NCBI GenBank assembly: GCA_965222075.1
Contig: OZ244937.1
Location: 256,001 to 320,000 of the forward strand
Length of the DNA stretch: 64,000 bases
Direction of reading: 5' to 3'
Origin: Candidatus Latescibacterota bacterium
Lineage (GTDB): Bacteria > Latescibacterota > UBA2968 > GCA-2709665
Shown here: piece by piece, positions 1-64,000 of the stretch
Layout: each line of letters starts with the position of its first letter
Position numbering within the stretch: the stretch's first letter is position 1
The notes under the pieces: model-generated
Told to the model about the DNA's origin: nothing
What the model saw: the letters and a program-made list of their open reading frames with translations, nothing else
Database searches by the model: none
Program-made: the position numbers and the translations under genes

Positions 1-1
1 C

Positions 2-607
2 GCCCTGTGCTGGCAGCCGCTCAACCATTTCAAAGGATTTGCCGTAACGGTGATGGTCCACGTGAACCGCCTGGGCGATTTTGTTCCGAAGGACAAACGC
101 CGGCTCTTCTGGGGGATCTGCGCGGCGTTCGTGATCGGAATGGTCGCCTCCACGTTCTATACCATCTGGCTGGGCTACACGATCGGAGGATACAACTTTC
201 TGCCCAACTGGCTGACTTTTGCAGGCAGGTGGACGTATCGGCGGGCCATCAACAGGATCGTAAGCCCCACCCCTTTGGAAACGGAGGATTATCTGTTCTT
301 TATTGGCGGAGCGGCCGCGATGATCGCCCTGAATCTGATGCGGTACCGCTTCACGTGGTGGCCGCTGCATCCGGTCGGGTTTGCGCTTTCGGGCACCTCG
401 CTGTTCCACCGGACGAGTACAACGATCTTCATCGCGTGGCTGGCCAAATTCCTTACGATCAGGCTGGCCGGCGCATCGTTCTACCGGAAATCGAAGCCGC
501 TTTTCATCGGGCTGCTGGCCGGCTTCATCTTAGCCGTGGCGGCAGGCATCGTAGTGGACGCCATCTGGTTCCCGAGCCGGGGGCACATTGTGCACAAGCC
601 GCACTGA
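2..607 (+). CDS. C-terminal part of DUF6785/DUF6784-like polytopic membrane protein (5' truncated by window edge)
   Basis: Open frame from base 2; hydrophobic helices; RYRFTWWPLHPVGF motif; paralogous to the C-terminus of 27654..29648. Confidence 0.75.
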   Translation, partial: ALCWQPLNHFKGFAVTVMVHVNRLGDFVPKDKRRLFWGICAAFVIGMVASTFYTIWLGYTIGGYNFLPNWLTFAGRWTYRRAINRIVSPTPLETEDYLFFIGGAAAMIALNLMRYRFTWWPLHPVGFALSGTSLFHRTSTTIFIAWLAKFLTIRLAGASFYRKSKPLFIGLLAGFILAVAAGIVVDAIWFPSRGHIVHKPH

Positions 608-629
608 GGATTCAGGGAGATAGAGGAAG

Positions 630-2138
630 TTGACGCGCTATCTCGAGTTCGTTCAGGCAGCGATGCAGACCCTTCTGGAGCGTCAGTCGGCCCGCCTGGG
701 TGGGGAACCGGACGGCACGCTGTGCATTACGGTGACAAGGCGGTCCAGCAAGACCAACCGGCGCGTACAGGTGACGAGGGAAGGGGCGTTTCGGGCTTCC
801 AGCCTGGTCGTCGAACAGCCGGTGGAGCAGAAGCCCTACCGGCTGGATCTGCACATGTGGCCGGTGCTGGAGCTGTTGTCAGACGTGACCGGCGATCCGA
901 AGTACCGACAGATGGCTATCGATATGGCCATCGCCACCGCGCGCTATGGATTCGAGCCGGTTTCAGGACTGGGCTACCTGGGAGTGACGGCCGAGTTCGA
1001 CGTGCTGCAGCTTCGACCCGTGGCCGAGTCAAGCCGGACAAAGCCGCTTTTCAAACCCGGTCCGGACCTGCCACTGGACAGGCTGTGGACGCAGGCCCCC
1101 GAACAGATGGCGCGCATGTTCAAGTCGGCCTATTACGCCCTGATCACCCGGCCCGGGGATATGGCCTACAACCGGACCTGCCCCTATGGGTTCAACGCCT
1201 CGAAGAAGCAGCCGGCCCTGGGTTTCAATTCCCAGCACGTGGGGTTCGCGCAGACCGGAGCGACGCTGATCCTCTGGTGGGGGTATCTCTTTGTGCGGAC
1301 GGGTGATGCCGAGTGCCTGGCGTGGGCGCAGGCAATGGCGGACAAGTGGCAGGCGGTGCAGCACCCGGACTCGGGTCTGGTGCCCCACTGCTTTGGCAGT
1401 GATCGGAGCGGAGAGCCCGTGCAGCCGCCCTGGGAGTACGCCAACAGCGAGGAGACGACGACGGGGATCCTGCTGCTTCAAGCTGCCTCGGAACTCGAAA
1501 AGCGTCCGGAAGGAAGGGCGCTTGCGGAGCAGATGAGAGGGATGGCAGAGCGGCTGCTGCACGGTATTGCTCGATATGGTTACGATTCCGAGAAGCGGAT
1601 CTTTCCCCAGTGGCTGTATCTGGACGGACGCGTCCCCCGGAAGACGGTATTCTATACCTTTCCCTCGCAGGAAGAGAAGGACCGGGCCATAAAGCAGGAC
1701 CCCCTGCTGGAGGAGGTGGTGGTCTATCCCGGGTCAGGTTTTTACACGGCGGGCCCTTGGGCGCTGGGTGTAAATAACCCAGTTCCTCTCCACCTTGCTC
1801 TGGCGGCCACGTGGATGGGTGATGCCGATCTGCTGGCGCGAGTTTCTGCGCTTGTTGCGGACATTATGGCGGAGGCGGAAGGACGCGCATCGGAGTTCAA
1901 TGCCCTGGATCAATGGACGTATCCGGCGACCGCCGGGTACATAAAGACGATGCTGATTCTTTATGATGCAAAGAAAGAAACGCATTATCTGGATTTTGCC
2001 AGGAGGCTGGCCGATATGGAGCTGGAATTTCTGAATCGGCCGATGCCGGAGGGAAAGCCGGAGTGGTGGCAAATGCCGTTCCGGAGCGAGCTGCTGGAGG
2101 CGCTGCTCCTATTGCACCGAGAGCTGGTTGAGGTGTAA
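630..2138 (+). CDS. hypothetical protein, possible (alpha/alpha)-toroid lyase-like fold
   Basis: 502-aa ORF with GAGGA RBS; repeated 'TGDPKY..A' and 'TGDAECL.WA' helical hairpin motifs. Confidence 0.6.
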   Translation: MTRYLEFVQAAMQTLLERQSARLGGEPDGTLCITVTRRSSKTNRRVQVTREGAFRASSLVVEQPVEQKPYRLDLHMWPVLELLSDVTGDPKYRQMAIDMAIATARYGFEPVSGLGYLGVTAEFDVLQLRPVAESSRTKPLFKPGPDLPLDRLWTQAPEQMARMFKSAYYALITRPGDMAYNRTCPYGFNASKKQPALGFNSQHVGFAQTGATLILWWGYLFVRTGDAECLAWAQAMADKWQAVQHPDSGLVPHCFGSDRSGEPVQPPWEYANSEETTTGILLLQAASELEKRPEGRALAEQMRGMAERLLHGIARYGYDSEKRIFPQWLYLDGRVPRKTVFYTFPSQEEKDRAIKQDPLLEEVVVYPGSGFYTAGPWALGVNNPVPLHLALAATWMGDADLLARVSALVADIMAEAEGRASEFNALDQWTYPATAGYIKTMLILYDAKKETHYLDFARRLADMELEFLNRPMPEGKPEWWQMPFRSELLEALLLLHRELVEV

Positions 2139-2266
2139 ACCGGAGACAGGTCTTTGGGGGGGGGGGGGACGGAAACGGATGAAAGGGAGATTTCACGTCT
2201 TGCGCAAGCCCTGTGACGGGGGGCGGAAATCCCGGGAAACCTGCAGGGGAGACAGGAGGCCACCCG

Positions 2267-3727
2267 ATGAACGTTGTTCTCATTATCGGCGATCGACATA
2301 ACCCGGAGTTCGCCGGCTGTTACGGCAATCCCATCACCCGCACGCCCCACATCGACACCATCGCCGAACGGGGCGCACGGTTCGACAGTGCTTACTGCAT
2401 CAGCCCTCTCTGTGTACCGGCGCGGGCGGCCATGATGAGCGGGCGCTACGTTCACGAGATCGGAAACTGGGACAATGCCTTTCCCTACACCGGCGTTCCC
2501 CGAGGTTGGGGACATTTCTTTGCCGAGCAGGGGGTGCAGTTGACCACGGTGGGCAAGCTGGACTTCAAGCCGGAGGCGGACCACGGTGTTCAGGAGGAGC
2601 GCCTGCCCTCTCACCGGGAGAGCCTGGACCCGCATTCTCTTTACCGTGAACAGGGTGTTCAAAGGCGCTACCACCACCTGCACCGGTTGCGTCTGGCCGG
2701 CCCGGCCGATGCGTCCAAGGAGGGATCGCGGGACGTTCAAGTGGCGGAGGATGCGGCCTGGTGGATTGCGGAGGAACGTCCGGCTGCCCGCCCTTGGATC
2801 CTGAGCGTCAACTTCAACGACCTCCACCGCTGGACTCCCGCACAGGAGCGCTGGGACTACTACGACCCCTTGGTCAAACTGGAGGATCTGGACGAACGCT
2901 ACGCTGAAGACCATTCGTATCTCCACCCCCATCATCGGGCGTGGGGTCACCGCAGTTGTGGAGACCTGATCCAGCCCGAAGAGCTTCGTCGGGGCCTGGT
3001 GGGCTATCACGGCATGTGCGAGACGATGGATCAAAACGTGGGCCGCGTGCTGCAGGCCCTGGAGGAGACGGGCATACTGGAGGAGACCCTTGTGATCTAC
3101 GCTTCGGACCACGGTGGGAGCTGCGGGGCGCACCGGATGCTGGACTACGGGTCCATGTATGACGACTCGATTCGCGTCCTTTTCGTTGCCGCAGGACCCG
3201 GCCTCCGCCCTGGAGCGGTGGAATCCATGCCGGTTTCCCACCACGACATGTATGCCACCATCTGTGAGGCCGTGGGCTTTGAGATGCCCGAACATATGCG
3301 GGGCGTCTCTCTGATGGGCCTGCTCCGAGGGGAGAAGGATGCATTGAAGCCCGCCTTCACGTTGTCAGAATATCACGGAGCCGGCTTTCCCAGCGGACTG
3401 TTCGCAGTTCGTTCCGGGCCGTACAAGCTTATCGAGTGTGTGGGCGAGCGTCCCATACTCTTCAACCTGGAGAAGGATCCCCACGAGATGCACGACTTGG
3501 TCTTGGAGCAAGGTGAGGATGCCGAAGTAAAGGCCACGGTCCGCTTGCTGCGGGCGATGCTCTGCAACATCTGTTCGCCAGAGGCCGTGGATGCGCGGGC
3601 GAAGGCGGACCAGCGGGAGCTCCGGCAGGAGCTGACCGAGAGCGGCCAGATCCTCCACGAGCTGTGGAGACGCGGGTACGAGCGGGATCCCGATCGAATG
3701 GTCTCCCGGCAGGAATTCATCGTGTAG
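2267..3727 (+). CDS. S1 family sulfatase (choline-sulfatase-like), paralogue 1
   Basis: CVPARAAMMSG (CxPxR), SDHG, LFNLEKDPHE motifs; AGGAGG RBS before ATG 2267. Confidence 0.9.
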   Translation: MNVVLIIGDRHNPEFAGCYGNPITRTPHIDTIAERGARFDSAYCISPLCVPARAAMMSGRYVHEIGNWDNAFPYTGVPRGWGHFFAEQGVQLTTVGKLDFKPEADHGVQEERLPSHRESLDPHSLYREQGVQRRYHHLHRLRLAGPADASKEGSRDVQVAEDAAWWIAEERPAARPWILSVNFNDLHRWTPAQERWDYYDPLVKLEDLDERYAEDHSYLHPHHRAWGHRSCGDLIQPEELRRGLVGYHGMCETMDQNVGRVLQALEETGILEETLVIYASDHGGSCGAHRMLDYGSMYDDSIRVLFVAAGPGLRPGAVESMPVSHHDMYATICEAVGFEMPEHMRGVSLMGLLRGEKDALKPAFTLSEYHGAGFPSGLFAVRSGPYKLIECVGERPILFNLEKDPHEMHDLVLEQGEDAEVKATVRLLRAMLCNICSPEAVDARAKADQRELRQELTESGQILHELWRRGYERDPDRMVSRQEFIV

Positions 3728-3735
3728 AAGGTGCA

Positions 3736-4659
3736 ATGGCGCAAGAACCTCTTTATGTGTGTATGACGATGGACGTGGAGCGGGCCTGTGAGGCCTGTGG
3801 AAGGGGGGGACCGCCTACGTGGGAGTTCGCCGAACGGTCGGTGCGGTCCTACTGCGGGCTTCTGGCCGAACATGGATTTCCCGCAACGTTGTTCGTGGTG
3901 CCTGATACTGCGACAGAACAGGGACGGATGTTGCTGGACGTGGCCCGGGAGACCGGAGCGGAACTGGGTATGCACATTCACCCACAACTCTGGAGGGATC
4001 ACTACAAACATCCGGAAGCCTGCGACTATCTGGGCGGCTATCCGGCGGAGGCGCAGTACCAAATGCTATCAGAAGCGTTGGAACAGGTAAGCGAGGGTAT
4101 CGGGATGAAGCCCAGAGCGTTCCGTCCGGGAAACTGTTCGGCCAACGACGACACCTTTGGCGTACTGGTGGAACTGGGGTTCACGCACGGAAGCGTGAGT
4201 CAGCCCGGGCGCGCAGTCTCCCGGGTAAAAGCGGTCTGGCAGGACGCGTGTCCTGACGTGCATCGGGCACACCGAGCCTTTCGCATGGTACCGGGGGACC
4301 TGGATTTTATCGAGGTTCCGATCACAAGCGACCGGAAACGGACCGATCACTGGACAGGGGTTGGCGACGTGCGGTTTGAACGAACAACCCCAAAATCGCT
4401 GACACAGGCGGTGCGCCAGGAAGTGTTCCGGCAGGTGGAGCAGAAGACCTCTCTCAAGCACGTCTGTCTGTTTACACACAACACGTTCAACTACTGGTCA
4501 GCGGAAGACTCAGAAGAGGGGAAGCGGGGAGTGGTGGAGGCGACGATTCCCGGGCTCCGAGAGATTGCGGACGAGTTTGGGCTGGAGGTAAAAGGGGCGA
4601 CAATTGCCCAGGTGCGGGAGGCGTTTCTGGAGGTGGAAAAGTTGAGCGAAAAAGGTTGA
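3736..4659 (+). CDS. polysaccharide deacetylase (NodB/CE4-like)
   Basis: TMDVE, ATLFV, MHIHP, FRPG motifs. Confidence 0.75.
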   Translation: MAQEPLYVCMTMDVERACEACGRGGPPTWEFAERSVRSYCGLLAEHGFPATLFVVPDTATEQGRMLLDVARETGAELGMHIHPQLWRDHYKHPEACDYLGGYPAEAQYQMLSEALEQVSEGIGMKPRAFRPGNCSANDDTFGVLVELGFTHGSVSQPGRAVSRVKAVWQDACPDVHRAHRAFRMVPGDLDFIEVPITSDRKRTDHWTGVGDVRFERTTPKSLTQAVRQEVFRQVEQKTSLKHVCLFTHNTFNYWSAEDSEEGKRGVVEATIPGLREIADEFGLEVKGATIAQVREAFLEVEKLSEKG

Positions 4660-4661
4660 GT

Positions 4662-6494
4662 ATGGCCAGGAAAAACACAGAGCCGATATGTGTGTTACGG
4701 CGGCGGTGTCCGGAGGCGCCGTTCAATGCTTACGTGGAGGAAATCCTCCAGATGGAGGGGTATTTCTGTTACCGGGTGGAGGATGTGACGGACCGGGAGA
4801 TCGAAGATGGGGTGCTGAGGGATGTTCCGGTGGCGCTGCTGACGCGGATGGCGCTGTTGGAAGGGGAGATGGAGGCGCTTGCTCGCTACGTGGAGCGGGG
4901 AGGGAGGCTGATCGCGTTTCGGCCGCCGGCGGCGCTGGCGGGGCTGTTTGGGGTGTCGGAGGTGAAGGGGGTGCAGGGGACCTATAGTCTGGCGTGCGAG
5001 GGGTTTGTGGTGGTGGACCGGGAGCATCATCCGGCCACGAGGGGGTTTCCGGAGAGCGGGATGCAGTTCAAGGGAGACGCGGAGCTTTACATGCCCGAGG
5101 AGGCGAACCGGGTGGCGTCGTTTTGTACGGAGCCGGAGGGGTTGTTGCCGTTTGCGGGGGTGTCGGTGTGGTATCGTGGGGGAGGGGCGGCTGTGCTGTT
5201 TGCGTATGATGTGGTGGAGACGGTGGTGAAGCTGCACCAGGGGAACCCGGAACAGGCGTCGGACGGGAGCCGGCCGGACGCGGACCGGGATAACAAGTAT
5301 ACACAGAACGACCACTTCGTGGGTGAGACGGACCCTCGGATGAAGCTGGTGCCGCAGGCGGATCTGCACCAGGACCTGCTGGTGCGGATGCTGCGGTATG
5401 TGACGGACGATGCGCTACCGCTGCTGCGGGTGTGGCACTACCCGGAGGGGAAGCCGTCGGCGGTGTTTCTGAATGGGGACAGCGACGGGATGGTGGATGG
5501 GGACCTGCAGCGGCTGGAGGGGCTGATCCGCCGGTATCGGGCGCAGTTTACGGTATATGTGATGGAAGAGCATTTTCGTCTGTTTCCGGGGGGTGCGATA
5601 CAGGATTTGAAGGGTCGGGGTCTGGACTTTGGTCCGCACCCGTTTTGTGGGAGTCGGAAGCCGACGGTGGAGGAGATGGGGTGTCACCTGGAGACGATCT
5701 CGCGGGATTTCGAGCGGCACTTCGGATACCGCGCCACGAGCACGCGCAACCACAATGTTGTGTGTCCCGGGTGGACGGGGACGTTCGAACATCTGAGCCG
5801 GCTGGGTTACCGGATCGATACGAACCACATTCCGACCCGTCACTTTTATCCGGGGTATCTGTCGGGGAGCGGTCTGCCGTTCCGGTGTATCGACCGAAAC
5901 GGGAAGGTGGTGGATATCTACGAGCAGAACACGATCTTGATCGATGATTCGAAGCTTCACAAACTGCTGCAGCCAACCATGTCGCTGGATGAGGCGCTGG
6001 AGGTGGAGCAGAGCGTGTTCACAGACTGTGTGGAGCGCTACCACACGGTTTTTCACCACTACTTCCACCCACGCTCACAGCAGGATGGGCACTCGAACAA
6101 GTACGGGTATCCCGATGGAAACTACCCGGCGAAGGCACTCTGTCAGGCGCTGAAGCTGACGCGGGAGCACGGGCTTTCCACGTTCACGGGGGAGGCGTGG
6201 GCGGCCTTCAACGACGGGAGGCGGGCGGTGCGGATCCGGGTGCTGGAGGCGAGCGGCGGGCGCTGTGGGTTTGAGGTGGCGTCGGAGCGGGATGTGGAGG
6301 GGCTGACGCTGATGCTGCCGGGGTGGAGCGACGGGCGGGAGCTGTTGTCGGTGACGGTGGACGGACGGTGCGCTCAGGTCAGATCCGAGCAGTGGGAAGG
6401 GCTGCCCTGGGGGATCTGGACAATGGATGTCAAGGCGGACCATGAGTACAGGGTAGAGGGGTTGTACGGAGAGGGCAAGCAAGCATTGCTGTGA
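4662..6494 (+). CDS. hypothetical: class I amidotransferase-like N-domain plus deacetylase-like barrel
   Basis: YVERGGRLI, GDSD, GPHP, RNHN motifs; same architecture as 32025..33836. Confidence 0.6.
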   Translation: MARKNTEPICVLRRRCPEAPFNAYVEEILQMEGYFCYRVEDVTDREIEDGVLRDVPVALLTRMALLEGEMEALARYVERGGRLIAFRPPAALAGLFGVSEVKGVQGTYSLACEGFVVVDREHHPATRGFPESGMQFKGDAELYMPEEANRVASFCTEPEGLLPFAGVSVWYRGGGAAVLFAYDVVETVVKLHQGNPEQASDGSRPDADRDNKYTQNDHFVGETDPRMKLVPQADLHQDLLVRMLRYVTDDALPLLRVWHYPEGKPSAVFLNGDSDGMVDGDLQRLEGLIRRYRAQFTVYVMEEHFRLFPGGAIQDLKGRGLDFGPHPFCGSRKPTVEEMGCHLETISRDFERHFGYRATSTRNHNVVCPGWTGTFEHLSRLGYRIDTNHIPTRHFYPGYLSGSGLPFRCIDRNGKVVDIYEQNTILIDDSKLHKLLQPTMSLDEALEVEQSVFTDCVERYHTVFHHYFHPRSQQDGHSNKYGYPDGNYPAKALCQALKLTREHGLSTFTGEAWAAFNDGRRAVRIRVLEASGGRCGFEVASERDVEGLTLMLPGWSDGRELLSVTVDGRCAQVRSEQWEGLPWGIWTMDVKADHEYRVEGLYGEGKQALL

Positions 6495-6567
6495 TCCAGT
6501 CCCTGCGCACGCATGCGATCAGCGTGGTGCACCTGTGGGGCGACGTGGCGGATATGGACGAAAATCT

Positions 6568-8700
6568 ATGATTCCTGAAGTCTGGCTGTACAGACACGAT
6601 GAAGTCCGCACAGGCCGGCTTTGCGGGGTTGACGTGGACGAGGCGGACTGGCTCTGGGAGGGGTGCGGACGCAACCGCCTGGCCGGGCATAATCTGCGTA
6701 CGGCCGAGTGGGTGCAAATCCCGGTGCCCGAGATGGACTACCGGTGGGTGCACCAGGTATTCGCGTTGGAGGGAAAGCTGGTGCTCACGCTGGGGGACGC
6801 GCCGTATTACCTGGTTTACAACCCGAAAAAGCGGACTTGCGTCCGGCAGGAGATTCCGGCCAGGCAGCCGATCGTGCGGTACGGGACGAAGACGCGCAGC
6901 GGAAAGCTGCTCCTGTTCGAGCGCTCGGGATCGAAGGCGCTGGTGCTGGATGGCCCGGAGGCGGAGCCGCGCGCGATCGGATGTCCGTTCGACGGGGAGC
7001 TAACCAGCGGGTGGGCGCTGAGTGACGGGTATGTCTACTGCCCGCTGGAAGACCCCGCCCGGGTCGTGCGCTTCGATCCGGTGGACGAGCGGTTCGTGGA
7101 CGAAAACACCGCGCCTTTTCCAGAAGCGGATCTGGCCGGACACCTTGAATACGAAGGGATCCTCTACGCGTGGGATACGGTGGGGGGGCAGGTGACGCCG
7201 GTGGAGATGGAGACGGGGCGGTGGCTGGAACCGATCCCGACGCCAGACCACGGAAGTCTCTACGGATCCATACGGGGTGGATTTGGTTTTCGGGGGAAGG
7301 CGTATATGGGCCTGAGCACTTACGCGCACCGGAACCGGCTGGACTCGAAGGCGGGAGAGGGGATCCCCTCAGATGGGCGGCTGACGGTGGACGGACGGCC
7401 GCTTCTGGACCGGTTCCTGGTGTTCGACCCCGGAACGGGGGCATTCGGCTACCTGACCGCTCCCGAGCAGCACGACGGCATCCCGTTGCTGTGCCATAGC
7501 TGGACAGATGGGGATCGGTTCGCGGTTACGGGGATCGTGGTCCCCCACGCGGAGCCGGGGGCGCCGGGACGCATCTTCGGACCCTGGATTGTGCTGCAGA
7601 ACGGGCCTGCGACGGAGGAGCCGGAGTTCGGACCGCCCGACATGGCGTTCGACCGGGAGGCGCACCTGGCGCGCTACCGGCGAAGCTACGGGATAGACCG
7701 GTCCCTGTACCTGTTCAAGCCAGGACAGTCGCCGCCGCTGGCGAACCTGCAGGGGGCCGTTTCGCACTACTCACCGGGCGGAGAGGCTGAGATTGTCCGG
7801 CGGGCAAAGAAGACGGATCGGAAGGCATACCTGTCCCACATCGCAGAGACCCTGGCTCGGGAGGCGGATGGGGATGCCGATCTCGTGAGGCGGGTGGCGA
7901 AGTTTGTGCACCATACGCTTTATTACAACCCGATCCAGGTGCCGGAGTGCGACCGGAGGTTTTTCGGGAAGTTTACAGAGACCGATCCCCTGGTATTCCT
8001 CGAGGCGCACGACGGGCGCTGCGGCCACGGGGTGACCGTGACGCAGGCGCTGCTGGAGATCCTGGGAATCCCGGTCAGACGGGTGCAACTTTCCCACCAC
8101 GTGGTGGCGGAGGCGACGTATGATGCGGGAGATCATATCGTGGACGCGCTTTTTTTTGGGAAGAATCAGCCGCAGCGGAACGGTCGGGTGCTGTCGGTGG
8201 ATGAACTGGTTTCAGACCCCTACTTCGCAGACGCGTTCGCCCGGGAGTGTTTTGCCTACGATCCGGAGTTGCTGATGAGCATCGATGGATTCCAGGTGCT
8301 GGGGTTCGTCATCGGCCCCTGGGGATCGGAGCCCTACTATTCCTTTTATCTCCACGCAGAAAAGGAGCATCCTCCCACCCTGCCCCACTGGGTGCCGGCG
8401 GAGCGGGTGGGGAAGAAGTCCATCCGCCTGAATTGGGCCGTATCACGAAAGAAAGGCGGAGGGCGGGTGGAGTACGATATCGGGGTTTTCTCGGACCGGG
8501 CATGCACGGAGGAGATCTTTCGCGTGACGACGGAAGAGACGTCTCTGGTTTATGAGGTGCCGGAGCCGAACCGGATGTATTTCGTGGAGACACGCGCGAT
8601 GGACGACCACCGGAAGGTGAATCCCGATACGTGGTACCCGGCGGTTCGGTCCAATTTCGTGCTGGCGGACGAGGAGTACGGGTGGTACGGGGTGCTGTGA
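6568..8700 (+). CDS. hypothetical: beta-propeller, transglutaminase-like core and FN3-like tail
   Basis: DGRCGHG, HHVVAE and VDALF give a Cys-His-Asp order; C-terminal 'LNW...YDI...YFVETRAMD'. Confidence 0.55.
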   Translation: MIPEVWLYRHDEVRTGRLCGVDVDEADWLWEGCGRNRLAGHNLRTAEWVQIPVPEMDYRWVHQVFALEGKLVLTLGDAPYYLVYNPKKRTCVRQEIPARQPIVRYGTKTRSGKLLLFERSGSKALVLDGPEAEPRAIGCPFDGELTSGWALSDGYVYCPLEDPARVVRFDPVDERFVDENTAPFPEADLAGHLEYEGILYAWDTVGGQVTPVEMETGRWLEPIPTPDHGSLYGSIRGGFGFRGKAYMGLSTYAHRNRLDSKAGEGIPSDGRLTVDGRPLLDRFLVFDPGTGAFGYLTAPEQHDGIPLLCHSWTDGDRFAVTGIVVPHAEPGAPGRIFGPWIVLQNGPATEEPEFGPPDMAFDREAHLARYRRSYGIDRSLYLFKPGQSPPLANLQGAVSHYSPGGEAEIVRRAKKTDRKAYLSHIAETLAREADGDADLVRRVAKFVHHTLYYNPIQVPECDRRFFGKFTETDPLVFLEAHDGRCGHGVTVTQALLEILGIPVRRVQLSHHVVAEATYDAGDHIVDALFFGKNQPQRNGRVLSVDELVSDPYFADAFARECFAYDPELLMSIDGFQVLGFVIGPWGSEPYYSFYLHAEKEHPPTLPHWVPAERVGKKSIRLNWAVSRKKGGGRVEYDIGVFSDRACTEEIFRVTTEETSLVYEVPEPNRMYFVETRAMDDHRKVNPDTWYPAVRSNFVLADEEYGWYGVL

Positions 8701-8725
8701 GGGAAGGGCACGGGTAAAATCCCGG

Positions 8726-10003
8726 ATGACCCGAAGTGAAAGGAGGTTTGCTGTGGCCTTGGATTCCGAACCGACCGTCGGCGCACCACGGGCCCTGGGG
8801 GCATGGTCGATCATCGACGACCCTACCGCGTTCAACGCCACGACCAACTCGCACAACCGAAAGATTGTAGAGGCCGGGCCCTATGTGTTCGTGGGCTATC
8901 GGGACGGGGAGAGCCTGTGCCGGGTTGCGAAGAGCCGGGATGCGGGGGATACCTGGGAGCAGGTGGATCTGCCGAGGCTGGCTGGCGTGCAGGCGCCGGT
9001 GCTGGCGGCCGATCGGGACGGGTGCGTGCACCTGATGTACCGGCTCGAGAATTCTACGATGCGCTATCTGCGTTTCAGCCCGGATGACGACTGGTCGGCG
9101 CCGGAGGTGAATCAGCAGAGTGTGCAGGCCGGAGCAAAGTACACCCTGGAATACGATGCGGTCCACGATCTGCTGTATTTCTCGCACCGGGTGGAGGGGA
9201 ACCTGTGCATCGCGGTCCTGGATAAGGACGGAAAGGTCGTGCGGGACGTGCGGATCGTGGATACGGATCGGCAGGGCAAAGTCCCTGACTACAAGGACCC
9301 GCATTATCAAAGTATGTTTGCGGACACGGAAGGATGGTTACACGTAATCTATACCTGTACGGATTTCCACCTCAACGCACAGCCTCCCCATCCCAGGTAC
9401 CGTTACCAATCGGTCCGCTACCTGCGCACCCGAGATCAGGGGCTGTGCTGGGAACGGGCGGGCGGAACAGAGCTGGACGTCCCGTATGAGATCGGGAAGG
9501 ACGCACCGGATACGCGCGTGAACACGGAGGCCGAAGAAAAAGCCAGCCCGGTCTGGGGGGCAAGCCTTGCGGTCACCAACGGCCAGGTCCACGTTCTGTA
9601 TTCGCTTATGGAGCAGCCATCCAGGGCAATGTACGCTCGCCTGGACAGGAAGACTGGACAGGTGGCGGCCCGCGCCGAACTGCCCCTGGACGGTACCGCT
9701 AACGCCCTGGCTGTGGATCCGAACGCAAGGGTGAACAGCCCGGCGCCGGTGTGCGCGTTCGGGATCCTCCAGCATCGCCCTGCCCTCGCCGTGACGCTGG
9801 ACAACGGGGACTCGTGGCGCTTGGCGGGCCATCTTCCAGAGGTGCCGATTCGTCCGGGCTACCAGATTCACTGGACCACCTCCATGTCCTGCCTTTCACG
9901 GGAGGGGTATGTGTACAGCGCGTTCACCGAGCGCGTACCCGGGGTGCCGGAGAACAAACTGGACGGGGGGCGGACGTTTTTCGCGCGCTGGCGCTTGGCT
10001 TAA
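8726..10003 (+). CDS. BNR/Asp-box (sialidase-like) beta-propeller protein
   Basis: Asp boxes SRDAGDTW, TRDQGLCW, TLDNGDSW; start may be GTG 8753. Confidence 0.7.
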   Translation: MTRSERRFAVALDSEPTVGAPRALGAWSIIDDPTAFNATTNSHNRKIVEAGPYVFVGYRDGESLCRVAKSRDAGDTWEQVDLPRLAGVQAPVLAADRDGCVHLMYRLENSTMRYLRFSPDDDWSAPEVNQQSVQAGAKYTLEYDAVHDLLYFSHRVEGNLCIAVLDKDGKVVRDVRIVDTDRQGKVPDYKDPHYQSMFADTEGWLHVIYTCTDFHLNAQPPHPRYRYQSVRYLRTRDQGLCWERAGGTELDVPYEIGKDAPDTRVNTEAEEKASPVWGASLAVTNGQVHVLYSLMEQPSRAMYARLDRKTGQVAARAELPLDGTANALAVDPNARVNSPAPVCAFGILQHRPALAVTLDNGDSWRLAGHLPEVPIRPGYQIHWTTSMSCLSREGYVYSAFTERVPGVPENKLDGGRTFFARWRLA

Positions 10004-10038
10004 GACGGGCTAACCATTGTGACTCAAAGGGGTTTCTG

Positions 10039-11493
10039 ATGAACGTTGTCTACATTGTCTGCGATCGACACAATGCGGAGTTCGCCGGCTGTTACGGAAA
10101 TTCCACGATTCGGACGCCGAATATCGACAGCCTCGCCGAGCGGGGCGTCCGGTTCGAGAGTGTCTATTGCGTGAGTCCGTTGTGCGCGGCCTCCCGGGCA
10201 GCGATGATGAGCGGGCGGTACGCCCACGAGATCGGGAGCTGGGACAATGCCTTTGCCTACACGGGGATTCCCCGTGGATGGGGCCACTATTTCCAGGAAG
10301 AGGGAGTTCGTCTGACCACGGTGGGTAAGTTGGATTTTCACCCTAGAGCCGATCATGGGGTGGAAGAAGAACGGATGGGTATGCATCGGGAGAGCCTGGA
10401 TATCCTTTCTTTGTTCCGGGAAGAGGAGATTCAGCCGCGGTATATGTACCTGCACCGGCTGAGGGCGGCGGGGCCGGCATCTGGAAGACCGACAAAAGAC
10501 ACGCAGGTGGCAGAAGAGGCGGTGCGGTGGATCCGGGAGGATCGTCCGACGGACCGGTCCTGGGTCCTGGTGATCAATTTCAACGGGATTCACCGTTGGA
10601 CGCCGCCGAAGGAACTCTGGGATTATTACCATGCGCTGATCCGGCTGGAGGATCTGGACGAGCGGTATACTGAGGATCTGAATCGGCTCCATCCTTATCA
10701 GCGGATCTATACCCGGCACTGCTGCGGCGACCTGATGACGCTTGAGGAGGTGCGGAGGGGGCTGGTGGGATACCACGGGATGTGCGAGGCGATGGACCGG
10801 GACGTAGGGCGCGTGCTGCGCGGTCTGGAGGATACCGGATTGCTAGAGGAGACGCTGGTGGTCTACGCGTCGGACCACGGGGGCAGCTGCGGGGCACACC
10901 GGAACCTGGACTATGCGGATATGTACGAGAGCTCGATCCGGGTACCGCTGATCGTCGCCGGGCCGGGGGTCCGGCCGGGGGGGGTGGAGCGCACGCCGGT
11001 TTCGACGCTGGATATCTTTCCAACCCTCTGTGAGGCCGCGAGGGCAGAACTGCCGATGCATATGCGCGGCACGTCTCTGTGGGGGCTGGTCCGGGGAACG
11101 ACGGATGCGCCAAGGCCCGCGTTCGCGCTTTCAGAGTACCATGGGGCGGGGTTTCCGGCAAGTATCTTTGCCGTCCGGTCCGAGATGCACAAGTACGTGG
11201 AGTGCGTGGGGGAGCGGCCGATGCTGTTCGATCTGGAGGTGGACCCACTGGAGATGCACGACCTGGTGCTGGAACGTCCGGAGGATCCGGAGGTGGCAAT
11301 GACGATCCGGCGGCTGCGAAGAATGCTGTGCGAGATCTGTTCGCCTGAGGCGGTGGACGCGCGGGCAAAAGCGGACCAGCGGCGGTTGCGGGAGGAGCTG
11401 AAGGTGAGTGGGCGGTTGGTCGAGGAGATGTGGCGGCGAGGGTATGAACGCAACTCCGACCGGCTGGTCCCCCGGCCGGAAGAACTGCCATAG
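10039..11493 (+). CDS. S1 family sulfatase, paralogue 2
   Basis: CAASRAAMMSG (CxAxR variant), SDHG; collinear with 2267..3727. Confidence 0.9.
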   Translation: MNVVYIVCDRHNAEFAGCYGNSTIRTPNIDSLAERGVRFESVYCVSPLCAASRAAMMSGRYAHEIGSWDNAFAYTGIPRGWGHYFQEEGVRLTTVGKLDFHPRADHGVEEERMGMHRESLDILSLFREEEIQPRYMYLHRLRAAGPASGRPTKDTQVAEEAVRWIREDRPTDRSWVLVINFNGIHRWTPPKELWDYYHALIRLEDLDERYTEDLNRLHPYQRIYTRHCCGDLMTLEEVRRGLVGYHGMCEAMDRDVGRVLRGLEDTGLLEETLVVYASDHGGSCGAHRNLDYADMYESSIRVPLIVAGPGVRPGGVERTPVSTLDIFPTLCEAARAELPMHMRGTSLWGLVRGTTDAPRPAFALSEYHGAGFPASIFAVRSEMHKYVECVGERPMLFDLEVDPLEMHDLVLERPEDPEVAMTIRRLRRMLCEICSPEAVDARAKADQRRLREELKVSGRLVEEMWRRGYERNSDRLVPRPEELP

Positions 11494-11499
11494 GGATCA

Positions 11500-12687
11500 A
11501 TGTCCACTGCTCCGCAATCGAGAGGCGCCATGTCGAAAATCGACCGACCATTCAGGCTGTGGGCCATTTCCTGCGCGCACGTGGGCTCGGACCTGCGGCG
11601 CGGCCCGAGCCCAAGGGAGAGCCTGGCCGAGGCGATTCGACAGTCCGAGTATGGTGGCGATGAGGGAGGACCGGGCTTCGAGTGGGATATCGCAGTGAAT
11701 ATGGGAGACCTGAGCGGGGCGCTGAGGGACACTCCCGACGACGAGGAAGGCAAGGAGGTGGTGCGGCAGTACGGGGCGCTCCGGAAGCACCGCCGGGAGG
11801 ACATGTACGACATCTGCGGCAACCACGACCGGAACGCGACCTGGCAGCCGGAGGGGGAGTGGTTCCAGAAGTGGGCCGACCCGGTGGGGGTAAACACAGA
11901 ATTTTCGGGCGTTGATCCGGAAAGGCGGCCATACCCGGTCTACGGGACGTGGGAGCGTTACGAGTTTCGCGTGGGCAACCTGCTGTTTTTGATGATGAGC
12001 GACCGGAATGAGCCGACGCGGAAGATAGGGCGCGAGGTTCTTGGAGGCAATCCGGGTGGGGTGGTGACGGGAGAGACCTACCGGTGGTGGGTTCGGCGGG
12101 TGGAGGCCAACCGGGACGTGCTGATCCTGACGGCGCATCACTATATGCTGCGGGATACGACGGTGGCGTCGGGCAGGTGGGAGGGGGTGAAGATGGATCA
12201 GAAGCTAACGGCCTCTGAAGGGGCGAACCGCGAGGAGGCGGCCCGAACCCGGGCCCGGTACCACGGCGCCCCCAGGCTCGGCACCCCGCAGGGGGCATCC
12301 TACCTCTACTGGGTGGACAGCATACCGGATGCCGGTTTGTTCGAGCGGTACCTGGAGGAGCACCCCGGGGCAATCAATCTCTGGCTGGGTGGGCACACCC
12401 ACACGCACCCGGACGACACCTACGGGGGCAAGTCGCATATCGAGCGGAAGTGGGGTGTGAACTTCATCAATGTCGCTCAGCTCTCCAGATACCACGTTGG
12501 TCCTGAACGCTGCATTCCTCCCATGAGTCGATTGCTTACCTTCACACCGGGCAGCGACGAGGTGAAGGTGCAGTGCTATCTGCACGCGAGTGATCACGCC
12601 CCGCAAGGGTGGTATGAAAAGGCCGAGAGAACATTGAAGCTGTCAAAGGCCTTCCGTTGGTGGGACAGGGAGAATGAAATACAATGA
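11500..12687 (+). CDS. calcineurin-like metallophosphoesterase
   Basis: SCAH, GDLS, GNHD, AHH, GHTH motifs. Confidence 0.75.
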   Translation: MSTAPQSRGAMSKIDRPFRLWAISCAHVGSDLRRGPSPRESLAEAIRQSEYGGDEGGPGFEWDIAVNMGDLSGALRDTPDDEEGKEVVRQYGALRKHRREDMYDICGNHDRNATWQPEGEWFQKWADPVGVNTEFSGVDPERRPYPVYGTWERYEFRVGNLLFLMMSDRNEPTRKIGREVLGGNPGGVVTGETYRWWVRRVEANRDVLILTAHHYMLRDTTVASGRWEGVKMDQKLTASEGANREEAARTRARYHGAPRLGTPQGASYLYWVDSIPDAGLFERYLEEHPGAINLWLGGHTHTHPDDTYGGKSHIERKWGVNFINVAQLSRYHVGPERCIPPMSRLLTFTPGSDEVKVQCYLHASDHAPQGWYEKAERTLKLSKAFRWWDRENEIQ

Positions 12688-12843
12688 ATCGCAGGAAACC
12701 TGAGCCTGACGTGGCGGTAATCGTGATGGTGTGCGTAGACGCCGCCGCCACGGCCTCGGGGACGTTTCAAAGTCACAACCAGAAGGTGGAGGTGGAGGAG
12801 CGATGACCGGGATGGTTGTTGGGTAAACAACCGGGAGCAGGCA

Positions 12844-15594
12844 ATGGCTGCGGAGGGGAGATCGCTGTCGCTGTTCGTGCAGGAGTTCGACGGGCTCGCG
12901 CGCCCTGGCGAGCTTGCCGGAGGAGGCATCCCGCTGCCGGACGGGTTCGCCGGGGATACGGGGGAGATGACCTTGATGGATGGCTCCGGCGAGATCCGCC
13001 CGGCGCAGTTTTGGGCAATGGGCCGCTGGCCGTCCGGGTGTATCCAGTGGTTGTACGTGCAGACGCCGGTGAGCCTGGAGGCGCACAAGCGGTTGGGGAT
13101 GAAGCTGGCAGCTCAAGAGGGCGCTCCTGTGCCGGAGCCCCGGGTGCGGGTTACGCAGGATGCTGGGAAGATCGTTCTGGAGAACCGCTACGTGCGGGTG
13201 CTCCTGCCGACACAGCGTTTCGGGTTTCCGGGAGGGGTCTCTTTCGATTCCGAGGGCAAATGGAACTTCAGCCCGGGGATCATGGCCGTTCGGGAGGCGC
13301 GGTTGCTGGCGGAGGACAGCGAGGGGACGGCATTCTCCTGGGGAGAGGATGAGTCGGTGGAGGCCATTGTGGAGGAAGACGGGCCACTGCGGGCGATCGT
13401 ACGGTTGGCACGGGGGGTCCGGCCCCCTTACGCGGAACAGTCGCTTGATCTGGTAGTACGGGTGTACCTGGAGGGGGACTGCCCGGCCTTGAGGATCGAG
13501 ATGACCTACATCAACACCGAGGGCTGCGGAGAACTGGAGGATCTTCGGGATATCCAGCAAAAGAGGCTGGGACTGCGGCGGCGCCCGGGAAACACAGATC
13601 GGCCCACGCGTGGGATCAAGAGGATAGGGCGTCTGGGATATACCGTGGAGATAGCCGGGGCAGACGGAGGGGTGGTGTTCGGTGGGGACGGGGACGTGGA
13701 GCTGATTGCAAAGACGGCGAAGGCAGCGCTGGTCCAGGACCGGGTCGATCGCTACTGGTTCGATGGGAGCGGGGGGCGTTGCGCCGGGGGGTGGGTGGGA
13801 GTGCCGGGCGCGCAGGGAGAGGTGTTGCTGGCGGGGCGGGATTTCCGGGAGCAGTTTCCGAAGGGAATCCGTTGGGACCGGGAGGCCGGCCGGGCGACGC
13901 TGGAGTTCTGGCCACCGGAGGCGGGGCCGCTGGACTTCTACCCTGGATGGGCGAAGACGCACGAGGTGTTGGTGGGGTTTCCCCGGGACGGTGCAGAGCG
14001 CGCGGCGCTGCTGACAGGCTTCCGTGCGCCGCTGCGCCTCTGCCCCACCTCTGACGCCTACCTGGAGAGCGGAGCGGTGGACCCTTTCATCGAACCGGAC
14101 TGGGCACGCTGGCCGCTGTTCGAGTGCGCTGTGGGCGACAGCTTCGCACAGGCGGTGGCCGCACAGAACTTCGGGGAGATCGATTATGGGGACCGGTACA
14201 TCGCCGAAGGCGAGCGCTACCACAACGGCTATCATGCACCGGACCAGGAGTGGCTGATCCACTACCAGCGCACAGGAGACGAACGGTATTTCCGGCTGGC
14301 GCGCCCGATGGTACGGCACCGGATGGATATCGACGTGCTGCACTGGCCGCCAGAGGACGCCGGGAGGTGCCACGCGGAGTACAATGTGAATCATTGGACA
14401 CCGGGCCGGCAGATCAAGGCGTGGATCGAGGGGCTGGCCATGTACGCGCTGATGGCTGGCGACCGGCGGGTGCGGGAGGTGATCGCCGAGTGCGGGGGGT
14501 GGCTGGCCAGAAACCCGGCGTTCACGAACGAGCGGGCGAGTTCGATCCCGGTGATGGCATTGTCCCACTGCTATCGGGTGGTGAACGACCCGGCGTATCT
14601 GGAGACGGCCCGGCGGATCGTAGACCATCTCTACCCGCTGGTCATGGCCGGCGAGTACGTACGCACGCCGTTCATGGTGGGGCACCTGGTCGACGGGCTG
14701 CACTGGTACTGGCGCCATACCGGCGACGGGCGGGCAGTGGAGATGGTCGTACGGGCGGGACGGTGGATGCACGAGGTCTGCATTGGGCTGACTGGAATGC
14801 CTTATTACACGGGACGCACGGACGCGCGCTTCCCCGCGGAACGGAAGGCATTTCGGTCCCAGTACTGGGCGCAGAACCGGGTCTATGTGTGGGCCACGGG
14901 GGAGGTGTCCACGCCGTCGGCCCGTGCCTGCCTGCTGAGCGGAGACCGGGAGTTGCTCCGGTTCACGACAAATGTTCTGGACAGCTGGATTCGCTATTAC
15001 TGGGGAGGTGGACGCGGTGGGTACCAGGGCTGTGCTCTGGCTGTTTATGCCCTGGATTCCGCTGGCCTGACAGAGGCCGACCTGGCGCAGGCCCCGCCCG
15101 GGGTGGACGTGGACGAGGCAGTGGCACGGGTGCGCGAGTACGTAGCCGATCCGCCCGAGGAGGACAACGCGGCGCCGGGACTACTTCTCGAACTCGGCCG
15201 GTTTCTGCTGAACGCTGGCCAGGCGGAGCGGGGGCTGGAGGTGCTCAGGGAGCTGGGTGCGGCCTGTCTGGCCGGAATCTTGACGCGGTCTGAGGAGGAC
15301 GAACACCTTCACGAACGTCACGACAGAGACCTGGCGCTGGGGACGGTGTACGATCAGGTGGAGGCCCGGCTGGCGGCAGCGGTGGGGCAGATGGATCGGG
15401 CCGAGTCTACGCTCCTGCGGCTGATCGGCCGCTATCCGGGGGCGGACCCGGAGGACGTGCTCTCACCCGGCCACTTTCGCGTCGCGGCGGCCTGCTGGCA
15501 GCTTGCGGGGCTCTACGCGAGGGCGGACCGGACAGACCGGGCTGATGCGTATCGGAAGCAGGCGAGGCGATATGTTGGGGTACACTTCGTTTGA
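12844..15594 (+). CDS. large exo-rhamnogalacturonan-lyase-like (YetA/PcRGLX-type) protein
   Basis: N-terminal GIPLPDG...RWPSGCIQW; GEIDYGD; QRTGDERYF...RHRMDIDV. Confidence 0.55.
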   Translation: MAAEGRSLSLFVQEFDGLARPGELAGGGIPLPDGFAGDTGEMTLMDGSGEIRPAQFWAMGRWPSGCIQWLYVQTPVSLEAHKRLGMKLAAQEGAPVPEPRVRVTQDAGKIVLENRYVRVLLPTQRFGFPGGVSFDSEGKWNFSPGIMAVREARLLAEDSEGTAFSWGEDESVEAIVEEDGPLRAIVRLARGVRPPYAEQSLDLVVRVYLEGDCPALRIEMTYINTEGCGELEDLRDIQQKRLGLRRRPGNTDRPTRGIKRIGRLGYTVEIAGADGGVVFGGDGDVELIAKTAKAALVQDRVDRYWFDGSGGRCAGGWVGVPGAQGEVLLAGRDFREQFPKGIRWDREAGRATLEFWPPEAGPLDFYPGWAKTHEVLVGFPRDGAERAALLTGFRAPLRLCPTSDAYLESGAVDPFIEPDWARWPLFECAVGDSFAQAVAAQNFGEIDYGDRYIAEGERYHNGYHAPDQEWLIHYQRTGDERYFRLARPMVRHRMDIDVLHWPPEDAGRCHAEYNVNHWTPGRQIKAWIEGLAMYALMAGDRRVREVIAECGGWLARNPAFTNERASSIPVMALSHCYRVVNDPAYLETARRIVDHLYPLVMAGEYVRTPFMVGHLVDGLHWYWRHTGDGRAVEMVVRAGRWMHEVCIGLTGMPYYTGRTDARFPAERKAFRSQYWAQNRVYVWATGEVSTPSARACLLSGDRELLRFTTNVLDSWIRYYWGGGRGGYQGCALAVYALDSAGLTEADLAQAPPGVDVDEAVARVREYVADPPEEDNAAPGLLLELGRFLLNAGQAERGLEVLRELGAACLAGILTRSEEDEHLHERHDRDLALGTVYDQVEARLAAAVGQMDRAESTLLRLIGRYPGADPEDVLSPGHFRVAAACWQLAGLYARADRTDRADAYRKQARRYVGVHFV

Positions 15595-15648
15595 GGCGGG
15601 CTGAAAGGGTTTTGAGATGTGTCTGAGTTTCTCCGAGAAGGAGACACA

Positions 15649-16503
15649 ATGGCTCGGTACGATCCGATATACGTCCACTACATCCAGGAGATTACCAGGC
15701 TCCACCTCTGGTATGTGCACAAGGCCATTCGGGAGGAGGAGGTCGCTTTCGAAGATGTGGTGAACAGGCGGGTGAATATCTACCGGAATACGTCGCTCTA
15801 CGACGGGAAGCGCCATCCATCAAAGGAGGATGTGGGGCCGGAGTGGGGGGAGGTCCTGAAGCGGCTGAAGGAGATCTATGACCGTCATTGGGACGATCCG
15901 TCCACGGAACAGTTCGAGGCGGAGGGGCTGGACCTGCTCTGGCCCTACCTGGACGCGCGCATCCGGCGGGAGGGCGACCCGCTGGAGAAGCTGAAGGAGA
16001 CGGACCGGCCCTACGAGTGCTGGTCTCAGGACTACAGGGGGGATCGGAACAACATCCACATCGACAATCTCTACCGGCCGAAGTCGCCGCTGAGTGAGAT
16101 GTTGATTCCGTTTGCGGCGTCTCTGATCCGGCTGCTGCGCGACTCACAGGCACAGCGGCCCGATATCAAGATCGTCCGCTGCGGGAGCTGGATGAATTCT
16201 CTGCCTCCATTTCAGAAGCTGTTTCCAAGGAGCTGGATGGAGAGCTCCGTAGAGAGGCGGGAGATCGGCTATTCCTACGGGCACTGGGGGCAGTTCCAGG
16301 ACCGGCGGGGGGACTTCCACGCGCGGAACGGAGCGCGGTTCCGGGAGACTGGGGAACTGCCGTTCCCCAGTCTGAGCTGTGAGTGCCCGATCGAGGAGGC
16401 CCTGGACCACCTGAAGGCGCGCTTTCCGGAGGACGTGAAGTACAACCGTGAAAGAGCCCCCTACGAACGGGTGAGCGGGGGCGAAGACGACTTTCAAAGG
16501 TGA
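15649..16503 (+). CDS. hypothetical protein
   Basis: AAGGAGA RBS; typical codon usage; CGSW..WGQF motif. Confidence 0.7.
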   Translation: MARYDPIYVHYIQEITRLHLWYVHKAIREEEVAFEDVVNRRVNIYRNTSLYDGKRHPSKEDVGPEWGEVLKRLKEIYDRHWDDPSTEQFEAEGLDLLWPYLDARIRREGDPLEKLKETDRPYECWSQDYRGDRNNIHIDNLYRPKSPLSEMLIPFAASLIRLLRDSQAQRPDIKIVRCGSWMNSLPPFQKLFPRSWMESSVERREIGYSYGHWGQFQDRRGDFHARNGARFRETGELPFPSLSCECPIEEALDHLKARFPEDVKYNRERAPYERVSGGEDDFQR

Positions 16504-16544
16504 AAGAGGAGCGACTGCGTTTCATCCACGTCAGGAGAGGTTGT

Positions 16545-18008
16545 GTGAACACAGTTTACATTCTGAGCGACCAGCACAACGCGGAGTACGCCGGCTGCTA
16601 CGGCAGTCCGATCACGCGGACGCCCAGCATCGACAGCATCGCCGAACGGGGCACGCGGTTCGAGAGCGCCTACTGCGTCAGCCCGATCTGCGCGCCCACC
16701 CGGGCCTCGATGATCACCGGACGCTACGTCCACGAGATCGGCACATGGGACAACGCCTTTTTCTACACGGGCGTCCCCCGGGGGTGGGGGCACTTTTTCG
16801 CCGAGCAGGGGGTGCAGTTGACCACGGTGGGCAAGCTGGACTTCCAGCCGGGCGCCGACCACGGCATCGAAGATGCGCGTCTGTCTTTGCACCGGGAGAA
16901 TTTGGATGTGCACGGCCTGTTCCGCGAACAGGAGATCCTGCCGCGCCTTCAGTTCCTGCCCATGCACCGCGCCACCGGCCCGGCCGATTCGCTGACGGCG
17001 TACGCCCACGACATTCAGGTGGCGGAGGCGGCGGCCCGCTGGCTGGCGGAAGAGCGGCCGGCCGACCGGCCTTGGCTGCTGATTGTCAATTTCAACGACC
17101 TCCACCGCCCCTGGAATCCGCCGGTGGAGATCTGGGATTATTACGATCCTCTAATCCGGCTGGAGGACTTGGACGAGCGGTTTACCGAGGATCGGTCGCG
17201 CCTCCATCCCTACCATCGGGCCTACGCCCGCCATCACTTGGGCGAGCATTTGGATTTCAACGATGTGCGGCGCGCGCTTGTGGGCTATCACGGCTCCTGC
17301 GAGGTGCTAGACCGCAACGTCGGCCGCGTGCTGGAGGCCTTAGAGCGTGCGGGAGTTCGGGAGGAGACCCTAATCGTCTACGCATCGGACCACGGGGGGA
17401 CCTGCGGGGAGCACAGGAACTGGGACCACGGGGCGATATACGAGGAGTCGATCCGGATTCCGCTCGTTGTTTCCGGCCCGGGGGTCCGGGCCGGTGAGGT
17501 GGTATCAACGCCCGTTTCAGCGCTGGATGTTTTCCCCACACTCTGCGAGGCGGTGGGGCTGGATCTGCCGGTGCATATGCGGGGGGTATCCCTGATGGGC
17601 CTTCTTAGGGGCGAGCCGGATGCGCCCAGGCCCGCATTCTGCCTCAGCGAGTATCACGCCAACGGCTTTCCCGGCAGTGTCTTCGCCCTCCGTTCGGGGC
17701 GGTACAAGTTCGTCGAATGCGTGGGCGAACGCCCGATGCTCTTCGATCTGGAGGAGGACCCGCACGAGATGCACGACCTGATCGTGGAGCGGCCAGAGGA
17801 CCCCGACGTGGTGGCGACGGTGCGGCGGCTGAGGCGGATGCTCTGCGAGGTGTGTTCTCCCGAAGCGGTGGATGCGCGGGCCAAGGCGGACCAGCGGAGG
17901 CGCCGGCAGGAGTTGGCCGAGAGCGGCCAACTGTTTGAGGAGATGTGGAAGCGGGGGTATGAGCGGAATCCGGACCGACTGGTGTACCGCCCGGAGTTCC
18001 TGCCATAA
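16545..18008 (+). CDS. S1 family sulfatase, paralogue 3
   Basis: CAPTRASMITG (CxPxR), SDHG; GTG start aligned with the paralogues. Confidence 0.9.
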   Translation: MNTVYILSDQHNAEYAGCYGSPITRTPSIDSIAERGTRFESAYCVSPICAPTRASMITGRYVHEIGTWDNAFFYTGVPRGWGHFFAEQGVQLTTVGKLDFQPGADHGIEDARLSLHRENLDVHGLFREQEILPRLQFLPMHRATGPADSLTAYAHDIQVAEAAARWLAEERPADRPWLLIVNFNDLHRPWNPPVEIWDYYDPLIRLEDLDERFTEDRSRLHPYHRAYARHHLGEHLDFNDVRRALVGYHGSCEVLDRNVGRVLEALERAGVREETLIVYASDHGGTCGEHRNWDHGAIYEESIRIPLVVSGPGVRAGEVVSTPVSALDVFPTLCEAVGLDLPVHMRGVSLMGLLRGEPDAPRPAFCLSEYHANGFPGSVFALRSGRYKFVECVGERPMLFDLEEDPHEMHDLIVERPEDPDVVATVRRLRRMLCEVCSPEAVDARAKADQRRRRQELAESGQLFEEMWKRGYERNPDRLVYRPEFLP

Positions 18009-18031
18009 GGTTTGTCCCGTCTAAATCCTGG

Positions 18032-20050
18032 ATGGAGATCGCAATGGGACGATCCGTTCCTTCAAACGAAGACGCGGCTGTACTGGAGACCTTGCTGGGC
18101 CGGCAGATCATCAGCCCCCGTCTGGTCCGGAGGGAGATCCAGACCTCTGCAGAGTCCCGCATCCCGGCGGTGCCGACCTTTGAGGATGCGGTCGGCTGGA
18201 GGGAGTACGCGGAGCGCCTGCGGCAGGAGATCCTGGACAAGGTGGTGCTGCGCGGCGAGGGGGCCGCGTGGCGCAACGCGGTGGCTCAGGTGGAGTGGTT
18301 GGACCCGATTGAGGGAGGACCGGGTTACCGCATCCGTAAGCTGCGTTATGAGGCCGTGCCCGGGCTGTGGATCCCGGCGCTGCTCTACGAGCCAGAATCC
18401 CTCTCGGGACGGGTGCCTGCCGTGCTCAACGTGAACGGGCACGAGAAGATCGGGAAGGCTGTCCCATACAAGCAGATCCGCTGCATCAACCTGGCCAGGC
18501 GAGGTATGCTGGCTCTGAACGTAGAGTGGATCGGGATGGGACAGCTGCAGGTACTCGGGCTGCTGCACCGCCGTCAGACCCAGCTCGACCTGTGCGGCAC
18601 GAGCGGCTTGGCCCCGTTCTACCTGTCCCTGGTGCGCGGGCTGGACCTGCTGCTGTCTCTGGAACACATCGACCCTGAGCGCGTGGCGGTGGCCGGACTG
18701 TCCGGCGGTGGCTGGCAGACGATTTTTATCAGCGCGCTGGATACGCGCGTGGCGCTGGCCAACCCGGTGGCGGGGTACGGCAGCCTGCTGACGGGAGTGC
18801 AGTTCGACGACCTGGGGGACGCGGAGCAGTCCCCGTGTGACCTGGCGACGGTAGCTGATTACACCCACCTGACAGCGCTGATGGCCCCGCGGCCGACGCT
18901 GCTGACGAAGAACTCCCGGGATACCTGCTGCTTCCAGGCTCATCACGCGCTGCCCCCGCTGCTAAAGGCCGCCCAGCCGGTTTTCCGGCTCTACGGGAAG
19001 GAGGCCAATCTGCGCTGGCACGTCAACTACGACCCGGGCACGCACAATTTCGAGCGGGAGAACCGGGAGGCGTTCTACCGGATGCTGGGCGATTATTTCT
19101 ATCCGGGAGACCCGTCATTCGACCCGCGGGAGATCGACGTGGAGGACGAAGTCAAGTCGGCAGAGGATCTGCACGTGGACCTGCCGGCGGACAACGCGGA
19201 CTTTCAAAGCCTCGCACTGGCCCTGAGCGAAAAACTGCCTCGCCGCCCGGAGTTGCCCGGAGGCCGGGAGGCGGCGGAGGCGTGGCAGCAGGAGCGCCGG
19301 ACAGAGATGGCTGAACTGGTCCGGGCGGTGCCATTCCGTGTGGAGGCGATCCACGCGGGGGAAGAGGTTCAGGACGGTGTGAAGGCTACGTTCTGGTGGT
19401 TCCGGATGGACGACACCTGGACGGTGCCGGGGGTGGAGCTGGTGCAGGGAGCGCCGTCGGCGACGACGATCCTGGTCGCGGATGAGGGACGCAAGGCCGC
19501 TTCGGCTGAGGTGGAACGGCTGCTGGGGACGGGGCACCGGGTGGTGGCGGTGGATCCATTTTTCGTCGGGGAGTCGGCGTCGATCGCCGGGGAGGACCGG
19601 GCGCCCTGCTTCGCGCTGCTGGTTTCGGCGGTTGGAGGCCGGCCGCTGGGGCTGCAGGCGAGCCAGGTGGCTGCGGTCGCTCGATGGGCGGGGGCGGAGT
19701 ATGGGGGTGCACCGGCGACGGTGGTGGCCCTGGGGCCACGCGCCAGCCTGTTCTCGCTGTTGGCCGCGGGGCTGGAGGAGGTGGCCATCGGTGGGCTGGA
19801 ACTGCACGGCTCGTTCGGCAGCCTAAAGGAGGTGCTCGAGCAGAACGGCTGTGGAGAGCGGACGCCCGAGGTGTTCTGCTTCGGGCTGCTGGAGGCGTTC
19901 GATATCCTGCAGCTTGCGGCCCTGTCTGCCCCCCGCCCGGTGGTGTTCCGCTGGCCGAGCGAGCGGGCCCGGCGGGAGTTGACCGGGCTCAGGCGGTTTT
20001 ATAGTATCCTGGGGGTGGAGTTTCAGCCGCTGCAGAAGGACAGGAGCTGA
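18032..20050 (+). CDS. acetylxylan-esterase-like alpha/beta hydrolase
   Basis: GLSGGG nucleophile elbow; PAVLNVNGH; APRP repeats. Confidence 0.8.
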   Translation: MEIAMGRSVPSNEDAAVLETLLGRQIISPRLVRREIQTSAESRIPAVPTFEDAVGWREYAERLRQEILDKVVLRGEGAAWRNAVAQVEWLDPIEGGPGYRIRKLRYEAVPGLWIPALLYEPESLSGRVPAVLNVNGHEKIGKAVPYKQIRCINLARRGMLALNVEWIGMGQLQVLGLLHRRQTQLDLCGTSGLAPFYLSLVRGLDLLLSLEHIDPERVAVAGLSGGGWQTIFISALDTRVALANPVAGYGSLLTGVQFDDLGDAEQSPCDLATVADYTHLTALMAPRPTLLTKNSRDTCCFQAHHALPPLLKAAQPVFRLYGKEANLRWHVNYDPGTHNFERENREAFYRMLGDYFYPGDPSFDPREIDVEDEVKSAEDLHVDLPADNADFQSLALALSEKLPRRPELPGGREAAEAWQQERRTEMAELVRAVPFRVEAIHAGEEVQDGVKATFWWFRMDDTWTVPGVELVQGAPSATTILVADEGRKAASAEVERLLGTGHRVVAVDPFFVGESASIAGEDRAPCFALLVSAVGGRPLGLQASQVAAVARWAGAEYGGAPATVVALGPRASLFSLLAAGLEEVAIGGLELHGSFGSLKEVLEQNGCGERTPEVFCFGLLEAFDILQLAALSAPRPVVFRWPSERARRELTGLRRFYSILGVEFQPLQKDRS

Positions 20051-20169
20051 CGCAGGGAGAGATGTGGGCAGGGTGTTGTTGGCTCAAATTTACCACAGAC
20101 GCGGCCTCCCGCAGGCACCCGCGCCTCCCGGCCGCAGGGGGGACATAAACCGCAGAAGGAGATCGATCC

Positions 20170-21165
20170 ATGAGCCGATCCGACGCCACCCGAGTGATGC
20201 CCGGACCCCTCCGCGAGATGACCGCCGAGGTCTTCCGGCGGCTGGGCCTGCCCGAAACCGATGCTGAACAGATCGCCGACTGCCTGGTGCGGGTGGACCT
20301 GCGGGGGGTCTTCACCCACGGGACGCGCCAGCTCAGGAACTACGTCAGAGAATACCGCACGGGGGGCTACAACCCCTGCCCCACGGTCCGGCTGCTCCGG
20401 GAGACCTCCGCCTCGGCCCTGTTCGACGGCGACGGGGGCATCGGCTACCTGGTTGTGACCCGGGCGACCGAGAAGGTCATCGAGAAGGCCGAGGCAGAGG
20501 GCATTGCGGTTGCAGGTACCCGCTTTCACGGGCACGTCGGCAGCGCGGGCATCTACGCCCGGACGGCCCTCACCCACGACCTTGTCACCTTCTCCGTGGC
20601 CGGATGGACGCCCTGGCGGCCTCCGGACCTGCCGGATGCCACGGTCTGGGACGCGATACCGTCTCCCCCAATGTGCTTCGGCATCCCCTCGGCCAAGGGC
20701 CCTCCCCTGGTCGTGGACATCAGCGCCAACCTGTTCCTACACTCGGGCTCCCGGTTCCGGAAGCCGGACCACCTGGCGGGTGCGATGCGCGACTATGCCG
20801 AACCGATTATCAAGAGCCTGGGTCTAAAGTTCGCCGCCTCTCTCCTGGGCGGCGTCCTGGCGGGGACCCTGCCTCCTTCCGAACGCGGGGATGCCTATCC
20901 TTCAGCCAGACGGGGCTTCCTGATCGCCGCCTTTCACCCCGATACCGTGGGCGAGTCCGAGGGGTTCAAACAGGAGGTTACCCGGATCATCGCTGAAAGC
21001 CGTGCGCTGGATCCCCTGCCCGGGAAGGAAAGCGCAGAGGTGCCCGGGAGCCTGGAATGGCAGCGGGAGCGGGACTGGGCTTGGGAGGGCATTCCGCTCA
21101 GGTCCGACCACCGGGAGATCCTGGAGAAGATCGCCGGGGAGATGGGCGTCGAAGTACCCTGGTGA
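20170..21165 (+). CDS. Ldh_2 family (malate/L-lactate/sulfolactate-type) dehydrogenase
   Basis: DLRGVFTHG, DGDGGIG, KAEAEGIA, HVGSAGIY, VPG motifs. Confidence 0.85.
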   Translation: MSRSDATRVMPGPLREMTAEVFRRLGLPETDAEQIADCLVRVDLRGVFTHGTRQLRNYVREYRTGGYNPCPTVRLLRETSASALFDGDGGIGYLVVTRATEKVIEKAEAEGIAVAGTRFHGHVGSAGIYARTALTHDLVTFSVAGWTPWRPPDLPDATVWDAIPSPPMCFGIPSAKGPPLVVDISANLFLHSGSRFRKPDHLAGAMRDYAEPIIKSLGLKFAASLLGGVLAGTLPPSERGDAYPSARRGFLIAAFHPDTVGESEGFKQEVTRIIAESRALDPLPGKESAEVPGSLEWQRERDWAWEGIPLRSDHREILEKIAGEMGVEVPW

Positions 21166-21334
21166 AGGGGCTAATCTTTACCCACACTTTTGTAACCCCC
21201 ACCACCCCGCGTTTCGGCGGCCCCCAATGCCGCCGAGTGGCCTTCGGTGGATCGTTTTGGCATTCTTGTGAAAAATATGGGTAAATTAGGGTAAAATGGT
21301 GAGGGATAAACGAATGACAAGCGGGAGGGCGACG

Positions 21335-22087
21335 ATGGTCGGGAAAAAGGTTCTGGTCACCGGTATGAGCGGACTGATCGGGGGTGCGGTGCGCAGGCAG
21401 TTGGAGGGCAAATTCGACCTGAGCGCGCTGAATCGCAGGGATGTGCCAGGGGTGAGATGCCACCGAGCGAACATTGCGGACCTGGATGCGATTCTGCCCG
21501 CATTTGAGGGGATCGATGCGGTGGTGCACCTGGCGGCGAGCATCCGTGGAGACTGGGAGGAGCTGCTGCGAGACAATGTGGTGGGTACGTACAACGTGTT
21601 TGAGGCGTCTCGGCAGGCAGGGGCGAAGCGAATCGTCTATGCCAGCACCGGGGGGGTCGTGGCGGGTTGGGAACGGGAGATGCCCTACCGGGCGCTGGTC
21701 GAGGAGCGCTACGAGGAGGCGCCGGAGACCTGGGAGCGGTTGAACCACACGTCGCCGATTCGGCCGAGGAGGCTTTACGGGTGCACCAAGGTGTGGGGGG
21801 AGGCGCTGGCCCGGCACTTTGTGGACGAGTATGACCTGTCGATTCTCTGCCTGCGGATCGGGTCGGTTACCGCCAAGGACCGCCCGTTCCAGCCCCGCCA
21901 CTTTTCAACCTGGTGCAGCCGGGGCGACGTGGCCCGGATGGTGGAGCGGTGTCTCGCTGCGCCTGAGGACCTTCGATTCGATATTTTCTACGTGGGTTCA
22001 AACAATCGGTGGAGCTATTACGACCTGGAGCACGCCAGCGAGGTGCTGGGGTTTGTGCCGCAGGATGCGGCGGAAGATTATCGATGA
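21335..22087 (+). CDS. NAD-dependent epimerase/dehydrogenase (uronate-dehydrogenase-like SDR)
   Basis: VTGMSGLIG, HLAA, YGCTK, CLRIG. Confidence 0.85.
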   Translation: MVGKKVLVTGMSGLIGGAVRRQLEGKFDLSALNRRDVPGVRCHRANIADLDAILPAFEGIDAVVHLAASIRGDWEELLRDNVVGTYNVFEASRQAGAKRIVYASTGGVVAGWEREMPYRALVEERYEEAPETWERLNHTSPIRPRRLYGCTKVWGEALARHFVDEYDLSILCLRIGSVTAKDRPFQPRHFSTWCSRGDVARMVERCLAAPEDLRFDIFYVGSNNRWSYYDLEHASEVLGFVPQDAAEDYR

Positions 22088-22251
22088 GACAGGTAGAATT
22101 CTACCTGTCTCATCGTTGATGCCCCGAAGAGCGTATACAGGAGGCCGGCCGATAGATACATGTTGCCCTTATTGTTGGCGGCGGAATGAGGAGCGCCCGG
22201 TCCACCTGGAGGAATTCATCATAGGCGACCAGAACGGTTAGGGAGAATATA

Positions 22252-24492
22252 ATGTCAAAGTCAAAACCGGAGCGCGTCAGCATTACGATCCAACCGGCGC
22301 CGGGCGACGAGCCGGATACGTTCGAGGTCGTTTTTCGAGGCGCCGATGGGTCTGAAGCACGCGGGCACGATCTCAGTTTGACCGCAGCGAAGGTGGGGAC
22401 GTGGGAGATCACCGCCACCGCAGCCGATCCGGTGCCCGCCGGCGGGGGGTTCCTGTTTCAGCGGCATACGTTTCTGTTCTCCCATCGCATCCAGGACTAC
22501 AACCCGCAGGGCCGCGACTTTGTGACGCTGGAGGCCCGGACCGACGCCAGGCTGCGCCTGATTGTCAATTCGGCCAGGCAGTCGCACCAGCCGGGTTTCG
22601 CGCAGGTGCTGGTGGAGGAGGGGGAGATGGCGTCTGGAGACACGTTCACGATCCGGGTGGGGGACCGCCGGCAGGGGGGCGCCGGCAGCGAGGTCTACGA
22701 TGCGACGACGCTGGGCCGGATTTTGGGTGCGGTGGACCGGGATGGGAGCGGGACGTATCGGGAGCTGGCGTGCAATCCGGCCAGGGTGCTGATTGTGTCG
22801 GACCCCCGGGTGTCTCTGTTGCGGGTGCTGGGTCCGTCATTTACGGAGGTTGGGGAGGGGTTTGATGTGCACGTGAACCTGTTCGATGCGCATCACAACG
22901 TGTGCGAACAGTATGAGGGGGAGGTGGTGTTTTCGCCTGTGCAGGGGGTGGAGGGGGTGCCGTCTTCGGTGAGGGTTGGTGGTGAAGACAGAGGGGTTGT
23001 GGTTGTGGAAGGGGTGCGGATTGTGGAGCCGGGGGTCTACCGTCTTCAGGCGTCCGAAAGGGCGTTCGGTCAGAAGGCGCTGAGCAATCCCATCGTCTGT
23101 GAGAGAACGCTCAGGCAGCGGCTGCTGTGGGGAAACCTGCACTGCCACGGTTGGGGCGATATTAACATGGCGCTTCTGGACGATGCGAATTTCAAGCTGC
23201 ATCCGGCCAGCCGGCACGAGCAGCTAAGGCGGATCGGCCGGATGGATTTCGGGGCGCCGGGACCCGCGGTTCCCCCGGATCAGGAGGACCGGCCGGAGCT
23301 GTGGCAGGCCTACCAGCAGGCGTACCGGGACAACGACGAGCCGGGCCGGTACGTGCCGTTCCTGGCATCGGAGGTGCATCCGAGACCGGGGGGCGATCGG
23401 AATGTGATTTTCCGCGAGTGGTCGGATAGCTACCATTCCACGTTCTGTTATATGGACGAGGTGATGGCCGAGTATGCGGACCGGGAGGATGTGATCCTGG
23501 AGGCGCACGTGGGGGGTGGGCCGCCCGACTGGGGCAGGTATCCCACCCAACACGAGCCCCTGCTGGAGGTGGCCAGCGGCCACGGGAGCTTCGAGTGGGT
23601 GCTGCAGCGGGCGCTGGAATGCGGATACCGGCCTGCGGTCATCGGGTCTGAAGACACCCATCTGTGTGCGATGGGCGCACCGATGGCCGCACACTGTTTT
23701 TTTGGAAGGTTCATGCAGGATCTGAATATGCGGGATACGGGGTTTGGGAGCGGACCCGCCGCAGCGGTGTGGGCAGAAGCGTGCGAACGGCACGCGATCT
23801 GGCGGGCAATCCGGCAGCGGCAGACCTACGCCACCACCGGGGCCCGCATCGTTTTGAAGGTGGCGGTCAACGGCCATCCTGCGGGCAGCGAAGTGGAGGT
23901 TATGGCCCCTGCGCAGGTGCAGGTTGCCGCCCACGCGTGCACGCCCGTGGAACGGGTGGATTTGATTCGCAACGACCACTGTCTGAAGTCCTGGTATCCC
24001 GGTGAGCTGGATATCGACCTCAGCTATGTGGACGAGCGTCCGCTGGTTGAGGGGGCCTACTACGTGCGTCTGCGCCAGAGGGATGGGGAGTACGCCTGGA
24101 GCACGCCGGTATGGGCAAGGTGCCCGGGGGGTGTCCGGGTGTCCGATGAAGCCCTGCCGCTGTGGAACGCGCACGAGGCGGTGGATCTTTCGGGGTTGCG
24201 TCCCAACGAAGCGGAGGCCTATGAGGGGGCGCTGCGCCGGTATCTGGAGGTGGAGGAGGATGTCGAGGCGTTTTACGAGCTGACGCCTGTGGGGGTGGTT
24301 GCGGAGGTGACGGGGCGGTCTGCGCTGTTTTACGGGTTTTACGGGCCGGACCGTGATCCGATCAGTATCCGGTGGTATTTCGAGTTCGAGATGCCCAGGA
24401 TCCACCTGGACTGGGGCTGGCGGGACTTCGGCACGCGGCCCACCCCTCTGAGTGTTGAAAGAGGCTACCTGGAGGATCGGAGGAAAAGGTAG
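22252..24492 (+). CDS. DUF3604/PHP-like metallohydrolase
   Basis: WGNLHCH, EVASGHG, GSEDTH, YATTGARI, YYVRLRQ..AWSTP. Confidence 0.75.
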   Translation: MSKSKPERVSITIQPAPGDEPDTFEVVFRGADGSEARGHDLSLTAAKVGTWEITATAADPVPAGGGFLFQRHTFLFSHRIQDYNPQGRDFVTLEARTDARLRLIVNSARQSHQPGFAQVLVEEGEMASGDTFTIRVGDRRQGGAGSEVYDATTLGRILGAVDRDGSGTYRELACNPARVLIVSDPRVSLLRVLGPSFTEVGEGFDVHVNLFDAHHNVCEQYEGEVVFSPVQGVEGVPSSVRVGGEDRGVVVVEGVRIVEPGVYRLQASERAFGQKALSNPIVCERTLRQRLLWGNLHCHGWGDINMALLDDANFKLHPASRHEQLRRIGRMDFGAPGPAVPPDQEDRPELWQAYQQAYRDNDEPGRYVPFLASEVHPRPGGDRNVIFREWSDSYHSTFCYMDEVMAEYADREDVILEAHVGGGPPDWGRYPTQHEPLLEVASGHGSFEWVLQRALECGYRPAVIGSEDTHLCAMGAPMAAHCFFGRFMQDLNMRDTGFGSGPAAAVWAEACERHAIWRAIRQRQTYATTGARIVLKVAVNGHPAGSEVEVMAPAQVQVAAHACTPVERVDLIRNDHCLKSWYPGELDIDLSYVDERPLVEGAYYVRLRQRDGEYAWSTPVWARCPGGVRVSDEALPLWNAHEAVDLSGLRPNEAEAYEGALRRYLEVEEDVEAFYELTPVGVVAEVTGRSALFYGFYGPDRDPISIRWYFEFEMPRIHLDWGWRDFGTRPTPLSVERGYLEDRRKR

Positions 24493-24653
24493 ATGTGGAA
24501 CTGGGAAATGCTTCACCTCTTTGCCGGGCTGGACCTTGCCAGCGGGGCCGGTGAGGATGGACCGACGGTGGGCTTTAACGATCTGTGGCGCGGTTCCGCC
24601 TCCGATGAGGGAGTGGTGAACAGGCGGTAGCGCCAACACGAAGGGAGGCATCG

Positions 24654-25874
24654 ATGGACGAGATAAAGATTGGGGTTGCCGGACTGGGCCACCGCGGGCT
24701 GCACTGGATCCGGCTGCTGCAGAACGTGCCGGGCTATCGCATCACGGCGATCTATGACTGGATCGAGCCGTTGCAGGAGCGGGCGCTGGCGGAGATTTCT
24801 TACCGGGACGACGTGAAGGTGTTTGGCAATTACTACGACTTTCTGGGGTACGAGGGGATGGATGCGGTGGGGCTGGTGGTGCGGCAGCTGGAGCAGGGGA
24901 CGATGGCGGCGGAGGCGCTGGAGGCGGGCAAGCACGTGAATTCCGAGGTGCCGGGGGCGTATACGATGGCGGAGTGCTGGCGGATTGTGACGGGTGTGGA
25001 GCGGACGGGGCTGGTCTACAGTCTGGCGGAGCAGACGCGGTTCTGGGGGTTCGTGGACGGGTGGAAGCGTCTGGTGGACGACGGGTTGCTGGGCAAGATT
25101 ACTTATGCCGAAGGGCAGTACCTGGGCTATTACGGCACGAACCAGTGGTTCCAGGATTTCAAGACGGGGAAGCAGTATCCGGTGGAGGCGCTACCCGACC
25201 ACCCGGAGGCGGAACCCGCGGTCCCTCAGTTTTTGCCCTATATTATCTCCGCTTCGTACGATCTGAGCATTCTGTTGAAGATTTTAGACGACCGGGTGAC
25301 CGAGGTGACGGCGATGAGCACGAAGCCCCCGAGTTATACGACACCGCAGATGCTCAACGCCGATATCCAGGTGGCGCTGATGAAGACGGAGCAGGATACG
25401 CTGATCCGGATGCTGAACGGGTTCAACCAGCCACGTCCGCACGGCGACCACCACTGGTGGCAGATGATCGGGACGAAGGGGAGCGTTGAATGGCGGCGGT
25501 CGGGAAAAGAGAAGCCGAAGGTGTGGTTTGAGGACACACAGATGAATGACTGGTCGGAGGTGGACTGGCAATACCAGCGGACCGATGCGCCCCCGGAGGC
25601 CCGGGGGAGCGGCCACGGCGATGCAGACTATTATGTACACATGTATTTCCGGGATGCGATTCTGAAGGGCGAGCCGCTGGCGTTCGACGTGTACAGGGTG
25701 ATGGATTCGATGGCGCCGGCGGTGCTGGCGCTGGATTCGATCGAGGAGGGGAGCAGGCTTGTGCAGGTTCCGGATTTCCGACCGGGTGCGGATCGGCCCC
25801 CGGGGCAGATGCCGGCGGACCTGGGCGGAGTCGGAGGACGCGTTCACGAGACGAAAATGCCGGGGAGGCGTTAG
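24654..25874 (+). CDS. Gfo/Idh/MocA oxidoreductase
   Basis: GLGHRG, AGKHVNSEVP, SGHGDAD. Confidence 0.85.
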   Translation: MDEIKIGVAGLGHRGLHWIRLLQNVPGYRITAIYDWIEPLQERALAEISYRDDVKVFGNYYDFLGYEGMDAVGLVVRQLEQGTMAAEALEAGKHVNSEVPGAYTMAECWRIVTGVERTGLVYSLAEQTRFWGFVDGWKRLVDDGLLGKITYAEGQYLGYYGTNQWFQDFKTGKQYPVEALPDHPEAEPAVPQFLPYIISASYDLSILLKILDDRVTEVTAMSTKPPSYTTPQMLNADIQVALMKTEQDTLIRMLNGFNQPRPHGDHHWWQMIGTKGSVEWRRSGKEKPKVWFEDTQMNDWSEVDWQYQRTDAPPEARGSGHGDADYYVHMYFRDAILKGEPLAFDVYRVMDSMAPAVLALDSIEEGSRLVQVPDFRPGADRPPGQMPADLGGVGGRVHETKMPGRR

Positions 25875-25904
25875 AAGCTGTTTGGAAAATAACCTTTCTT
25901 TTGC

Positions 25905-25944
25905 TTTCGGCCTTTTTCTTGTTCGCCCAAGAAAAAGGCCGAAA
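25905..25944. repeat. perfect 17-bp inverted repeat within a structured intergenic element
   Basis: TTTCGGCCTTTTTCTTG-ttcgcc-CAAGAAAAAGGCCGAAA. Confidence 0.85.
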
Positions 25945-26307
25945 AAGAAGGGCGCCGCTCAGACGCCGCGGGGGCTGCTTTTCCGCGAATTGCCCCTGTG
26001 GTGTAAGCGGGCGCTTCTGCCCTGCGGACCTTTGGGGCGTTTCTGGGCGATGGTGCTGGACGGAACCGCGCGGAAAAGCCCCTTCCCCTCACACCAAACC
26101 GGGGGAGTCGGCAGCCTGGGGCGCCAGCCCGCAGTGGTGCGGCAAATGCGGTGGGGGGATCGCAGAGGCGAGACGCGAGGGACCGCGACAAACCCCTTCC
26201 ACCCAGAGCGGGCGCATGACGGGTATAGGGGCGGTTCGCGAACCGCCCTTGCTTCCCCCCGCAGCGAAGGCGGGGGAGGCGCGTAGCGCCGATGGGAGAA
26301 GACAGGT

Positions 26308-27654
26308 ATGAAGCGGGTAGATATTGCAATCGTACGCCTGGTGTTGTGCCTGGGGATGCTTGGCGCAATTGTCTGCACTCTGGCCAATGCCGCCCGGGCC
26401 CAGGTTGCTCCGGAGATTTTAGGGCTGAGTCCCAATATCAAAGGATTGGGCGCCGATGCCGCGGCGAGATGGCGGGTAATCGACCTGGGGAAGTCCAGAG
26501 GCGGCCCGCTTGCCGGCACCAATTCCTACGGCATCCACGCGGCCGACTTTGACAGGGACGACGATCTCGACCTGGTGGTTGCCTTTCAGGGGGGCGGGGA
26601 GAAGGTGCCGGGCGAGGACAGGGAATATGGCATGGTCTACTGGCTGGAAAACGTGGCTGTTCGGCCGGATTCGGGGGTGGTGTTTCGGATTCACCTGCTG
26701 GACGACCGACAGGTCACGCCGAAGGACGCCGTTGTGCTTGATCCCACGGCCGATGGGAGGAGGGCGGTGGTCATTCCATGCTATCTGTCGGGTGAGACGG
26801 TTCTTTACGAGACCTCCGACGGCAGGGAATGGCAGAAGGTCAGGCTCCGGTCGGAGGGGCTGGAGCTTCCGGTAAGGGCCGTGGTTGCGGATGTTGACGG
26901 AGATAAGAGAGACGATATCGTGGTCACCTCTATTTCGGAATCCGGCGACAAAGTGGGATGGTTCCGTCAAAGGACGGACGGATCACGGTCGTGGGAAGCG
27001 GTGCCGATTCGTCTGGAGTTGCCCCCCCTCATCGGCGTGGACGCGGGGGACGTGGACCGGGACGGGGATATGGACCTTGTTTGCGCCTCGGAGCACGCGC
27101 CCAGGCCCTTTTTGCTGATCAATGTCGATGGGAAGGGGGTTGAATGGGCGCACGCATCCATCCGCGTGGAATCGCCCGATTCGGTGCGCACATGGGTCGC
27201 CCGCTTTTCCGACAAACCCGTCTCCCAGGTCCACGTGCGATTTGTGGACCTGGACGAGGATGGCGACCTGGATTGTGTTGAGACGAGTCTGAGAAATGGG
27301 TATTTGGCCTGGCGAGAGCAGGTCGCGCCTGCGAAGCAATGGAAGTTTCATACGGTCGCGGGTGGGTTGGGGCATGCCTATTCCTTCGATATTGGGGATG
27401 TGGACCGGGATGGCCGGGTGGATCTCGTGGCGCCTTCCGACGGTGGGGACGGGGTCTACGTGTTCCGGAATGTTCGGGGGGACGGGACTGTGTGGGAGGC
27501 GACTCGCCTGGGCGACGGCGCGGGTCTGAACTGGCCGAATATCGTCCGCCTGGCAGATTTCAACGGGGACGGTTACGGCGACATTATGTCCACGGATTGG
27601 GGGACCAGGGCGGTCGTCTGGATCAATCCGTTCGTACCCGCGGCCGGCGACTGA
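26308..27654 (+). CDS. secreted FG-GAP/VCBS repeat protein
   Basis: Signal-like N-terminus; repeated D-x-D-x-D-G-D-x-D motifs. Confidence 0.85.
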   Translation: MKRVDIAIVRLVLCLGMLGAIVCTLANAARAQVAPEILGLSPNIKGLGADAAARWRVIDLGKSRGGPLAGTNSYGIHAADFDRDDDLDLVVAFQGGGEKVPGEDREYGMVYWLENVAVRPDSGVVFRIHLLDDRQVTPKDAVVLDPTADGRRAVVIPCYLSGETVLYETSDGREWQKVRLRSEGLELPVRAVVADVDGDKRDDIVVTSISESGDKVGWFRQRTDGSRSWEAVPIRLELPPLIGVDAGDVDRDGDMDLVCASEHAPRPFLLINVDGKGVEWAHASIRVESPDSVRTWVARFSDKPVSQVHVRFVDLDEDGDLDCVETSLRNGYLAWREQVAPAKQWKFHTVAGGLGHAYSFDIGDVDRDGRVDLVAPSDGGDGVYVFRNVRGDGTVWEATRLGDGAGLNWPNIVRLADFNGDGYGDIMSTDWGTRAVVWINPFVPAAGD

Positions 27655-29648
27655 TGCGACTCCGGCCTGAAAGAATCGTTGTGAGTGGCGCGTCGGGGGT
27701 GACGCTCCGGGCGATCGTGTTCGGGCTCTGCATTGCGGTGGCGATGAGCCTGCTGGCCAATACGGCCCGTTATATTCAGAAGGGGTCGTATATGATGGTC
27801 GCACAGGTGCCGATGGGGGTGCTCCTCCTGTGCCTGCTGTCGATCCTGGTCTGCGCTGCGCTGGCCCGGGGGTTCGGACGCCGGTTTGTGCTGTCCCGGT
27901 CGGAGTGGATTACGGTTTTCTGCATGGGGATCATCAGCGCGATCGGTCCCAACTACGGGATCAGCGGCTACCTGGTGGGTATGATGGTGTCGCCGTATTA
28001 TTTCGCGACGCCGGAGAACCAGTGGGCCGAGTACCTCCACCCGTACTTGCCCGGGTGGCTGATTCCCACGAACGACAGCAGGGCAATGACCTGGTTCTAC
28101 GAGGGGCTTCCAAGGGGTGCGTCGATTCCGTGGGACGTCTGGGGACTGCCGCTGGTCTGGTGGTTCTCTTTTGTTTTTGTGCTGGGATTCGCCTGTGTCT
28201 GTCTCTCGGTTCTCCTGCACCGGCAGTGGGCGGACCACGAGAAGCTGGTTTATCCGGCGCTGACACCGATTCTGGAGATGACGGCGGGGTCGGGGTCGGG
28301 GAAGAGGTGGCTGCCTGAGTTCATGCAGGGGAAGGCGTTCTGGGCGGGGTTTGCGGTGACGTCGGTTGTCTTCTGGTGGAATATGATCGCCTGGTTCTAT
28401 CCGATGGTTCCGACCTTTCCGACGGCGACCGGGCGCTTTATCTGGGATCTTTTGCCGAAGCAGTATCCCCCCTTTTTTATCTTCCTGAGCACGCCGGTCA
28501 TCTGTTTTTCCTATTTTGCCAGCCTGGATGTTCTTTTCAGTATCTGGTTTTTCGACTTCGTGTACATGATCGAAGCGGGCGCACTGAACCGGATCGGGAT
28601 CGTGGCCACTTCTCCCCATTACGGAGCGGGACCCTACACGGAGACGACCTACAAGTGGCAGACGGCCGGGGCTTTTGTCACCCTGGTTCTCTGGTGGCTC
28701 TGGATTTCCCGGGGGCACCTCCGCGAGGTCTTTCGGAAGGCGTTTCAGCCGGACCGCTCTTGGGCGGACGACGGCCGGGAACTGCTTTCCTACCGGGTGG
28801 CGGTGATCGGCCTGATTGCCAGTTGTGTGTACATTGCGGCCTGGCTTGGGCAGGTGGGGGTGGAAGTCAAGATGGTCGTGCTGTTGATTCCGACCATGTT
28901 TATTGCCTATCTGTTCGTGGCAAAGGTTGTGGCCGATTCGGGGATTATCTATATTCAGCCGCCTGCCTCGGCCTGGGAGCTTTCCCAGGCTCTGCTGGGG
29001 GGGACGGATCGTCTGAACGCCTCTTCGCGCGCGACGTTCGGTCTGCTGTCGTTCACGGTGGGCCATCCGAGGAGTTTTATTCTGCCGCTGATCGCCCAGA
29101 TCAATCGTCTGGGCGATTTTGTCGGGAGGGACAAGCGCCGGCTTTTCTGGGGGGTTTGGGGGGCGTTTGTTGTGGGGGTGGTGACCTCCACGTTTTACAC
29201 GATCTGGCTGGGCTACAGGATGGGGGCGTACAATTTTCAGCCCAACTGGTTGATTATCCGGGAGGGAGAATGGCAGTACGGGGTGACCGTCAATGAGATC
29301 CTGAACCCGGGCCGGATGGAGGCGATGGACTACTGGTTTTTACTGATCGGGGCCGGGGCGATGGTGATTGTGAATCTGATGCGCTACCGGTTCGCCTGGT
29401 GGCCGTTTCATCCGATTGGGTTCGCCCTCTCCGGCCTCCCGGCGGCGCGACGGATGGGCTCTACCATCCTGGTGGCGTGGCTGGTCAAGCTGGTGATGCT
29501 CAAGGTCGGCGGGGTGTCGTTCTACCGGCGGTCGATGCCGTTTTTCATCGGTATGCTGATCGGCTACACCCTGGCCGTGATGGCAGGGATGGCGGTAGAC
29601 GCGATCTGGTTTCCGGAACGGGGACACGTGGTGCACAAGTGGTATTGA
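27654..29648 (+). CDS. DUF6785/DUF6784-like polytopic membrane protein (putative transporter)
   Basis: Many TM helices; QWADHEKLVYP and WWPFHPIG motifs; TGATG coupling with the upstream gene. Confidence 0.75.
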   Translation: MRLRPERIVVSGASGVTLRAIVFGLCIAVAMSLLANTARYIQKGSYMMVAQVPMGVLLLCLLSILVCAALARGFGRRFVLSRSEWITVFCMGIISAIGPNYGISGYLVGMMVSPYYFATPENQWAEYLHPYLPGWLIPTNDSRAMTWFYEGLPRGASIPWDVWGLPLVWWFSFVFVLGFACVCLSVLLHRQWADHEKLVYPALTPILEMTAGSGSGKRWLPEFMQGKAFWAGFAVTSVVFWWNMIAWFYPMVPTFPTATGRFIWDLLPKQYPPFFIFLSTPVICFSYFASLDVLFSIWFFDFVYMIEAGALNRIGIVATSPHYGAGPYTETTYKWQTAGAFVTLVLWWLWISRGHLREVFRKAFQPDRSWADDGRELLSYRVAVIGLIASCVYIAAWLGQVGVEVKMVVLLIPTMFIAYLFVAKVVADSGIIYIQPPASAWELSQALLGGTDRLNASSRATFGLLSFTVGHPRSFILPLIAQINRLGDFVGRDKRRLFWGVWGAFVVGVVTSTFYTIWLGYRMGAYNFQPNWLIIREGEWQYGVTVNEILNPGRMEAMDYWFLLIGAGAMVIVNLMRYRFAWWPFHPIGFALSGLPAARRMGSTILVAWLVKLVMLKVGGVSFYRRSMPFFIGMLIGYTLAVMAGMAVDAIWFPERGHVVHKWY

Positions 29649-29792
29649 TGCACGGCCGGTTGGGTTGCTTTGTGCTTGACATCTGGAGGATTTGGGTTGT
29701 AGATTGTCGAGTGCATCTTGAAAGGCATTTTTTCAAATGAATTAAGATAAACGGACGACCAGGCTGCGGAGCAAGTGAAAGGGGAAGCGAAG

Positions 29793-30944
29793 ATGGAAAT
29801 CCGAGAGGTGCCCTTTATCTCGATGGGCGGGGTCTACGAGCAGGACGATGTTGAGGCGGTAAACCGGATGATGGCTGCGGTTGCGGAGGAGGGGGGGACG
29901 TTCTTTCCGCTGCCTGAGGAGAACGATTTTCAGAATGTCTTTGCCGAGCACGAGGGGGCCAGAAAGGCGATTGCGGTCAATTCCTGCGGCACGGGGCTGG
30001 ATTGCTGTATGATGGCGCTGGGCATCGGGGAGGGGGACGAGGTGATTACGACGCCCCTGACTTTTGTTTGTACGGCCGGGACCGCTATTGCCCAGGGCGC
30101 CAGGGTCGTTCTTGCCGATATCGATCCGGTGAGTCTGAATTTAGATCCGGACAGGGTGAGAGAAAAGATTACACCTCATACCCGGGCGGTTGTTCCGGTG
30201 CACTTTGCCGGTCTGGCGTGCGATGTGAACGCGTTCGACCGGATTACGGAGGAGACCGGGGTGCCGATGATTTACGATGCGGCGCATGCGGTGGGGACCA
30301 AACACCAGGGCCGGCCGGTTGGCGGGCGGGGAAAGGCTTCGTGTTACAGTTTTCAGAGCAATAAGAATATGACGTGTCTGGGCGAGGGGGGAGCGGTGAC
30401 GACGGACGACGAGGCGTTTGCCGAGCAGGTCCGGCAGCTCAAGACGTTCGGGTACGTTTACGGGGGACAGGGGACACGGGTGGTGCGGGTGGGGTTCAAC
30501 TACCGGATGACCAAGGCGCAGTACGCGGTTGGTCTCACACAGCTGGCCAAGATCGACAGCGTGATTCAGGTCCGGCAGGAACGGATGGTCCGGCTCAACG
30601 CGCTGCTGGCCGGTGTGGAGGAGATTATTCTGCCCGCGGGCCACGGCCCGGACCATGGGAGCCATTTGCACGTGGTCCGGCTGGATACCGACAGGGTGGG
30701 GTTTTCGACGGAGGCGTTCGTCGCCCATCTGAAGGATCAGTACAAGGTGGGCACGGCGAAGCATTATCCGCCGGTGTGGTCCTGGGAGGCGCTTCAGGAG
30801 CTGGGATATAACGGCGAGGGCTGCCCGATTGCGGCGAAGGTGTGTGAGCAGGTGGTGAGTACGCCGGTGTTTCCGGGGACGACCGAGGAGGATCTGGTCT
30901 ATCTTGCGTGGGCGATCAAGCAGACAATTTCGGACCTGGGTTAG
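29793..30944 (+). CDS. DegT/DnrJ/EryC1/StrS PLP aminotransferase
   Basis: VNSCGT, GDEVIT, DAAHA, SFQSNKNMTCLGEGG. Confidence 0.92.
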   Translation: MEIREVPFISMGGVYEQDDVEAVNRMMAAVAEEGGTFFPLPEENDFQNVFAEHEGARKAIAVNSCGTGLDCCMMALGIGEGDEVITTPLTFVCTAGTAIAQGARVVLADIDPVSLNLDPDRVREKITPHTRAVVPVHFAGLACDVNAFDRITEETGVPMIYDAAHAVGTKHQGRPVGGRGKASCYSFQSNKNMTCLGEGGAVTTDDEAFAEQVRQLKTFGYVYGGQGTRVVRVGFNYRMTKAQYAVGLTQLAKIDSVIQVRQERMVRLNALLAGVEEIILPAGHGPDHGSHLHVVRLDTDRVGFSTEAFVAHLKDQYKVGTAKHYPPVWSWEALQELGYNGEGCPIAAKVCEQVVSTPVFPGTTEEDLVYLAWAIKQTISDLG

Positions 30945-31006
30945 CGTGAAAGCACCATGAAAACGCCACGGAACCCACAGGGGGGCCTTCATTGACAGGA
31001 GGAGAG

Positions 31007-32002
31007 ATGGACAATGTGAGATGGCTGCTGGTGGGCGCGGGAGATATTGCACGCAAGCGGGTGGCTGCGGCCCTGGCGGGGGCGGCGGATTCGGAGATTG
31101 TGGCGGTTTGTGATATGGTTGAGGAGAATGCCGAAGCGCTGGCATCCGAATACGGGCTGTCGGAGGTTTTCAGGGATCTGGACGAGGCGCTGGAGAAGAC
31201 ATCGGCGGATGCGGTTTACGTGGCAACGCCGGTGTGGCTGCACGTTCAACATGCGGTTCAGGCCCTGGAAGCGGATAAGCATGTGCTGGTGGAAAAGCCC
31301 TTAGGGGTGACGGGCGAGGAATGTACGCGAGCCATCGCCGCGGCCGAGCAAAGCAAGAGGCGGGCCGGATGTTCCTACTTTCGTCGGTTCTTTCCCGCCT
31401 ATCACCAGGCGCGGGAGATGATCGAGAAGGGCGAGTTTGGGCAGATCGTCCTGGTGCGCATGGTCTATTTTTCCTGGTTCAGCCCAACAGAGGACGATCC
31501 CAAACGCTGGCGTGTTTTTCGTGAGAGGTCGGGGGGGGGACCCATCAGCGATATGGGCACGCATATGTTCGATGTGATGATTGGGCTGCTGGGGATGCCG
31601 GTGTCGGTGTACGCCAGATGTGAGAACCTGGTGCAGAAGTGGGATGTGGAGGACTGCGCGGGCATTGTGATGACGCTGCGGAACGGCGCGCTGGTCACGG
31701 CGTCGTTCAGCTGGAGTTCCAAAACGTGGCGACACGAGTTCGAGATTGTGGGGACCGAGGCCAAGGTGTACTGGCATCCTTACGATTCCGGAGAGGTGGT
31801 CAAGACGGTCGGCCGGCAGGTCGATACGCTGGATCTGACGCCTGCCGAGAACGTGCACGAGCCGATCGTCCAGGATTTTGTGCAGGCGGTCCGGGAGGGC
31901 CGGCAGCCGGTCTGCCCGCTTGCCGAGGCGGCCAAGACCAATGTGCTGCTGGATGCGATCTATCAATCGGCGGCGGAGAATCGGGAGGTAGAGCTAAGCT
32001 GA
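31007..32002 (+). CDS. Gfo/Idh/MocA oxidoreductase
   Basis: GAGDIA, HVLVEKP, GGGPISDMGTH. Confidence 0.9.
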   Translation: MDNVRWLLVGAGDIARKRVAAALAGAADSEIVAVCDMVEENAEALASEYGLSEVFRDLDEALEKTSADAVYVATPVWLHVQHAVQALEADKHVLVEKPLGVTGEECTRAIAAAEQSKRRAGCSYFRRFFPAYHQAREMIEKGEFGQIVLVRMVYFSWFSPTEDDPKRWRVFRERSGGGPISDMGTHMFDVMIGLLGMPVSVYARCENLVQKWDVEDCAGIVMTLRNGALVTASFSWSSKTWRHEFEIVGTEAKVYWHPYDSGEVVKTVGRQVDTLDLTPAENVHEPIVQDFVQAVREGRQPVCPLAEAAKTNVLLDAIYQSAAENREVELS

Positions 32003-32024
32003 CGACCACCTCAGAGAGGGTCCC

Positions 32025-33836
32025 ATGAAGTCGATCCTGGTTGTTAAGCCCGATGCGAACCTTGAGCATGATTTCTTGCCGGAGATCCTCAAGGCCGAGG
32101 GGTTGTTTCATTTTGAGGTTCTGCCACAGGATGAGGTGGAGCCGTCGCGGTTGGGCGATGCGTCTGTGGTTGTGACGCTTCGGGGGTCTTTTGGAGGGCG
32201 TGCGGCCGGTCTGCTGATGAACTATGTGCGTGAAGGAGGGAGCCTGCTGGCGGTGATGCCCGGGGGGGAGCTGGCGGCTGGACTGGGGGTGGCGCGGCGG
32301 GTTGTGGTTTCGACGCAGAAGGTGGACCCGAACAAAGAGGCGGCGGCAGAGCGGGCGGCGGATGGGCCTGAGGTGGTGACGGACGGCAGGGTGGTTGTCC
32401 ATCCGGCCTCCGGGTTCACGGCGCCTCCGGAGCCGCTGTACTGTCCGCAGGAGATGGGGCAGAGCATTGTGTGCGAGGGTGAAGAACTGGCTGCGCTGAT
32501 TGACGATTTGGGCAAGCGCAGCGGTCCGGCGATTGTGCGGAAGCGCATTGGCCTGGGCCGGGTGTGTGTGCTGGCCTACGATGTGGTCGGGGCGGTGCTG
32601 CGGCTTCGGCATGGGACGTGGGCGCTGGAACAGCATCCGAAGATGCTGCCGCTGCGGGGGCCGAGGCATATTTTCGGGCTGATCGGGATCGCGGAGCGGC
32701 ATTCGCGGCAGCACCCGCTGGCCGATATCCACCAGGATTTGTTCCGGGAGGTGCTGCTGGACCTGCACGACGGGGGGATTGTGCCCCGCATCTGGCACAT
32801 GCCCGAGGCGCAGCGCGTGGCGGTGTTTTTCAAGTCGGACGGGTGCGGGGAGGAGGGCGCTCCGGTGGGGATCGAGCTGGCGGAGCAGTACGGGCACAAG
32901 CACAATTTTTTTCGGGCGCCGGTGAGCCGATACGACGGGAAGATTTATGGGTGGCAGGAGCGGGGCCACTTTATGTCGATCGAGGTGGATATTTTTCCGC
33001 TTACGTACAACCGCCTGCTGGAAGAGCTGGACGATGGGGTGCACGAACAGATCTGCGAGGAGATGGAGGCGCAGGCGCGGCGGTTTACGGATGAAGTGGG
33101 GCTTGAGGTGACGGATATTGTGATCCACGGGTGCCAGTGGACGGGTGTGCGGACCGCTTCGATTTTGACGGAGCACGGCTGGCGGATGCCGTTTCATTTT
33201 TGCGGGCACGATCCGCGGATGAACCGGTACGATTTCGGACCGTTCTCGCTGGCATCGGCGATGCCGATGCGGTATTTTGACCGGGAGGCGGGCGTGCTGG
33301 ACCTGTTTCTCCAGCCGTGCACGTTCGACGATTCGCAGAGTATTACGGAGCCGGGCGCAGGCACGCTGGGGCTCAACCAGGTGGAGTACGCGGAGGCGGC
33401 GGTGCGGTGGGTGGTCGAGTCGCGCGACCGCTGGCACGTGCCCCACATCGGCACGTTCCACCCGTGTTATCTCGTAAGACCCAAAGGCGATCCGCGCCGC
33501 ACGTTCGAGGCGGCCAATATCGTGTACGCTTCGCTGGCGGCGATGGGCATCGAGACGGGCAGCCTGCAGGACTGGTCCCGGTTCGTGCAGGCGCGGGATG
33601 CGCTGCGCGTTGCGCTGCTGAAATCCGACCGGGAACGGACGGTTGCCAGGCTGAGGGCCGCAGAGCCGATCGAGGGGCTGACGATTATCGCCGAGGGGCA
33701 CCGGGACGTCACCGGGGTGCTTCTGGACGGCCGGGAGCAGTCCCTTGTTACGCTTGAAGTGGAGGGGCGCCGGTGTTCGGGGGTTGTGATTTCCCTGGCC
33801 CGAAACCAGGAGGCGGAGCTGGAGATTGTGGCTTGA
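32025..33836 (+). CDS. hypothetical: amidotransferase-like plus deacetylase-like domains
   Basis: YVREGGSL, ADIHQDL, RIWHMP; paralogue of 4662..6494. Confidence 0.6.
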   Translation: MKSILVVKPDANLEHDFLPEILKAEGLFHFEVLPQDEVEPSRLGDASVVVTLRGSFGGRAAGLLMNYVREGGSLLAVMPGGELAAGLGVARRVVVSTQKVDPNKEAAAERAADGPEVVTDGRVVVHPASGFTAPPEPLYCPQEMGQSIVCEGEELAALIDDLGKRSGPAIVRKRIGLGRVCVLAYDVVGAVLRLRHGTWALEQHPKMLPLRGPRHIFGLIGIAERHSRQHPLADIHQDLFREVLLDLHDGGIVPRIWHMPEAQRVAVFFKSDGCGEEGAPVGIELAEQYGHKHNFFRAPVSRYDGKIYGWQERGHFMSIEVDIFPLTYNRLLEELDDGVHEQICEEMEAQARRFTDEVGLEVTDIVIHGCQWTGVRTASILTEHGWRMPFHFCGHDPRMNRYDFGPFSLASAMPMRYFDREAGVLDLFLQPCTFDDSQSITEPGAGTLGLNQVEYAEAAVRWVVESRDRWHVPHIGTFHPCYLVRPKGDPRRTFEAANIVYASLAAMGIETGSLQDWSRFVQARDALRVALLKSDRERTVARLRAAEPIEGLTIIAEGHRDVTGVLLDGREQSLVTLEVEGRRCSGVVISLARNQEAELEIVA

Positions 33837-33839
33837 CAC

Positions 33840-34949
33840 GTGTACCGCAGAGGCGACCTGCTGCGAGGGGGTTTTGTGGGATTTGTTGCGTTTGAACATC
33901 ACCGGCTGATCGTGGCGGCGGCGGATTTTCTGGTTGCGCACCAGACGGAGCGGGGGGATTTTCGGCCACCGAGTTCGCGGGCCGGGTACAATGAGATTTA
34001 CGATGCGAAGGGGATGTTTACGGTTCTTCAGGCTGCGTTTATGGTTAGGAAGCATTCGGCGCTGCTTGAGCGATACCTTGCGTGTCTGGATCGACGTCTT
34101 GCTCTGTTCGGGCGGTGCCAGCTGCCGGACGGATCGCTGCCGCTTGCGTGTATGGGAGACAAGCGGTTTGTTTTTACCACCGGTGTGGTGGCTGCGGTCG
34201 TGAAGATTTTTGGGGAGCTGGCGGATGAGCGGGCGCATCGAGCGATGGCCAGGCGGTGCGTGGACTACATGGTTGGTGTGTTTACCCCGCAGAGCGGGTT
34301 TCGGGACGGGACGAACGCCACCAAGCTGAGCGGACACGATCCGTATCCGCTCTACGCGCTCCACCTCTGGGGAGAGGAGTGGGCAGATGCGAAGGCCCTC
34401 GTCGGCCCGGCGACTGCGTACGTGGTGGGCGGGCAGGTCTGGAATGCGGAGGGGAGATTCTGGAAGGCGGGCTTCGAGGTGAGCAGGGGGGTCGATCTGC
34501 AGACGGTTCCCCATCCCACGCTGGATCTGGATATGATGTGGGTGCTGTTCGAGATCTATGGAGACCGGTACGCGGATCAGATGCGATCTTCAATCGAGGG
34601 AAACCGGAAGTATTTTGAAGCGATTGAGGCTTATTATACGGAGAACGGGAATCGGTACGCAGATGTCCGGGCGCGAACCTCCCTGGCGGGGATTATGGCC
34701 CTGTATGACCACTACACCGGTTCCCGGAAGTTTACGGGTTCGTCTCAATTTCAGGCGCAGGCGGACTGGACGGTGGGGCAGTTTGACGAGCAGGCGGGTG
34801 GGTTCAGAGAACGGGAGAATCTGAGTACTGGTGAGAAGGCGTATTTCGGGGTTCCCGCACAGTATCTGAGTCAGTATCTGTTTTCGTGCGGGGTGCTCAA
34901 CCGTAACGTGCCCGAAGCGGTTCTGGAGCACTATGCAGAAGGTAAGTAA
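33840..34949 (+). CDS. hypothetical protein (helical toroid-like)
   Basis: Fills the operon gap; AADFLVAHQ..GDF and CQLPDGS resemble toroid repeats; start uncertain. Confidence 0.55.
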   Translation: MYRRGDLLRGGFVGFVAFEHHRLIVAAADFLVAHQTERGDFRPPSSRAGYNEIYDAKGMFTVLQAAFMVRKHSALLERYLACLDRRLALFGRCQLPDGSLPLACMGDKRFVFTTGVVAAVVKIFGELADERAHRAMARRCVDYMVGVFTPQSGFRDGTNATKLSGHDPYPLYALHLWGEEWADAKALVGPATAYVVGGQVWNAEGRFWKAGFEVSRGVDLQTVPHPTLDLDMMWVLFEIYGDRYADQMRSSIEGNRKYFEAIEAYYTENGNRYADVRARTSLAGIMALYDHYTGSRKFTGSSQFQAQADWTVGQFDEQAGGFRERENLSTGEKAYFGVPAQYLSQYLFSCGVLNRNVPEAVLEHYAEGK

Positions 34950-34961
34950 AAAGGGGGGACG

Positions 34962-36206
34962 ATGAGATTCGCACTCAGGCCGGAGAACGATTTTGCGGAT
35001 TATATCCGTACGTACTACGAAGCGTGCCGTTACCACTGCGACAAGATCGAGGCGATTGCGGGCAAGTGGATGTTCCGGGATCTGCTGCCGGGCATGAGCG
35101 ATTTTGACACGCGGTTTATTGTGAATGACAGTATGACGGTGGACGACTGGTGCCAATTGTCTACGGTGATGGGGGAGACGCACCTGAGGCTGTGCGAGAA
35201 GTACCCCTGTTGGGCACGGAATTTCGAACATCTACCGGGTGTAAATCTGACCTGGTCGGAGTTGAGTTCGGAGCGGAACTATTATCCGGAATACCAGCAG
35301 TGGACGTACTATTATACCCAGAACCAAAAGAATCTCAGCGCCGCATTGGACGGGTTTACCAGGCGGCCGTGGGATGAGAAGGACGAGTATTTTCATCTGA
35401 AGAAGTTCTGTTTGTATTACGGGCGTTATAACCGGACGATCGATCCGGCGATCAACCTGGGCGTTCACGAAAACAAGTACCCGCTGCACAGCCGGATTAT
35501 GCATTATTTCAATCCGCCGGTGCATTCGGCCGTCTGCGTTTTGGAGAAGCGGAATATCTGCGGGAAGCTGGATGCGTACGAGATCGCCGAGCGGCACTTT
35601 CCCGAGTTGCGCTGCTGGGATCTGATCAGAGAGATTCTGCACGCCCATTACGAGATTCCGAAGTGGTACGAAGAGCCGCACGTAACAGAGCTGGAGGATG
35701 TGCTGGAAGAGGCCCTGGGGGTGATTCTGGGGCGGTTGCGGGAGGCGGTTACGCTGATCCCTGAGGGTGCAGGCACCGATATGGGGGCATGGAAAGCGGC
35801 GCTGCAGGAGGTGCCTGTGGACCCGGCGCTGGTGATTTTTGACAATGCCAAGTTTTCCCGTCTGATGAAGGGACGGCTCCACTTTTACGGTCACGCGCCC
35901 GCCCATTTTGATACGACCTGGCTGATTCAGAACGAGCTGGGGCGGATCGGCAAAAATTTCTTCCGGGCGACGTTCCGGACGTTCTGGAAGATCAGAACAG
36001 GGGAGACGGTTGAAGATCCGGTGACGATTCTGGATCAGCTGGAGGGGGATGTGTTGACCGGGGCGGAGGTAGAGGGCACAAAGGCGTTTGCCCGGTTGAC
36101 GCCGGATGCGTGGGAAGCGGGCAAGGAGCACGAGATTGCAGCGGCGATTGTGGAGGTGTTTGACGATTTCTTCCGGGCGTTGAATAAGATCAGCGAGGCA
36201 GTGTAA
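34962..36206 (+). CDS. hypothetical protein with Pol-beta nucleotidyltransferase-like motif
   Basis: AIAGKWMFRDLLPGMSDFDTR resembles hG[S]x(9-13)DxD. Confidence 0.55.
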   Translation: MRFALRPENDFADYIRTYYEACRYHCDKIEAIAGKWMFRDLLPGMSDFDTRFIVNDSMTVDDWCQLSTVMGETHLRLCEKYPCWARNFEHLPGVNLTWSELSSERNYYPEYQQWTYYYTQNQKNLSAALDGFTRRPWDEKDEYFHLKKFCLYYGRYNRTIDPAINLGVHENKYPLHSRIMHYFNPPVHSAVCVLEKRNICGKLDAYEIAERHFPELRCWDLIREILHAHYEIPKWYEEPHVTELEDVLEEALGVILGRLREAVTLIPEGAGTDMGAWKAALQEVPVDPALVIFDNAKFSRLMKGRLHFYGHAPAHFDTTWLIQNELGRIGKNFFRATFRTFWKIRTGETVEDPVTILDQLEGDVLTGAEVEGTKAFARLTPDAWEAGKEHEIAAAIVEVFDDFFRALNKISEAV

Positions 36207-36268
36207 GGGCAAAAGGCAGGGGGCAGGATTTTGTTGGAACGCCACCGTGAACAGGAAAGGAGAATCAG

Positions 36269-37411
36269 ATGCAGGTTGAGGCACTCAAATTGCAGGATGT
36301 GGATTACGGCGACCAGTGGGCTGAGGAGATCGAGGATCGCTGGGAATACGACGATTTCAAGGCCGATGCCGGCTGGCGCAAGGGCTGGATCAGTATGGAC
36401 AGTGTGTATTATAATGCGGATGACGACCGCGTCTACCTGGGGATTACTTCCTTCAACGCCGATATTTTCCGTGCATACGATCGGAAGAGCGGCGCGTTCG
36501 TGGATCTGGGGTACGGCAGGATCGCCGACCCGTTTGACGCCAAGTTTCACCGGTCGCTGGTGAAGTGGGAGAAGGACGGGTGTCTTTACGGGGCGATTGC
36601 GCTTTTGCACGATATCGACCGGTACTGGGAGGCGCCGGGGGGAGCGATTGTGAAGTACGATCCGAACAGCGGGGCGCTTGAGAAGGTCGGTATTCCGATG
36701 CCGCATATGTACATTCAGTCGATCTGTCTGGATCAGGAGCGGGGGGTGATTTACGGGATGACGTTTACGCCGGAGCGGATGTTCCGGTTCAATCTTGCAG
36801 ATGGCCGTTCGGATGATTTGGGACCGATCAGCAGCGGGATGGAGATGGCCCAGGGGGAGAATGTGGAGCTGGACGACGCGGGGTGCGTCTGGTGCGGCTG
36901 GAGCGTGACGCGGGCATGGCAGAATTTCGCAGGGGTGGACCGTAATCGGCTGTGCAAGTTCAACCCGGAGACCGACAGGATCGAGTATTTCGACGCAGGG
37001 CTTCCAAAGCCGGACGGCAGCTACGGGTATGAGAGGGTGGAGGGGATTTTCAACCTGGGCGAAGGCCGGATTTTCGCCAGCGGCGCCAACGGGTCGATTT
37101 ACCGGATCGATACGGAGACGGGGATGGGCACGTACCTGGGGACGCCGGTTGCGGACCGGCGCAGCCGGCTGACAACGCTGCGCCCGGGGCCGGATGGGGC
37201 CGCGTACGGCGTGACCGGGCGAGATGGGGCGTGTGAGGTGATCCGATTTGATGCCGATACGGAAAGATACGAATTGCTGGGACCGGTGTCGGACGGGGAT
37301 GCCCACTGCTGGCAGGTTCACGATGTGGCCGTGACGCCGGACGGGACGATTTACGCGGGGGAGAACGACAGCCCCTATCGCAGCGGGTACCTGTGGGAGA
37401 TCAGGATTTAA
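36269..37411 (+). CDS. beta-propeller hypothetical protein
   Basis: AAAGGAG RBS; repeated 'YDxxSG..DLG' and 'PDGTIY' blades. Confidence 0.7.
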   Translation: MQVEALKLQDVDYGDQWAEEIEDRWEYDDFKADAGWRKGWISMDSVYYNADDDRVYLGITSFNADIFRAYDRKSGAFVDLGYGRIADPFDAKFHRSLVKWEKDGCLYGAIALLHDIDRYWEAPGGAIVKYDPNSGALEKVGIPMPHMYIQSICLDQERGVIYGMTFTPERMFRFNLADGRSDDLGPISSGMEMAQGENVELDDAGCVWCGWSVTRAWQNFAGVDRNRLCKFNPETDRIEYFDAGLPKPDGSYGYERVEGIFNLGEGRIFASGANGSIYRIDTETGMGTYLGTPVADRRSRLTTLRPGPDGAAYGVTGRDGACEVIRFDADTERYELLGPVSDGDAHCWQVHDVAVTPDGTIYAGENDSPYRSGYLWEIRI

Positions 37412-37498
37412 GAAGTTGCTTGGAAAATAACCTTTCGGTAGAGAATTCAAAAAAATGCCAGGGGAGGTTTGCAGAGGGCCTGGCGCAGGAGGGGCTTT

Positions 37499-40165
37499 AT
37501 GAATCCGGAGGTGAAACATCCGGTTTTTTTTATGCGGGTGGACAATTCTCTGAGGGCCAGGAAGGTCTGGGAGATGGACCTGGAGGCGGCGCAGGAGGAG
37601 GCCGGGGTGGTGATGGGGATTGGTGATGAGACGCTGGATGCGTGGAATCCGCCGCTGGCCTGTTTTCTGACGGTGGGGTGTCCTCATTGCACGCTTGAGG
37701 ACCGGCACATGAGCTACCACTTCTCGTGGACGCCGGAGGAGCCGGAGCGGACGGTGTGTACGTTCTGCGGCCACGCGTATCCCAGTAAGGAGCATCCGTT
37801 GGACGAGGTGACGGAGGTGGTCTCTCCGGCCGGTACAGCGCAGCAATATCCCTATTTTCCGGGGAAGGACGGGCGGCGGTATTATATGGAATCTCAGCTG
37901 TACAATATCCGGCGGTTCTGGCTGCGGCAGCAGGCGGCGCTTTTGGCGCACCTTTACCGGGAGACGGGAGAGACGGATTATGCCCGGAAGGCGGGGGCGA
38001 TTATCAGGCGTTTTGCCGGGGTTTATCCCGAGATTCCGGTTCACGGGCCGGGAGAGCTGGCGAGTCCGGTTCTTTACGAGGTGGAGATTCTGCCGGTGCC
38101 ACCGGACGGGGTGCAGCCGGTGCCGGAGGCTTTCGGGCCCGAGGCGGGCAGGACGTACGACCCGCCCTACCCGAGGGCTTCGACCCGCTCCGGGTTGTGG
38201 AACCGGTATCCGTACGACGAGGTTCCGCTTTCGCTGATTCTTGCGTACGATCAGGTTGCCGGGGCGCTTGAGGCTGCTGACCGGGGCCTGATCGAAGATT
38301 ATTTCCGGCAGACGGTGAATTATCTGAGAACCTATCCCCACTACCTGGAGAATTACGATCCGATGCAGGCAAAGTGGGAGATCGTGTGCGGGCGCGTGAT
38401 TGGGGAGCCGGCGTTCGTACACGGAGGGATTGCCCGGTTGAAGCTGATGATGCAGCATGTGTTCTATCCCGATGGGATGTGGTGCGAGGGCGCGCCGCTG
38501 TACAGTTCGGCGGTTTTTCAGTTTCTGTGTGATGCCCTGAGAAGCGTGGAAGGCTACAGGGGCAGGGAGGACGGGCTGCATGATGCCGGGTTTGCGTCCG
38601 AAGCGATGAGGGGTATCGCCCACGTGAGGGGCGCGCTGGAGAAGATGGTGGTTCCGGATGGGAGTCTGGCCAGTGTGTACGATACGTTTGGCGCTTCGCT
38701 TTACACAAAAGGTGAGAAGGAGACCTATTTTGAACACGCGCCGCCGGCCGAGTCGGAGCCGTCGCTGCTGTGGGCGTGCGGGCATGCTGCGCTGGGGATG
38801 GGGCAGGGCGACCATCAGGTGCAGGCGCGGCTTCAGTTTATGGGGAGCGGGACGTTTTCACACAGCCATAACGACCGGTTGAGTCTCCAGGTGTTCGCCA
38901 GAGGGCGGGAGATGGTGTCCGATATCGGGTATTCGCAGAATACGCTTCGTCCCTATGCCACGTGTACGTTTGCGCACAATCTGGTGATGGTGGATGAGTC
39001 GAGCCAGTTTATCGGGTATTCGCCCGTGGGCGGGGCGTTGATCGCCTATGGAGATGGACATCCCCGGGTGCAGTTTGTGAGCGTGAGGGCACCGCAGGCG
39101 TACCCACAGACACGGGAGTACCGGCGTTCCCTGGTGCTGGTGAAGGTTTCGGAGGAGGATGCCTATCTGGTGGACCTTTTCGAGGTGAAGGGCGGGGCGC
39201 AGCACGACTGGCTGCTGCACGGGGACGCGGACCGGGACAGTGCGCTTGTGTCCGAGCTTGAGATGGAGGATCTGGAGGGGGCGCTTTTTGCGTCGGGGGA
39301 GACGTTCAGGATGTGGGATTCCGAGACGGGGTTCAAAGGGGGGCCCGGCGTGAGGCATCCGGACAATATCAAGAATGCGCTGGGGATGGTCCGGCAGGTT
39401 CGGAACACCCGGACCGATGATGCGTGGACGGCCACCTTCAGGCCATCGCCGGATGACGGTACCGCACTCCGGCTCTGGATGATGGGAGAGAAAGGGACGG
39501 AGGTGTTCTTCGGGGAGATGCCGTCGATCCGGCGCGCGGGGGACCGCAATGCTGAACTGCTGGATTACTGGATGCCACTGGTGATGGCGCGGCATAAGGG
39601 AGAGAACCTGGAGAGCAATTTTCTGGCCGTTCACGAACCTTATCAGGGTGCGCCGTTTATCACGTCCGTTTCGCGGGAGGGCCGGGCGCTGGTTGTGAAG
39701 ACGCCGGGGTTCACGGATGTTCATCTTTTGGGTGGGGGGAATGAGACGTACGAGATGGCGGGGTGTTACGGGTTTCTCCGGGTGGTGGACGATGCGGTTG
39801 TTTCGGCGTATCTGGCGGATGGGACAAGGCTTGGGTTCGGGGATTTTTCGCTGGCGCTTCCCGAAGCGGCGGAGGGTGTTGTACTCGGCGTCGAGGGGGC
39901 GACGCTCTGCTTGTCGGGGAAGGTGGATCTTGAGAATGCCGAACGGATCTACCTGTTTTTTCCGGGGGGACAGAGATATGCGATTCCCGTCCGGGAGGTG
40001 CGACATGGGGATAAGGACAGTGTGGCGGTGCTGGCGTACGATCCCCGGTTTACGCTTTCAGAGGATGGCCGCAAGGGGCGGTTGACCGCGTTTCCAGGTG
40101 AGGCGTTTGAGGGAGAGGTTCGGTACCGGGTTCCGAGGTACGGGGGATGTTGGTCACCGACGTAG
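37499..40165 (+). CDS. heparinase II/III-like lyase with N-terminal Zn ribbon, copy 1
   Basis: HSHNDRLS..SDIGY, HNLVMVDE, DGMWCEG; CPHC...CTFCG; AGGAGG RBS. Confidence 0.8.
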   Translation: MNPEVKHPVFFMRVDNSLRARKVWEMDLEAAQEEAGVVMGIGDETLDAWNPPLACFLTVGCPHCTLEDRHMSYHFSWTPEEPERTVCTFCGHAYPSKEHPLDEVTEVVSPAGTAQQYPYFPGKDGRRYYMESQLYNIRRFWLRQQAALLAHLYRETGETDYARKAGAIIRRFAGVYPEIPVHGPGELASPVLYEVEILPVPPDGVQPVPEAFGPEAGRTYDPPYPRASTRSGLWNRYPYDEVPLSLILAYDQVAGALEAADRGLIEDYFRQTVNYLRTYPHYLENYDPMQAKWEIVCGRVIGEPAFVHGGIARLKLMMQHVFYPDGMWCEGAPLYSSAVFQFLCDALRSVEGYRGREDGLHDAGFASEAMRGIAHVRGALEKMVVPDGSLASVYDTFGASLYTKGEKETYFEHAPPAESEPSLLWACGHAALGMGQGDHQVQARLQFMGSGTFSHSHNDRLSLQVFARGREMVSDIGYSQNTLRPYATCTFAHNLVMVDESSQFIGYSPVGGALIAYGDGHPRVQFVSVRAPQAYPQTREYRRSLVLVKVSEEDAYLVDLFEVKGGAQHDWLLHGDADRDSALVSELEMEDLEGALFASGETFRMWDSETGFKGGPGVRHPDNIKNALGMVRQVRNTRTDDAWTATFRPSPDDGTALRLWMMGEKGTEVFFGEMPSIRRAGDRNAELLDYWMPLVMARHKGENLESNFLAVHEPYQGAPFITSVSREGRALVVKTPGFTDVHLLGGGNETYEMAGCYGFLRVVDDAVVSAYLADGTRLGFGDFSLALPEAAEGVVLGVEGATLCLSGKVDLENAERIYLFFPGGQRYAIPVREVRHGDKDSVAVLAYDPRFTLSEDGRKGRLTAFPGEAFEGEVRYRVPRYGGCWSPT

Positions 40166-40696
40166 ACGTGCAAGCAGGCCGGGAGAGGGCAGAGGCGCCA
40201 ACACCGACATCGACACCCACTTCAAGCCAAAGCAATGGATCACATGCTTCTTACTCGAACGCACCGGATCTAGATAACAGCCGATCCCTGTAAGCTTCTC
40301 ACTAAAACTAAAACGTCGCTCAATCGTATCATCGGTGCCTAGGACCACAGGCGCATCCTCATCCAACAGCTTCAAAATCAGTTCCAACACAATCCGACTG
40401 CCTTGTAATGGGTTCCATACCGTCCGACTTAGCACCCGATGATAATTGATCTAATGGGGGGCTTGGGACAAACTTAGTGTGCGCAACACCGCGCTGATCG
40501 TGCGCTTGCCGGGGGTCAAGATCGCGCCGATCAGCAACACCTGTGCTTGCGGCTAGACCCGGACAGAAAACAGTGGCGCAAAGGTAGCAATAATGGGTAT
40601 GATATCTTCTAACAGAGCGAACATGGGCGTTCTCCTTATAATAGATGACTGTTTGGGACCATCATCTACATATATCTCAAAATGGCTAAAGTCCAG
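40166..40696 (-). mobile_element. IS701-like transposase remnant (N-terminal part, internal stops)
   Basis: Minus strand from ATG at 40624: FAPLFS..AILTPGKRTI..NYHRVLSR..DDTIERR..DPVRSS..GLKW; two in-frame stops; end-like CTGGACTTTAGCCATT at 40696-40681. Confidence 0.7.
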
Positions 40697-40726
40697 TTTT
40701 TTATAGCTCCAAAGGAGGTGGCCACA

Positions 40727-40894
40727 GTGGCAGAGGACAAGGCAGAGGATAGGCTGGCTACATTAAAGGATATTAAGGCGTTGACAAAAGCCTACCATAG
40801 CGATATGCGCGCAATTTTGAAGAGATTGAACGAAATCGATACCAAGTTGAAGAAGTTGAACGAGATGTGCCACGTTAGCAACGAGAGCAAATGA
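40727..40894 (+). CDS. small coiled-coil hypothetical protein
   Basis: AAGGAGGT RBS; heptad-like sequence. Confidence 0.45.
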   Translation: MAEDKAEDRLATLKDIKALTKAYHSDMRAILKRLNEIDTKLKKLNEMCHVSNESK

Positions 40895-40920
40895 CGAAAA
40901 AACCCGCGCGGGAGCGCCCC

Positions 40921-41756
40921 AGGCGGAGTCCGTTGACAAACTGTATTTGGCGGCGGCAGGCCGGCAGGCGAGTTCTACCGGGAGGCGCTGGCGTTGTTGG
41001 ACAAGGCTGAGAACACGTAGCCTGGGTCGGAGCCGGAGATGGTGGTGATTCCGGCGGGCCGTTTTCGGATGGGCTGTGTATCCTTTAGAGACTGCAGGGA
41101 CAACGAGCTGCCGGTGCGCGAGGTGGCGATCCGATCATTTGAACTGTCGAAGTACGAGGTGACGTTCACGGAGTACGATCGCTTCTCGGCAGCGACGGAT
41201 CGCGAGCGGCCGCACGACAGAGGCTGGGGCCGGAGATGGCGTCCGGTGATCGAGGTTTCGTGGAAGGACGCGGTGGCGTGTACACAGTGGCTGTCGTCGG
41301 AGATGGGCAAGAGCTACCGTTTGCCGAGCGAGGCGGAGTGGGAGTATGCGGCCTGCCTGTCCGAGGGACGCAGGCAGGCGCGTGCGGGCTCGGTGACGAA
41401 GTATAGTTGGGGGAATGAGATCGGTCGCACACCAGGCCAATTGCGAGGGGTGCGGCAGTCAGTGGGACAATGAGAAGACGGCATCGGTGGGTTCGTTCGG
41501 CCCCAACGCCTGGGGCTTGTACGACATGCACAGCAACGTGTGGGAGTGGGTGCAGGACTGCTGGCACGCCAGTTACCGGGGCGTGCCAGCGGACAGGTCG
41601 GCCTGGGAGAGCGGCCATTGCTCGGGTCGCGTGTTGCGCGGCGGCTCGTGGTTCAACTTACCCAGGTACCTCCGCGCCGCGTACCGCAGCAGGTTCACCA
41701 CCGACGTCCGCAACAACATCGACGGTTTCCGTGTTGCCCGGACGCTTACCCCTTGA
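40921..41756 (+). pseudogene. FGE-sulfatase (C-type lectin-fold) protein, frameshifted; DGR-target-like
   Basis: PEMVVIPAGRFRMG, RLPSEAEWEYA, NAWGLYDM, RVLRGGSW..GFRVAR; frameshift near 41429; N-terminus broken. Confidence 0.85.
41352..41378 (+). repeat. 27-bp palindromic micro-element inserted in frame
   Basis: CCTGCCT GTCC GAG GGAC GC AGGCAGG; removal restores EAEWEYAARAG. Confidence 0.9.
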
Positions 41757-41849
41757 ATCCTTACTTCTTTACCTCCCTCCCTGCCAGCAACTTTTTGGCA
41801 GAGAGGGGGGTTCCAAGGGGGCATCGCCCCCCTGGATGTTTTTGCCTTC

Positions 41850-41972
41850 GTGCCCAATGATCGTCCGTTTCGCGCCGACATGGTTGATTCGATAAAAGTT
41901 GCGATTCGCCATATTCAGACCTTCTATGCCGATCAGATGCAAGTGGCGGGCTACGGCAACAGAACCTTCCGC
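41850..41972 (+). pseudogene. fragment of the N-terminal domain of the WD40-metalloprotease family
   Basis: VPNDRPFRADMVDSIK..FYADQMQVAGYGNRTFR matches LPNDRPFRADVVDSMK..FYAEQMQAHGYGDMTFR of 51725..56347. Confidence 0.75.
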
Positions 41973-41989
41973 CACACTTCCTAACAAAA

Positions 41990-42258
41990 GGGAGTGGGAG
42001 AGGATTTGTCGGCGAACGCGGCCTTGAAGGCGCTGGGGACGATCAAGCTGGTGGAGTGCGAGACGGAGGAGGGAACCAAGCAGCGCATCGTGACGCGAGC
42101 GTTCCGAGCAGGCGGTCAAGATCTTGAAGACGCTAAAGATCATGCGCCGTGTTCAGCCTCGTCCATGCCGCCTGCCAGTCACGGCGACAGCCGCTTGGGG
42201 TGAGAAAAAACCCCGTGTTGATCGCAACAGACTTAAGCGGCCAACCGTCATACACGGG
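41990..42258 (+). mobile_element. possible IS1634-like transposase C-terminal remnant
   Basis: DLSANAALKALGTIKLVE..RIVTR resembles IS1634 C-termini; recognised from memory only. Confidence 0.4.
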
Positions 42259-42341
42259 CTAAGGTGAGCTTGAATAACATCTTAGGATATACATCTTCGC
42301 CCCCAAAACAGTGCAGGCCAGTAACGGGATAGCAAAGGATT

Positions 42342-45300
42342 ATGCCAGTGAAAGTGACCGATGAAGTCGTATCTAAGGACGACCCTGGCCGTCGAGGTCA
42401 GATCATTCGGGGGCCACGCAAGCGCTCCGACGGAAATGTCTTTCTCATACGTTGGGACGATAACACTACCAGTTGGGCACCGGAGTACTCGTTGGTAGTC
42501 GCGAGCGAAGAGTCTGAAGACCCCTTTGAACTTCTAGAAAAAAAACGCTTCGGCAGGGCAAACGATCTGCGCCGCAATCTCACGTTTATCCAGCTTAGCG
42601 GGAGGCTGGCCAATGTCGTATACGGCATGGACACAACGAACACCGAGTTCCTGCCGTACCAATACAAGCCCGTACTCACCTTCTTAGAATCTCCCTCGAA
42701 GGGGCTTCTTATTGCTGACGAGGTAGGGCTGGGAAAAACTATTGAAGCTGGCTTGATCTGGACCGAACTTCGCGCCAGATACGACGCACGCCGACTCGTC
42801 GTCGTTTGTCCTGCAATGCTCCGTGACAAGTGGAGTCTTGAGCTTGCAAACAGGTTCGGTGTCGACCCGGTCCAACTGAACGCTGCCGAACTCGCAGATG
42901 AGCTTCATAAGAACAAGAACGATACTCCAGAGAATAAAGGATTTATATGCAGCCTACAGGGGATAAGACCGCCGACAGGGTGGAGAGACAAGCAACTCGC
43001 AAACGGCCGGATTCGCCTGGCTAGACGGCTGGACGAGTTGACGGAATTAGAGCCCGCCATCGACCTATTGGTCATCGACGAAGCACATTACATGCGCAAC
43101 CCGGAGACACGTAGCGCGGCACTAGGAAGGATGCTGCGTGAGGTGAGCGAGCACATTGTCTTGCTATCGGCGACGCCGATCAATAACCGCGAGGACGACC
43201 TGTACCAACTCCTACGGCTGATTGACCCTGATTCATTTTACACGCGTGACCTCTTCCCACAGGTGCTGTCTGCAAACGAGCCACTGCTGCGCGCCCGCAA
43301 TCTTGTACTCGACCACCGGTCCACTGGCACGGAGATTACCAACGAACTCCGCGTCGCGATGCGCCACCCTCTACTCGTAGAGAACCGCCAGCTTCAAGGA
43401 CTTATCAAGGAGAACTTCGACAAACATTTTCTTGAAGAGCCAGGCAACCGTGTAGGTATCGCAAATCGCATTGATCGTATCAATCTATTGCGGCACACGA
43501 TCAATAGAACGCGAAAGCAGGAAGTCGAAGAGTGGAAGGTCATCCGTGAGCCACATGACCATTTCGTGGATTTAGATCCCGACGGGCCGGAGTGGGATTT
43601 TTACCATAAGGTCACGCATTCCATCAGATGTTATGCGTTTGAGCAAGGTATCAGCGACGGGTTTCTGCTATCGACTCCGCAGCGCCAAATGGCGAGCTGC
43701 ATGTACGCCGCTGCCAAGAGTTGGCGGGACACTTCTTCGCTCAAAGATGTGCCAAATCTTATTTATGAAGACCTCGGTGACCTCCGTAAGGCCGATACAA
43801 ATCCCGAAGATGCGCGTCCTTTGATCGAGCACATCGCCACAGAAGTGTTGCCTGGTTTCGACTTTGAAAGGCTGAAGGCAGAAGATTCCAAGTTCGACGC
43901 ATTTAAGCGCATAGTACACGAGTATCTGGACAGCAACCCAGGCGAGAAAGTTATCGTTTTCTCGTACTTCAAGGCCACCTTGCACTATCTTGAGGAGCGC
44001 TTCTCGTACTTAATGGTCCCGGTACAGGTTTTGCATGGCGGCGTCATGGAGAACAAACAAGAAGCTCTCAACCGATTCCGAGATGGAGATACACGAATCC
44101 TTCTCACTTCCGAGGTCTCAAGTGAGGGTGTTGACCTTCAGTTCTGCAGTTTCATAGTCAACTACGATTTACCTTGGAATCCGATGAAAATCGAGCAGCG
44201 TATCGGCCGTATCGACCGCATCGGGCAAAAAGCCGACAAGGTGTTGATCTGGAATCTCGGCTACGCCAACACGATCGACGAGCGGATCTACATTAGACTC
44301 TTGATCAAGCTCAAGATCTTTGAGCGCGCGTTGGGTGGAATGGAAGTCGTACTGGGTGAGAAAATCTCCGAACTGACAAGTGATTTGATGCGCCTGGAAC
44401 TCACACCGGAGCAAGAGGAAGAACGCATTGACCAAGCATTCATGGCCATCGAGAACGTGAAGAGACAACAGGACGAATTGGAAGCGAAGGCAGCCCATTT
44501 GATTGCCTACGGGGATTACATTCTCGAGCGGGTGAAGGCGGCGCACGAGTTTAAGAGACGCATTACGGATGAGGACCTCAAGGCGTACGTCAAAGACTAT
44601 CTCGACCGTCATGCCAAAGGTTTCGTCTTCACGGAAAGTGATAAGGATCCCCTGACGGTCGATATTCGGCTCTCGCCGAATCTTGCAACCCGCTTTGACG
44701 ACTTTGTCCGTCAGTCGCGCCTCCAAGGGCAGAGCCGCTTAACCTACGGGCGTACAGTACGATGCCAGTTCTGGAACAAGATCGATCGATTCACTCCCCA
44801 GAGAGAGATCGTCAGTCAGTTTCATCCCTTTGTCCGCTTCATCAGCCAAGAGCTACGGGAGCGCGCGGAGAAATTCTGTCCGCTTGTAGCGCTTACCGTG
44901 CCCAAACGAGCAGCACCGTACTTAACAAAGAGCACGTACGCATTCTCTGCGAAGCGCTGGTCGTTCAGCGGCCTGAGGACCGACGAGGAACTTCACGCGC
45001 GTGCGATCAACATAGAAAACAGCGACGATAATCTCGATTCGGATCAGTCTTGGGACCTGGTGAACGCAGCGAAAGTGGAAGGCTCCGACTGGTTGTCGAT
45101 TGCTAACGACATCGACGACATCGACAAGATAGCGTGCATCTTCGATAAGTGCGATATTCAACTAGAAAAAGACTACGCAATCACCAAACGCGACCGCAGG
45201 AACGAAAATGATGATCGGGTAGCGTTTCAGATTCAGACTGCAAGTCGGCATCGAGACCGTCTTCTCAAATCCCAAAACGAGCTTCTTGCACGTTACCGAG

Positions 45301-45455
45301 AACAAAACCAACAGCGGCTAATTCCGATGACAGAGGGACGTATCCGGTCAATCGAGAGGAAGTTCGAAAATCAAATTGAACGATTTCATCAACGGGGACA
45401 GATGTCAGCATCCGTCGCCGACATCTGCTACGGGATAATCCGGGTCACAGACTGA
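42342..45455 (+). CDS. SNF2/RapA-like superfamily 2 helicase
   Basis: ADEVGLGKT, DEAH, LSATP, SEGVDLQ, YDLPWNP..EQRIGRIDR. Confidence 0.92.
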   Translation: MPVKVTDEVVSKDDPGRRGQIIRGPRKRSDGNVFLIRWDDNTTSWAPEYSLVVASEESEDPFELLEKKRFGRANDLRRNLTFIQLSGRLANVVYGMDTTNTEFLPYQYKPVLTFLESPSKGLLIADEVGLGKTIEAGLIWTELRARYDARRLVVVCPAMLRDKWSLELANRFGVDPVQLNAAELADELHKNKNDTPENKGFICSLQGIRPPTGWRDKQLANGRIRLARRLDELTELEPAIDLLVIDEAHYMRNPETRSAALGRMLREVSEHIVLLSATPINNREDDLYQLLRLIDPDSFYTRDLFPQVLSANEPLLRARNLVLDHRSTGTEITNELRVAMRHPLLVENRQLQGLIKENFDKHFLEEPGNRVGIANRIDRINLLRHTINRTRKQEVEEWKVIREPHDHFVDLDPDGPEWDFYHKVTHSIRCYAFEQGISDGFLLSTPQRQMASCMYAAAKSWRDTSSLKDVPNLIYEDLGDLRKADTNPEDARPLIEHIATEVLPGFDFERLKAEDSKFDAFKRIVHEYLDSNPGEKVIVFSYFKATLHYLEERFSYLMVPVQVLHGGVMENKQEALNRFRDGDTRILLTSEVSSEGVDLQFCSFIVNYDLPWNPMKIEQRIGRIDRIGQKADKVLIWNLGYANTIDERIYIRLLIKLKIFERALGGMEVVLGEKISELTSDLMRLELTPEQEEERIDQAFMAIENVKRQQDELEAKAAHLIAYGDYILERVKAAHEFKRRITDEDLKAYVKDYLDRHAKGFVFTESDKDPLTVDIRLSPNLATRFDDFVRQSRLQGQSRLTYGRTVRCQFWNKIDRFTPQREIVSQFHPFVRFISQELRERAEKFCPLVALTVPKRAAPYLTKSTYAFSAKRWSFSGLRTDEELHARAINIENSDDNLDSDQSWDLVNAAKVEGSDWLSIANDIDDIDKIACIFDKCDIQLEKDYAITKRDRRNENDDRVAFQIQTASRHRDRLLKSQNELLARYREQNQQRLIPMTEGRIRSIERKFENQIERFHQRGQMSASVADICYGIIRVTD

Positions 45456-45470
45456 GATAGGAGAAACTTC

Positions 45471-46862
45471 GTGCTTTTCAAACGGATCTTGGACATGTTC
45501 TCGCGCAATACCGCTTCTGCAGACGAGTCACAGTGGATTCTGACTGACCGCACGCAGATTGAGCCGTCCAAGTCCGGTGATTCGCCAATTCAACTGGTAG
45601 TGGGACTCGATTTCGGGACTTCGTTCACCAAGGTTGTGGTGGGCGAATCACGCATACACTATGCGGTACCGTTCGGTAAAATTTCCCTGGGCAAGAATCC
45701 ATATCTTCTGCCGTCTGCCGTTTCAATCGTGGGAAGAGGCGACGAATGTATGCTCGGCGTTTGCGGTGACGCGACACAAGTGTTCGACAATCTCAAGATG
45801 CCGCTTATTGACCGAAACTTCGGTGAGCAGGCACAAGGACGGGCGGTCGTATTCCTGGCACTCGTACTCCGCTATGTACGAGGTTGGTTCTTCAATACTC
45901 ATGGACAGACGTATAAAAACCGTGAAATCCATTGGTTTATGAATATTGGGCTTCCTACGGACAGCTACGACGACAAAGACCTCACCAATGTATACCGAAA
46001 CATTGTCCATGCAGCGTGGCGGTCGAGTGTTGTGCGAGGACCGATTTCTCTGAAGCGTAGCATCGACTATCTGAGCGTCGGCGATTCGCGGGTCAAGCGA
46101 TTACCGGCGGAGTTTTCGGACCGATTTCTTCAAGACGATCGAATTAATGTGTTCCCGGAGTTCGCCGCACAACTTACTGGCTACACTCGTTCGCCAAGAC
46201 ATCAGAAAGACCTGCATGCGATGATAGATGTAGGGGGCGGTACCTTTGATGTCACGGTTTTCAACGTCATTCAGAGGCAAGGAGAGGATCTTTTCCCAAT
46301 CTTTGCGCGGACTGTCCGGCCGCTTGGCCCCCGATACCTGGTTCGGCATCGTTTCGGAGCGCTCGGTTTACCCGATACCGATGAAATTTCGCCGTTCGAC
46401 GACCTTCCGGACGACAAGGAGTTTGCCGATTTGTGCAGGGTATCCGTTGGGCTCCTCGCTGAGGTCGACAAACCGTTTCAACGGAAGATTAGAGAGTGCA
46501 TCGGCAATGCGGTCCTATACACCAAGCAGAATCGCCATCCGGATTCCAGACATTGGAAATCGGGGCTTCCGACGTTTTTCTGCGGCGGTGCGACATCATC
46601 CGAGTTCTACTTGAGACTTCTTGCGATCTTCAAGGAGGAACGCTGCCCTTTCCGGTTGCTGTCCACGGACCTTCCCCAACCCGAGGACCTTGAGACGCCC
46701 CTGCTCGATGGTGCTTCTTACAATCGACTCGTGGTTGCATACGGGTTATCTTTCGACCCCTTCGATATTGGCGGGATTATCCAGAGGAACGATATTGACG
46801 ACATGAAACCTGCCCCTCCAATTGATTACACCGACCGGTATATCTCGAAGAACATGGTGTAG
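45471..46862 (+). CDS. actin/Hsp70-fold ATPase-like protein
   Basis: GLDFGTSFTKV, PEFAAQL, IDVGGGTFD, CGGA, VAYGLS. Confidence 0.75.
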   Translation: MLFKRILDMFSRNTASADESQWILTDRTQIEPSKSGDSPIQLVVGLDFGTSFTKVVVGESRIHYAVPFGKISLGKNPYLLPSAVSIVGRGDECMLGVCGDATQVFDNLKMPLIDRNFGEQAQGRAVVFLALVLRYVRGWFFNTHGQTYKNREIHWFMNIGLPTDSYDDKDLTNVYRNIVHAAWRSSVVRGPISLKRSIDYLSVGDSRVKRLPAEFSDRFLQDDRINVFPEFAAQLTGYTRSPRHQKDLHAMIDVGGGTFDVTVFNVIQRQGEDLFPIFARTVRPLGPRYLVRHRFGALGLPDTDEISPFDDLPDDKEFADLCRVSVGLLAEVDKPFQRKIRECIGNAVLYTKQNRHPDSRHWKSGLPTFFCGGATSSEFYLRLLAIFKEERCPFRLLSTDLPQPEDLETPLLDGASYNRLVVAYGLSFDPFDIGGIIQRNDIDDMKPAPPIDYTDRYISKNMV

Positions 46863-47006
46863 CCCGAAGTTCCCTCGAATGGGCTGATCTATATAGTTGA
46901 TCATAAAAGACAAATTCAGAGATTTTATGTGTGGTTGACTGCGAACGTCCGAATCCGCTTTGAAATCGAAAGCATTTTGCAAGATACATTGGCCGATTGC
47001 GAGCGG

Positions 47007-47079
47007 CCTGCCTCTGCCTGTGACGAAGGCCTGCTTACCTCTCCCGGTAGGCAGGCCGGCCGGATGCCCGGTAGGCAGA
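47007..47079. repeat. degenerate compound micro-element cluster
   Basis: Contains CCTGCTTACC-tctccc-GGTAGGCAGG (47030-47055) plus extra CCTGCC/GGCAG arms; same right flank as 57211 and 61710. Confidence 0.6.
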
Positions 47080-47515
47080 CGCAAACAGAGCAGCGAACAG
47101 TACCCCGTTCCGTATATTCGTTTACTTCAAAAGATCGCTCGGGAAACAGATTGGGAGACGCTTCCTCTCCACTTGCAGGATGCCGTTGACGCCATGTTAA
47201 TGGAAGAATCGAATGAGGAAAATAGCGAAACGCGGCCTTTGCGAGATTTGCTCCGTGAGACCGGAGAAGCACCTTAGCAATGGCTTACGCTGTTCACATG
47301 CATTCGGCTGCAGAACAAGGACGCCGTCTGGTACAGGGCCATATTAGCCACCGCCGCACCCTGCTGATGAGTACGGCAAGGTGGCGGATGTGCGGGAGTT
47401 GGTGGGGGGGTAGGGGGCAGTTTATTGCCTCGAACGGGGCGAAACCGAAGGTCATTTGGAGATGGACTGAATGAACGATCCTTGCAGAAGCGGACCGATT
47501 GCAATGGAGGTACCG

Positions 47516-47824
47516 ATGTCAGAGATGCTCGAAAGCAAGCTCGACGCCATCGCGAAAGCCTGCAAACGCCATGGCGCAACTCGGTTGGATGCCTTCGGAT
47601 CGGCTCTGCGCGATGACTTCCAGCCTGGTCGGAGCGATGTGGATCTATTGGTCGAACTTGGCCCGATGGAACCCTATGCTCGAGTCGATGCCTACTTCGG
47701 CCTGCTGGAAGACCTGAGAGCCATACTGGGGGAGCAAGTGGATCTGGTCGTTTCAGGAGCCGTGAAGAACCGCTATATCGCTCGTGAAATTGAGCAGACA
47801 AAAGAGTTACTGTATGCCGCGTGA
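47516..47824 (+). CDS. mntA: minimal nucleotidyltransferase antitoxin (MNT)
   Basis: FGSALRDDFQPGRSDVDLLV (GSx10DxD), VDLV; GGAGG RBS. Confidence 0.85.
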   Translation: MSEMLESKLDAIAKACKRHGATRLDAFGSALRDDFQPGRSDVDLLVELGPMEPYARVDAYFGLLEDLRAILGEQVDLVVSGAVKNRYIAREIEQTKELLYAA

Positions 47825-48182
47825 TGCAAGAGCCTACCTGTCTGACGTGATCGAGGCCTGCGACGCTATCACCAACGCAGTCCGCGGCCTCGATTTGCGG
47901 AGCTACGCAGGCAACCGGCTCGTCCGGTCCTCGGTAGAGCGTGAGTTCATCATTATCGGCGAGGCTCTTGGGGCTCTTAACCGCCTGTCGGAGGAGACCT
48001 TCGGCAGCATCACACAGGCTCGGCGAATCGTGGACTTTCGCAATCAATTGACTCATCAGTATCCAAGCGTGGATGACGCTATCGTCTGGGCGATCATCGA
48101 GCGGGATGTTCCGGTGCTGCGCGGGGAGTGTGCGGGGCACTTTCACCGCATGAGCCCACCCGCTGAATCGGCACCGGAATAA
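47814..48182 (+). CDS. hepT: HEPN (DUF86) ribonuclease toxin
   Basis: IIGEAL, FRNQLTHQY (Rx4HxY); overlaps the MNT gene. Confidence 0.85.
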   Translation: MPRDARAYLSDVIEACDAITNAVRGLDLRSYAGNRLVRSSVEREFIIIGEALGALNRLSEETFGSITQARRIVDFRNQLTHQYPSVDDAIVWAIIERDVPVLRGECAGHFHRMSPPAESAPE

Positions 48183-48239
48183 GGAACGCGACGGCGGCGC
48201 GAACACTCAACCGACCCCATCGCTCGCATCCTGGTGCCA

Positions 48240-48468
48240 CAAGGAAATATCAACACCCCTGAAAGGCATACGTATGGGTTCACTTCTTGGTCGTTTTCGC
48301 AGAATGGAAAAAGCCTCGCCTAAGGGTCATGTGATGGTACGATTCTGCTGTGGGATACGTCGCCGTATATCACCCCTCAAACCCTTGGTCCCGACTTTGA
48401 TGGCGATGGGACTGTTGGCTTTGGCGATTTTGTGCAGTTTGCAGGCGTGTTCGGGTTAAGTTAAGGCG
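48240..48468 (+). pseudogene. decayed WD40 / EF-hand-tail fragment
   Basis: ..DGTILLWDTSPYITP..PDFDGDGTVGFGDFVQFA.. with stops. Confidence 0.7.
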
Positions 48469-48570
48469 GCGGCCAATGCCGATATGTGACTGTCGAAGTC
48501 CAGGATGCGGTAGAGAATTCAGAAGAACGCCAGGGGAGGTTTGCAGAGGGCCTGGCGCAGGAGGGGCTTT

Positions 48571-51237
48571 ATGAATCCGGAGGTGAAACATCCGGTTTTT
48601 TTTATGCGGGTGGACAATTCTCTGAGGGCCAGGAAGGTCTGGGAGATGGACCTGGAGGCGGCGCAGGAGGAGGCCGGGGTGGTGATGGGGATTGGTGATG
48701 AGACGCTGGATGCGTGGAATCCGCCGCTGGCCTGTTTTCTGACGGTGGGGTGTCCTCACTGCACGCTTGAGGACCGACACAGGAGCTACCACTTCTCGTG
48801 GACGCCGGAGGAGCCGGAGCGGACGGTGTGTACGTTCTGCGGCCACGCGTATCCCAGTAAGGAGCATCCGTTGGACGAGGTGACGGAGGTGGTCTCTCCG
48901 GCCGGTACAGCGCAGCAATATCCCTATTTTCCGGGGAAGGACGGGCGGCGGTATTATATGGAATCTCAGCTGTACAATATCCGGCGGTTCTGGCTGCGGC
49001 AGCAGGCGGCGCTTTTGGCGCACCTTTACCGGGAGACGGGAGAGACGGATTATGCCCGGAAGGCGGGGGCGATTATCAGGCGTTTTGCCGGGGTTTATCC
49101 CGAGATTCCGGTTCACGGGCCGGGAGAGCTGGCGAGTCCGGTTCTTTACGAGGTGGAGATTCTGCCGGTGCCACCGGACGGGGTGCAGCCGGTGCCGGAG
49201 GCTTTCGGGCCCGAGGCGGGCAGGACGTACGACCCGCCCTACCCGAGGGCTTCGACCCGCTCCGGGTTGTGGAACCGGTATCCGTACGACGAGGTTCCGC
49301 TTTCGCTGATTCTTGCGTACGATCAGGTTGCCGGGGCGCTTGAGGCTGCTGACCGGGGCCTGATCGAAGATTATTTCCGGCAGACGGTGAATTATCTGAG
49401 AACCTATCCCCACTACCTGGGGAATTACGATCCGATGCAGGCAAAGTGGGAGATCGTGTGCGGGCGCGTGATTGGGGAGCCGGCGTTCGTACACGGAGGG
49501 ATTGCCCGGTTGAAGCTGATGATGCAGCATGTGTTCTATCCCGATGGGATGTGGTGCGAGGGCGCGCCGCTGTACAGTTCGGCGGTTTTTCAGTTTCTGT
49601 GTGATGCCCTGAGAAGCGTGGAAGGCTACAGGGGCAGGGAGGACGGGCTGCCTGATGCCGGGTTTGCGTCCGAAGCGATGAGGGGTATCGCCCACGTGAG
49701 GGGCGCGCTGGAGAAGATGGTGGTTCCGGATGGGAGTCTGGCCAGTGTGTACGATACGTTTGGCGCTTCGCTTTACACAAAAGGTGAGAAGGAGACCTAT
49801 TTTGAACACGCGCCGCCGGCCGAGTCGGAGCCGTCGCTGCTGTGGGCGTGCGGGCATGCTGCGCTGGGGATGGGGCAGGGCGACCATCAGGTGCAGGCGC
49901 GGCTTCAGTTTATGGGGAGCGGGACGTTTTCACACAGCCATAACGACCGGTTGAGTCTCCAGGTGTTCGCCAGAGGGCGGGAGATGGTGTCCGATATCGG
50001 GTATTCGCAGAATACGCTTCGTCCCTATGCCACGTGTACGTTTGCGCACAATCTGGTGATGGTGGATGAGTCGAGCCAGTTTATCGGGTATTCGCCCGTG
50101 GGCGGGGCGTTGATCGCCTATGGAGATGGACATCCCCGGGTGCAGTTTGTGAGCGTGAGGGCACCGCAGGCGTACCCACAGACACGGGAGTACCGGCGTT
50201 CCCTGGTGCTGGTGAAGGTTTCGGAGGAGGATGCCTATCTGGTGGACCTTTTCGAGGTGAAGGGCGGGGCGCAGCACGACTGGCTGCTGCACGGGGACGC
50301 GGACCGGGACAGCGCGCTTGTGTCCGAGCTTGAGATGGAGGATCTGGAGGGGGCGCTTTTTGCGTCGGGGGAGACGTTCAGGATGTGGGATTCCGAGACG
50401 GGGTTCAAAGGGGGCCCCGGCGTGAGGCATCCGGACAATATCAAGAATGCGCTGGGGATGGTCCGGCAGGTTCGGAACACCCGGACCGATGATGCCTGGA
50501 CGGCCACCTTCAGGCCATCGCCGGATGACGGTACCGCACTCCGGCTCTGGATGATGGGAGAGAAAGGGACGGAGGTGTTCTTCGGGGAGATGCCGTCGGT
50601 CCGGCGCGCGGGGGACCGCAATGCTGAACTGCTGGATTACTGGATGCCACTGGTGATGGCGCGGCAGAAGGGAGAGGATCTGGAGAGCAATTTTCTGGCC
50701 GTTCACGAACCTTATCAGGGTGTGCCGTTTATCACGTCCGTTTCGCGGGAGGGCCGGGCGCTGGTTGTGAAGACGCCGGGGTTCACGGATGTTCATCTTT
50801 TGGGTGGGGGGAATGCGACGTACGAGATGGCGGGGTGTTACGGGTTTCTCCGGGTGGTGGACGATGCGGTTGTTTCGGCGTATCTGGCGGATGGGACAAG
50901 GCTTGGGTTCGGGGAATTTTCGCTGGCGCTTCCCGAAGCGGCGGAGGGTGTTGTACTCGGAGTCGAGGGGGTGACGCTCTGCTTGTCGGGGAAGGTGGAT
51001 CTTGAGAATGCCGAACGGATCTACCTGTTTTTTCCGGGGGGACAGAGATATGCGATTCCCGTCCGGGAGGTGCGACATGGGGATAAGGACAGTGTGGCGG
51101 TGCTGGCGTACGATCCCCGGTTTACGCTTTCAGAGGATGGCCGCAAGGGGCGGTTGACCGCGTTTCCAGGTGAGGCGTTTGAGGGAGAGGTTCGGTACCG
51201 GGTTCCGAGGTACGGGGGATGTTGGGCGCCGACGTAA
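48571..51237 (+). CDS. heparinase II/III-like lyase, copy 2
   Basis: Near-identical to 37499..40165 (11 aa differences); offset 11072 bp. Confidence 0.8.
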   Translation: MNPEVKHPVFFMRVDNSLRARKVWEMDLEAAQEEAGVVMGIGDETLDAWNPPLACFLTVGCPHCTLEDRHRSYHFSWTPEEPERTVCTFCGHAYPSKEHPLDEVTEVVSPAGTAQQYPYFPGKDGRRYYMESQLYNIRRFWLRQQAALLAHLYRETGETDYARKAGAIIRRFAGVYPEIPVHGPGELASPVLYEVEILPVPPDGVQPVPEAFGPEAGRTYDPPYPRASTRSGLWNRYPYDEVPLSLILAYDQVAGALEAADRGLIEDYFRQTVNYLRTYPHYLGNYDPMQAKWEIVCGRVIGEPAFVHGGIARLKLMMQHVFYPDGMWCEGAPLYSSAVFQFLCDALRSVEGYRGREDGLPDAGFASEAMRGIAHVRGALEKMVVPDGSLASVYDTFGASLYTKGEKETYFEHAPPAESEPSLLWACGHAALGMGQGDHQVQARLQFMGSGTFSHSHNDRLSLQVFARGREMVSDIGYSQNTLRPYATCTFAHNLVMVDESSQFIGYSPVGGALIAYGDGHPRVQFVSVRAPQAYPQTREYRRSLVLVKVSEEDAYLVDLFEVKGGAQHDWLLHGDADRDSALVSELEMEDLEGALFASGETFRMWDSETGFKGGPGVRHPDNIKNALGMVRQVRNTRTDDAWTATFRPSPDDGTALRLWMMGEKGTEVFFGEMPSVRRAGDRNAELLDYWMPLVMARQKGEDLESNFLAVHEPYQGVPFITSVSREGRALVVKTPGFTDVHLLGGGNATYEMAGCYGFLRVVDDAVVSAYLADGTRLGFGEFSLALPEAAEGVVLGVEGVTLCLSGKVDLENAERIYLFFPGGQRYAIPVREVRHGDKDSVAVLAYDPRFTLSEDGRKGRLTAFPGEAFEGEVRYRVPRYGGCWAPT

Positions 51238-51339
51238 ATGAAGGGGGAGATTGGGCGTTTCAGTGTGGATAAACTGGTTAATATGCTGACGCGGGCGGGG
51301 ATGCAGGTCGAAATTTACGTCAAGCCACAAGCAGCTTAA
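51238..51339 (+). pseudogene. C-terminal remnant of XRE/HTH antitoxin
   Basis: MKGEIGRFSVDKLVNMLTRAGMQVEI resembles HTH_37/HigA-like C-termini. Confidence 0.5.
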
Positions 51340-51359
51340 TCCAATAGGAGACAAACTTG

Positions 51360-51611
51360 ATGAACGAATCAGCAATCCGACTCCGTATCGAGCCACTGGA
51401 CGAAGGTGGTTTCCTGGCCACGAGTCCCGATGTCCCGGGCCTGGTTGCGGAAGGACGTAGCGTCACCGAGGCCGCCGAGATTGCGCAAGGTCTGGTACGC
51501 AAGATTGCAGAGTCGTGCATTGAGCACGGAGACCCGCTTCCTGGTGCATTGGCGACGCTCCCGGAGGGCAACGCCTCAATTGATCTGCTGGTACCCGTCA
51601 GCGTGCCGTAA
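51360..51611 (+). CDS. hicB: HicB-family antitoxin
   Basis: EGGFLATSPDVPGLVAEGRSVTEA..HGDPLP; followed by a truncated HicA-like start MGRLPGFKYR at 51611. Confidence 0.85.
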   Translation: MNESAIRLRIEPLDEGGFLATSPDVPGLVAEGRSVTEAAEIAQGLVRKIAESCIEHGDPLPGALATLPEGNASIDLLVPVSVP

Positions 51612-51724
51612 TGGGGCGGCTCCCCGGGTTCAAGTATCGACCTGTAACGAAGTCAGACCGGGGTGCCCACGCATCCGGCGATCATAAGGGTCGGATGTTT
51701 GTCACTTGAATGGAGCAGGGGCCA

Positions 51725-54700
51725 ATGCAACGAACAGCATTTGATCAGGTCACCCCGCTGTTGATGCTGGCGACATGTTTTTTGGCATTGCTCTGCCTCC
51801 CTTCCGTCAGTTCCGCTTGGTCCCCGCCGGCCGACAGTGTGCATTTCTGCGCGCCGTTCGATTACGAGCAGTGGCGGCGGGATCACCCCCGTCCTGCGGC
51901 CAAGCCGCTGGGGGATCTGAACGTGGGGGAACCGCGCACGGTGCGGATGATCTACTTTCTGCCGAATGACCGGCCTTTTCGCGCCGACGTGGTTGATTCG
52001 ATGAAAACGATGATTCGCCGGATTCAGAAGTTCTACGCCGAGCAGATGCAGGCGCACGGCTACGGCGACATGACGTTTCGTATTGAGACCAATGCACAGG
52101 ACGACCCCGTCGTGCACCGCGTGGATGGTGAACACGCCGATAGTCATTATCTTGACAACACGGTGGGCCCTGTGTTGCGGGAGATTCAACAGTTGTATGA
52201 TGAGAGCAACAACATTCAATTCATCGTCATTGACAACAGTGCCGACCTGAACATTGGTGTTCACGGCCGCCAAATAGGCGGCGCTGGTGGTATTTCGGGT
52301 CCGCGGAAAAGGAGTGGTTATGTGCTGGTTCCTGGCGGATTCAGCTTCCACACGGCTGCCCACGAACTTGGCCATGCTTTCGGCTTGGGGCACGACTTCC
52401 GCGATGGCACCTACATCATGTCGTATGGCGGAGGACGGTATCGGTTATCGGCGTGCGCCGCGGGATTCCTCGCCGTGAATCCCTTCTTCAATCCGGATAT
52501 CCCACTTAAAGCCTTAACGGGCCCCACCATCGAACACGTTTCGTCCGCCCGGTATCCTGCCGGCTCGAAGAGTGTTTCCATCCAACTCAAGGTCGGCGAT
52601 ACGGACGGGCTTCACCAGGTGATCCTGCACGTTTTCACAACCGCTATATCCATTACTGCCGGATCCTCTGAAGTTAAGGCGTGTCGTGGACTGGCAGGAG
52701 AAAAAGAAACAGTCGTCGAATTCGAGTATGACGGCGTTGTTCCATCTTCTTTTGTTGGAAGTCTTTCCGAGCCTCCTGTACATCGCATTGGGGTTGAGGC
52801 GATTGATACGAATGGGGACGTAAGCACTGCCAGTTTCTATATTGCGCAAAGTTCGCCATACCTGATCACCACCCTTGAAGGGCATTCGTCAGATGTCCCT
52901 TCGGTGGCGTTTTCGTCCGATGGTAGCACACTGGCTTCCGGGTCGTGGGATAGCACGATCGTGCTGTGGGATATGGACACCCGGGAACGGATGGCCGTCC
53001 TGGAAGGACACACCCATGGCGTCACTTCGGTGGCGTTTTCGTCCGATGGTAGCACACTGGCTTCCGGATCGCTTGGTGGCGAGATCCTGCTGTGGGATGT
53101 GGCGGCCCGAGAAGCGGTCGGCGCTCTGGAGGGGTATACGGAACGCATCAGTGAGGTGGCATTCTCACCCGATGGTAGGACGCTGGCTGCCGGGGGGTGG
53201 TGGGATGATACGGTCAAACTGTGGGACGTGGCGACACGCGAAGAGGTTGCAACCGTGCAGATGCATACAGATCCGATCCTTTCGGTGGCATTTTCGCCCG
53301 ACGGTAGCATCCTGGCTTCCGCATTAGGGGACAACACAATCCTGCTGTGGGACGTGGCGGCCCAAGAAGAGATTGCCACCCTGAAGCGGCAATCAATCAT
53401 CTATGCGATGGTATTTTCGCCCGACGGTAGCATCCTGGCTTCCGCATCAGGGGACGGCACGACTGTGCTTTGGGACGTGGCGACACGCCGGAAGATTACC
53501 ACCATTGAAGGGGATTGGGCCTGGGTCAACTCGATGGCGTTTTCGCCCGATGGGTCCACTCTGGCATCCGGTACAGCCATTGGGACCGTCATAATGCAGA
53601 ATGTTCTGAGTGGAAATATAGACCAGAGGTTTCCGCATACAGGTGCCGTCACTTCGGTGGCCTTTTCGCCCGACGGTACCATGCTGGCTGCGGCATCAAC
53701 GGATGACAGGATAGAGTTGTGGGATACCTCCGAGTGGGTGCGTCCACGTCCTTTTCGCGTGATGAAAGTGTCCGGCGATGACCAGCAGGGTGCACCCGGC
53801 GACACGTTGGGCCAACCCCTGGTCGTGGAAGTGCGAGATCAGTACGGCAATCTTCTGCCCGATGTGCCCGTTACGTTCACGGTCACCGCCGGAAACGGTA
53901 CGCTGGGCGGAAGGTTCACGACTGAGCGCGCAGTGACCGATACCCACGGCCGGGTTGAGGTTTTCCTTACCCTTGGTTCCAATCCGGGCACAAACACCGT
54001 TGGGATATCTCTGGGTGTGGGTGAGCTGACGACGTTTCGTGCGGAGGGTGTCGGAACCGGCGTGATCGTCCGTGAGGAAGATTTCCGGACATGGCATCTG
54101 CCGGACGGTGCGATTGTCCGCCTGGGAAAGGGAACCATCAGTGAAAGCGACCGCGCCGTGGACTTTTCGAGGGATGGCCGATATCTGGCTGTGGCCAGTG
54201 ACATCGGCGTGTGGGTCTACGAGATGGCGACGTCCCGTGTTCTGGCGCTGTTACCTGCCGAGGATAGGGCCTATTCGGTGTCATTTTCCCCCGATGGCAC
54301 GACGCTGGCTTCGGCGTTGAACAATGGCAGGATCGAGCTGTGGCAGGTTAATACGGGTGCGCGGATTGGCACCCTCGACCGGCAGTCGTTATGGGTCCCT
54401 TCTGTGGTGTTTTCATCGGATGGGGCCACCCTGGCCTCGGGGTCAGGTGATGGCACAGTCCTGTTGTGGGACGTGTCGAGCCAAGCAGAGATCGCCGTGC
54501 TGGAGGGGCATACGAGTCGCGTCAGGTCGGTGGCGTTCACGCCCGACGGTACCATGCTGGCATCCGGGTCGGATGACGAAACCATCAAGTTGTGGGACGT
54601 GTCGAGCCGAGCAGAGATTGCCACTATAGAGGGGCATAGGCAAGAGGTCAGGTCGGTGGCGTTTTCTCCTGGTGGCGGCATCCTGGCTTCAGGGTCATGG

Positions 54701-56347
54701 GATGGTACCGCCAGACTGTGGGACGTGTCGAGCCGAGAAGAGATCGCCACATTGAATGTGCACAGGCGCGGGGTCACATCGGTGGCGTTCTCGCCGGACG
54801 GGCGCACGCTGACTACCGGGGCGTTGCGCACGATGATACAGTGGGATGTGGCGACCCGAGAACGTGTTGCCACCCTGAACGTGCACGGGTCCTGGATCAC
54901 TTCGCTGGCGTATTCGCCCGACGGCGCCATCCTCGTTTCCGGGTCCCCGGACGGTATGGTTCTGATGCGGTATGTGGAGACGGGAAGCACCGTCAGGCTC
55001 CCCGGGTTTATGGTTTTCGGCTCGATGGCGATTTCACCCGATGGAGCGAATCTGGCTTCCGGGACAGGGGATGGCGCGATCTTGTGGTGGGATCTGGCGA
55101 CCCGGGCAGAACTCCCCACGCTGGAGGGACATAGGGGTCTGGTCTATTCACTGGCGTTTTCGCCCGACGGTACCACACTGGCATCCGGGTCGGATGACGA
55201 AACCATCAGGTTGTGGGACGTGTCGACCCGGGAAGAGATCGCCGTGCTGGAAGGGCATACAGGTTGCGTCAGGTCGGTGGCGTTTTCGCCCGACGGTACC
55301 ACACTGGCATCCGGGTCGGATGACGAAACCATCAAGTTGTGGGATATGGCGGCCCGAGAAGAGATCGCCTCGCTGAAAGGGCATACAGGAAGGGTCAATT
55401 CGGTGGCGTTTTCGCCCGACGGTACTACACTGGCTTCAGGATCGTTCGACAAGACGGTGAAGTTGTGGGACGTGGCGGCCCGGGAAGAGATTGCCACTTT
55501 GGGGCACATGAAAGAGGTCACTTCGGTGGCGTTTTCGCCGGACGGTACTACACTGGCTTCTATTCAATGGTCTGACAGGACGGTCAAGCTGTGGGACGTG
55601 TCGACCCGAGAAGAGATCGCCTCCCTGGAAGGGCATACACGAAGTGTCACTTCGGTGGCGTTTTCGCCGGACGGGACCACGCTGGCCGCCGGGTTGTTTC
55701 GCATTAAACTATGGGACGTGGCGACCCGAGAAGAGATTGGCACTCTGGAGGGGCATACAGGTGGGATCAGGTCGCTGTTGTTCTCACCCGACGGAGCCAC
55801 GCTGGTTTCCGGCTCCTGGGATGGCACGATTCTGGTGTGGGATATGCAGCTTCTGCAACCACATCCCCAAACCCTGACCAGGGTCTCCGGGCTTGAACAG
55901 CAGGGACCGGCCGGTGCGGCGTTGGCCCAGCCGTTTGTCGTTTCGGTGCAGGATCAAAACGGGGATCCGTTTGGCGGGGCCACCGTCACCTTCTCGGTTA
56001 CCGCCGGGGGAGGGACGCTGTCTGTAGCGACCGCCACCACCGATGCCAACGGTCGCGCCGCCACTACCCTGACTCTGGGGAGCCAGCCGGGGACGAATAC
56101 CGTTGTCGCAACGGTAGCTGATCTTGAGCCGGTGGCCTTTACCGCCACTGCCAAAGCCAAGCCCGACTTTAATGGCGACGGTACCGTTGGCTTTGCCGAT
56201 TTTGTGCAGTTTGCAGCACGGTTCGGGTTAAGCCAGGGCGATGCGGGGTATGACGCGCGGTACGATCTGGATGGGAATGGGACCATCGGGTTTGGTGATT
56301 TTGTGATCTTTGCCAACGCCTTCGGCAAAGAAGGGTCATCAAATTGA
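51725..56347 (+). CDS. secreted multidomain protein: Zn-metalloprotease, WD40 propellers, Ig-like (Big_1), EF-hand/dockerin-like tail
   Basis: Signal peptide; HELGHAFGLGH..IMSY; about 20 GH..WD repeats; PDFNGDGTVGFADF tail. Confidence 0.88.
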   Translation: MQRTAFDQVTPLLMLATCFLALLCLPSVSSAWSPPADSVHFCAPFDYEQWRRDHPRPAAKPLGDLNVGEPRTVRMIYFLPNDRPFRADVVDSMKTMIRRIQKFYAEQMQAHGYGDMTFRIETNAQDDPVVHRVDGEHADSHYLDNTVGPVLREIQQLYDESNNIQFIVIDNSADLNIGVHGRQIGGAGGISGPRKRSGYVLVPGGFSFHTAAHELGHAFGLGHDFRDGTYIMSYGGGRYRLSACAAGFLAVNPFFNPDIPLKALTGPTIEHVSSARYPAGSKSVSIQLKVGDTDGLHQVILHVFTTAISITAGSSEVKACRGLAGEKETVVEFEYDGVVPSSFVGSLSEPPVHRIGVEAIDTNGDVSTASFYIAQSSPYLITTLEGHSSDVPSVAFSSDGSTLASGSWDSTIVLWDMDTRERMAVLEGHTHGVTSVAFSSDGSTLASGSLGGEILLWDVAAREAVGALEGYTERISEVAFSPDGRTLAAGGWWDDTVKLWDVATREEVATVQMHTDPILSVAFSPDGSILASALGDNTILLWDVAAQEEIATLKRQSIIYAMVFSPDGSILASASGDGTTVLWDVATRRKITTIEGDWAWVNSMAFSPDGSTLASGTAIGTVIMQNVLSGNIDQRFPHTGAVTSVAFSPDGTMLAAASTDDRIELWDTSEWVRPRPFRVMKVSGDDQQGAPGDTLGQPLVVEVRDQYGNLLPDVPVTFTVTAGNGTLGGRFTTERAVTDTHGRVEVFLTLGSNPGTNTVGISLGVGELTTFRAEGVGTGVIVREEDFRTWHLPDGAIVRLGKGTISESDRAVDFSRDGRYLAVASDIGVWVYEMATSRVLALLPAEDRAYSVSFSPDGTTLASALNNGRIELWQVNTGARIGTLDRQSLWVPSVVFSSDGATLASGSGDGTVLLWDVSSQAEIAVLEGHTSRVRSVAFTPDGTMLASGSDDETIKLWDVSSRAEIATIEGHRQEVRSVAFSPGGGILASGSWDGTARLWDVSSREEIATLNVHRRGVTSVAFSPDGRTLTTGALRTMIQWDVATRERVATLNVHGSWITSLAYSPDGAILVSGSPDGMVLMRYVETGSTVRLPGFMVFGSMAISPDGANLASGTGDGAILWWDLATRAELPTLEGHRGLVYSLAFSPDGTTLASGSDDETIRLWDVSTREEIAVLEGHTGCVRSVAFSPDGTTLASGSDDETIKLWDMAAREEIASLKGHTGRVNSVAFSPDGTTLASGSFDKTVKLWDVAAREEIATLGHMKEVTSVAFSPDGTTLASIQWSDRTVKLWDVSTREEIASLEGHTRSVTSVAFSPDGTTLAAGLFRIKLWDVATREEIGTLEGHTGGIRSLLFSPDGATLVSGSWDGTILVWDMQLLQPHPQTLTRVSGLEQQGPAGAALAQPFVVSVQDQNGDPFGGATVTFSVTAGGGTLSVATATTDANGRAATTLTLGSQPGTNTVVATVADLEPVAFTATAKAKPDFNGDGTVGFADFVQFAARFGLSQGDAGYDARYDLDGNGTIGFGDFVIFANAFGKEGSSN

Positions 56348-56481
56348 ACTGTCTGTGCGGGCACACTCAGACATGGTAAAAAGAAAATTATCCAACAGGG
56401 AAACGATAAAGGTGCGTTCTTGTAGACAACCGGGTTTTTACGTTGGCCCGGTGCTGATATCACCATCCGGAGGTGAGAGAT

Positions 56482-56697
56482 ATGAGTGCTCATCGCGTTG
56501 AAACGGTTATACGCCAGGGCAGAACGGTTGTGCTAAAGGATTTGCCTTTCCAGGTAGGCGAGTCGGTCGAAGTCATTATTTCTCATTGCTCGTCAGAACG
56601 CAACGAGAAAGACCGCTATCCATTGCGTGGCACTCCGATAAAATACGTCAATCCTGCTGAACCTGTAGCGCATGGGGATTGGAGCGTATCACAATGA
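56482..56697 (+). CDS. small antitoxin-like protein upstream of PIN toxin
   Basis: GGAGGT RBS; LPFQVGESVEVII..YPLRG; ATGA overlap with the PIN gene. Confidence 0.65.
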   Translation: MSAHRVETVIRQGRTVVLKDLPFQVGESVEVIISHCSSERNEKDRYPLRGTPIKYVNPAEPVAHGDWSVSQ

Positions 56698-57088
56698 TTG
56701 TGCTTGATACGCACATCTCCGGGTCTGGTGGGTTCATGGAGACGCTCGCCTCACCAGCCAGCAAGTGGCTTGGTTGCAACAATATGAGTCTCAAGGTCTT
56801 GGGGTGAGTGCAATTTCATGTTGGGAAGTTGCTAAATTAGTTGAGTACAAGCGGCTCGTATTGCCTTGTCCGGTTGATGCGTGGATGGATCAGGCGCTTT
56901 TATATCCGGGCATTCGGTTTCTGGATCTGACGCCGCAAATTGTAATTGAGTCATCGCAATTGCCCGTTGGATTCCACAGAGATCCAGTGGATCAGATTAT
57001 CGTTGCTACGGCGAGAGTCCACAATTGTCAATTGTTGACAGTGGATGCCAAGATACTTGATTATGGACATGTTAATACGCTGAAGTAA
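56694..57088 (+). pseudogene. vapC: VapC/PIN toxin with early frameshift
   Basis: MIVLDTHI then frame break at about 56718; continues SAISCWEV..HRDPVDQIIVATA..LLTVD. Confidence 0.75.
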
Positions 57089-57190
57089 ACACGCCAAACC
57101 CGTTGTTAAAATAAGGCGATGGCGTGATTGGGCTTGGCGATTTTGTGATCTTTGCCAAGGCCTTCGGGAAAGAAGGTTGACCTATCTGCG

Positions 57191-57210
57191 CCTGCCAGAA
57201 GACAGGCAGG
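57191..57210. repeat. 20-bp micro-element variant
   Basis: CCTGCCAGAAGACAGGCAGG between CCTATCTGCG and CGCAAGCAGAG. Confidence 0.65.
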
Positions 57211-57270
57211 CGCAAGCAGAGCAGCGAACGGTACCCCGTTCCGTATGTTCGTTTACTGAGGTGTAAACCC

Positions 57271-58866
57271 ATGCGTTTTTTCAATACAGCCGGTCCCATC
57301 ATCCCAGAGGATCATTACCATATCCCACCGTTGGAACGGATTGATTTCGACGAAGTCCTGCTGCTGATTGAGCGAAAGAGGTACTTCGTGATGCACGCGC
57401 CCCGGCAGACGGGCAAGACGTCTTCTCTGCTGGCACTGATGGATGAACTGAACGGCGGCGGGCGGTATCGCTGCATGTACGTGAACGTGGAGATCGGTCA
57501 GTCCGCACGCGAGGACGTGGGGGCGGCCCTGCGGGCGATACTGGGTCAATTGGCTATGCGGGCGGAACGCATCCTGGGCGAGCGGATCGTGAAGGAGGTC
57601 TGGCGCGAGGCTCTTGAGGACTCAGGCCCCCACGGCGCGTTGCAGGAGGTGCTGAGCCGCTGGGCCGCGGCAGACGCCAGGCCGTTGGTGCTGATGATCG
57701 ACGAGATTGACGCGCTGATCGGCGACACGCTCCTGTCCGTGCTGCGGCAACTCCGTGCGGGCTATCCCGACCGGCCGCGCCAATACCCGCAGACGGTGAT
57801 CCTGTGCGGCGTGCGCGACGTGCGCGACTACCGCATCCAATCCACCGCAGAGAACGCGATCGTCGCAGGCGGCAGCGCGTTCAACATTCGCGCCGAGTCG
57901 TTGCGGCTGGACGATTTCACAGCGGACGAAGTGCATAAGCTCCTGGTGCAACACACCGAGACCACCGGACAGGTGTTTGCCGAGGAGGCGCAGAACGCGA
58001 TCCGGGAATTGACGCAGGGCCAGCCGTGGCTGGTGAATGCACTGGCTTATGAAGCCTGCTTCAGGAACAAGGCCGGGCGGGATCGCAGCCGGCCGGTCAC
58101 AGCCAATGCGATATGCGACGCCCGTGAACAGCTCATCCTGCGCCGCGAGACACACCTGGACCAACTTACCGACAAACTCCAGGAGGAGCGCGTGCGGCGC
58201 GTGGTCGAACCGCTGTTGAGCGGTGCCGAATACACCGAGGCGATTCCCCAGGACGATGTGGAATATGTCCGCGATTTGGGCCTTTTGCGTCGAGAAGATC
58301 CCATCGCCATCGCCAACCCAATCTATCAGGAGGTCATCCCCCGCGACCTGACCTACACCACGCAGGCATACCTCGCTCAAGACCCGGCCTGGTACGTGGA
58401 TGCGGACGGGCGTTTGCGCCTTGCCGATCTGCTGGCCGCGTTCCAGGGGTTCTTCCGTGAACATTCGGAACACTGGGTCGAGCGGTTTCAGTACAGGGAA
58501 GCCGGTCCGCAGCTGCTGCTGCAGGCGTTCTTGCAGCGTATCGTCAACAGCGGCGGGCGGATCGAGCGGGAGTATGGCCTGGGTCGGATGCGTACGGACC
58601 TGCTGATCCTGTGGCCGGCACCCGGCGACGCCCGGTCCGGTCAAGCGGTTCAGCAGGCGGTGGTCGAATGCAAGCTGCTTTACAAGAGCCTGGAACAGAC
58701 CGTGCGCGAGGGCCTGGAACAGACCCGCGCCTATATGGATCGCTGTGCCGCGGAGGAAGGCCACCTCGTGGTCTTTGACCGCACGGTGGACGTGTCGTGG
58801 GACGATAAGATCTTCCGCCGCGAGGAGGGTGTGGGGGATACGAAAGTTACGGTGTGGGGGATGTGA
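57271..58866 (+). CDS. AAA-type ATPase with C-terminal PD-(D/E)XK nuclease-like domain
   Basis: Walker A HAPRQTGKTS, Walker B LMIDEID; REYGLGRMRTDLLI..VVECK..GLEQT..Y. Confidence 0.85.
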   Translation: MRFFNTAGPIIPEDHYHIPPLERIDFDEVLLLIERKRYFVMHAPRQTGKTSSLLALMDELNGGGRYRCMYVNVEIGQSAREDVGAALRAILGQLAMRAERILGERIVKEVWREALEDSGPHGALQEVLSRWAAADARPLVLMIDEIDALIGDTLLSVLRQLRAGYPDRPRQYPQTVILCGVRDVRDYRIQSTAENAIVAGGSAFNIRAESLRLDDFTADEVHKLLVQHTETTGQVFAEEAQNAIRELTQGQPWLVNALAYEACFRNKAGRDRSRPVTANAICDAREQLILRRETHLDQLTDKLQEERVRRVVEPLLSGAEYTEAIPQDDVEYVRDLGLLRREDPIAIANPIYQEVIPRDLTYTTQAYLAQDPAWYVDADGRLRLADLLAAFQGFFREHSEHWVERFQYREAGPQLLLQAFLQRIVNSGGRIEREYGLGRMRTDLLILWPAPGDARSGQAVQQAVVECKLLYKSLEQTVREGLEQTRAYMDRCAAEEGHLVVFDRTVDVSWDDKIFRREEGVGDTKVTVWGM

Positions 58867-58973
58867 AGGGAAAAGTGTGAAGGATGAAAGGGGAAGAAAG
58901 AAGCAACCACAGCATGGGCAGGGCGTAAACCAACGCCACAACGTTAATACAACTCAGATTGAGGTAGGCAGGC

Positions 58974-59174
58974 ATGCTCGAAAAACCTCGTTCCCCCAAA
59001 TGGGTATATGATGACTCGGGTGAGGTCATTGAGGTAATACTTGGATATGACGATTTCAAGACGTTACTTCAAAAGATCGCTCGGGAAACGGATTGGGAGA
59101 CGCTTCCTCTCCACTTGCAGGATGCCGTTGACGCGATGTTAATGGAAGAATCGCCTGAATATACTGTGGAATGA
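58974..59174 (+). CDS. small hypothetical protein
   Basis: GAGGT RBS; 3' half duplicated at 47122-47211. Confidence 0.55.
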   Translation: MLEKPRSPKWVYDDSGEVIEVILGYDDFKTLLQKIARETDWETLPLHLQDAVDAMLMEESPEYTVE

Positions 59175-59225
59175 TCGCGTTTCTATAATCCCCGGGACGG
59201 ATTACGAGGTCAGGAGCAGGGGCCA

Positions 59226-61652
59226 ATGAAAAAATGGATTTTTCATCTCACCGCACTAACCGGATTGAATGTTTGCATTTTCGCGTTGCTCTATCTCTTG
59301 TGTGCGGGCGATGCCTCTGCTCAGCAAATCCAGACGCCTGCTCCGCCGAGCATGGACGGTGATTTTCAGACGTGGCATTTGCCCGAAGGTGCCCTCGCCC
59401 GCCTGGGCAAGGGAGCCATTGGTGAAGGCGACCGGGCGGTGGCGCTTTCGTCTGACGGGAAATATCTCGCCGTGGCCAGTGGCGTCGGCGTGTGGCTGTA
59501 CGAGATGGCGACGTCCCGTGCCCTGGCGCTGCTACCCACTGCGAGTCCAGTCTATTCGGTGGCGTTTTCGCGCGGCACCATGCTCGCTTCGGGTTTGGTC
59601 AATGGCAGGATTGAGCTATGGGAGGTCAAAACGGGCACGCGGATTGCCATCTTTGAAGGGCGCAGGTGGGTTCGAGTTACTTCGGTGTTGTTTTCGCCTG
59701 ATGGTGCCACTCTCGTTTCCGGCTCTTATGATGGCGCGGTCAGGCTGTGGGATGTGGCGTCCCGAAAACGCATCGCCACCCTGGAAGGGCATACAGAGCA
59801 GGTCACTTCGGTGTCGTTTTCGCCTGATGGTGCCACTCTGGCTTCCGGGTCGCAGGATAAAGCGGTCAAGCTGTGGGATGTGGCGTCCCGAGAAGAGGTC
59901 GCTACCCTGGAAGGGCACTGGCATTTGGTCAGTTCGGTGTCGTTTTCTCCCGATGGCGACATTGTTGCTTCCGGGTCGTGGGATCGCACGGTCAGGCTGT
60001 GGGATGTGTCGGCCCGCGAAGAGATCACTACCCTGGGGAGGCACAGTTCTATTATCAGTTCGGTGTCGTTTTCGCCTGATGGCGCCACTCTGGCTTCCGG
60101 GGGAAGGGATCACACGGTCAGGCTGTGGGATGTGGCGTCCCGAGAAGAGGTCGCCACCCTGGAGGGGCATACGTATCGCGTCAATTCTGTGGTGTTTTCT
60201 CCTGATGGGACCACTCTCGTTTCCGGGGCAGCGGACGGTATGGTTCTGCTGCGGGATGTGGAGACGGGAAATGTCGCCAGGCTCTCCGGGTATATAAGTG
60301 TCAGCTCGTTGGCGTTTTCTCCCGATGGGACCACTCTGGCTTCCGGCTCTAATGATGAAACGATCAAGCTGTGGGATGTGGCGTCCCGAGAAGAGGTCGC
60401 CACCCTGGAGGGGCATACGTATCACGTCAATTCTGTGGTGTTTTCTCCCGATGGGACCACTTTGGCTTCCGGCTCTGAGGATGAAACGATCAAGCTGTGG
60501 GACGTGGCGGCCCGAGAAGAGGTCGCCACCCTGGAGGGGCATACGTATCGCGTCAATTCTGTGGTGTTTTCTCCCGATGGGACCACTTTGGCTTCCGGCT
60601 CTGAGGATGAAACGATCAAGCTGTGGGATGTGGCGACCCGAAAAGAGATCGCCACCCGGAAAGGGCACTGGTATGGAGTCAATTCTGTGGTGTTTTCTCC
60701 CGATGGGACCACTCTGGCTTCCGGGGGAGGGGATGGCACGGTCAGGCTGTGGGATGTGGCGTCCCGAAAAGAGGTCGCCACGCTGGAGGGGCATAGGAAT
60801 AGGATCAATTCTGTGGTGTTTTCTCCTGATGGGATCACCCTCGCTTCGGGGGGATCGGATCGCACGGTCAGGCTGTGGGACGTGGCGTCCCGAAAAGAGA
60901 TCGCTGCCTTTGAAGGGCATACGGATGAGGCCATTACGTCTGAGGTCAATTCTGTGGTGTTTTCTCGCGACGGGACCACTCTGGTTTCCGGCTCTTATGA
61001 TGGCGCGGTCAGGCTGTGGGATGTGGCGTCCCGAAAAGAGGTCGCCACTCTGGAGGGGCATACGGATGGGGTCATTTCTGTGGTGTTTTTGCCCTATAGG
61101 ACCACTCTGGTTTCCGGCTCTTATGATGGTACGATGTTGTTGTGGGATATGTTGCCGTACATCACCTCATGCACGCCGAGGCCGCCGGTGAAAATCTACG
61201 GCGACAAACAGGAAGGAATGGTCGGAACCGCTTTGGCCAAGCCGTTTGTCGTTTGGGTGTTGGATGAGAAGGGGGCGGCGTTTGAAGGCGTGCCGGTCTC
61301 GTTTGCTGTGACTGCAGGTGGGGGGAGGCTCTCTGTTGAGACCACGGTGACGGATGCGAATGGTCGAGCATCGAGCACGCTGACGCTTGGGAGTGAACCA
61401 GGCACAAACACCGTTGTGGTAAGGGTTGCAGGAACTGAGGAGACGGCGACCTTTGTCGCAGAAACTTTAGCTATGCCCGACTTTGACGGCGATGGTGCGG
61501 TGGGTTTTTCCGACTTTTTGCTGTTTGCCCAGCAGTTCGGGTTACGTCAAGGCGATGCGGGGTATGACGCGCGGTATGATCTGGATGGGGATGGGACCAT
61601 CGGGTTTGGGGATTTTGTGATTTTTGCCAAGGCCTTCGGGAAAGAAGGTTGA
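59226..61652 (+). CDS. secreted WD40-repeat protein with Big_1 and EF-hand/dockerin-like tail
   Basis: Signal peptide; about 14 WD40 repeats; same upstream GGAGCAGGGGCCAATG as 51725. Confidence 0.9.
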
Positions 61653-61662
61653 CCTATCTGCG

Positions 61663-61709
61663 CCTGCCTGTGTTCCTCCCACACGCAGGCCGGGTCTTCG
61701 GCAGGCAGG
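61663..61709. repeat. 47-bp compound micro-element
   Basis: CCTGCCT GTGT TCCTCCC ACAC GC AGGCCGG plus GTCTTCGGCAGGCAGG. Confidence 0.75.
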
Positions 61710-61769
61710 CGCAAACAGAGCAGCGAACGGTACCCCGTTCCGTATGTTCGTCTACTGAGGTGTAAACCG

Positions 61770-62051
61770 ATGCGTTTCTTCAACACGGCCGGTCCCATCA
61801 AGCCGGATATTCACTACGATGTCCCGCCGTTGGAACGGATTGACCTGGACGAGGTGCCGATGCTGATCGAGCAGCAGAGGTACTTTGTCATGCACGCGCC
61901 CCGGCAGACGGGCAAGACGTCCTCTCTGCTGGCCTTGATGGACGAGCTGAACGGCGGCGGGCGGTATCGCTGCATGTACGTGAACGTGGAGATCGGCCAG
62001 TCCGCACGCGGGATACGAAAGCTACGGTGTGGGGGATGTGAAGGGAAATGA
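61770..62051 (+). pseudogene. internally deleted copy of the AAA ATPase gene
   Basis: First 80 codons match 57271; at 62010/62011 the sequence jumps to the gene's last about 30 nt. Confidence 0.85.
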
Positions 62052-62279
62052 CTCCGCAGTGATGATAGGAGAGTAGATCCATGAAACCCCCCGTTCTTTG
62101 TATTGCAGATCGAAAATTTATCGTATTGAACGTGATGTGTGACTTTAAATAGGAGAAAGGAGGTCTTAAGGCTACCTTGTAAGTATCACCAAAACGAGGC
62201 AGCCAACCCCCAACAGGAGGGACCTCCAAATGTATAATTTAGAACTATTCGTCATCGCTGTCTACTGTTTAATTGCCGA

Positions 62280-62312
62280 CCTGCCTGCCGCGCGGTGCTT
62301 GGCGCAGGCAGG
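62280..62312 (+). repeat. 33-bp micro-element, in frame (LPAARCLAQAG)
   Basis: CCTGCCT GCCGCGC GGT GCTTGGC GC AGGCAGG; removal gives ADELY. Confidence 0.9.
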
Positions 62313-62804
62313 TGAGTTGTATCCCAACTTCTGTCAAAGATATGGCCCCCCCCGTCGGGCAGGCTTTTCACCAACCCTGAGTGATGCGGAATGCCTGACG
62401 ATTGAAATCGTTGGACAATTTCTGGGCTATCCCAATCAAAAGCAACTCTTTGAGCGGATGCGTGAGCGCTTCGGCACCTGGTTTCCAGATCTAAAAGAGA
62501 GGGAGGCCTTTGTGCGCCAATCGGCCAATCTTTGGCAGGTCAAAGCCATTTTACACCAGCAGTTGGTGGAAAGGTTAGGTGGCCATCACGCCCCCTGTCA
62601 GATCATTGATACCCTGCCCGTTCCCATCTGTCACCTGGCACGGAGGTGGAGGCGAAAAATCTTCAAAACAGACCCCGTCTTTGATTTTCCAGACCCCACC
62701 AAGGGCTACTGTGCGGCCAAAAAGGAAGCATACTTTGGCTTCAAAGGGGGACTGCGGATCACAAAGGATGGCCTGATTGTTCACGCGCCGCTGTTGCAAG
62801 CCTA

Positions 62805-62837
62805 CCTGCCTGCAGCGCAGGGCACTGCGCAGGCAGG
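62805..62837 (+). repeat. 33-bp micro-element, in frame (LPAAQGTAQAG)
   Basis: CCTGCCT GCAGCGC AGG GCACTGC GC AGGCAGG; removal gives QAYGHD. Confidence 0.9.
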
Positions 62838-62894
62838 TGGTCATGACTCAAAGTGCCGCGACCAACTTCTGGAGGGAGTGCAACCCGATACCTT

Positions 62895-62921
62895 CTTGCC
62901 TGCGCGCAGCGCGCAAGCAGG
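62895..62921 (+). repeat. 27-bp micro-element, in frame (LPARSAQAG)
   Basis: CTTGCCT GCGC GCA GCGC GC AAGCAGG; removal gives TFVLGD. Confidence 0.9.
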
Positions 62922-63095
62922 TGTGTTGGGCGATACCGCTTTTTTGGATCTAAACTGGCAGGAAGCGTGTCAAAAACGCCATCAGGTGCGGGTTTTAACC
63001 CCCATCAAATCCAATATGAAGCCAACCCCACAGCGCAAACCCTTTATACTATCTGGGGTGGGAAAAACCCTGCGACGGTTGATTGAAACCGTCTA

Positions 63096-63122
63096 CCTGC
63101 CTGTGCGTTGCACGCAGACAGG
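63096..63122 (+). repeat. 27-bp micro-element, in frame (LPVRCTQTG)
   Basis: CCTGCCT GTGC GTT GCAC GC AGACAGG; removal gives IETVYAQL. Confidence 0.9.
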
Positions 63123-63223
63123 TGCACAACTGACCCAACGCTTTCAGGTGGCCAGAATGAGGGTGCGCGATGCCTGGCACTTCAGAACCTCTGGACCACC
63201 AAAATCTTAGCGCATACAGTCTG

Positions 63224-63275
63224 CCTGCTTGCCTGTCTGCCTTCGGCACAGGCAGGCGCGCTGCGCGCAGGCAAG
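63224..63275 (-). repeat. two nested micro-elements (27-bp outer, 25-bp inner at 63232-63256)
   Basis: Outer is the exact reverse complement of 62895-62921; removing both gives AHTVCVFLN. Confidence 0.9.
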
Positions 63276-63420
63276 CGTGTTCCTCAATATCCAGCTGCAA
63301 CGAGATCCCTTAGATTTTGAGGGACTCGTCCGATTCTAAAAAAAGTCTCACATGACGTTTGCTTCTACTACAACACAATTGCCCATCAATCGTAACTGAT
63401 TGTGGGCTTGTTCGTTTTAT

Positions 63421-63456
63421 TGTTGCAAACTACAACACGCGTTGTAAATTGCAACA
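63421..63456. promoter_or_regulatory. operator/enhancer-like inverted repeat
   Basis: TGTTGCAAACTACAAC-acgc-GTTGTAAATTGCAACA (14/16 match). Confidence 0.5.
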
Positions 63457-63648
63457 TTTTTCGTTCCCGCCTTACAACTTTTCCTATAACTACATTTATA
63501 AACAGGAAGTTATAAAATTCCTTCCGCATGGACTTGTTCTCCGGAGGGGTTTTTGCGTTGCATTTTGCGACAATTTCCAAAATTCCCGCTGCTCCCATAT
63601 TCTGCCTAACTCGTTCAATGGAAATGAGTTAGGCAGATTTTTGAGATT

Positions 63649-63664
63649 TGGCACACATTTTGCA
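63649..63664 (+). promoter_or_regulatory. sigma-54 -24/-12 promoter consensus
   Basis: TGGCAC-ACATT-TTGCA. Confidence 0.55.
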
Positions 63665-63696
63665 TGTACAGTTGAAAAGATCGTGCCATCCATATC

Positions 63697-63807
63697 CCTG
63701 TCTGCCTGCTTGCCTGTCTGCCTGCTTGCGCGCTGCGCGCAGGCAAGCGTGCAACGCACAGGCAGGCGCGCTACGCGCAGGCAAGCGTGCGGTGACGCAC
63801 AGGCAGG
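63697..63807 (-). repeat. four-level nested micro-element stack (30+27+27+27 = 111 bp)
   Basis: Left arms at 63697, 63705, 63713; intact innermost element 63721-63747; right parts 63748-63766, 63767-63785, 63786-63807. Confidence 0.92.
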
Positions 63808-63973
63808 GATGATGGCCTGTTGGAAAAAGGTCTCATCCCGGGTCTTCCAGACTTTCACCCGAGCCTGATTGATGGCTTCCTGAAGATCGAGGATATCATC
63901 CTGCTTGAAACGATGCAGCAAATCGCCTGCGGTAGAGGGAGCAGGCAACCGTTCAACCTCAAGCGCATCCCTG

Positions 63974-64000
63974 CCTGCCTGCAGCGCGGTACGCCGCGCA
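63974..64000 (+). repeat. micro-element cut by the window end (33-bp class)
   Basis: CCTGCCT GCAGCGC GGT ACGCCGC GC A...; GGCAGG is predicted to follow. Confidence 0.75.

What the first reader, a model, noticed from the sequence alone, without database searches (positions are those of the whole stretch)
41352..64000. Family of 25-33 bp palindromic micro-mobile elements inserting precisely and in frame
Seen: 12 canonical copies (41352, 62280, 62805, 62895, 63096, 63224, 63232, 63697, 63705, 63713, 63721, partial 63974) and 4 variants (41776, 47030, 57191, 61663). Exact removal restores the host protein with no target duplication. Ten of 11 complete copies in coding-derived DNA are 27, 30 or 33 bp, while the intergenic variants (20, 26, 31, 47 bp) are not 3n. 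Identical copies occur in opposite orientations at unrelated sites (62895 vs 63721; 63096 vs the third nest level). In element orientation the 3' flank is TG x4, CA x5, CG x1, GA x1. Known analogues: Rickettsia palindromic elements (much longer) and REP/RAYT. I recall similar LPAGRQ/PACRQAG-type peptide inserts in other bacteria but know of no characterised mechanism. Inference: a minimal non-autonomous mobile element moved in trans.
Basis: partly seen in the sequence, partly recalled or inferred. Interest (0 to 1): 0.95.

Follow-up and report, generated by a model that had tools for sequence, protein, structure and literature searches.

The report
Tiny palindromic mobile DNA inserts
The window holds many copies of a 25-36 base GC-rich palindrome that has been pasted precisely into genes, spacers, other mobile DNA and copies of itself, and the same tiny element turns up in many unrelated uncultured bacteria with no known enzyme to move it.

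Summary
The finding is real and larger than reported. All 12 canonical copies are where stated. The 5.36-Mb chromosome holds 291 units, against 1-4 in simulated genomes. Sixty units have element-free paralogous sites with exact CCTG...CAGG boundaries and no target duplication. Two near-identical IS copies differ by four elements.

Inserts sit in frame in PurL, an RND pump, a UvrD-like helicase, HsdR and an IS982 transposase. Homologues of the IS982 transposase and PurL lack them.

Lengths are multiples of three in 235/291 units, and units avoid stop triplets. The 3n bias is as strong in spacers (108/141) as in ORFs (91/110). So it is a property of the family, not frame-aware insertion.

Insertion is at purine^pyrimidine. 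In this genome the polar subfamily also has C-V-S-R on one flank only, the pattern of its own 3' end (CAGG).

Copy number is patchy among relatives (0-180). The same 27-mer occurs in MAGs titled from about 17 higher taxa, and family members occur in viral contigs.

No transposase is linked. Y1/RAYT genes are never adjacent and track only loosely.

Best reading: a non-autonomous hairpin micro-transposon moved in trans by an unidentified single-strand enzyme. Closest known are REPs, cyanobacterial SDRs and mitochondrial GC clusters.

The parts
41352..41378 (.). 27-bp unit CCTGCCTGTCCGAGGGACGCAGGCAGG inside the first half of a frameshifted FGE-sulfatase (SUMF1-like) gene, read as CLSEGRRQA
   Evidence: Seven paralogues have the empty site ...TATGCGG^CGCGTGC.... 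Pfam PF03781 is split over two frames.
62230..63210 (+). IS982-family transposase ORF (326 aa, cut short by a stop) carrying four in-frame units
   Evidence: Homologues P0004-P0007, P0009, P0012 and others (mostly 312 aa) lack all four inserts. P0002, P0003 and P0008 share some and carry others.
62280..62312 (.). 33-bp unit, peptide LPAARCLAQAG, target GA^TG
   Evidence: Contigs of runs X1, X5 and X8 join 62279 to 62314 without it.
62805..62837 (.). 33-bp unit, peptide LPAAQGTAQAG, target TA^TG
62895..62921 (+). 27-bp B-type unit CTTGCCTG...CAAGCAGG, peptide LPARSAQAG, target TT^TG
   Evidence: It is the exact reverse complement of the unit at 63721.
63096..63122 (+). 27-bp polar T-type unit CCTGCCTGTGCGTTGCACGCAGACAGG, peptide LPVRCTQTG, target TA^TG
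   Evidence: The same 27-mer is found in many phyla.
63224..63275 (-). Two-level nest: a 27-bp B-type host with a 25-bp T-type unit (63232-63256) inserted after its eighth base
63697..63807 (-). Four-level nest (30+27+27+27 = 111 bp), T and B types alternating, each inserted after base 8 of its host (equivalently, 8 bases before the host's 3' end on the other strand)
   Evidence: Contig joints 63696>63808 (X1, X3, X5; short sides of 18-26 letters) and 63711>63766 (X3).
63974..64000 (.). 33-bp unit cut by the window end (complete in the genome, 319974-320006)
47030..47055 (.). Doubtful variant, 26 bp, CCTGCTTACC...GGTAGGCAGG in a spacer
   Evidence: It fits the loose regex only.
57191..57210 (.). 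Doubtful 20-bp variant CCTGCC-AGAAGAC-AGGCAGG, at the same site of a local duplication as 61663
61663..61709 (.). Doubtful 47-bp variant with CCTGCCTG...GGCAGGCAGG ends, paralogous site to 57191

Best explanation
These are copies of a family of 25-36 bp, about 74% G+C, imperfect palindromes. They are, or very recently were, mobile and non-autonomous.

What is shown:
- A unit runs exactly from C(C/T)TG to CA(A/G)G.
- It enters DNA between a purine and a pyrimidine. It duplicates nothing and deletes nothing.
- It lands in either orientation in spacers, genes, insertion sequences, phage DNA and other copies of itself.
- In this genome the polar subfamily (left arm CCTGCCTG, right arm CAGACAGG) lands 3' of a C-V-S-R tetranucleotide on one side only. 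The unit's own 3' end (CAGG) has the same form. So the left junction, the right junction and the empty target all read CVSR^Y.

What is inferred:
- One strand folds into a hairpin that brings the two junctions together.
- An enzyme supplied in trans cuts 3' of CVSR on single-stranded DNA and rejoins the ends. This would be a seamless 'peel and paste', as in IS200/IS605.
- I think an HUH/Y1-type (RAYT-like) or other phosphotyrosyl single-strand transesterase is the most likely enzyme (about 0.3 for HUH specifically).
- The dominance of 27/30/33/36-bp, stop-free units is best explained by selection on the donor pool in a genome that is about 85% coding. Units that keep frames open survive in genes and go on to seed new copies everywhere, spacers included.
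For: - Abundance: 291 units against 1-4 in simulations.
- Empty sites: 60 of 291 units have a clean empty paralogous site, the best with 200/200 identical flanking bases. Boundaries are exact and there is no duplication.
- IS pair: 9 mismatches over 1,803 aligned columns, but four extra units (27, 27, 25, 25 bp), all at A^T.
- Host proteins: IS982 homologues lack the four inserts exactly, while close relatives carry other inserts at other sites. The PurL insert is absent from nine homologues aligned. Other hosts are an RND pump, a UvrD-like helicase and HsdR.
- Target: -1 is a purine in 267/291 and +1 a pyrimidine in 254/291. After removing shared flanks, R^Y holds in 212/268.
- One-sided motif: in T-type units, CVSR is on the left in 58/86 and on the right in 11/86, with -4 C in 68/86. 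The background is 7% overall and 15% at R^Y sites.
- All types together: the motif is on at least one side in 129/212, against 28% of random R^Y sites.
- Nesting: in the nests read in detail (window nests and the nested rows) the insert has the host's orientation and sits at C(A/G)CG^CA, 8 bases before the host's 3' end. This is the commonest position, 10 of 40 nested sites, plus 2 at the mirror position.
- Length: 3n in 235/291 units, 100/137 distinct sequences and 68/97 singletons.
- Stop triplets: 109/125 distinct units are stop-free in six frames, against 71+-5 and 91+-5 (maximum 103) in two kinds of shuffle. None of the 90 3n composites in ORFs adds a stop.
- Distribution among relatives is patchy, with different dominant subfamilies: 0 to 180 matches among 41 relatives, and the reversed-pattern control gives 0.
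- Units occur in a 45% G+C phage-like contig.
- They occur in MAGs titled from about 17 higher taxa, with unrelated flanks in 73/83 sites, at 52-98 matches per genome, both strands summed (palindromic units count twice), in four of them.
- Independent public runs from three studies hold the region and the elements.
Against: - No enzyme is identified.
- No gene in this genome is flanked on both sides by units, apart from a sigma factor, a surface protein and a glycosyltransferase.
- RAYT-like genes here and in eight loci of four other-phylum carriers have no unit within 1.5 kb. Where examined (three g2 relatives and one of the two here), their flanks carry REP-like hairpins of a different sequence.
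- Canonical Y1 transposase counts do not follow element counts: G004 has 32 Y1 hits and 2 elements, G038 has 75 and 1, G019 has 0 and 75-89.
- There is no orientation bias with replication, which IS200/IS605 elements show by my recollection: T-type 34:47, all types 80:94.
- The one-sided CVSR motif is not reproduced in 83 sites from other phyla (15 left, 17 right).
- It could not be tested in relatives, because there most copies ride inside one larger repeat.
- Hairpin energies are only moderately better than shuffles: z from -1.1 to -2.8.
- About a fifth of copies in this genome also share flanks, so they are hitch-hikers rather than independent insertions.
Confidence: 0.6

Rival explanations
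1. They are ordinary REP elements of a REP/RAYT system. A RAYT tyrosine transposase of the genome moves them, and the copies in genes are the known 'intragenic REP' phenomenon.
For: - Size, palindromy, copy number and spacer enrichment (141/251 top-level units in about 15% of the genome) fit REPs.
- Intragenic REPs, including in UvrD-type genes, are in print (abstract and passages of PMC3733652).
- RAYT-like hits occur in 12 of 13 relatives with 15 or more matches, against 5 of 28 with 6 or fewer.
- They also occur in 4 of 4 carriers from other phyla, and not in the archaeal MAG with one copy.
Against: - There is no GTAG or CGTC tag. The conserved flank is target DNA already present in empty sites.
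- No RAYT-like gene has a unit within 1.5 kb: 0 of 8 loci in other phyla. The one unit beside a relative's RAYT-like gene (L016) is absent from the orthologous site.
- Where examined (three g2 relatives and one of the two here), the flanks of the RAYT-like genes carry REP-like hairpins of a different sequence.
- There is no single RAYT orthologue group: the one in this genome is full length only in G009, G012, G017 (with a stop) and G019.
- G024 has 46 units and only broken Y1 genes.
- There are no doublets at fixed spacing.
- There is no excess in convergent spacers: 10/141 against 14% by length.
- The related genomes compared are not independent.
Confidence: 0.15
2. No dedicated transposase exists. 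The units exploit a universal single-strand DNA enzyme, for example a type IA topoisomerase, which cuts 3' of C-N-N-N. That enzyme occasionally excises the hairpin and religates it elsewhere.
For: - The abstract of PMC3467081, seen in the listing, states that bacterial and archaeal topoisomerase I select a cytosine 4 nt upstream of the cleavage site.
- Both strands of every unit end in CAGG^, which has C at -4. In this genome the target flank has C at -4 in 68/86 T-type sites.
- A universal enzyme would explain the near-identical 27-mer under many phylum titles without a linked gene.
Against: - C at -4 is only 33/83 on the left flank in other phyla, and by my hand count of the same listing G at +4 is 30/83 on the right. 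That is weak and two-sided.
- A universal enzyme does not explain why congeners have 0-3 copies.
- It does not explain the absence from the plasmid and phage collections of mostly cultured organisms (a weak test).
- I know of no precedent for such transfer by type IA enzymes (recollection only).
Confidence: 0.1
3. The units spread through RNA. Transcribed hairpins are reverse-transcribed and integrated. This route is recalled as proposed for cyanobacterial SDRs, and is discussed for yeast mitochondrial GC clusters.
For: - Many units lie in transcribed genes.
- RNA-mediated spread is discussed for GC42 clusters (Discussion of PMC4478555).
- The proposal for SDRs is recalled only; that paper is not held.
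Against: - Junctions are seamless, with no tails, truncations or duplications.
- There is no significant sense/antisense bias in ORFs (50:37, p=0.20).
- No reverse transcriptase was examined.
- No RNA run was available, so nothing can be said from expression.
Confidence: 0.07
4. They are not mobile. They are native repeat peptides, products of gene conversion or slippage, or assembly artefacts.
For: - Some copies clearly multiplied by riding in larger repeats.
- All 80 listed records of the genome collection are uncultured-derived assemblies (MAGs or single-cell bins).
Against: - Homologous proteins lack the peptides.
- Empty sites have no flanking direct repeats that slippage would need.
- Identical units sit at unrelated sites.
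- Units are present in a complete single-contig genome, in short-read MAGs of many studies and in contigs of independent runs.
- The 74% G+C units lie in 38-45% G+C DNA.
Confidence: 0.03

Closest known systems
REP elements (GTAG- and CGTC-tagged repetitive extragenic palindromes), including intragenic REPs; REPINs and RAYTs
   Same: - Imperfect palindromes of 20-40 bp in tens to hundreds of copies.
- Mostly in spacers, but also inside known genes, where they add 9-30 residues.
- Patchy distribution among species.
- CGTC REPs likewise lack a dedicated transposase (PMC3733652 abstract and passages; PMC3116915 passage).
   Different: - No GTAG or CGTC tag, no RAYT adjacency, and no fixed doublets.
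- 44% of top-level units lie in ORFs.
- Strong 3n and stop-free bias.
- Frequent self-nesting.
- The same 27-mer occurs under many phylum titles.
- The strings CCTGCC, GGCAGG and CAGACAGG do not occur in the main text of PMC3733652. Its figures and supplements, which hold the consensus sequences, could not be seen.
Small dispersed repeats (SDR) of Nostocaceae (Elhai et al. 2008, Genome Res 18:1484)
   Same: By my recollection: mobile repeats of 21-27 nt with a shared hairpin fold, nested insertions into copies of themselves, and no known enzyme. They were described as perhaps the smallest mobile elements.
   Different: - A later paper reports SDRs only in the Nostocaceae lineage (PMC5861425 passage). 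This family is in Latescibacterota-type genomes and many other phyla.
- The Elhai paper is not held. I saw only its reference entry, so its sequences, targets and coding bias could not be compared.
IS200/IS605 family and its non-autonomous palindrome-associated derivatives
   Same: - Seamless insertion without target duplication.
- Hairpin ends.
- Insertion 3' of a short motif on one side only (in this genome).
- Single-strand logic (family properties recalled).
   Different: - A single 25-36 nt hairpin instead of two different subterminal hairpins with guide sequences.
- A degenerate target (CVSR).
- No replication-strand bias.
- The one intact IS200-type TnpA of the genome has unrelated end hairpins.
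Palindromic GC clusters of yeast and other mitochondria (e.g. GC42)
   Same: - GC-rich palindromes of about 30-50 nt.
- They proliferate, merge or nest, move between species and occasionally sit in genes.
- The mechanism is unknown (PMC4478555 abstract, introduction and Discussion).
   Different: - GC clusters carry a putative target-site duplication (AG) and live in AT-rich organelle spacers.
- These units have no duplication and live in bacterial chromosomes and phage DNA.
Rickettsia palindromic elements (RPE)
   Same: Palindromic repeats inserted in frame in protein genes.
   Different: RPE are about 105-146 bp (table in PMC3184786). That is four times longer, and they are confined to Rickettsia.

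Membership tests
REP/RAYT (REPtron) | Short (20-40 bp) imperfect palindrome in many dispersed copies | tested here: met
   291 units of 19-39 bp. The units fold as hairpins, -5 to -12 kcal/mol.
REP/RAYT (REPtron) | Unpaired GTAG (or CGTC) tag at one end | tested here: not met
   Units start C(C/T)TG and end CA(A/G)G. The conserved CVSR flank is present in empty sites, so it is target DNA and not part of the element.
REP/RAYT (REPtron) | A RAYT gene flanked by the family's own repeats | tested here: not met
   RAYT-like genes of this genome have no units nearby. RAYT loci of four relatives carry a different REP, and the single unit present (L016) is absent from the orthologous site. None of 8 RAYT loci in four other-phylum carriers holds a unit. 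The only genes flanked by units on both sides are unrelated.
REP/RAYT (REPtron) | Inverted doublets (REPINs) or BIME-like arrays at regular spacing | tested here: not met
   Units cluster (61 of 250 gaps are under 1 kb, about 12 expected), but without preferred spacing.
REP/RAYT (REPtron) | Predominantly extragenic, downstream of genes | tested here: inconclusive
   141/251 top-level units are in spacers, against about 15% of the genome. However 110 are in ORFs, and convergent spacers are not enriched: 10/141 against 14% by length. Gene calls are my own crude ORF model.
IS200/IS605-type single-strand elements | Seamless insertion, no target-site duplication | tested here: met
   60 filled/empty pairs and four indels in an IS pair.
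IS200/IS605-type single-strand elements | Insertion 3' of a conserved tetra- or pentanucleotide on one side only | tested here: inconclusive
   Met in this genome for T-type units: CVSR on the left in 58/86, on the right in 11/86. Not seen in 83 sites of other phyla (15 versus 17). Untestable in relatives because of hitch-hiking.
IS200/IS605-type single-strand elements | Two different subterminal hairpins (left and right ends) with guide sequences | tested here: not met
   The whole unit is one hairpin of 25-36 nt.
IS200/IS605-type single-strand elements | Orientation bias relative to the replication fork | tested here: not met
   T-type 34 leading: 47 lagging (p=0.18); all types 80:94. Origin and terminus were taken from cumulative GC skew.
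IS200/IS605-type single-strand elements | Cognate Y1 transposase in genomes that carry the elements | tested here: inconclusive
   PF01797 hits do not follow element counts. RAYT-like hits follow them loosely: 12/13 against 5/28, among related genomes that are not independent.
MITE of a DDE insertion sequence | Terminal inverted repeats shared with a full-length IS, and a target-site duplication | tested here: not met
   No duplication. After excising the units, the arm words fall to the level of same-composition octamers, and no longer element shares the termini.
Small dispersed repeats (SDR, Nostocaceae) | Sequence families SDR1-8; confined to heterocyst-forming cyanobacteria | not testable with these tools
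   The paper is not held. Only a later passage on the lineage restriction was seen. The host range here is different.
Known RNA families (Rfam 15) | A match at or near a family's gathering score | tested here: not met
   Window 61500-64000 gives only three hairpin-type chance matches of 18-22 bits, against gathering scores of 67-84.

The most novel reading that the evidence does not exclude
A pan-bacterial 'nano-transposon': a 27-33 nt hairpin, the smallest class of mobile DNA. It is kept almost letter-identical under many phylum titles because it parasitises a widespread single-strand DNA enzyme rather than a transposase of its own. It is shaped by selection to be readable in all six frames, so it can colonise housekeeping genes, insertion sequences and phages alike.
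Probability: 0.2. Interest if true: 0.95.

Novelty: new variant of a known kind. Interest (0 to 1): 0.78.

Why it matters
- It would be among the smallest mobile DNAs known. Its target rule (R^Y; CVSR^Y in this genome) is explicit enough to test with oligonucleotides.
- It adds 9-12 residues to housekeeping enzymes without breaking them, so it is a steady source of protein-length variation.
- It confuses gene callers, domain searches and short-read assemblers: contigs of public runs break at the units.
- The same 27-mer under about 17 higher-taxon titles and family members in viral contigs imply one of two things. Either there is very wide horizontal traffic, or there is a conserved enzyme-substrate relation still to be found.
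- The equal 3n bias in spacers and genes is a clean example of selection acting on a transposon's donor pool rather than on individual insertions.
- No paper in the searchable library prints its sequence or its peptides.

Tried and rejected
- **Other copies of the IS982.** None exists in this genome at DNA or protein level, so empty alleles had to come from homologues and from other repeats.
- **Parent IS with the same termini.** None found.
- **Genes bracketed by units.** Only three, all unrelated to DNA transactions.
- **Orientation defined by the bulge side.** It gave no bias with replication (103:126) or with the coding strand (52:44). I replaced it with orientation defined by the arms, which is also not significant.
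- **Check of the CVSR rule in G019, G009, G012 and G013.** Most sampled T-type copies there (26 of 36) sit in one larger repeat (CCATCCGGGCTG^...^CGTCCGGCCCTT), so they are not independent. The six G047 sites do not follow R^Y on the left.
- **G170.** Three of the four sampled sites share their immediate flanks and the fourth carries the left flank inverted. Its roughly 98 matches may therefore be a longer composite repeat.
- **Expression.** No RNA holder was listed for the region, so nothing is said about expression.
- **Contig joints.** The joints 63696>63808 and 63711>63766 have sides under 30 letters, at a likeness threshold of 90. I count them only as hints. Other joints in that table link different copies of the repeat and look like assembly-graph effects.
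- **BLAST of the 111-bp nest against plasmids and phages.** No match. A single 27-bp hit would fall at about the E-value limit, by my own estimate, so this is a weak negative.
- **Rfam.** Nothing.
- **The Elhai 2008 paper** could not be read. Supplements and figures of PMC3733652, which list REP consensus sequences and intragenic REPs, were not visible and may bear on novelty.
- **The archaeal MAG** has a single copy on a 3.8-kb contig. I do not claim presence in archaea.
- **Serine- or tyrosine-recombinase models.** Considered and set aside: a GC crossover dinucleotide fits G^C targets but not the 62 A^T targets.
- **Holliday-junction resolvase and gyrase models.** Set aside for lack of any fitting signature.

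Full report
**What is there**

Reading the window shows every canonical copy at the stated place.
- The window is bases 256001-320000 of a single 5,360,005-bp contig with 59.3% G+C.
- A stricter definition requires arms C[CT]TG[CT][CT]TG and CA[AG][AG]CA[AG]G, applied with repeated excision of the innermost units. It gives 291 units: 252 innermost units, then 33, 5 and 1 units uncovered in three further rounds of excision.
- Three order-3 Markov genomes give 4, 1 and 3 matches.
- The units are 73.7% G+C and comprise 137 distinct sequences.

Three kinds stand out:
- **A-type:** two perfect arms, CCTGCCTGC...GCAGGCAGG, mostly 33 bp.
- **T-type:** polar, CCTGCCTGT...CAGACAGG, of 25, 27, 30, 33 or 36 bp.
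- **B-type:** CTTGCCTGCGCGC...CAAGCAGG, 27 bp.

Most fold with a 2-3 nt asymmetry between an outer and an inner stem. DNA folding energies of eight window copies are -5.2 to -11.9 kcal/mol, with z-scores of -1.1 to -2.8 against shuffles. They are hairpins, but not extreme ones.

**Evidence that they are insertions**

I joined the flanks of each unit and searched the same genome.
- 60 of 291 units have another locus that matches across the junction with no gap within 15 bases. The best pairs are 200/200 and 198/200 identical.
- In every pair the filled site equals the empty site plus exactly CCTG...CAGG. Nothing is duplicated or lost.
- Two copies of a 1.7-kb insertion sequence align over 1,803 columns with 9 mismatches and 104 gap letters. 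The gaps are four units (27, 27, 25 and 25 bp), all at A^T. Two further units are shared.
- One of the four has arms CCTGCCCG...CAGGCGGG, which my pattern missed. The census is therefore a lower bound.

The window's IS982-family transposase carries LPAARCLAQAG, LPAAQGTAQAG, LPARSAQAG and LPVRCTQTG.
- In an alignment of 16 homologues, the typical 312-residue proteins have clean gaps at all four places.
- The three closest relatives share some inserts. Two of them (P0002, P0008) also have inserts at other sites, and P0002 has a nested one.

Host proteins elsewhere in the genome:
- PurL;
- an AcrB-type pump, whose Pfam match is split at the insert;
- a UvrD-like helicase;
- HsdR;
- an oxoprolinase-like protein (named from its sequence by eye; no family search was run).

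For PurL, nine homologues aligned lack the peptide, which lies in a variable loop.

Between species, a unit just after a RAYT-like gene of G021 is missing from the same place in G009.

Contigs of public runs from three studies hold the region.
- Error-free contigs span whole units.
- In three runs of two studies, a diverged IS982 copy joins 62279 to 62314 without the first unit.
- Weaker joints skip the whole 111-bp nest or its inner 54 bp.

**The reading-frame question**

Lengths are multiples of three in 235 of 291 units, 100 of 137 distinct sequences and 68 of 97 singletons.

I built a simple gene model on the unit-free genome: ORFs scored by codon usage, giving 3,773 genes and 84.7% coding.
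- Of 251 top-level units, 110 fall in ORFs and 141 in spacers. Spacers are strongly preferred.
- The 3n share is 91/110 in ORFs and 108/141 in spacers (Fisher p=0.27).
- The bias therefore belongs to the family and does not come from frame-aware insertion. Non-3n units do enter reading frames and break them.
- All three codon phases occur among 3n inserts (44, 25 and 21; chi-square p=0.0065). The commonest phase reads L-P-A...Q-A-G, the only one whose arms encode no cysteine.
- None of the 90 3n composites in ORFs adds a stop.
- 109 of 125 distinct units of 25 nt or more contain no stop triplet on either strand. Shuffling the interior gives 71.4+-5.2. Shuffling while keeping the palindrome gives 91.1+-4.7, with a maximum of 103 in 500 trials.

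My inference is that in a mostly coding genome, only units that keep frames open persist in genes. Because any copy can be a donor, such units come to dominate everywhere.

**Target and polarity**

- Position -1 is a purine in 267/291 units and +1 a pyrimidine in 254/291.
- After removing identical flanks, 212/268 sites are R^Y: G^C 92, A^T 62, mixed 58. Complementary pairs are in excess. A is almost absent at -2, and T at +2.
- For T-type units the arms fix an orientation. The left flank is C-V-S-R in 58 of 86 flank-deduplicated sites (C at -4 in 68). The right flank, read on the other strand, fits in 11 of 86. The background is 7% overall and 15% at R^Y sites. The upstream sequences are otherwise unrelated, and the tetranucleotide is already present in empty sites. 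It is therefore a target preference.
- B-type units show the same (9 versus 3 of 15).
- A-type units, with two equal arms, have the motif on either side (24 and 38 of 98).
- Over all types, 129/212 have it on at least one side, against 28% of random R^Y sites.
- The last four bases of every unit, CAGG, fit C-V-S-R, and the first base is a pyrimidine. So the left junction, the right junction and the empty target share one form, CVSR^Y.
- Self-nesting follows the rule. The commonest nested position (10 of 40, plus 2 at the mirror position) is 8 bases before the host's 3' end, at C(A/G)CG^CA. In the nests read in detail the insert has the host's orientation.
- Orientation shows no significant bias with replication (T-type 34:47; all types 80:94). 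Across all types it shows none with the coding strand either (50:37).

**Search for the enzyme**

- The genome has one intact IS200-type Y1 transposase, whose own end hairpins are unrelated, and one broken copy.
- By tblastn it also has two RAYT-like genes. Both match the REP-associated tyrosine transposase model below its cut-off: 55.6 and 46.6 bits against 80.
- None has a unit nearby. Downstream of one lie two hairpins of unrelated sequence, the first headed by GTAG.
- In four relatives the RAYT-like genes are embedded in a different REP (GAGGGCAGG(G)ATGCCCTCG).
- Across 41 relatives, Pfam Y1 hits do not follow element counts.
- Hits to this genome's RAYT-like protein are found in 12 of 13 genomes with 15 or more pattern matches, and in 5 of 28 with 6 or fewer. 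Full-length orthologues occur in only four, one of them with a stop. G024 has 46 units and none. The genomes are kin, so this is only a loose association.
- Four carriers from other phyla each have 4-15 RAYT-like hits. None of the eight loci returned contains a unit within 1.5 kb. One locus read in full shows no related hairpin.
- No longer element shares the termini.
- No transposase-like gene is bracketed by units.
- Units cluster, but without fixed spacing.

**Distribution**

The pattern CCTGCCTG-N9-21-CAGRCAGG gives 169 forward matches here. The reversed-pattern control gives 0 everywhere.
- Genomes of the same family give 180, 152, 106, 77, 75, 57 and 38.
- Congeners of those genomes give 0-3.
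- One genome of the sister family gives 46.
- The remaining genomes of the 168 searched in the phylum give 0-20.
- Different genomes are dominated by different subfamilies.

- All 80 listed records are uncultured-derived assemblies (MAGs or single-cell bins).
- Their titles name about 17 higher taxa, among them Thermodesulfobacteriota, Nitrospirota, Verrucomicrobiota, Planctomycetota, Bacillota, Chloroflexota, Acidobacteriota, Pseudomonadota, Latescibacterota and Elusimicrobia. One is a Methanosarcinales MAG.
- One titled Latescibacterota chromosome has exactly the contig length of G021. The window's phylum is therefore probably Latescibacterota.
- In these 80 loci (38-68% G+C), 73 of 83 sites have unrelated 250-bp flanks. 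Position -1 is a purine in 78 and +1 a pyrimidine in 70. CVSR is not one-sided there (15 versus 17).
- Some of these units lie in frame in recognisable genes: an N6 DNA methylase, a PglZ protein and RecJ.
- Whole-genome counts in four of these carriers are 52-98 matches, both strands summed (palindromic units count twice). The archaeal MAG has one.
- Exact family members also occur in viral contigs. One 45% G+C phage-like contig holds several units within 0.8 kb, including a nest.

**Comparison with what is known**

- **REPs.** They share size, palindromy, patchiness and even intragenic copies in repair genes (PMC3733652 abstract and passages). They are defined by a GTAG or CGTC tag, and for GTAG by RAYT association. 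Both tests fail here.
- **Cyanobacterial SDRs.** They are the nearest in size and in self-nesting, but that rests on my recollection: I saw only the reference entry and a later remark that they are confined to Nostocaceae.
- **Mitochondrial GC clusters.** They behave similarly but carry a putative duplication.
- **IS200/IS605.** It offers the best mechanistic analogy, but three of its five defining features are unmet or unclear.
- **Type IA topoisomerases.** They select a cytosine four bases before the cut (abstract of PMC3467081 in the listing). This fits the junctions and keeps a housekeeping-enzyme model alive.
- **Literature search.** Full-text searches for the element's sequence words and six of its peptides found no relevant paper. 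Keyword searches found none describing this family.

**Verdict**

The in-frame property is a family trait shaped by selection. The family is a new, unusually widespread and gene-tolerant variant of very small palindromic mobile repeats, and its mobilising enzyme remains unknown.

Noticed in passing
G000 genome, e.g. 4120107 versus 4093231-4093430; more than 24 copies: A repeat family of about 200 bp (24-38 copies). It has a hot site, GAAGGGCG^CCGCTCA, that holds the same 33-bp unit in the same orientation in at least nine copies. Either this is a hot spot, or a filled copy of the larger repeat multiplied.
   Followed up: partly
window 41039-41756: The FGE-sulfatase (SUMF1-like) gene is split over two frames near 41415-41470 (Pfam profile 5-137 and 151-255). 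It is a frameshifted pseudogene or a sequence error, and this is independent of the 27-bp unit. At least seven paralogues exist in the genome.
   Followed up: partly
window 57120-57270, 61600-61760 and 46960-47110: Three paralogous spacers end in CGCAA(A/G)CAGAGCAGCGAAC. Just before that motif each carries a different hairpin: 20 bp, 47 bp, and two hairpins respectively. The site has variable hairpin content. The motif occurs only three times in the genome.
   Followed up: partly
window 51710-56347, 57271-58866, 59226-61652: Large WD40-repeat proteins (1545 and 808 aa) and a STAND/AAA-like ATPase lie next to each other. Upstream is an SNF2-family helicase (42342-45455).
   Followed up: no
G000 3242840-3242940 and 1858861-1859472: Two hairpins lie downstream of the RAYT-like gene at 3242104-3242871: GTAG-headed GTAGCGCAAACGGTTCGTTTGCG, and CACAAACTGACAGTTTGTG followed by CTAC. 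The second RAYT-like gene contains a GC-rich segment (GAPLVGAQ...ATTRVAPT) overlapping a GTAGGGGCAACCCTTGTGGTTGCCC-type repeat.
   Followed up: partly
L016-L019 (G021, G009, G018, G002): The RAYT genes of relatives are embedded in arrays of a different REP, (GTAG)GGCAGG(G)ATGCCCTCG. That REP is translated inside neighbouring ORFs as RGQDALDP-like peptides.
   Followed up: partly
L137-L162, L172, L176 (G019, G009, G013, G012): In these relatives most of the sampled T-type 27/28-mers (26 of 36) sit in one larger repeat, with flanks CCATCCGGGCTG and CGTCCGGCCCTT. Their high counts there reflect amplification of a composite.
   Followed up: partly
L057 10380-11220 (viral contig, 45% G+C): A phage-like contig with a ClpP-like protease and a lytic transglycosylase-like ORF (both judged by eye only). 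It carries at least four family units, including a nest, some inside ORFs.
   Followed up: partly
L224 (Methanosarcinales MAG, 3.8-kb contig): A single exact 27-mer lies in an archaeal MAG whose genome otherwise has no copy and no RAYT-like hit. It may be a mis-binned contig.
   Followed up: partly
window 61900-64000: Short-read contigs of public runs break or join wrongly at the units, with depth peaks of 1,500-5,000 against about 20-40 in unique parts. The family is thus a practical obstacle to metagenome assembly.
   Followed up: no

Follow-up and report, generated by a model that had tools for sequence, protein, structure and literature searches.

Very small hairpins in a dead IS982 copy of a Latescibacterota genome: a probable sink under relaxed selection

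Introduction

How does a single insertion sequence (IS) come to carry six very small hairpins at five sites, two of them beside its catalytic residues? The locus lies in a window of 64,000 nt, the whole stretch of DNA analysed here (contig OZ244937.1 of assembly GCA_965222075.1, positions 256,001 to 320,000, forward strand), from a Candidatus Latescibacterota genome referred to below as G000. A sequence-only reading of this DNA had left two explanations standing side by side, namely that the hairpins disarm transposases in a targeted manner, or that they pile up neutrally in dead DNA. We approached the question through the state of the element itself, the behavior of the hairpin family across this and related genomes, and the distribution of the same inserts among homologous IS982 copies and proteins.

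Results

The ends of the IS982 element had been placed at 62130 and 63358 in the sequence-only reading, and these proved right: the terminal inverted repeats are complementary at 18 of 23 positions, and both ends are kept in DNA alignments with copies from five other genomes (Table 1). With the IS982 family the element shares a DDE transposase of around 310 aa, a pair of terminal inverted repeats and a length near 1 kb (1057 nt insert-free). It departs from the family in its 172 nt of foreign hairpins, its frameshift and its premature stop, and it scores just under the family cut-off. Specifically, the window ORF reaches 127.3 bits against the NCBIfam model NF033520, where the cut-off is 130, because of its inserts and truncation. 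A clean homologue (P0004, 164 bits) and a sister of 96% identity (P0122, 149.6 bits) both lie above the cut-off, and another loaded homologue, P0002, scores 113 bits. The flanks (...GTATTGA / TTGCTTC...) show no evident direct repeat, and the target-site duplication of the element may have been lost by decay. G000 holds this one full copy and one 110-nt left-end fragment that ends before s1 (blastn). The AlphaFold model of a clean homologue (pLDDT 92.8) found its best Foldseek matches in the piggyBac, Tn5 and ISCth4 transposases. D127 and E286 (window numbering) are invariant in the protein alignment and D235 nearly so; in the model, D127 sits on strand 1, D235 just past strand 4 and E286 on the long helix that follows. 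Conservation and topology together suggest that these three are the catalytic DDE residues, on a predicted RNase-H-like fold as in IS982 transposases.

Table 1. Coordinates of the IS982 element, its inserts and the lesions of its reading frame (window positions)
Feature	Position	Strand	Description	Further detail
IS982-family insertion sequence	62130..63358	+	1229 nt, 1057 nt without inserts	blastn, NF033520, conserved ends
Left terminal inverted repeat	62130..62152	+	18/23 complementary to 63336-63358	conserved in aligned copies
Transposase reading frame, truncated	62230..63210	+	326 aa	ends at premature TAG 63208-63210
s1	62280..62312	+	33-nt hairpin, empty site GA|TG	peptide LPAARCLAQAG; splits N-terminal helix (model)
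s2	62805..62837	+	33-nt hairpin, empty site TA|TG	peptide LPAAQGTAQAG; in loop (model)
s3	62895..62921	+	27-nt hairpin, empty site TT|TG	peptide LPARSAQAG
s4	63096..63122	+	27-nt hairpin, empty site TA|TG	peptide LPVRCTQTG
1-nt deletion (CACTT-CAG)	63182..63183	+	-1 frameshift	DNA alignment
s5	63224..63275	+	52-nt composite	outer 27-mer is the s3 sequence in inverted orientation
Inner 25-nt hairpin of s5	63232..63256	+	nested in outer 27-mer	breaks frame (+1)
Transposase C-terminus remnant	63276..63339	+	VFLNIQLQRDPLDFEGLVRF then natural stop	original frame, behind TAG
Right terminal inverted repeat	63336..63358	+	pairs with left repeat	conserved in aligned copies

The window copy is a pseudogene: a 1-nt deletion leads to a TAG stop, and a 25-mer also breaks the frame. 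The last nine residues of the 326-aa frame are out of frame relative to homologues in protein alignments. A contig from an independent run (X3, record 20) has the same deletion and shows no differences. Neither this deletion nor the stop figured in the sequence-only reading. From s3 to s4, the loaded copy appears without change in contigs of three studies. An s1-less variant occurs in X1 and X10, and one X6 contig (depth 4.45) skips exactly the 52 nt of s5; contigs break at the hairpins.

The inserts themselves were described correctly in the sequence-only reading as six micro-elements at five sites, with 172 nt of inserts in 1229 nt and 1057 nt remaining, and the exact empty sites in other copies agree with these figures (33, 33, 27, 27 and 52 nt, with a 25-mer nested in a 27-mer). 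Four of them keep the frame, as had also been stated, having lengths that are multiples of three and being read in one phase as LP..AG peptides, and s5 shifts the frame by +1. The claim that two inserts stand beside catalytic motifs holds for s3 and s4 on the AlphaFold model of a clean homologue: in this predicted structure, s3 lies inside a beta strand, four residues ahead of the second catalytic Asp (VLGD), and s4 in the catalytic helix, three residues past the catalytic Glu (IETVY). Hairpin folds were obtained for each of the five inserts (z between -1.2 and -4.4), with DNA folds of -13.2 kcal/mol for s1 (z -3.2) and -16.3 kcal/mol for s2 (z -4.4), and the s5 composite was found again by blastn at two other places in the genome, at 98% identity. 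Copies without any of the five inserts occur, by DNA alignment, in the same-genus genome G001 and in three sister-family genomes (G029, G039 and G035), and a partial copy in G004, which spans site 1 alone, is without an insert there. The inserts are true insertions, as the empty sites in G001, G029, G039 and G035 show, and every one of the five sits at an A|T or a T|T step with G as the next base. Strict elements were absent from inside the IS982 copies at 25 scanned loci, where the single element seen lies beyond the IS fragment at G000's own fragment locus (L035); they were likewise absent from IS982 relatives on metagenome contigs (11 loci) and genome contigs (21 loci), all of which are clean. 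At the strict density of the genome (265 elements per 5.36 Mb), 0.061 elements are expected per 1229 nt, and the probability of at least six is 7e-11; elements are, however, clustered. Chance is excluded as the source of the six inserts, and only one other locus of the genome, an IS4 remnant at 4.022 Mb, is equally dense.

The inserts belong to a family of GC-rich hairpins of 25-36 nt with CCTGCCTG...CAGGCAGG stems, of which G000 contains 265 strict elements and a reversed-genome control 3. A length of 33 nt is the commonest (97 copies), followed by 27 (51), 30 (19), 25 (17) and 36 (14). All ten filled/empty pairs available, five from the window IS and five from other IS pairs of G000, are seamless and free of target duplication, and an A|T step was the target in eight of the ten. 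The only signal in the flank logos is R at -1 and Y at +1, with no conservation past about two bases. Most elements measure 27, 30, 33 or 36 nt and contain no stop codon, so that a gene that receives one usually gains 9-12 residues and nothing worse. A crude gene model (longest ORFs, 91% 'coding') places 177 of 233 elements in ORFs and 56 in intergenic DNA, and many sit in long ORFs with Pfam domains. Genes other than transposases can also be multiply loaded, among them the linkers of NtrC-type regulators, an outer-membrane barrel and unknown ORFs. Orientation showed no bias relative to replication direction (Fisher p = 0.087 and 0.85). Flanks of elements have a median of 56.7% G+C, against 60% at random places, a difference that is significant and small, and lower G+C was rejected as the cause of placement on account of that small size. 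Insertion load depends on the resident genome: pattern matches number 252 in G000 versus 20 in G001 and 3 in G004, with 144 in G019; counts range patchily from 1 to 196 within one genus, and the dead IS982 copies of the element-poor G001 and G004 are clean. Of the 53 genomes of the order, nine count as element-rich (G000, G021, G009, G019, G003, G002, G024, G020 and G018) and 44 as element-poor.

Transposase loci are the densest hosts, with IS982, IS4, IS5, ISKra4 and rve remnants all represented. They hold 0.81 elements per kb, about seven times the 0.119 per kb of crudely defined intergenic DNA, in a comparison that is partly circular, some transposase families having been picked via element clusters. 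Of 25 transposase-related loci, 11 contain one element or more, the load reaches six in degenerate copies, and about 29 of the 233 elements are found in such loci overall. Six high-scoring ISKra4 copies in G000, with two to four near-identical copies each, hold no elements, and the multicopy IS982 of the sister family (four to six per genome in G029, G035, G039 and G052) is also clean. A length divisible by three was seen in 148 of the 177 genic elements versus 35 of the 56 in intergenic DNA (Fisher p = 0.0014). In transposase loci the share was 19 of 29, and these loci further hold 8 of the genome's 17 frame-breaking 25-mers; the length spectrum of transposase loci looks like that of intergenic DNA, not that of genes. 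Elements are also shared between IS copies in G000, specifically all three elements of a 1144-nt IS5-type repeat, whose two copies are 99.9% identical, and two elements of a degenerate ISKra4 pair.

The sequence-only reading had proposed comparing all copies of this IS, with shared inserts pointing to transposition while loaded and private ones to later hits; because G000 has a single full copy, the comparison was carried out across other genomes, protein variants and IS families, and it split the inserts, some being shared and others private. Sharing was judged by protein comparison, in which assembly chimeras are possible (for example, the contig of P0002). Specifically, s1 occurs in eight distinct IS982 protein variants (the window and seven others) and s4 in all ten loaded variants observed, many with whole frames in each case. 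The sister P0122 differs at 12 of 286 backbone positions, mostly in the frameshifted tail, and has a whole frame of 341 aa, in which only s1, s4 and the outer 27-mer of s5 are present. Since they are lacking in this sister of 96% identity, s2, s3 and the nested 25-mer were probably later hits. The occurrence of s1 and s4 in homologues with whole frames indicates that these two arose outside dead DNA, and as both lie inside helices of the fold, the notion that inserts are harmless only since the gene is dead fails for them. In the AlphaFold model of the loaded P0122, the inserts loop out with pLDDT below 50. Across the variants, presence and absence form a mosaic: s2 is present in P0002 and P0126 and absent from P0122, s3 is present in P0016 and absent from P0122, a single difference over 100 N-terminal positions separates the clean P0129 from the loaded P0127, and s1 is found in lineages with differences at about 20 of 100 such positions. 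Judged from these protein sequences, such a mosaic would need recombination, precise loss or recurrent hits, with inheritance and later hits insufficient by themselves. The outcome is a graded IS982 series, running from clean copies through those with 2, 3, 4 or 6 inserts and whole frames to the dead window copy.

Insertion without target duplication fits HUH-type chemistry. A Y1 or RAYT transposase as the mover was rejected, as PF01797 matches across 53 genomes of the order are unrelated to element counts: in G019, 144 elements stand beside no PF01797 match, and in G004, 3 elements beside 32 matches. G000 contains two IS200-type Y1 genes by PF01797, one of them broken, and a RAYT-like gene (genome 3242128-3242853) that is flanked by a different repeat. 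RAYT-like genes in G021, G009 and G018 are flanked by another, GTAG-tagged repeat, and one of these lies inside a methylase ORF and adjoins a single 27-mer; among the RAYT-like genes of all four genomes, none is flanked by the hairpins described here. No mobilising enzyme turned up by this route, and one of an unrecognised type may exist. As for a MITE-like origin, the ten filled/empty pairs show no target-site duplication, and no parent IS with these ends was found.

Discussion

The reading we consider most probable combines a sink under relaxed selection with inheritance along the IS lineage and an unexplained preference for IS DNA. The decayed single-copy IS982 element would act as a sink for very small mobile hairpins that are spread genome-wide: s1 and s4 would have come along with the IS lineage, and s2, s3 and the nested 25-mer would have been added later in the lineage of G000. 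The 1-nt deletion together with the 25-mer terminated the reading frame. IS DNA may collect elements because insertions there are free of cost to the host. Neutrality alone fails to explain the excess in transposase loci (0.81 vs 0.119 per kb), and density above the intergenic level calls for an extra preference or for carriage with the IS from genome to genome; the mosaic of inserts likewise goes beyond simple inheritance with later hits. Neutral accumulation in dead DNA, as the sequence-only reading had put it, is in keeping with the pseudogene, with clean young IS copies, with intergenic-like lengths and with clean IS982 copies in element-poor genomes; the roughly sevenfold density and the presence of s1 and s4 in whole-frame homologues leave it incomplete.

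Hitch-hiking is one alternative, in which the hairpins, as parasites of a parasite, would profit from residence in IS: the IS would copy them within a genome and carry them between genomes, loaded IS lineages would spread and seed further genomes, and enrichment in IS DNA would be the outcome of this transport and not of relaxed selection alone. The eight variants with s1 and ten with s4, many of them with whole frames, would fit this, as would the common elements of the IS5-type pair (three) and the ISKra4 pair (two), and patchy counts among close relatives suit horizontal arrival. Yet the evidently active multicopy elements, IS982 in the sister family and ISKra4 in G000, are clean, transposase loci account for only about 29 of the 233 elements, a recipient genome would still need a mobilising enzyme, and the loaded homologues are known from proteins, for which descent at one locus may hold instead; we regard carriage as the main cause as unlikely. 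A lower probability still attaches to recurrent insertion at hot spots, in which five preferred sites are hit again and again and the 'shared' inserts are independent and uninformative about IS history. Such re-hitting would account for the mosaic and for the uniform A|T or T|T steps followed by G, and at site sA three variants differ in a loop residue (LPVRA-D/S/A-ARTQTG), which could represent different family members. The peptides at s1, s2, s3 and s4 are nevertheless identical in every carrier, the s1 33-mer is rare in G000 (among the commonest sequences listed, only a one-base variant with two copies appears, unlike the commonest 33-mer with its 22 copies), and with flanks conserved over about two bases, a 1-kb IS offers many equivalent steps.

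Targeted disarming would mean that transposase genes are the aim of the hairpins, or of a host system employing them, and are inactivated by damage to the catalytic core. It strikes us as very improbable, and this half of the sequence-only reading is not supported. Transposase loci of several families are indeed the densest hosts, s3 and s4 flank catalytic residues in the model, and the family score falls from 164 bits (clean) to 127 (window) and 113 (P0002). However, stop-free inserts that are mostly in frame are a poor way to disarm an enzyme, loaded homologues retain whole frames, the six young, recently active ISKra4 copies are untouched, NtrC-type linkers, the outer-membrane barrel and unknown ORFs are multiply loaded as well, 177 of 233 elements sit in ordinary ORFs genome-wide, and a target that is just a dinucleotide step would leave unrelated transposase genes unrecognisable. 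Least credible of all, to the point of near-dismissal, is that the peptides are native to an IS982 subfamily. Several homologues do contain the same peptides; this reading was rejected on 312-aa homologues at 70-73% identity that have none of them, and the sequence-only reading had itself named close homologues from element-free genomes as the place to look, where those from genomes with background element counts proved to be without the peptides. DNA copies in five other genomes also lack them, the hairpin behind each peptide is met again at other places in the genome, and pLDDT falls below 50 in these stretches. A bolder proposal, which we advance tentatively and do not expect to hold, is that the hairpins are hyper-parasites of IS: they would prefer transposase genes of many IS families, be tolerated there as stop-free elements in multiples of three, be carried between genomes and be gained or lost about as fast as the IS acquires point changes, with a reshuffled set in each IS982 lineage that may tune or switch transposase activity, and copies would be lost by precise excision or short conversion tracts.

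If the pattern behind the sink reading holds, even very small selfish DNA is able to settle in larger selfish DNA and to move along with it. It would then offer a natural system for asking by what means hairpins of 25-36 nt move seamlessly when no transposase for them is recognisable, what has fitted their lengths to the reading frame, and whether IS serve as their refuge and vehicle. The graded IS982 series allows the influence of inserts on a DDE transposase to be tested directly. Further, inserts of this kind matter for annotation, as they push true transposases below curated cut-offs (from 164 to 113-127 bits).

In the literature, neither this hairpin family nor REP-like elements concentrated in transposase genes were found, an absence that is not proof. 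Short mobile hairpins are, however, familiar from other lineages. Elhai and colleagues are said to have described, in 2008, cyanobacterial SDR, mobile hairpin repeats of 21-27 nt that reportedly leave no duplication on insertion, can sit one within another, are found in larger mobile elements and lie mostly outside genes; the window hairpins are a different sequence family in a different phylum. The GC clusters or 'byps' of yeast mitochondria, attributed to Lang and colleagues in 2014, are reportedly short GC-rich mobile hairpins in protein-coding genes that the ribosome skips, unlike the window hairpins, which with lengths in multiples of three could simply be translated.

Two bacterial systems offer close comparisons, as far as the available portions of their descriptions go. 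REP/BIME elements and REPINs, which are moved by RAYT (Y1/HUH) transposases (Bertels and Rainey 2011, PMC3116915; PMC3733652), resemble our family in being imperfect palindromes of 20-40 nt with hundreds of copies, in forming sequence sub-families with a common stem base as well as clusters and nested arrays, and in their very uneven counts among related genomes, with some copies in ORFs; REPs inside genes were reported by Di Nocera et al. 2013 (PMC3733652). Set against those portions, the hairpins differ in bearing no GTAG or CGTC tag in their sequences or flank logos, in lying largely inside ORFs (177 of 233 by the crude gene model) where REPs are extragenic, in lengths strongly biased to multiples of three, and in having neither a cognate flanked RAYT nor a replication strand bias. 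The Rickettsia palindromic elements (RPEs), given in the accessible part of the MITE review PMC10969869 as in-frame mobile palindromes of about 150 bp in protein-coding genes, share with them the palindromic mobile repeat that sits in frame within a gene and is read as an extra peptide. As that text presents them, RPEs are hosted by metabolic genes; the hairpins of this genome measure 25-36 nt and pile up in transposase genes, a pattern that the text does not describe for RPEs.

IS982 element and its inserts

The DNA at window 62130-63358 is an IS982-family insertion sequence. The imperfect inverted repeats at its ends are kept in copies from five other genomes, and it is the only full IS982 copy in its genome, G000 (5.36 Mb, 59% G+C, single contig), which also holds a matching left-end fragment. 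Its 326-aa reading frame (62230-63210) scores 127.3 bits against NCBIfam NF033520 (cut-off 130), and a clean 312-aa homologue, that is, one without inserts, scores 164 bits.

The element was aligned at the DNA level with copies from G001 (same genus) and from G029, G035 and G039 (sister family), together with a partial copy from G004 that spans site 1 only. The four fuller copies show five clean gaps, exactly at the window's extra DNA (s1-s5; see table), and the G004 copy lacks the insert at site 1. These gaps bear out the 172 nt of inserts counted in an earlier, sequence-only reading. The outer part of s5 is a 27-mer with the s3 sequence in opposite orientation, in which a 25-mer is nested, and comparison of filled with empty sites revealed no target duplication at any of the five. 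All five inserts fold as DNA hairpins (-7.8 to -20.2 kcal/mol, z -1.2 to -4.4). The four whose length is a multiple of three (3n) lie after base 2 of an NNT codon, such that the codon remains synonymous and an LP...AG peptide is gained; this shared phase is not remarkable, given that 47 of the 92 3n elements in clear G000 ORFs of at least 200 aa have it (21 and 24 have the second and third phases).

The sequence-only reading overlooked that 1 nt is missing at 63182/63183, where a contig from an independent run has the same sequence. Because this deletion and the nested 25-mer disrupt the transposase frame, which then meets a TAG at 63208-63210, the window copy is a pseudogene. Upstream, an AAA-type ATPase (MRFFNTAGP...GKTS...) stops after its N-terminal ~80 residues, ~120 nt short of the IS left end; this gene seems to have been truncated by mobile DNA. 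Also close upstream of the IS is a protein of 808 aa, rich in WD40-like repeats and bearing a dockerin-like tail, unrelated to the inserts.

An AlphaFold model of the clean homologue P0004 (pLDDT 92.8) has an RNase-H-like order of strands and helices and, in a structure search, resembles piggyBac, Tn5 and ISCth4 transposases. The placement of s3 and s4 on this model confirms the earlier remark that two inserts sit beside catalytic-region motifs. In a model of P0122, a loaded (insert-carrying) homologue, the inserts are loops with pLDDT <50. Judged from these models, the harmlessness of the inserts is doubtful, although positions on a model prove nothing about transposase activity.

Features of the window, of G000 and of related genomes (in empty sites, the slash marks the insertion point)
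Feature	Coordinates	Length (nt)	Empty site	Position on P0004 model
s1	window 62280-62312	33	GA/TG	helix 4-27
s2	window 62805-62837	33	TA/TG	loop 180-183
s3	window 62895-62921	27	TT/TG	strand 199-202, just before Asp204
s4	window 63096-63122	27	TA/TG	helix 245-264, after Glu255
s5	window 63224-63275	52	ambiguous by 2 nt	helix 275-298
Nested 25-mer in s5	window 63232-63256	25
WD40-like/dockerin-like protein	window 59226-61652
AAA-type ATPase N-terminus	window 61770-62010
CTAC repeat	window 63359-63470
Hairpin array	window 63690-63800
Further hairpin	window 63960-64000
IS982 left-end fragment	genome 1873578-1873686	110
IS5-type copy, L021	genome 1604153-1605296	1144
IS5-type copy, L022	genome 4161425-4162568	1144
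RAYT-like gene	genome 3242128-3242853
CTAC repeat around RAYT-like gene	genome 3241493-3241630, 3242838-2975	~140
NtrC-type activator	L015 3712-5406 (genome ~0.499 Mb)
NtrC-type activator	L016 2127-4133 (genome ~2.830 Mb)
G001 IS982 copy	L003 83-1157
Methylase-like frame with RAYT-like domain (G021)	L091 14926-18681

Hairpin family in the genome and across the order

A strict pattern (C[CT]TG[CT][CT]TG ... CA[AG][AG]CA[AG]G, arms complementary at ≥7/8 positions, 20-40 nt) finds 265 elements in G000, versus 3 in a reversed-genome control, mainly of 33 nt (97 copies), 27 (51), 30 (19), 25 (17) and 36 (14). The only flank preferences are for purine at -1 and pyrimidine at +1. Five further filled/empty pairs, drawn from duplicates of other IS in G000, were all seamless and all between A and T. 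Once alternative pairings were removed, 233 elements were left, of which a crude gene model puts 56 between genes (0.119 per kb) and 177 within genes (0.036 per kb), with multiples of three making up 35/56 and 148/177, respectively (p = 0.0014). The 3n share is high in intergenic DNA too and higher in genes, so frame-friendly length is in part a property of the family itself and in part the result of selection.

At the genome-wide density, 0.061 elements would be expected per 1229 nt (P(≥6) = 7e-11), but the elements are clustered (18.5% of neighbour distances are <500 nt, versus 2.2% expected). Only one other locus, an IS4 remnant at 4.022 Mb, is as dense; the IS982 insert load is real and well beyond chance. 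At least five further hairpins of the family form a tandem or nested array directly downstream, with another at the end of the window, and 1229 nt counted from 62805 hold eight strict elements, so that the IS sits in a wider hot region.

Besides this IS4 remnant, the densest clusters are hosted by two degenerate ISKra4 copies, two copies of an IS5-type element (DDE_Tnp_4), an IS5 N-terminal fragment, rve remnants, an outer-membrane barrel, several ORFs of unknown family, and two NtrC-type regulators, in linkers and upstream regions. The latter are paralogous sigma-54 activators with hairpins in the AAA lid-HTH linker and additional ones upstream, beside rve transposase remnants. At least one element occurs in 11/25 transposase-related loci of G000, and these loci hold 29/233 elements in ~36 kb, a density of 0.81 per kb that is biased upwards, since some transposase families were picked because element clusters pointed to them. 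A later search with five more families yielded three rve remnants plus a single remnant of another sort, which this census does not count; going by coordinates, elements come within ~400 nt of two rve remnants, and one of the two is inside an ORF with multiple hits. Of the 17 frame-breaking 25-mers in the genome, eight fall in transposase loci.

Across 53 genomes of the order (backwards-pattern control 0-6 per genome), matches are very uneven: 252 in G000, 196 in G021, 191 in G009, 144 in G019, 119 in G003, 92 in G002, 88 in G024, 84 in G020, 62 in G018, and 22 or fewer in each of the other 44. G001 has 20 elements, and its IS982 copy an in-frame TAA; G004 has 3, and its copy a ~1.26 kb interruption. 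Both copies are dead but clean, and the one in G001 also carries 23 nt of inserted DNA of another type (AAATGGTTCGACAAGCTCACCAC). Copies in G029, G035, G039 and G052 (4-6 per genome) are clean. These clean copies do not refute the sequence-only reading, which would have fallen had close homologues from element-free genomes contained the same peptides.

Shared and private hits

The sequence-only reading had set shared inserts, implying transposition while loaded, against private ones, implying later hits. Our comparison used other IS pairs within G000 and, for the single-copy IS982, protein clusters (protein sequence only), and it gave both outcomes. The two IS5-type copies (hairpins of 25, 27 and 25 nt) are 99.9% identical and have all three elements in common, and these divide the transposase into two frames; the element was copied recently, though loaded and apparently broken. 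An ISKra4 pair (93.7% identical) has two elements in common and four private to one copy, and the sole element difference in a DDE_Tnp_1 pair (94.3%) is one private 27-mer. Among loaded IS982 protein variants, s4 is present in 10/10 and s1 in 8. The nearest relative, P0122 (96% identical), is without s2, s3, the nested 25-mer and the 1-nt deletion. What it carries, namely s1, s4 and the s5 outer 27-mer, we read as the older state, the remainder being later hits in the window lineage.

Other variants form a mosaic. Both P0002 and P0126 carry s2 as well, and P0003 lacks it, with 5/312 positions different between P0003 and P0126; clean P0129 and loaded P0127 differ at 1/100 N-terminal positions; and s1 is found in lineages ~20/100 positions apart. 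P0002, with an N-terminus like those of P0008 and P0127 and a C-terminus 4/112 positions different from P0122, looks recombinant. Such a pattern calls for IS copies that recombine or undergo conversion, for precise loss, or for repeated independent hits at the same sites, with assembly chimeras as a further caveat. Against repeated hits stand the s1-s4 peptides, identical across carriers, and the rarity of the s1 sequence type in G000; loop differences among the peptides at one site, sA, make such hits possible there. That hairpins target and disarm transposases, as the sequence-only reading had offered, is unlikely: all six high-scoring ISKra4 copies (each as 2-4 near-identical copies) are without elements, and several loaded IS982 variants keep the whole frame from Met to natural C-terminus (P0122, 341 aa; P0003, 332; P0126, 354; P0002, 376).

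On the best reading, the dead IS982 copy comes from a lineage with two hairpins already in place, took further hits in the genome richest in hairpins within its order, and tolerated them because IS DNA is dispensable. Dispensability leaves the excess over intergenic density unaccounted for.

Comparison with known repeats

The elements resemble REP/RAYT systems (PMC3116915, PMC3733652) in hairpin shape and patchy occurrence, and also in seamless insertion at a dinucleotide step. The flanks of G000 elements revealed no REP-like tag, the elements show no strand bias in G000, no cognate RAYT was found among RAYT-like/Y1 genes of G000 and relatives, and PF01797 matches bear no relation to element counts across genomes of the order. 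A second, unrelated repeat type, small hairpins ending CTAC (GTAG on the other strand), abuts the IS982 right end. It recurs as a direct repeat around a RAYT-like gene, with a piece inside that gene, and the two look like a classical GTAG-tagged REP/RAYT pair. In G021, a 1252-aa DNA-methylase-like open frame embeds an entire in-frame RAYT-like domain, with one hairpin-family 27-mer directly upstream of the domain. In kind, the finding belongs with the known small palindromic repeats (REP, RPE, SDR), as a further variant among them.

Follow-up and report, generated by a model that had tools for sequence, protein, structure and literature searches.

A family of short palindromic micro-elements with a covarying hairpin and precise insertion in a Candidatus Latescibacterota genome

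The window analysed here is a stretch of 64,000 nt from the genome of a Candidatus Latescibacterota bacterium. Towards its end lies a decayed IS982-family transposase gene in which a frameshift near 63190 leads into a second frame (ORF 63108-63320 in the ORF list). The gene product showed 30% identity to annotated IS982 transposases over 96-98% of the query (tblastn). Upon alignment to two IS982 homologues, the extra segments of the window protein coincided exactly with micro-elements, palindromes of the form CCTGCCTG...CAGGCAGG, about ten copies of which are found within 62280-63807, part of them nested. All four extra segments share one frame and read LPAARCLAQAG, LPAAQGTAQAG, LPARSAQAG and LPVRCTQTG. 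The IS982-family gene was considered as a parent of the elements and rejected, as it is present in a single copy in the genome and is itself interrupted by them. The following features were annotated in the window:

62230-63320, plus strand: decayed IS982-family transposase gene, ORF 62230-63210, then other frame to 63320
62280-62312, plus strand: 33-nt micro-element of the CCGCGC..GCTTGG type, 3'-side-bulge form on the plus strand, in-frame LPAARCLAQAG
62805-62837, plus strand: 33-nt micro-element, inner stem GCAGCG/CACTGC, in-frame LPAAQGTAQAG
62895-62921, no strand assigned: 27-nt symmetric variant, CTTGCCTG CGCGCAGCGCG CAAGCAGG, without bulge
63096-63122, no strand assigned: 27-nt variant, CCTGCCTGTGCGTTGCACGCAGACAGG, in-frame LPVRCTQTG
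63224-63275, no strand assigned: nested pair, 25-nt element (63232-63256) placed after the 8-nt left arm of a 27-nt element
63697-63807, no strand assigned: four-level nested array, 30+27+27+27 = 111 nt, each element directly following the 8-nt arm of its host
63974-64000, no strand assigned: 33-nt element crossing the window end and extending to genome position 320006
61663-61689, no strand assigned: 27-nt copy upstream of 62280-63807, inner stem GTGT/ACAC
41352-41378, no strand assigned: 27-nt copy within a predicted 145-aa ORF, inner stem GTCC/GGAC

Members of the family consist of constant arms, (R)CCTGCCTG(C) and (G)CAGGCAGG(Y), which enclose a variable inner stem-loop. Their size ranges from 21 to 45 nt, with length modes at 33 nt (98 matches) and 27 nt (92 matches), and several subfamilies distinguished by the inner stem-loop are present in the genome. 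The micro-elements at 62280-63807, initially recognized from the letters of the window, proved to be real. The exact arm pattern matched three times in the window and never in 100 shuffles, and with at most one mismatch allowed per arm, 451 arm-pair matches were found in the 5.36-Mb genome compared with 37 in a reversed-sequence control. Using a covariance model, 128 genome matches at E <= 0.01 were obtained among the 150 of 7639 candidates that were scored. For the copies at 62280-62312 and 62805-62837, the model yielded 54.3 and 53.9 bits on the plus strand and 27.9 and 29.8 bits on the minus strand, respectively. This split of about 25 bits between strands indicates that the 2-nt asymmetry of the hairpin is real. 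The symmetric type found at 62895-62921, whose arms contain one mismatch and one G.T pair, has 15 strand-collapsed copies across the genome, and the exact sequence of 63096-63122, in which a C.A mismatch on one strand equals T.G on the opposite strand, occurs in 11 copies.

The original prediction had stated that inner pairs covary between copies, and all inner stems it had named were present: GTCC/GGAC at 41352, GTGC/GCAC at 63096, GCGC/GCGC at 62895, GTGT/ACAC at 61663, GTGCG/CGCAC at 63786-63807 and, with one mismatch, GCAGCGC/GCACTGC at 62805. Pairing was evaluated in a cross-phylum set of 119 matches to CCTGCCTGC-N15-GCAGGCAGG in public genomes from many phyla. In the best orientation, four of four inner positions were paired in 52 matches and three of four in 36, compared with the 4% and 25%, respectively, expected for random inner sequence. 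Covariation was scored on 84 matches oriented by a pair-independent tag together with two window copies, yielding 77 distinct sequences in which 93.2% of cells pair in the named structure. The resulting score of 0.134 was reached by none of 500 shuffles (0.075 +/- 0.006), and slid-partner controls stayed at or below 0.039. Inner stems in the cross-phylum set alternate between CGCG/CGCG, CGAG/CTCG, CGAA/TTCG and AGCG/CGCT, while inner pair columns 17-25 are unpaired in 32 of the 77 sequences, mostly of the conserved CGCG...CTTG type. Covariation was likewise seen in 43 distinct 33-mers of the window genome, where 91.5% of inner cells pair compared with 75.9 +/- 1.5% after shuffling. Part of the covariation lies between a few subfamilies, with fewer independent events than cells. 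Taken together, these results support a hairpin that is kept via compensatory changes. Folding z-scores of single copies are modest, ranging from -1.1 to -4.1 (62805-62837: -14.4 kcal/mol, z = -3.4; 63697-63807: z = -4.1; 61663-61689: z = -3.1; 41352-41378: z = -2.8).

Two further pairing features were considered. A shifted register in which a left-arm T pairs with the "bulge" A showed perfect co-occurrence in 33 copies (13 distinct sequences); it was rejected and not counted as covariation because it resembles the shared ancestry of one subfamily. The asymmetry between G.T and A.C, considered as a pointer to the folding strand, was 26 vs 14 in the multi-phylum set, while the genome's commonest subfamilies showed the opposite signal. 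As to the 2-nt GC bulge proposed for the 3' side, its side could be assigned in 187 of 243 good copies, with GC in 148, AC in 37 and TC in 2. The bulge is ambiguous or symmetric in the remaining 56 copies and is missing from the 27-nt CCTGCTTGCGCGCTGCGCGCAGGCAAG type (62895).

New copies come by precise insertion, and no target-site duplication was found at any of the seven insertions, located at six sites, that could be resolved against the same-genus genome G001. Two of them, of 33 and 21 nt, lie in purL (formylglycinamide ribonucleotide amidotransferase). Both are missing from G001 (89% protein identity across this region); in most other relatives, the purL protein match is interrupted at the insert position. 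The five further empty sites correspond to inserts of 39, 60 (27+33, nested), 36, 36 and 45 nt, all of which are precise and have lengths divisible by three. Three L178 copies and one L177 copy were without usable G001 counterpart in this comparison. As to the top two element-dense 20-kb regions, the first is largely a 16.5-kb island missing from G001 and the second has scattered G001 matches only. Metagenome data from two studies (runs X2 and X6) contain contigs in which the copy at 62280 is missing. Here, 62279 is joined to 62314, with 34 nt skipped and a single G instead. The X2/X6 contig differs elsewhere too and therefore derives from a related strain or copy. A junction skipping exactly 63697-63807 was found in all four runs, which is a weak hint given sides of just 18-26 nt.

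The target consensus is weak and roughly symmetric (CCGR^YSSG). A purine precedes the insertion (position -1) in 166 of 187 oriented copies and a pyrimidine follows it (position +1) in 164, with G^C (60) and A^T (44) as insertion steps. Junctions often permit a shift of 1-3 nt, as in the case of G^CC at purL. Nested events fall at the 8-nt boundary between arm and inner part in 17 of 39 cases compared with 7% expected (p = 3e-10), and 23 of 39 occurred at G^C, a step that accounts for 19% of those in the hosts. The nested arrays of the window result from this favoured targeting of the arm/inner-stem boundary in older copies. Removing the inner element of a nested pair or array in silico regenerates an intact outer element. 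A preference for unpaired positions of the host hairpin was also considered and was unsupported (17 of 39 nested events vs 37% expected).

The family extends well beyond the window genome. Copy numbers in 30 relatives ranged from 0 to 97, with controls at 0, and 24 of 121 genomes in a phylum sample had a match. Within this sample, ten members of the window's family and one member of a sister family showed expansions of at least 7 copies. Named records with a match are numerous and bear the title Candidatus Latescibacterota, and the 33-mer architecture was also found in Verrucomicrobiota, Planctomycetota, Methylomirabilota, Patescibacteria, Bacteroidota and other records. Five genomes were reached via records of other phyla:

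Record titled Thiorhodospira sibirica: 41 copies, near-identical
Record titled Desulfarculaceae: 19 copies
Record titled Lentisphaerae: 16 copies
Record titled Pelomicrobium: 7 copies
Record titled Nitrospira: 4 copies

The dominant inner stem differs genome by genome among these five. In case of Thiorhodospira, most of the 21 copies examined lie within larger repeated units or other copies, and this burst may partly be hitchhiking rather than the element's own activity. Single copies in other phyla were found within restriction-modification genes (hsdR, DNA methylase and hsdS), the hsdR copies occupying three different sites, one of which is common to two close homologues. Transfer of host genes may account for part of the cross-phylum spread. 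Further, 11 of 16 matches in viral contigs have the full architecture.

We searched for an enzyme that could mobilise the elements. Of IS200 TnpA, the genome has an intact and a broken gene; its RAYT-like genes number two or three. No elements were found within about 2 kb of the RAYT-like loci or near the IS200 TnpA genes, and genes located between two elements have unrelated products (an HTH protein, a sigma factor and a serpin). Similarly, none of nine RAYT-like loci in the five element-bearing genomes of other phyla had an element within about 1.5 kb, the Thiorhodospira RAYT-like gene being flanked by a different REP. Elements lie near two of 11 RAYT-like loci in the relatives, and at one of these two loci (L220) the RAYT-like gene has a different REP of its own, of the GTAG type. 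Y1-transposase counts in the relatives showed no correspondence with element counts. RAYT-like and IS200 genes are equally present in relatives without element copies, one of which (G004) has 32 IS200 matches and 0 elements, and no phyletic link to the elements was found for PF01797 or NF047646. The genome also contains no parent IS with the same ends. Its orphan arms number 472, a count that falls in the span seen for 8-mers of equal composition, and have no common continuation. The IS200 and RAYT enzymes suggested at the outset are thus unsupported as specific candidates, being neither flanked by elements in this genome nor matched to them in number. An analogy to integrons had been suggested as well, and nothing points to integron cassettes. 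Orientation relative to replication direction, with origin and terminus taken from GC skew, was unbiased (87 vs 100, p = 0.38). This is not decisive because both strands show identical arms, and it weakens the analogy to IS200/IS605.

Our preferred reading, which we hold with moderate confidence, is that the micro-elements are non-autonomous REP-like mobile hairpins that insert precisely, presumably through a folded-strand substrate and a trans-acting enzyme. That the transposition substrate would be a folded single strand is suggested mainly by covariation and geometry, since a 33-bp duplex is too short to join both ends as double-stranded DNA. Insertion without target duplication fits enzymes working on folded single strands. 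Selection for mobilisation may maintain the hairpin and thereby produce the compensatory changes between subfamilies. The enzyme would likely be trans-acting, specific for both sequence and structure, and common to several phyla, with the HUH type as best guess; an HUH enzyme reading a folded single strand is plausible. The folded single strand proposed in the original prediction is thus backed by covariation and the lack of target duplication, while the finding that no RAYT or IS200 gene is flanked by elements stands against it. The notion that it is read by shape turned out half right: the hairpin is maintained, but the sequence of the outer arms does not vary across phyla.

The same insertions could in principle arise with no dedicated transposase, through a replication or repair template switch onto an extruded hairpin and a return via 1-3 nt of microhomology. 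This would be in line with the enzyme search having yielded no result among RAYT-like and IS200 genes, with the often shiftable junctions and with the presence of the element in very distant phyla. We nevertheless consider template switching unlikely. The ends are sharp and identical over hundreds of copies and across phyla, and copy numbers are patchy among close relatives (0 to 109), which suggests that an activity has been gained and lost. Quite improbable is a double-stranded MITE whose 8-9-bp arms would be terminal inverted repeats for a DDE transposase. Such repeats are indeed perfect and conserved, and in the window the copies occupy a transposase gene and its surroundings. However, there were zero target duplications at resolved insertions, the genome has no IS bearing these ends, and the IS982-family gene is a single, decayed victim of insertions. 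Covariation of the inner stem would also not be predicted for a MITE.

The genomic location of the copies bears on a third explanation, namely that the elements primarily have a host RNA or DNA function (terminator, mRNA stabiliser or protein-binding site) to which mobility is secondary. Gene assignment relied on a home-made and crude codon-score gene finder, according to which 180 of 360 copies are intergenic compared with 15% of random positions, an approximately 3-fold enrichment, and 176 of 360 are in predicted genes compared with 81% of random positions. This enrichment would favour a host function, as would such roles of REPs elsewhere, described in the relevant sections of PMC3733652. 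On the other hand, orientation with respect to gene sense is unbiased (39:38), about 40% of copies lie within predicted coding sequence, copies accumulate in pseudogenes and islands, and an Rfam search of the whole window was without match. We therefore give a primary host function little credence.

Copies within genes are characterized by an unusual compatibility with coding. Length is divisible by three in 186 of 243 good copies, and 217 of 243 contain no stop in any of the six frames, compared with 54% of inner-shuffled controls. As these properties are also found in intergenic copies, they represent family traits and not merely a gene filter. With a multiple-of-three length and no stops, genic insertions add just about 7-15 residues and survive, even where the gene hit is purL, hsdR or acrB-like. 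Nearly half of the genic copies (46 of 98) reside in genes with strong codon scores (36 genes), and host genes include acrB-like transporters, purL, an ABC transporter, a molybdopterin enzyme and hsdR. Among the 78 copies whose length is a multiple of three, 42 use the favoured LPA...QAG frame, which also ranks first in long ORFs from other phyla, but a selected peptide module LPAxxxxxQAG with an incidental DNA palindrome can be dismissed almost entirely since all three phases and both strands are represented, half of the copies are intergenic, and base pairing rather than residues is conserved.

Within the preferred reading of REP-like mobile hairpins, a more specific version can be put forward tentatively. 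All copies may belong to one cross-phylum "codon-neutral" hairpin transposon family with (CCTG)2/(CAGG)2 arms, multiple-of-three length, stop-free frames throughout and a putative shared enzyme, specialized for dwelling in genes. If true, few known mobile elements would be smaller, and this would be the first REP-like family whose hosts span several phyla. REP families are normally confined to one species or genus and their own RAYT gene. Here, 9-bp arms, 33-nt length and the 2-nt asymmetry are constant in very distant bacteria, with no cognate RAYT visible, and this distribution points to a mobilising activity that is common to many bacteria or moves easily between them. The elements also illustrate how selfish DNA may survive in compact genomes, where a gene hit becomes a small peptide insertion. 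The genes dwelt in under the codon-neutral version include restriction-modification genes. On a practical level, the elements break short-read assemblies, with contigs terminating at element copies, and add extra loops to annotated proteins. Experiments are possible because the 41-copy host genome is reached via the record of a strain in culture, T. sibirica ATCC 700588.

Several known systems can be compared with the family. Mitochondrial GC clusters, "byp" elements and repetitive hairpin-forming elements are small mobile hairpins rich in GC that enter coding regions. These systems are organellar, and byps are skipped by the ribosome, so their frame need not be kept, whereas the elements described here are bacterial and simply translatable. 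Integron attC sites are folded single strands with extrahelical bases and are recognised by shape. The micro-elements differ from them in having neither cassette arrays nor conserved R/L boxes and in being dispersed and located within genes. With palindrome-associated elements that derive from IS200/IS605 and are moved by the Y1 HUH enzyme TnpA, they would share dependence on a hairpin and the lack of target duplication, and a single-stranded intermediate appears physically plausible. IS200/IS605 elements show a replication-direction bias; the micro-elements have no replication-strand bias and also no fixed 4-5-nt target beside one end.

The closest likeness is found with REP elements and Rickettsia palindromic elements (RPEs). 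The sections of PMC3733652 that concern them describe REPs as imperfect palindromes of 20-40 nt with G.T stem pairs, present in tens to hundreds of copies, which cluster and act as targets for further insertions. The same sections list intragenic in-frame REPs in Opitutus terrae, Thauera and Rickettsia conorii, and describe RPEs as selfish palindromic DNA found in frame in apparently functional genes. Since intragenic REPs and RPEs are already described there, in-frame palindromic insertions are not new in kind. Like REPs, our elements are short imperfect palindromes of high copy number that are clustered and contain G.T pairs. They differ in that 219 of 243 copies lack GTAG, CTAC, CGTC or GACG at either end, that about 40% of copies are genic and not extragenic, that arms and length are the same across several phyla, and that they nest, compared with the regularly spaced inverted pairs of REPs. 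Unlike REPtrons, they flank no RAYT gene. With RPEs, they share in-frame palindromic insertion in functional genes (purL and five further sites resolved against G001). RPEs measure about 100-150 nt and have been described in Rickettsia, whereas the present elements comprise 21-45 nt and are distributed over many phyla. A literature search covering the motif, in-frame palindromic insertions and Latescibacteria repeats gave no description of this family, while the supplementary intragenic-REP tables of PMC3733652 might hold relatives. We read the family as REP/RPE-type elements with features of their own. Different here are the lack of a GTAG/CGTC tag and of a REPtron, the length and stop-free rules, self-insertion and the cross-phylum range of hosts.

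Restriction-modification or related defence genes serve as hosts of the micro-element, the 21-45-nt mobile hairpin element with invariant arms, in several phyla. These defence-type hosts include hsdR, hsdS, N6/N4 methylase and SNF2-PLD protein genes and are adjoined by Schlafen/AlbA_2 genes. They are located as follows:

Loci L111, L116, L135, L074, L140 and L123, and 5154222-5157272 of the window genome (G000): restriction-modification or defence host genes

Within the window, an 808-aa protein with 12 WD40 repeats (59226-61652) is encoded directly upstream of the micro-element region. A 93-aa ORF at 61770-62051 had no Pfam match. Contig depth over 61887-61965 was 10-20x that of neighbouring positions in all four metagenome runs, indicating that part of this ORF is repeated in the community. 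GC skew is strongly positive across the entire window. For the whole genome, the replication origin was put at about 4.21 Mb and the terminus at about 1.34 Mb on the basis of cumulative GC skew; the leading strand carries 2345 of the 3729 predicted genes.

Elsewhere in G000, there is a 16.5-kb micro-element-dense stretch (about 2820316-2836793; locus L174, 2838-19315) that G001, a genome of the same genus, lacks; in G001 its two flanks adjoin each other. The stretch is probably an accessory island. A different repeat was found at two further G000 loci:

L176 9218-9463 and L177 1411-1678 (near 1821217 and 1986410, respectively): other repeat of about 250 nt

This repeat matches more than 20 G001 contigs, frequently at contig ends, and looks like a MITE-like family separate from the micro-elements.

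RAYT-like genes, resembling the transposase of REP palindromes, were found together with other repeats:

L220 (contig C7 of a relative's genome, G009) 4560-6020: RAYT-like gene with a GTAG-type REP, GGGCAGGTTTCAAACCTGCCC core, within the gene's own frame
G000 3242104-3242870: RAYT-like gene, 47 bits, under the family cut-off
L226 (genome G124, Thiorhodospira) 1300-2350: RAYT-like gene with its own small palindromes on both sides

The L220 gene has a second GTAG-type REP upstream and is flanked by two larger repeat units, each containing one micro-element; its REP family was not found in G000. Downstream of the G000 gene come a GTAG-tagged hairpin and repeated ...TTTGTGCTAC motifs, which may constitute a small private REP set.

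In Thiorhodospira (L237-L256), the micro-element occupies the tip of a different palindrome, CCCCGYCCT...AGGGCGGGG, itself part of a multi-copy repeat unit of more than 100 nt. A (GGACGGCAGGAA)n tandem repeat lies close to the Thiorhodospira RAYT-like gene. This gene and its palindromes are a classical REPtron, a RAYT gene flanked by its own REPs, with no relation to the micro-elements.

Follow-up and report, generated by a model that had tools for sequence, protein, structure and literature searches.

The SDRs of Nostocaceae, reportedly described by Elhai et al. in 2008 (Genome Res 18:1484), are said to be dispersed hairpin repeats of 21–27 nt that were proposed to be mobile, are inserted in one another and come without a known transposase. 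They are the nearest precedent for the nesting of such small units. The hairpins described here (hereafter CCTG hairpins) agree with SDRs in size and nesting, compared by description and not by sequence. Nostocaceae are the only group in which SDRs were found, and HIP1 may be the insertion site of SDR5 (PMC5861425). CCTG hairpins, in contrast, occur in many phyla and enter at R/Y and G/CG steps (the slash marks the junction).

The REP/REPIN sequences with RAYT are also similar. Like CCTG hairpins, they are imperfect GC-rich palindromes of 20–40 nt with tens to hundreds of copies, vary between relatives, lie sometimes in genes and are clustered, and the active form of both is presumed to be a folded single strand (PMC3733652). 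The 258 CCTG hairpin elements of the present genome (21–34 nt) are short, imperfect, high-copy palindromes, as REPs are. However, the GTAG/CGTC end tag given for REPs in PMC3733652 is absent from CCTG hairpins, and no cognate Y1 (RAYT) gene flanked by the repeats was found. REPs have been described as species- or clade-specific, whereas the CCTG hairpin sequence was found in many phyla and is frequently nested in itself. In PMC3733652, CGTC REPs are stated to 'apparently lack a dedicated transposase'.

IS200/IS605 'peel and paste' elements and their palindrome-associated derivatives share with CCTG hairpins the absence of target duplication, the use of hairpins for recognition and a position beside a short sequence. 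The derivatives insert 3' of a fixed tetra- or pentanucleotide; the target of CCTG hairpins was a weak consensus. IS200/IS605 elements need a Y1 HUH transposase and, unlike in CCTG hairpins, their left and right ends are separate and tens of bases long. Their insertion shows a strong lagging-strand bias. Rickettsia palindromic elements (RPEs) are about 100–150 bp long, and we know of no nesting among them. Like CCTG hairpins, RPEs are palindromic selfish elements that lie in frame in protein-coding genes and are tolerated there (cited in PMC3184786 and PMC3733652), but they are confined to Rickettsia, whereas CCTG hairpins are spread across phyla. MITEs are, like CCTG hairpins, short and non-autonomous, with inverted terminal arms and with both empty and filled sites. 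CCTG hairpins are several-fold smaller than the MITEs of Table 1 in PMC3184786. No account of the CCTG hairpin family or of cross-phylum nested mini-hairpins was found in the literature searched (main texts). By analogy, the family would work like REPs and cyanobacterial SDRs; it had neither the tag and Y1 gene tested for REP/RAYT nor the duplication and parent IS tested for MITEs.

The window is the whole stretch of 64,000 nt that was analysed. It belongs to a genome that consists of a single 5.36-Mb contig with 59% GC. CCTG hairpins are GC-rich; their arms, CCTGYYTG...CAGGCARG, enclose an inner stem-loop that varies. CCTG opens the sequence in all families and CAGG or CAAG closes it, and the stems are conserved while the loops vary. 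A peeling parser removed the innermost intact element and then checked whether an intact element re-formed around the scar; it covered elements with these arms. The parsed elements were of type C (121), A (60), A2 (42), B (27) and other (8). Their length peaked at 27 (84 elements), 30 (23) and 33 nt (103), and 215 of the 258 lengths were divisible by 3. Uninterrupted elements made up 0.12% of the genome. A reversed control pattern had no matches in 41 genomes vs 37 matches of the real pattern in the present genome alone; the element pattern is not chance.

The nest under study is located at 63697–63807 of the window (+ strand, 111 nt) and has the structure A[B[A[B]]] according to parse and fold. 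On the + strand, the heads CCTGTCTG, CCTGCTTG, CCTGTCTG and CCTGCTTG are followed by four bodies or tails, i.e. the B element body and then the remainders of A, B and A. The outermost A (30 nt, loop CGGTGA) has its head at 63697–63704 and its remainder at 63786–63807. Level 2 is a B of 27 nt with the loop CTA (63705–63785; head 63705–63712, remainder 63767–63785), which encloses levels 3 and 4. These form a compound of 54 nt, A(AAC)[B(TGC)], at 63713–63766: an A of 27 nt (head 63713–63720, remainder 63748–63766) holds the innermost B (63721–63747). All parts lie on the + strand. The three junctions are located 8 nt into the parent in the same orientation, and this offset is ambiguous over 7–9, since every insert has C as its first and G as its last base. 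The predicted fold of the whole nest is a branched hairpin (-45.2 kcal/mol, z -4.25). The four-deep nesting and the alternation of arm types, both claimed in the initial annotation, were borne out with offset 8 and a single orientation. It had further claimed that the layers exist intact elsewhere. This was correct for three of the four layers (14, 11 and 3 solo uninterrupted copies elsewhere in the genome), but no uninterrupted copy of the outer B variant with the loop CTA was found elsewhere in the genome.

The last 2.3 kb of the window are the densest element cluster of the genome, with 12 elements. A second nest at 63224–63275 (+) consists of a B (27 nt) that holds an A2 (25 nt, 63232–63256) at offset 8, so the second case placed at 63231/63232 by the earlier reading is present. 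It is flanked by outer-A remnants (cagtctg at 63217–63223 and cgtg at 63276–63279). Four minus-strand elements lie within the + strand transposase ORF 62230–63210: a solo A of 27 nt in frame (63096–63122), a solo B of 27 nt (62895–62921) and two C-type elements of 33 nt (62805–62837 and 62280–62312). This ORF encodes 326 aa, is transposase-like with a weak PF13612 DDE match and reads through the four hairpin elements in frame; those at 62280, 62805, 62895 and 63096 translate as LPAARCLAQAG, LPAAQGTAQAG, LPARSAQAG and LPVRCTQTG. A variant element of 27 nt with the head CCTGCGTG is found at 61663–61689 (-). A C-type element of 33 nt at 63974–64000 (-) runs to 64006, is cut by the window end and shares the minus-strand frame with the nest. 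As a side observation, a WD40-repeat protein (window 60006–61652) and a large fibronectin-III-like repeat protein (genome 320777–323104) have a common C-terminal dockerin/EF-hand-like DGDG...F.DF motif.

The host frame of the nest is on the minus strand (63499–64000, open to genome 320029). It carries an IS1380-like transposase N-terminal fragment up to ...AII/DMDGT and unrelated sequence after it. The 111 nt amount to 37 codons in the frame ...QQAII/37 aa/DMDGT.... A full-length IS1380-like transposase is encoded at ~3.456 Mb; the frame upstream of the nest has 40% identity to its N-terminal region, and this paralogue reads ...VAYIDVDGT... at the matching position. The earlier remark that the 111 bp keep the frame and that their removal gives AIIDMDGT is hence sensible. 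There was no Pfam match in the host frame, and the sequence past DMDGT was not transposase-like. As judged by its sequence, the host ORF is a degenerate IS1380-like transposase fragment. Because the frame is degenerate, has no Pfam match and is not transposase in its downstream part, the keeping of the frame carries little weight, and the frame at the nest site is thus not under selection.

The downstream half of the host frame is a three-copy repeat (63301–63696), as found by genome comparison. Its similarity to the copy at genome 488267–488543 stops exactly at the nest insertion point. A run of ~25 C is located beside this 488-kb copy (genome 488630–488660). Next to the nest, the three-copy repeat contains a separate hairpin with an 11-bp stem (ctgcctaactc...gagttaggcag, window 63600–63638), which may lie close to the end of a different mobile element, as a sub-terminal structure; that end would coincide with the site of the nest.

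Our preferred reading, with a probability of about 0.6, is that the nest is a pile-up of one family of ultra-small (21–34 nt) non-autonomous mobile hairpins with precise R/Y entry and self-targeting, and that it grew in at least two steps. Their entry into DNA is precise, with neither target duplication nor loss. They prefer a purine/pyrimidine step, which inside other elements is nearly always G/CG, and land in one another far above the prediction from sequence preference. The TG/CG at 8 nt in A and B is the place used for B in A or A in B. The nest would have grown within a non-essential degenerate transposase fragment, and for at least its inner pair, arrival as a 54-nt A[B] compound formed beforehand is probable. 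The reaction would probably take place on folded single-stranded DNA, performed in trans by an enzyme.

Paralogous empty sites were found for 25 of the 224 outermost elements or nests. In these sites the flanks abut, and the inserted ends are exactly CCTG...CAGG, with no duplication and no loss. The elements are insertions, or else precise excisions. The target-site duplication of MITEs was accordingly absent at all 25 exact empty sites. In one multi-copy repeat, some copies had a given site empty, whereas in others this site held A2 or A2[B].

A larger multi-copy repeat (~40 copies, e.g. genome 4835817, 3208499 and 863848) contains the sites ...GAAGGGCG/CCGCTC... and ...GCAGGGCAGA/AGCTTCCG...; none was parsed in the window. 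This repeat is a recurrent hairpin host at two fixed sites, with empty, filled or compound-filled copies. The 12-mers GGCCTTTTTCTT and AAGAAAAAGGCC (52–53 copies each) may belong to it. The genome also has two large CRISPR-like repeat sets, a 37-mer starting with GTTTCAATCCTTGTTCTGG (~90 copies on one strand) and another repeat starting with GCTTCAATGAGGCCGC (~50 copies).

We checked the flanks of 222 oriented outermost copies. Position -1 was a purine in 88% and position +1 a pyrimidine in 91%. The purine at -1 almost never had an A before it, and the pyrimidine at +1 almost never had a T after it. The two flank bases were complementary above expectation (G/C 72, A/T 59 of the 222 copies). 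A C/G flank occurred in a single one of the 222, which is the nest at 63697–63807. The rule also applied to 124 copies from other genomes (-1 R in 84%, +1 C in 82%) and, in looser form, to 20 viral-contig copies. A target matrix from the non-nested flanks held ~2.5 bits in total and gave a weak consensus. It ranked offset 8 first in A (score 5.0; genome 99th percentile 4.1) and second in B.

For the present genome, a general rule of insertion into palindrome centres was rejected: the complementarity of the flanks ended after one base pair, and it was exactly 1 in 51%. Several copies in other genomes were located within the loop of other hairpins, e.g. GTCATTCCGG[..]CGAAAGCCGGAATCC in the stretch L004. 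There, type A occupies the loop of another hairpin repeat, GTCATTCCGG...CCGGAATGAC (L004:1990-2290, L105, L088, L089 and L010; Thermodesulfobacteriota MAGs). This repeat also occurs in many unrelated bacteria, and it may be another widely shared mini-hairpin family that serves as a target.

In the whole genome, 34 parent–child nestings were found. The offset was 7–9 in 15 of them, and the others were at 9–12, 15–16, 18 and 18–21. The 15 nestings at 7–9 were B in A (nine), A in B (two), A2 in B (two) and two in C-type parents; all 13 A/B-type pairs among them combined unlike types. Among the A/A2/B-type pairs with B as parent or child, 13 of 15 had this offset. Nestings of B in A and of A in B use one fixed place. 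The orientation was the same in 25 nestings, opposite in eight and undecided in one. The other genomes (118 loci, 144 elements) had nine nestings at 9–10, 9–11, 11–13, 18–20, 19–21 and 21–23. Five of these nine were at 9–10 or 9–11, including a three-deep A-in-A stack at 9–10, and none was at 7–9 only. The initial annotation had stated that nesting always occurs at the same offset and in the same orientation. Given 15 of 34 nestings at 7–9 in the present genome and none at 7–9 only elsewhere, the word 'always' does not hold, and the eight inverted nestings contradict a single orientation. Offset 9, i.e. the middle of CG, was considered as a site common to the present genome (7–9) and the others (9–10), and was rejected: C/G junctions were nearly unused outside nests (1 of 222).

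The 'GC bulge' that had been named as the insertion site was not robust. In the predicted minimum-energy DNA fold, B forms a continuous 10-bp stem without a bulge, and A has a 2-nt bulge on the 3' side; the presence of a bulge depends on the pairing register chosen. A and B both carry TG/CG 8 nt from the 5' end, and 28 of the 34 nest junctions were N/CG. The site is better described by sequence (TG/CG) than by structure.

Self-targeting was supported. Nested elements accounted for 34 of 258 (13.2%), whereas uninterrupted elements held 0.24% of the target-matrix weight. This corresponds to a ~55-fold preference for landing in one another; the nestings comprised 30 distinct sequence combinations among 34, are not independent events, and compound copies inflate the counts. 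With 13.2% nested against 0.24% expected, the flank sequence alone is insufficient, and hairpin structure or the copying of whole compounds must contribute. Of the site-specific, self-targeting integration proposed earlier, the self-targeting and the fixed place for A/B pairs remained, and the universal offset, the universal orientation and the bulge as site did not.

The 54-mer A(AAC)[B(TGC)] was identical at three loci: in the nest, at genome 1545805 (+) and at 4023658 (-). The flanks of these loci were unrelated. In the relative G019, seven compounds of an A head with B were found, which included all five B copies listed for this genome. Other compounds occurred in G009 and G021, with ten or more copies each. 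In the present genome, ~14 of ~23 canonical B copies follow an A head, four are in one place in A2 and four are clean solos. The three identical loci and the recurrent compounds in relatives mean that compounds behave as units, and they probably move, or are copied, as such. The alternation in the nest is then explained without a strict rule of taking turns, and the depth of the nest gives no direct reading of how many events took place or in what order.

Metagenome contigs (not raw reads) from four runs of three studies were aligned to 63300–64000. A joint from 63696 to 63808, which skips the 111 nt, was found in all four runs. A joint from 63711 to 63766, which skips 54 nt, was found in two (X4 and X5). 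The joints had 18–28 nt on the shorter side with the content between not known, and none of the listed contig pieces spanned the full stretch. The filled junctions were covered by contigs of X1 (record 6, 63774–63840) and X5 (record 22, 63644–63713) with 0–1 differences. Taken together with these limits, the contigs suggest that alleles with zero, two and four levels coexist in natural samples. The earlier proposal to look for reads with fewer or more levels, as run on contigs, hence yielded joints for zero and two levels, but short ones and with no spanning piece. Since only contigs were used, neither parts without cover nor missing joints for one or three levels are evidence. A further joint from 63767 to 63973 (205 nt skipped; X4 and X5) was taken as a cross-match between elements and rejected as an allele. 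A loose contig end in X5 matched the 488-kb copy of the three-copy repeat. One run with a small part of the stretch is labelled as sponge metagenome.

These data bear on the alternative of four separate single integrations, in which every newcomer entered the preceding element at the centre of its CG bulge, with the strict chronology outer A, B, A, B. It would account for three junctions with one offset and orientation, and for layers that each have their own loop and of which three exist solo. Moreover, the four clean solo B copies and single B-in-A and A-in-B events (e.g. 553064) provide the single steps. But the inner 54-mer occurs at three loci, A[B] is a recurrent unit in another species, and the lengths skipped at the contig joints are 54 and 111 nt instead of 27 or 81. 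In addition, B has no bulge in its minimum-energy fold, and the offsets differ for other pairs and genomes. We regard this stepwise stacking as unlikely. The ordered record of four single integrations with the newest element innermost, as it was read from the sequence at the start, is over-read in view of the 54-mer at three loci and the joints that skip 111 and 54 nt.

A three-level nest at genome 553056–553136 showed a mixed composition. Its outer element has the A-type head CCTGTCTG and the tail CGTCCCTCGGACAGGCAGG, which otherwise occurs only with the head CCTGCCTG. This is a hint that different element types have recombined or undergone conversion.

Without any transposition, replication slippage or hairpin-templated duplication could have turned a simpler A[B] into the head array (a 16-nt unit twice) and the tail array (a 38-nt unit twice). 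The heads are indeed a perfect 16-nt tandem repeat, and orphan head arrays without tails at 80088, 4391811 and 4664500 show slippage-type events on such structures. However, two separate arrays would have to expand in a matched way, and the repeated tails are not alike: the A tails differ (loop AAC vs CGGTGA, 27 vs 30 nt), and so do the B tails (TGC vs CTA). For the orphan heads, deletion between repeated tails is a simpler explanation; in the preferred reading of mobile hairpins, these heads would be decay products of deletion between repeated ...CAGGCAGG tails. The exact empty sites prove the insertion or excision of whole units. Slippage is very unlikely for these reasons, which agrees with the earlier view that discrete elements were inserted.

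The wider family pattern had 0 to 181 copies among 41 relatives (present genome included) and 0 to 140 among 15 relatives of the genus g2. The exact type A pattern was found in 12 of the 41 genomes. The 44 type A copies of G019 share one loop almost without exception, a sign of a burst. The exact 27-base member of the family occurred in at least 118 stretches (one genome per species scanned) from many phyla by record title. Among the matches listed, the titles named Thermodesulfobacteriota, Verrucomicrobia, Kiritimatiellae, Latescibacterota, Nitrospirota, Planctomycetota, Acidobacteriota, Anaerolineales, Firmicutes, Spirochaeta, Elusimicrobia, several proteobacterial groups and one Methanosarcinales MAG. 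The exact 27-mer was also found in 17 viral-contig stretches. Across phyla, the two loops AAC (40 of 124) and GAC (31 of 124) dominated.

Elements were also located within real genes, namely two NtrC-type regulators and several transposase genes with one to four elements each. The frames translated over elements contained no stops. The two regulators are 93%-identical sigma-54 NtrC-type response regulators (genome 498967–500403 and 2829127–2831133; L142 and L143) with hairpin-derived residues in the AAA+ lid–HTH linker, and one of the two paralogues has ~18 extra residues from further elements. In the alignment of these regulators, the extra residues fell into a variable linker, which is not a clean empty site with respect to orthologues.

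The elements could also be host-functional structures under selection, such as terminators, mRNA stabilisers or binding sites for proteins or topoisomerases, with the nest as a by-product. The conserved stems with varying loops and the dominance of two loops across phyla fit this idea, and REPs have such roles according to PMC3733652 and PMC12306157. But several complete genomes of the same genus have 0–3 copies vs 100–140 in others, and elements are found in dead IS copies and inside coding frames. There was no Rfam match either: the scan of 63000–64000 gave miRNA-like hairpin matches below threshold, at 13–22 bits vs gathering scores of 57–107. A host function as the origin of the nest is highly improbable.

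An assembly artefact, i.e. a repeat-induced mis-join in a low-complexity palindromic region, is hardly credible: repeats dominate the depth within the nest and none of the listed contig pieces goes across the full stretch, but contigs of independent runs (X1 and X5) cover both filled junctions, the genome is a single contig of 5.36 Mb, and like-built nests occur at many loci and in other genomes.

For the preferred reading, i.e. a pile-up of mobile hairpins, we looked for a mobilising enzyme among Y1, Y2 and IS110 types, partners with the same ends and bracketed genes, and found none among these. The Y1 HUH transposase family PF01797 had two matches in the genome; one of them is intact and IS200-like, and it lies more than 3 kb from any element. 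This single intact IS200-like TnpA (147 aa, HUH and Y motifs, genome 2071937–2072296, L119:1444-1887, -) has its own small flanking hairpins, which are unrelated to the CCTG family. Across 41 genomes, PF01797 did not co-occur with the elements, and it was rejected as the mobiliser: G019 had 101 elements and no match, and G004 and G038 had 32 and 75 matches and 0–1 elements. In this, CCTG hairpins differ from IS200/IS605, since Y1 does not track them. The IS110-type DEDD transposase (PF01548) was rejected with no match in the genome (E <= 1e-8), and Y2 (PF04986) with a broken fragment only. No autonomous partner with the same ends was found, i.e. no parent IS as known for MITEs: the flanks of 511 orphan head-like and 279 tail-like 9-mers formed no multi-copy family except nest fragments. 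There were also no convincing REPtron-like genes bracketed by elements in the genome.

The replication-strand bias was weak (151 of 256), compared with the strong lagging-strand bias of IS200/IS605. A single-strand mechanism tied strictly to the lagging strand would be expected to give a stronger bias. When the bottom strand is read, the target C-M-S-R/ looks like the 3' end of the element itself, CAGG/, as in IS200/IS605, and both sequences put a C four bases before the junction. Type IA topoisomerases are universal and cut 3' of C-N-N-N, which would fit both sequences; one of them may be a candidate for the mobilising enzyme. A broader scenario, which we put forward as a rather doubtful one, is a pan-prokaryotic selfish hairpin of 27–33 nt without its own transposase. 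It would be moved by a universal host enzyme on folded single strands, would cross phyla possibly on phages, and would home into hairpins including itself, so that readable layered insertion records are built.

If truly mobile, hairpins of 27–33 nt would be among the smallest mobile DNAs known. Their unusual traits are the near-identity across many bacterial phyla, one archaeon-titled genome and viral contigs, the lack of a recognisable transposase and the ~55-fold self-preference. The elements add 9–11 codons, stop-free in the frames translated, to real genes such as regulators (in linkers) and transposases. Nests create long branched palindromes that are hard to assemble. As alleles with zero, two and four levels seem to coexist, the nests are possible strain-level markers. 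Finding the mover might uncover a DNA strand-transfer activity that is new, or a universal enzyme put to a new use.
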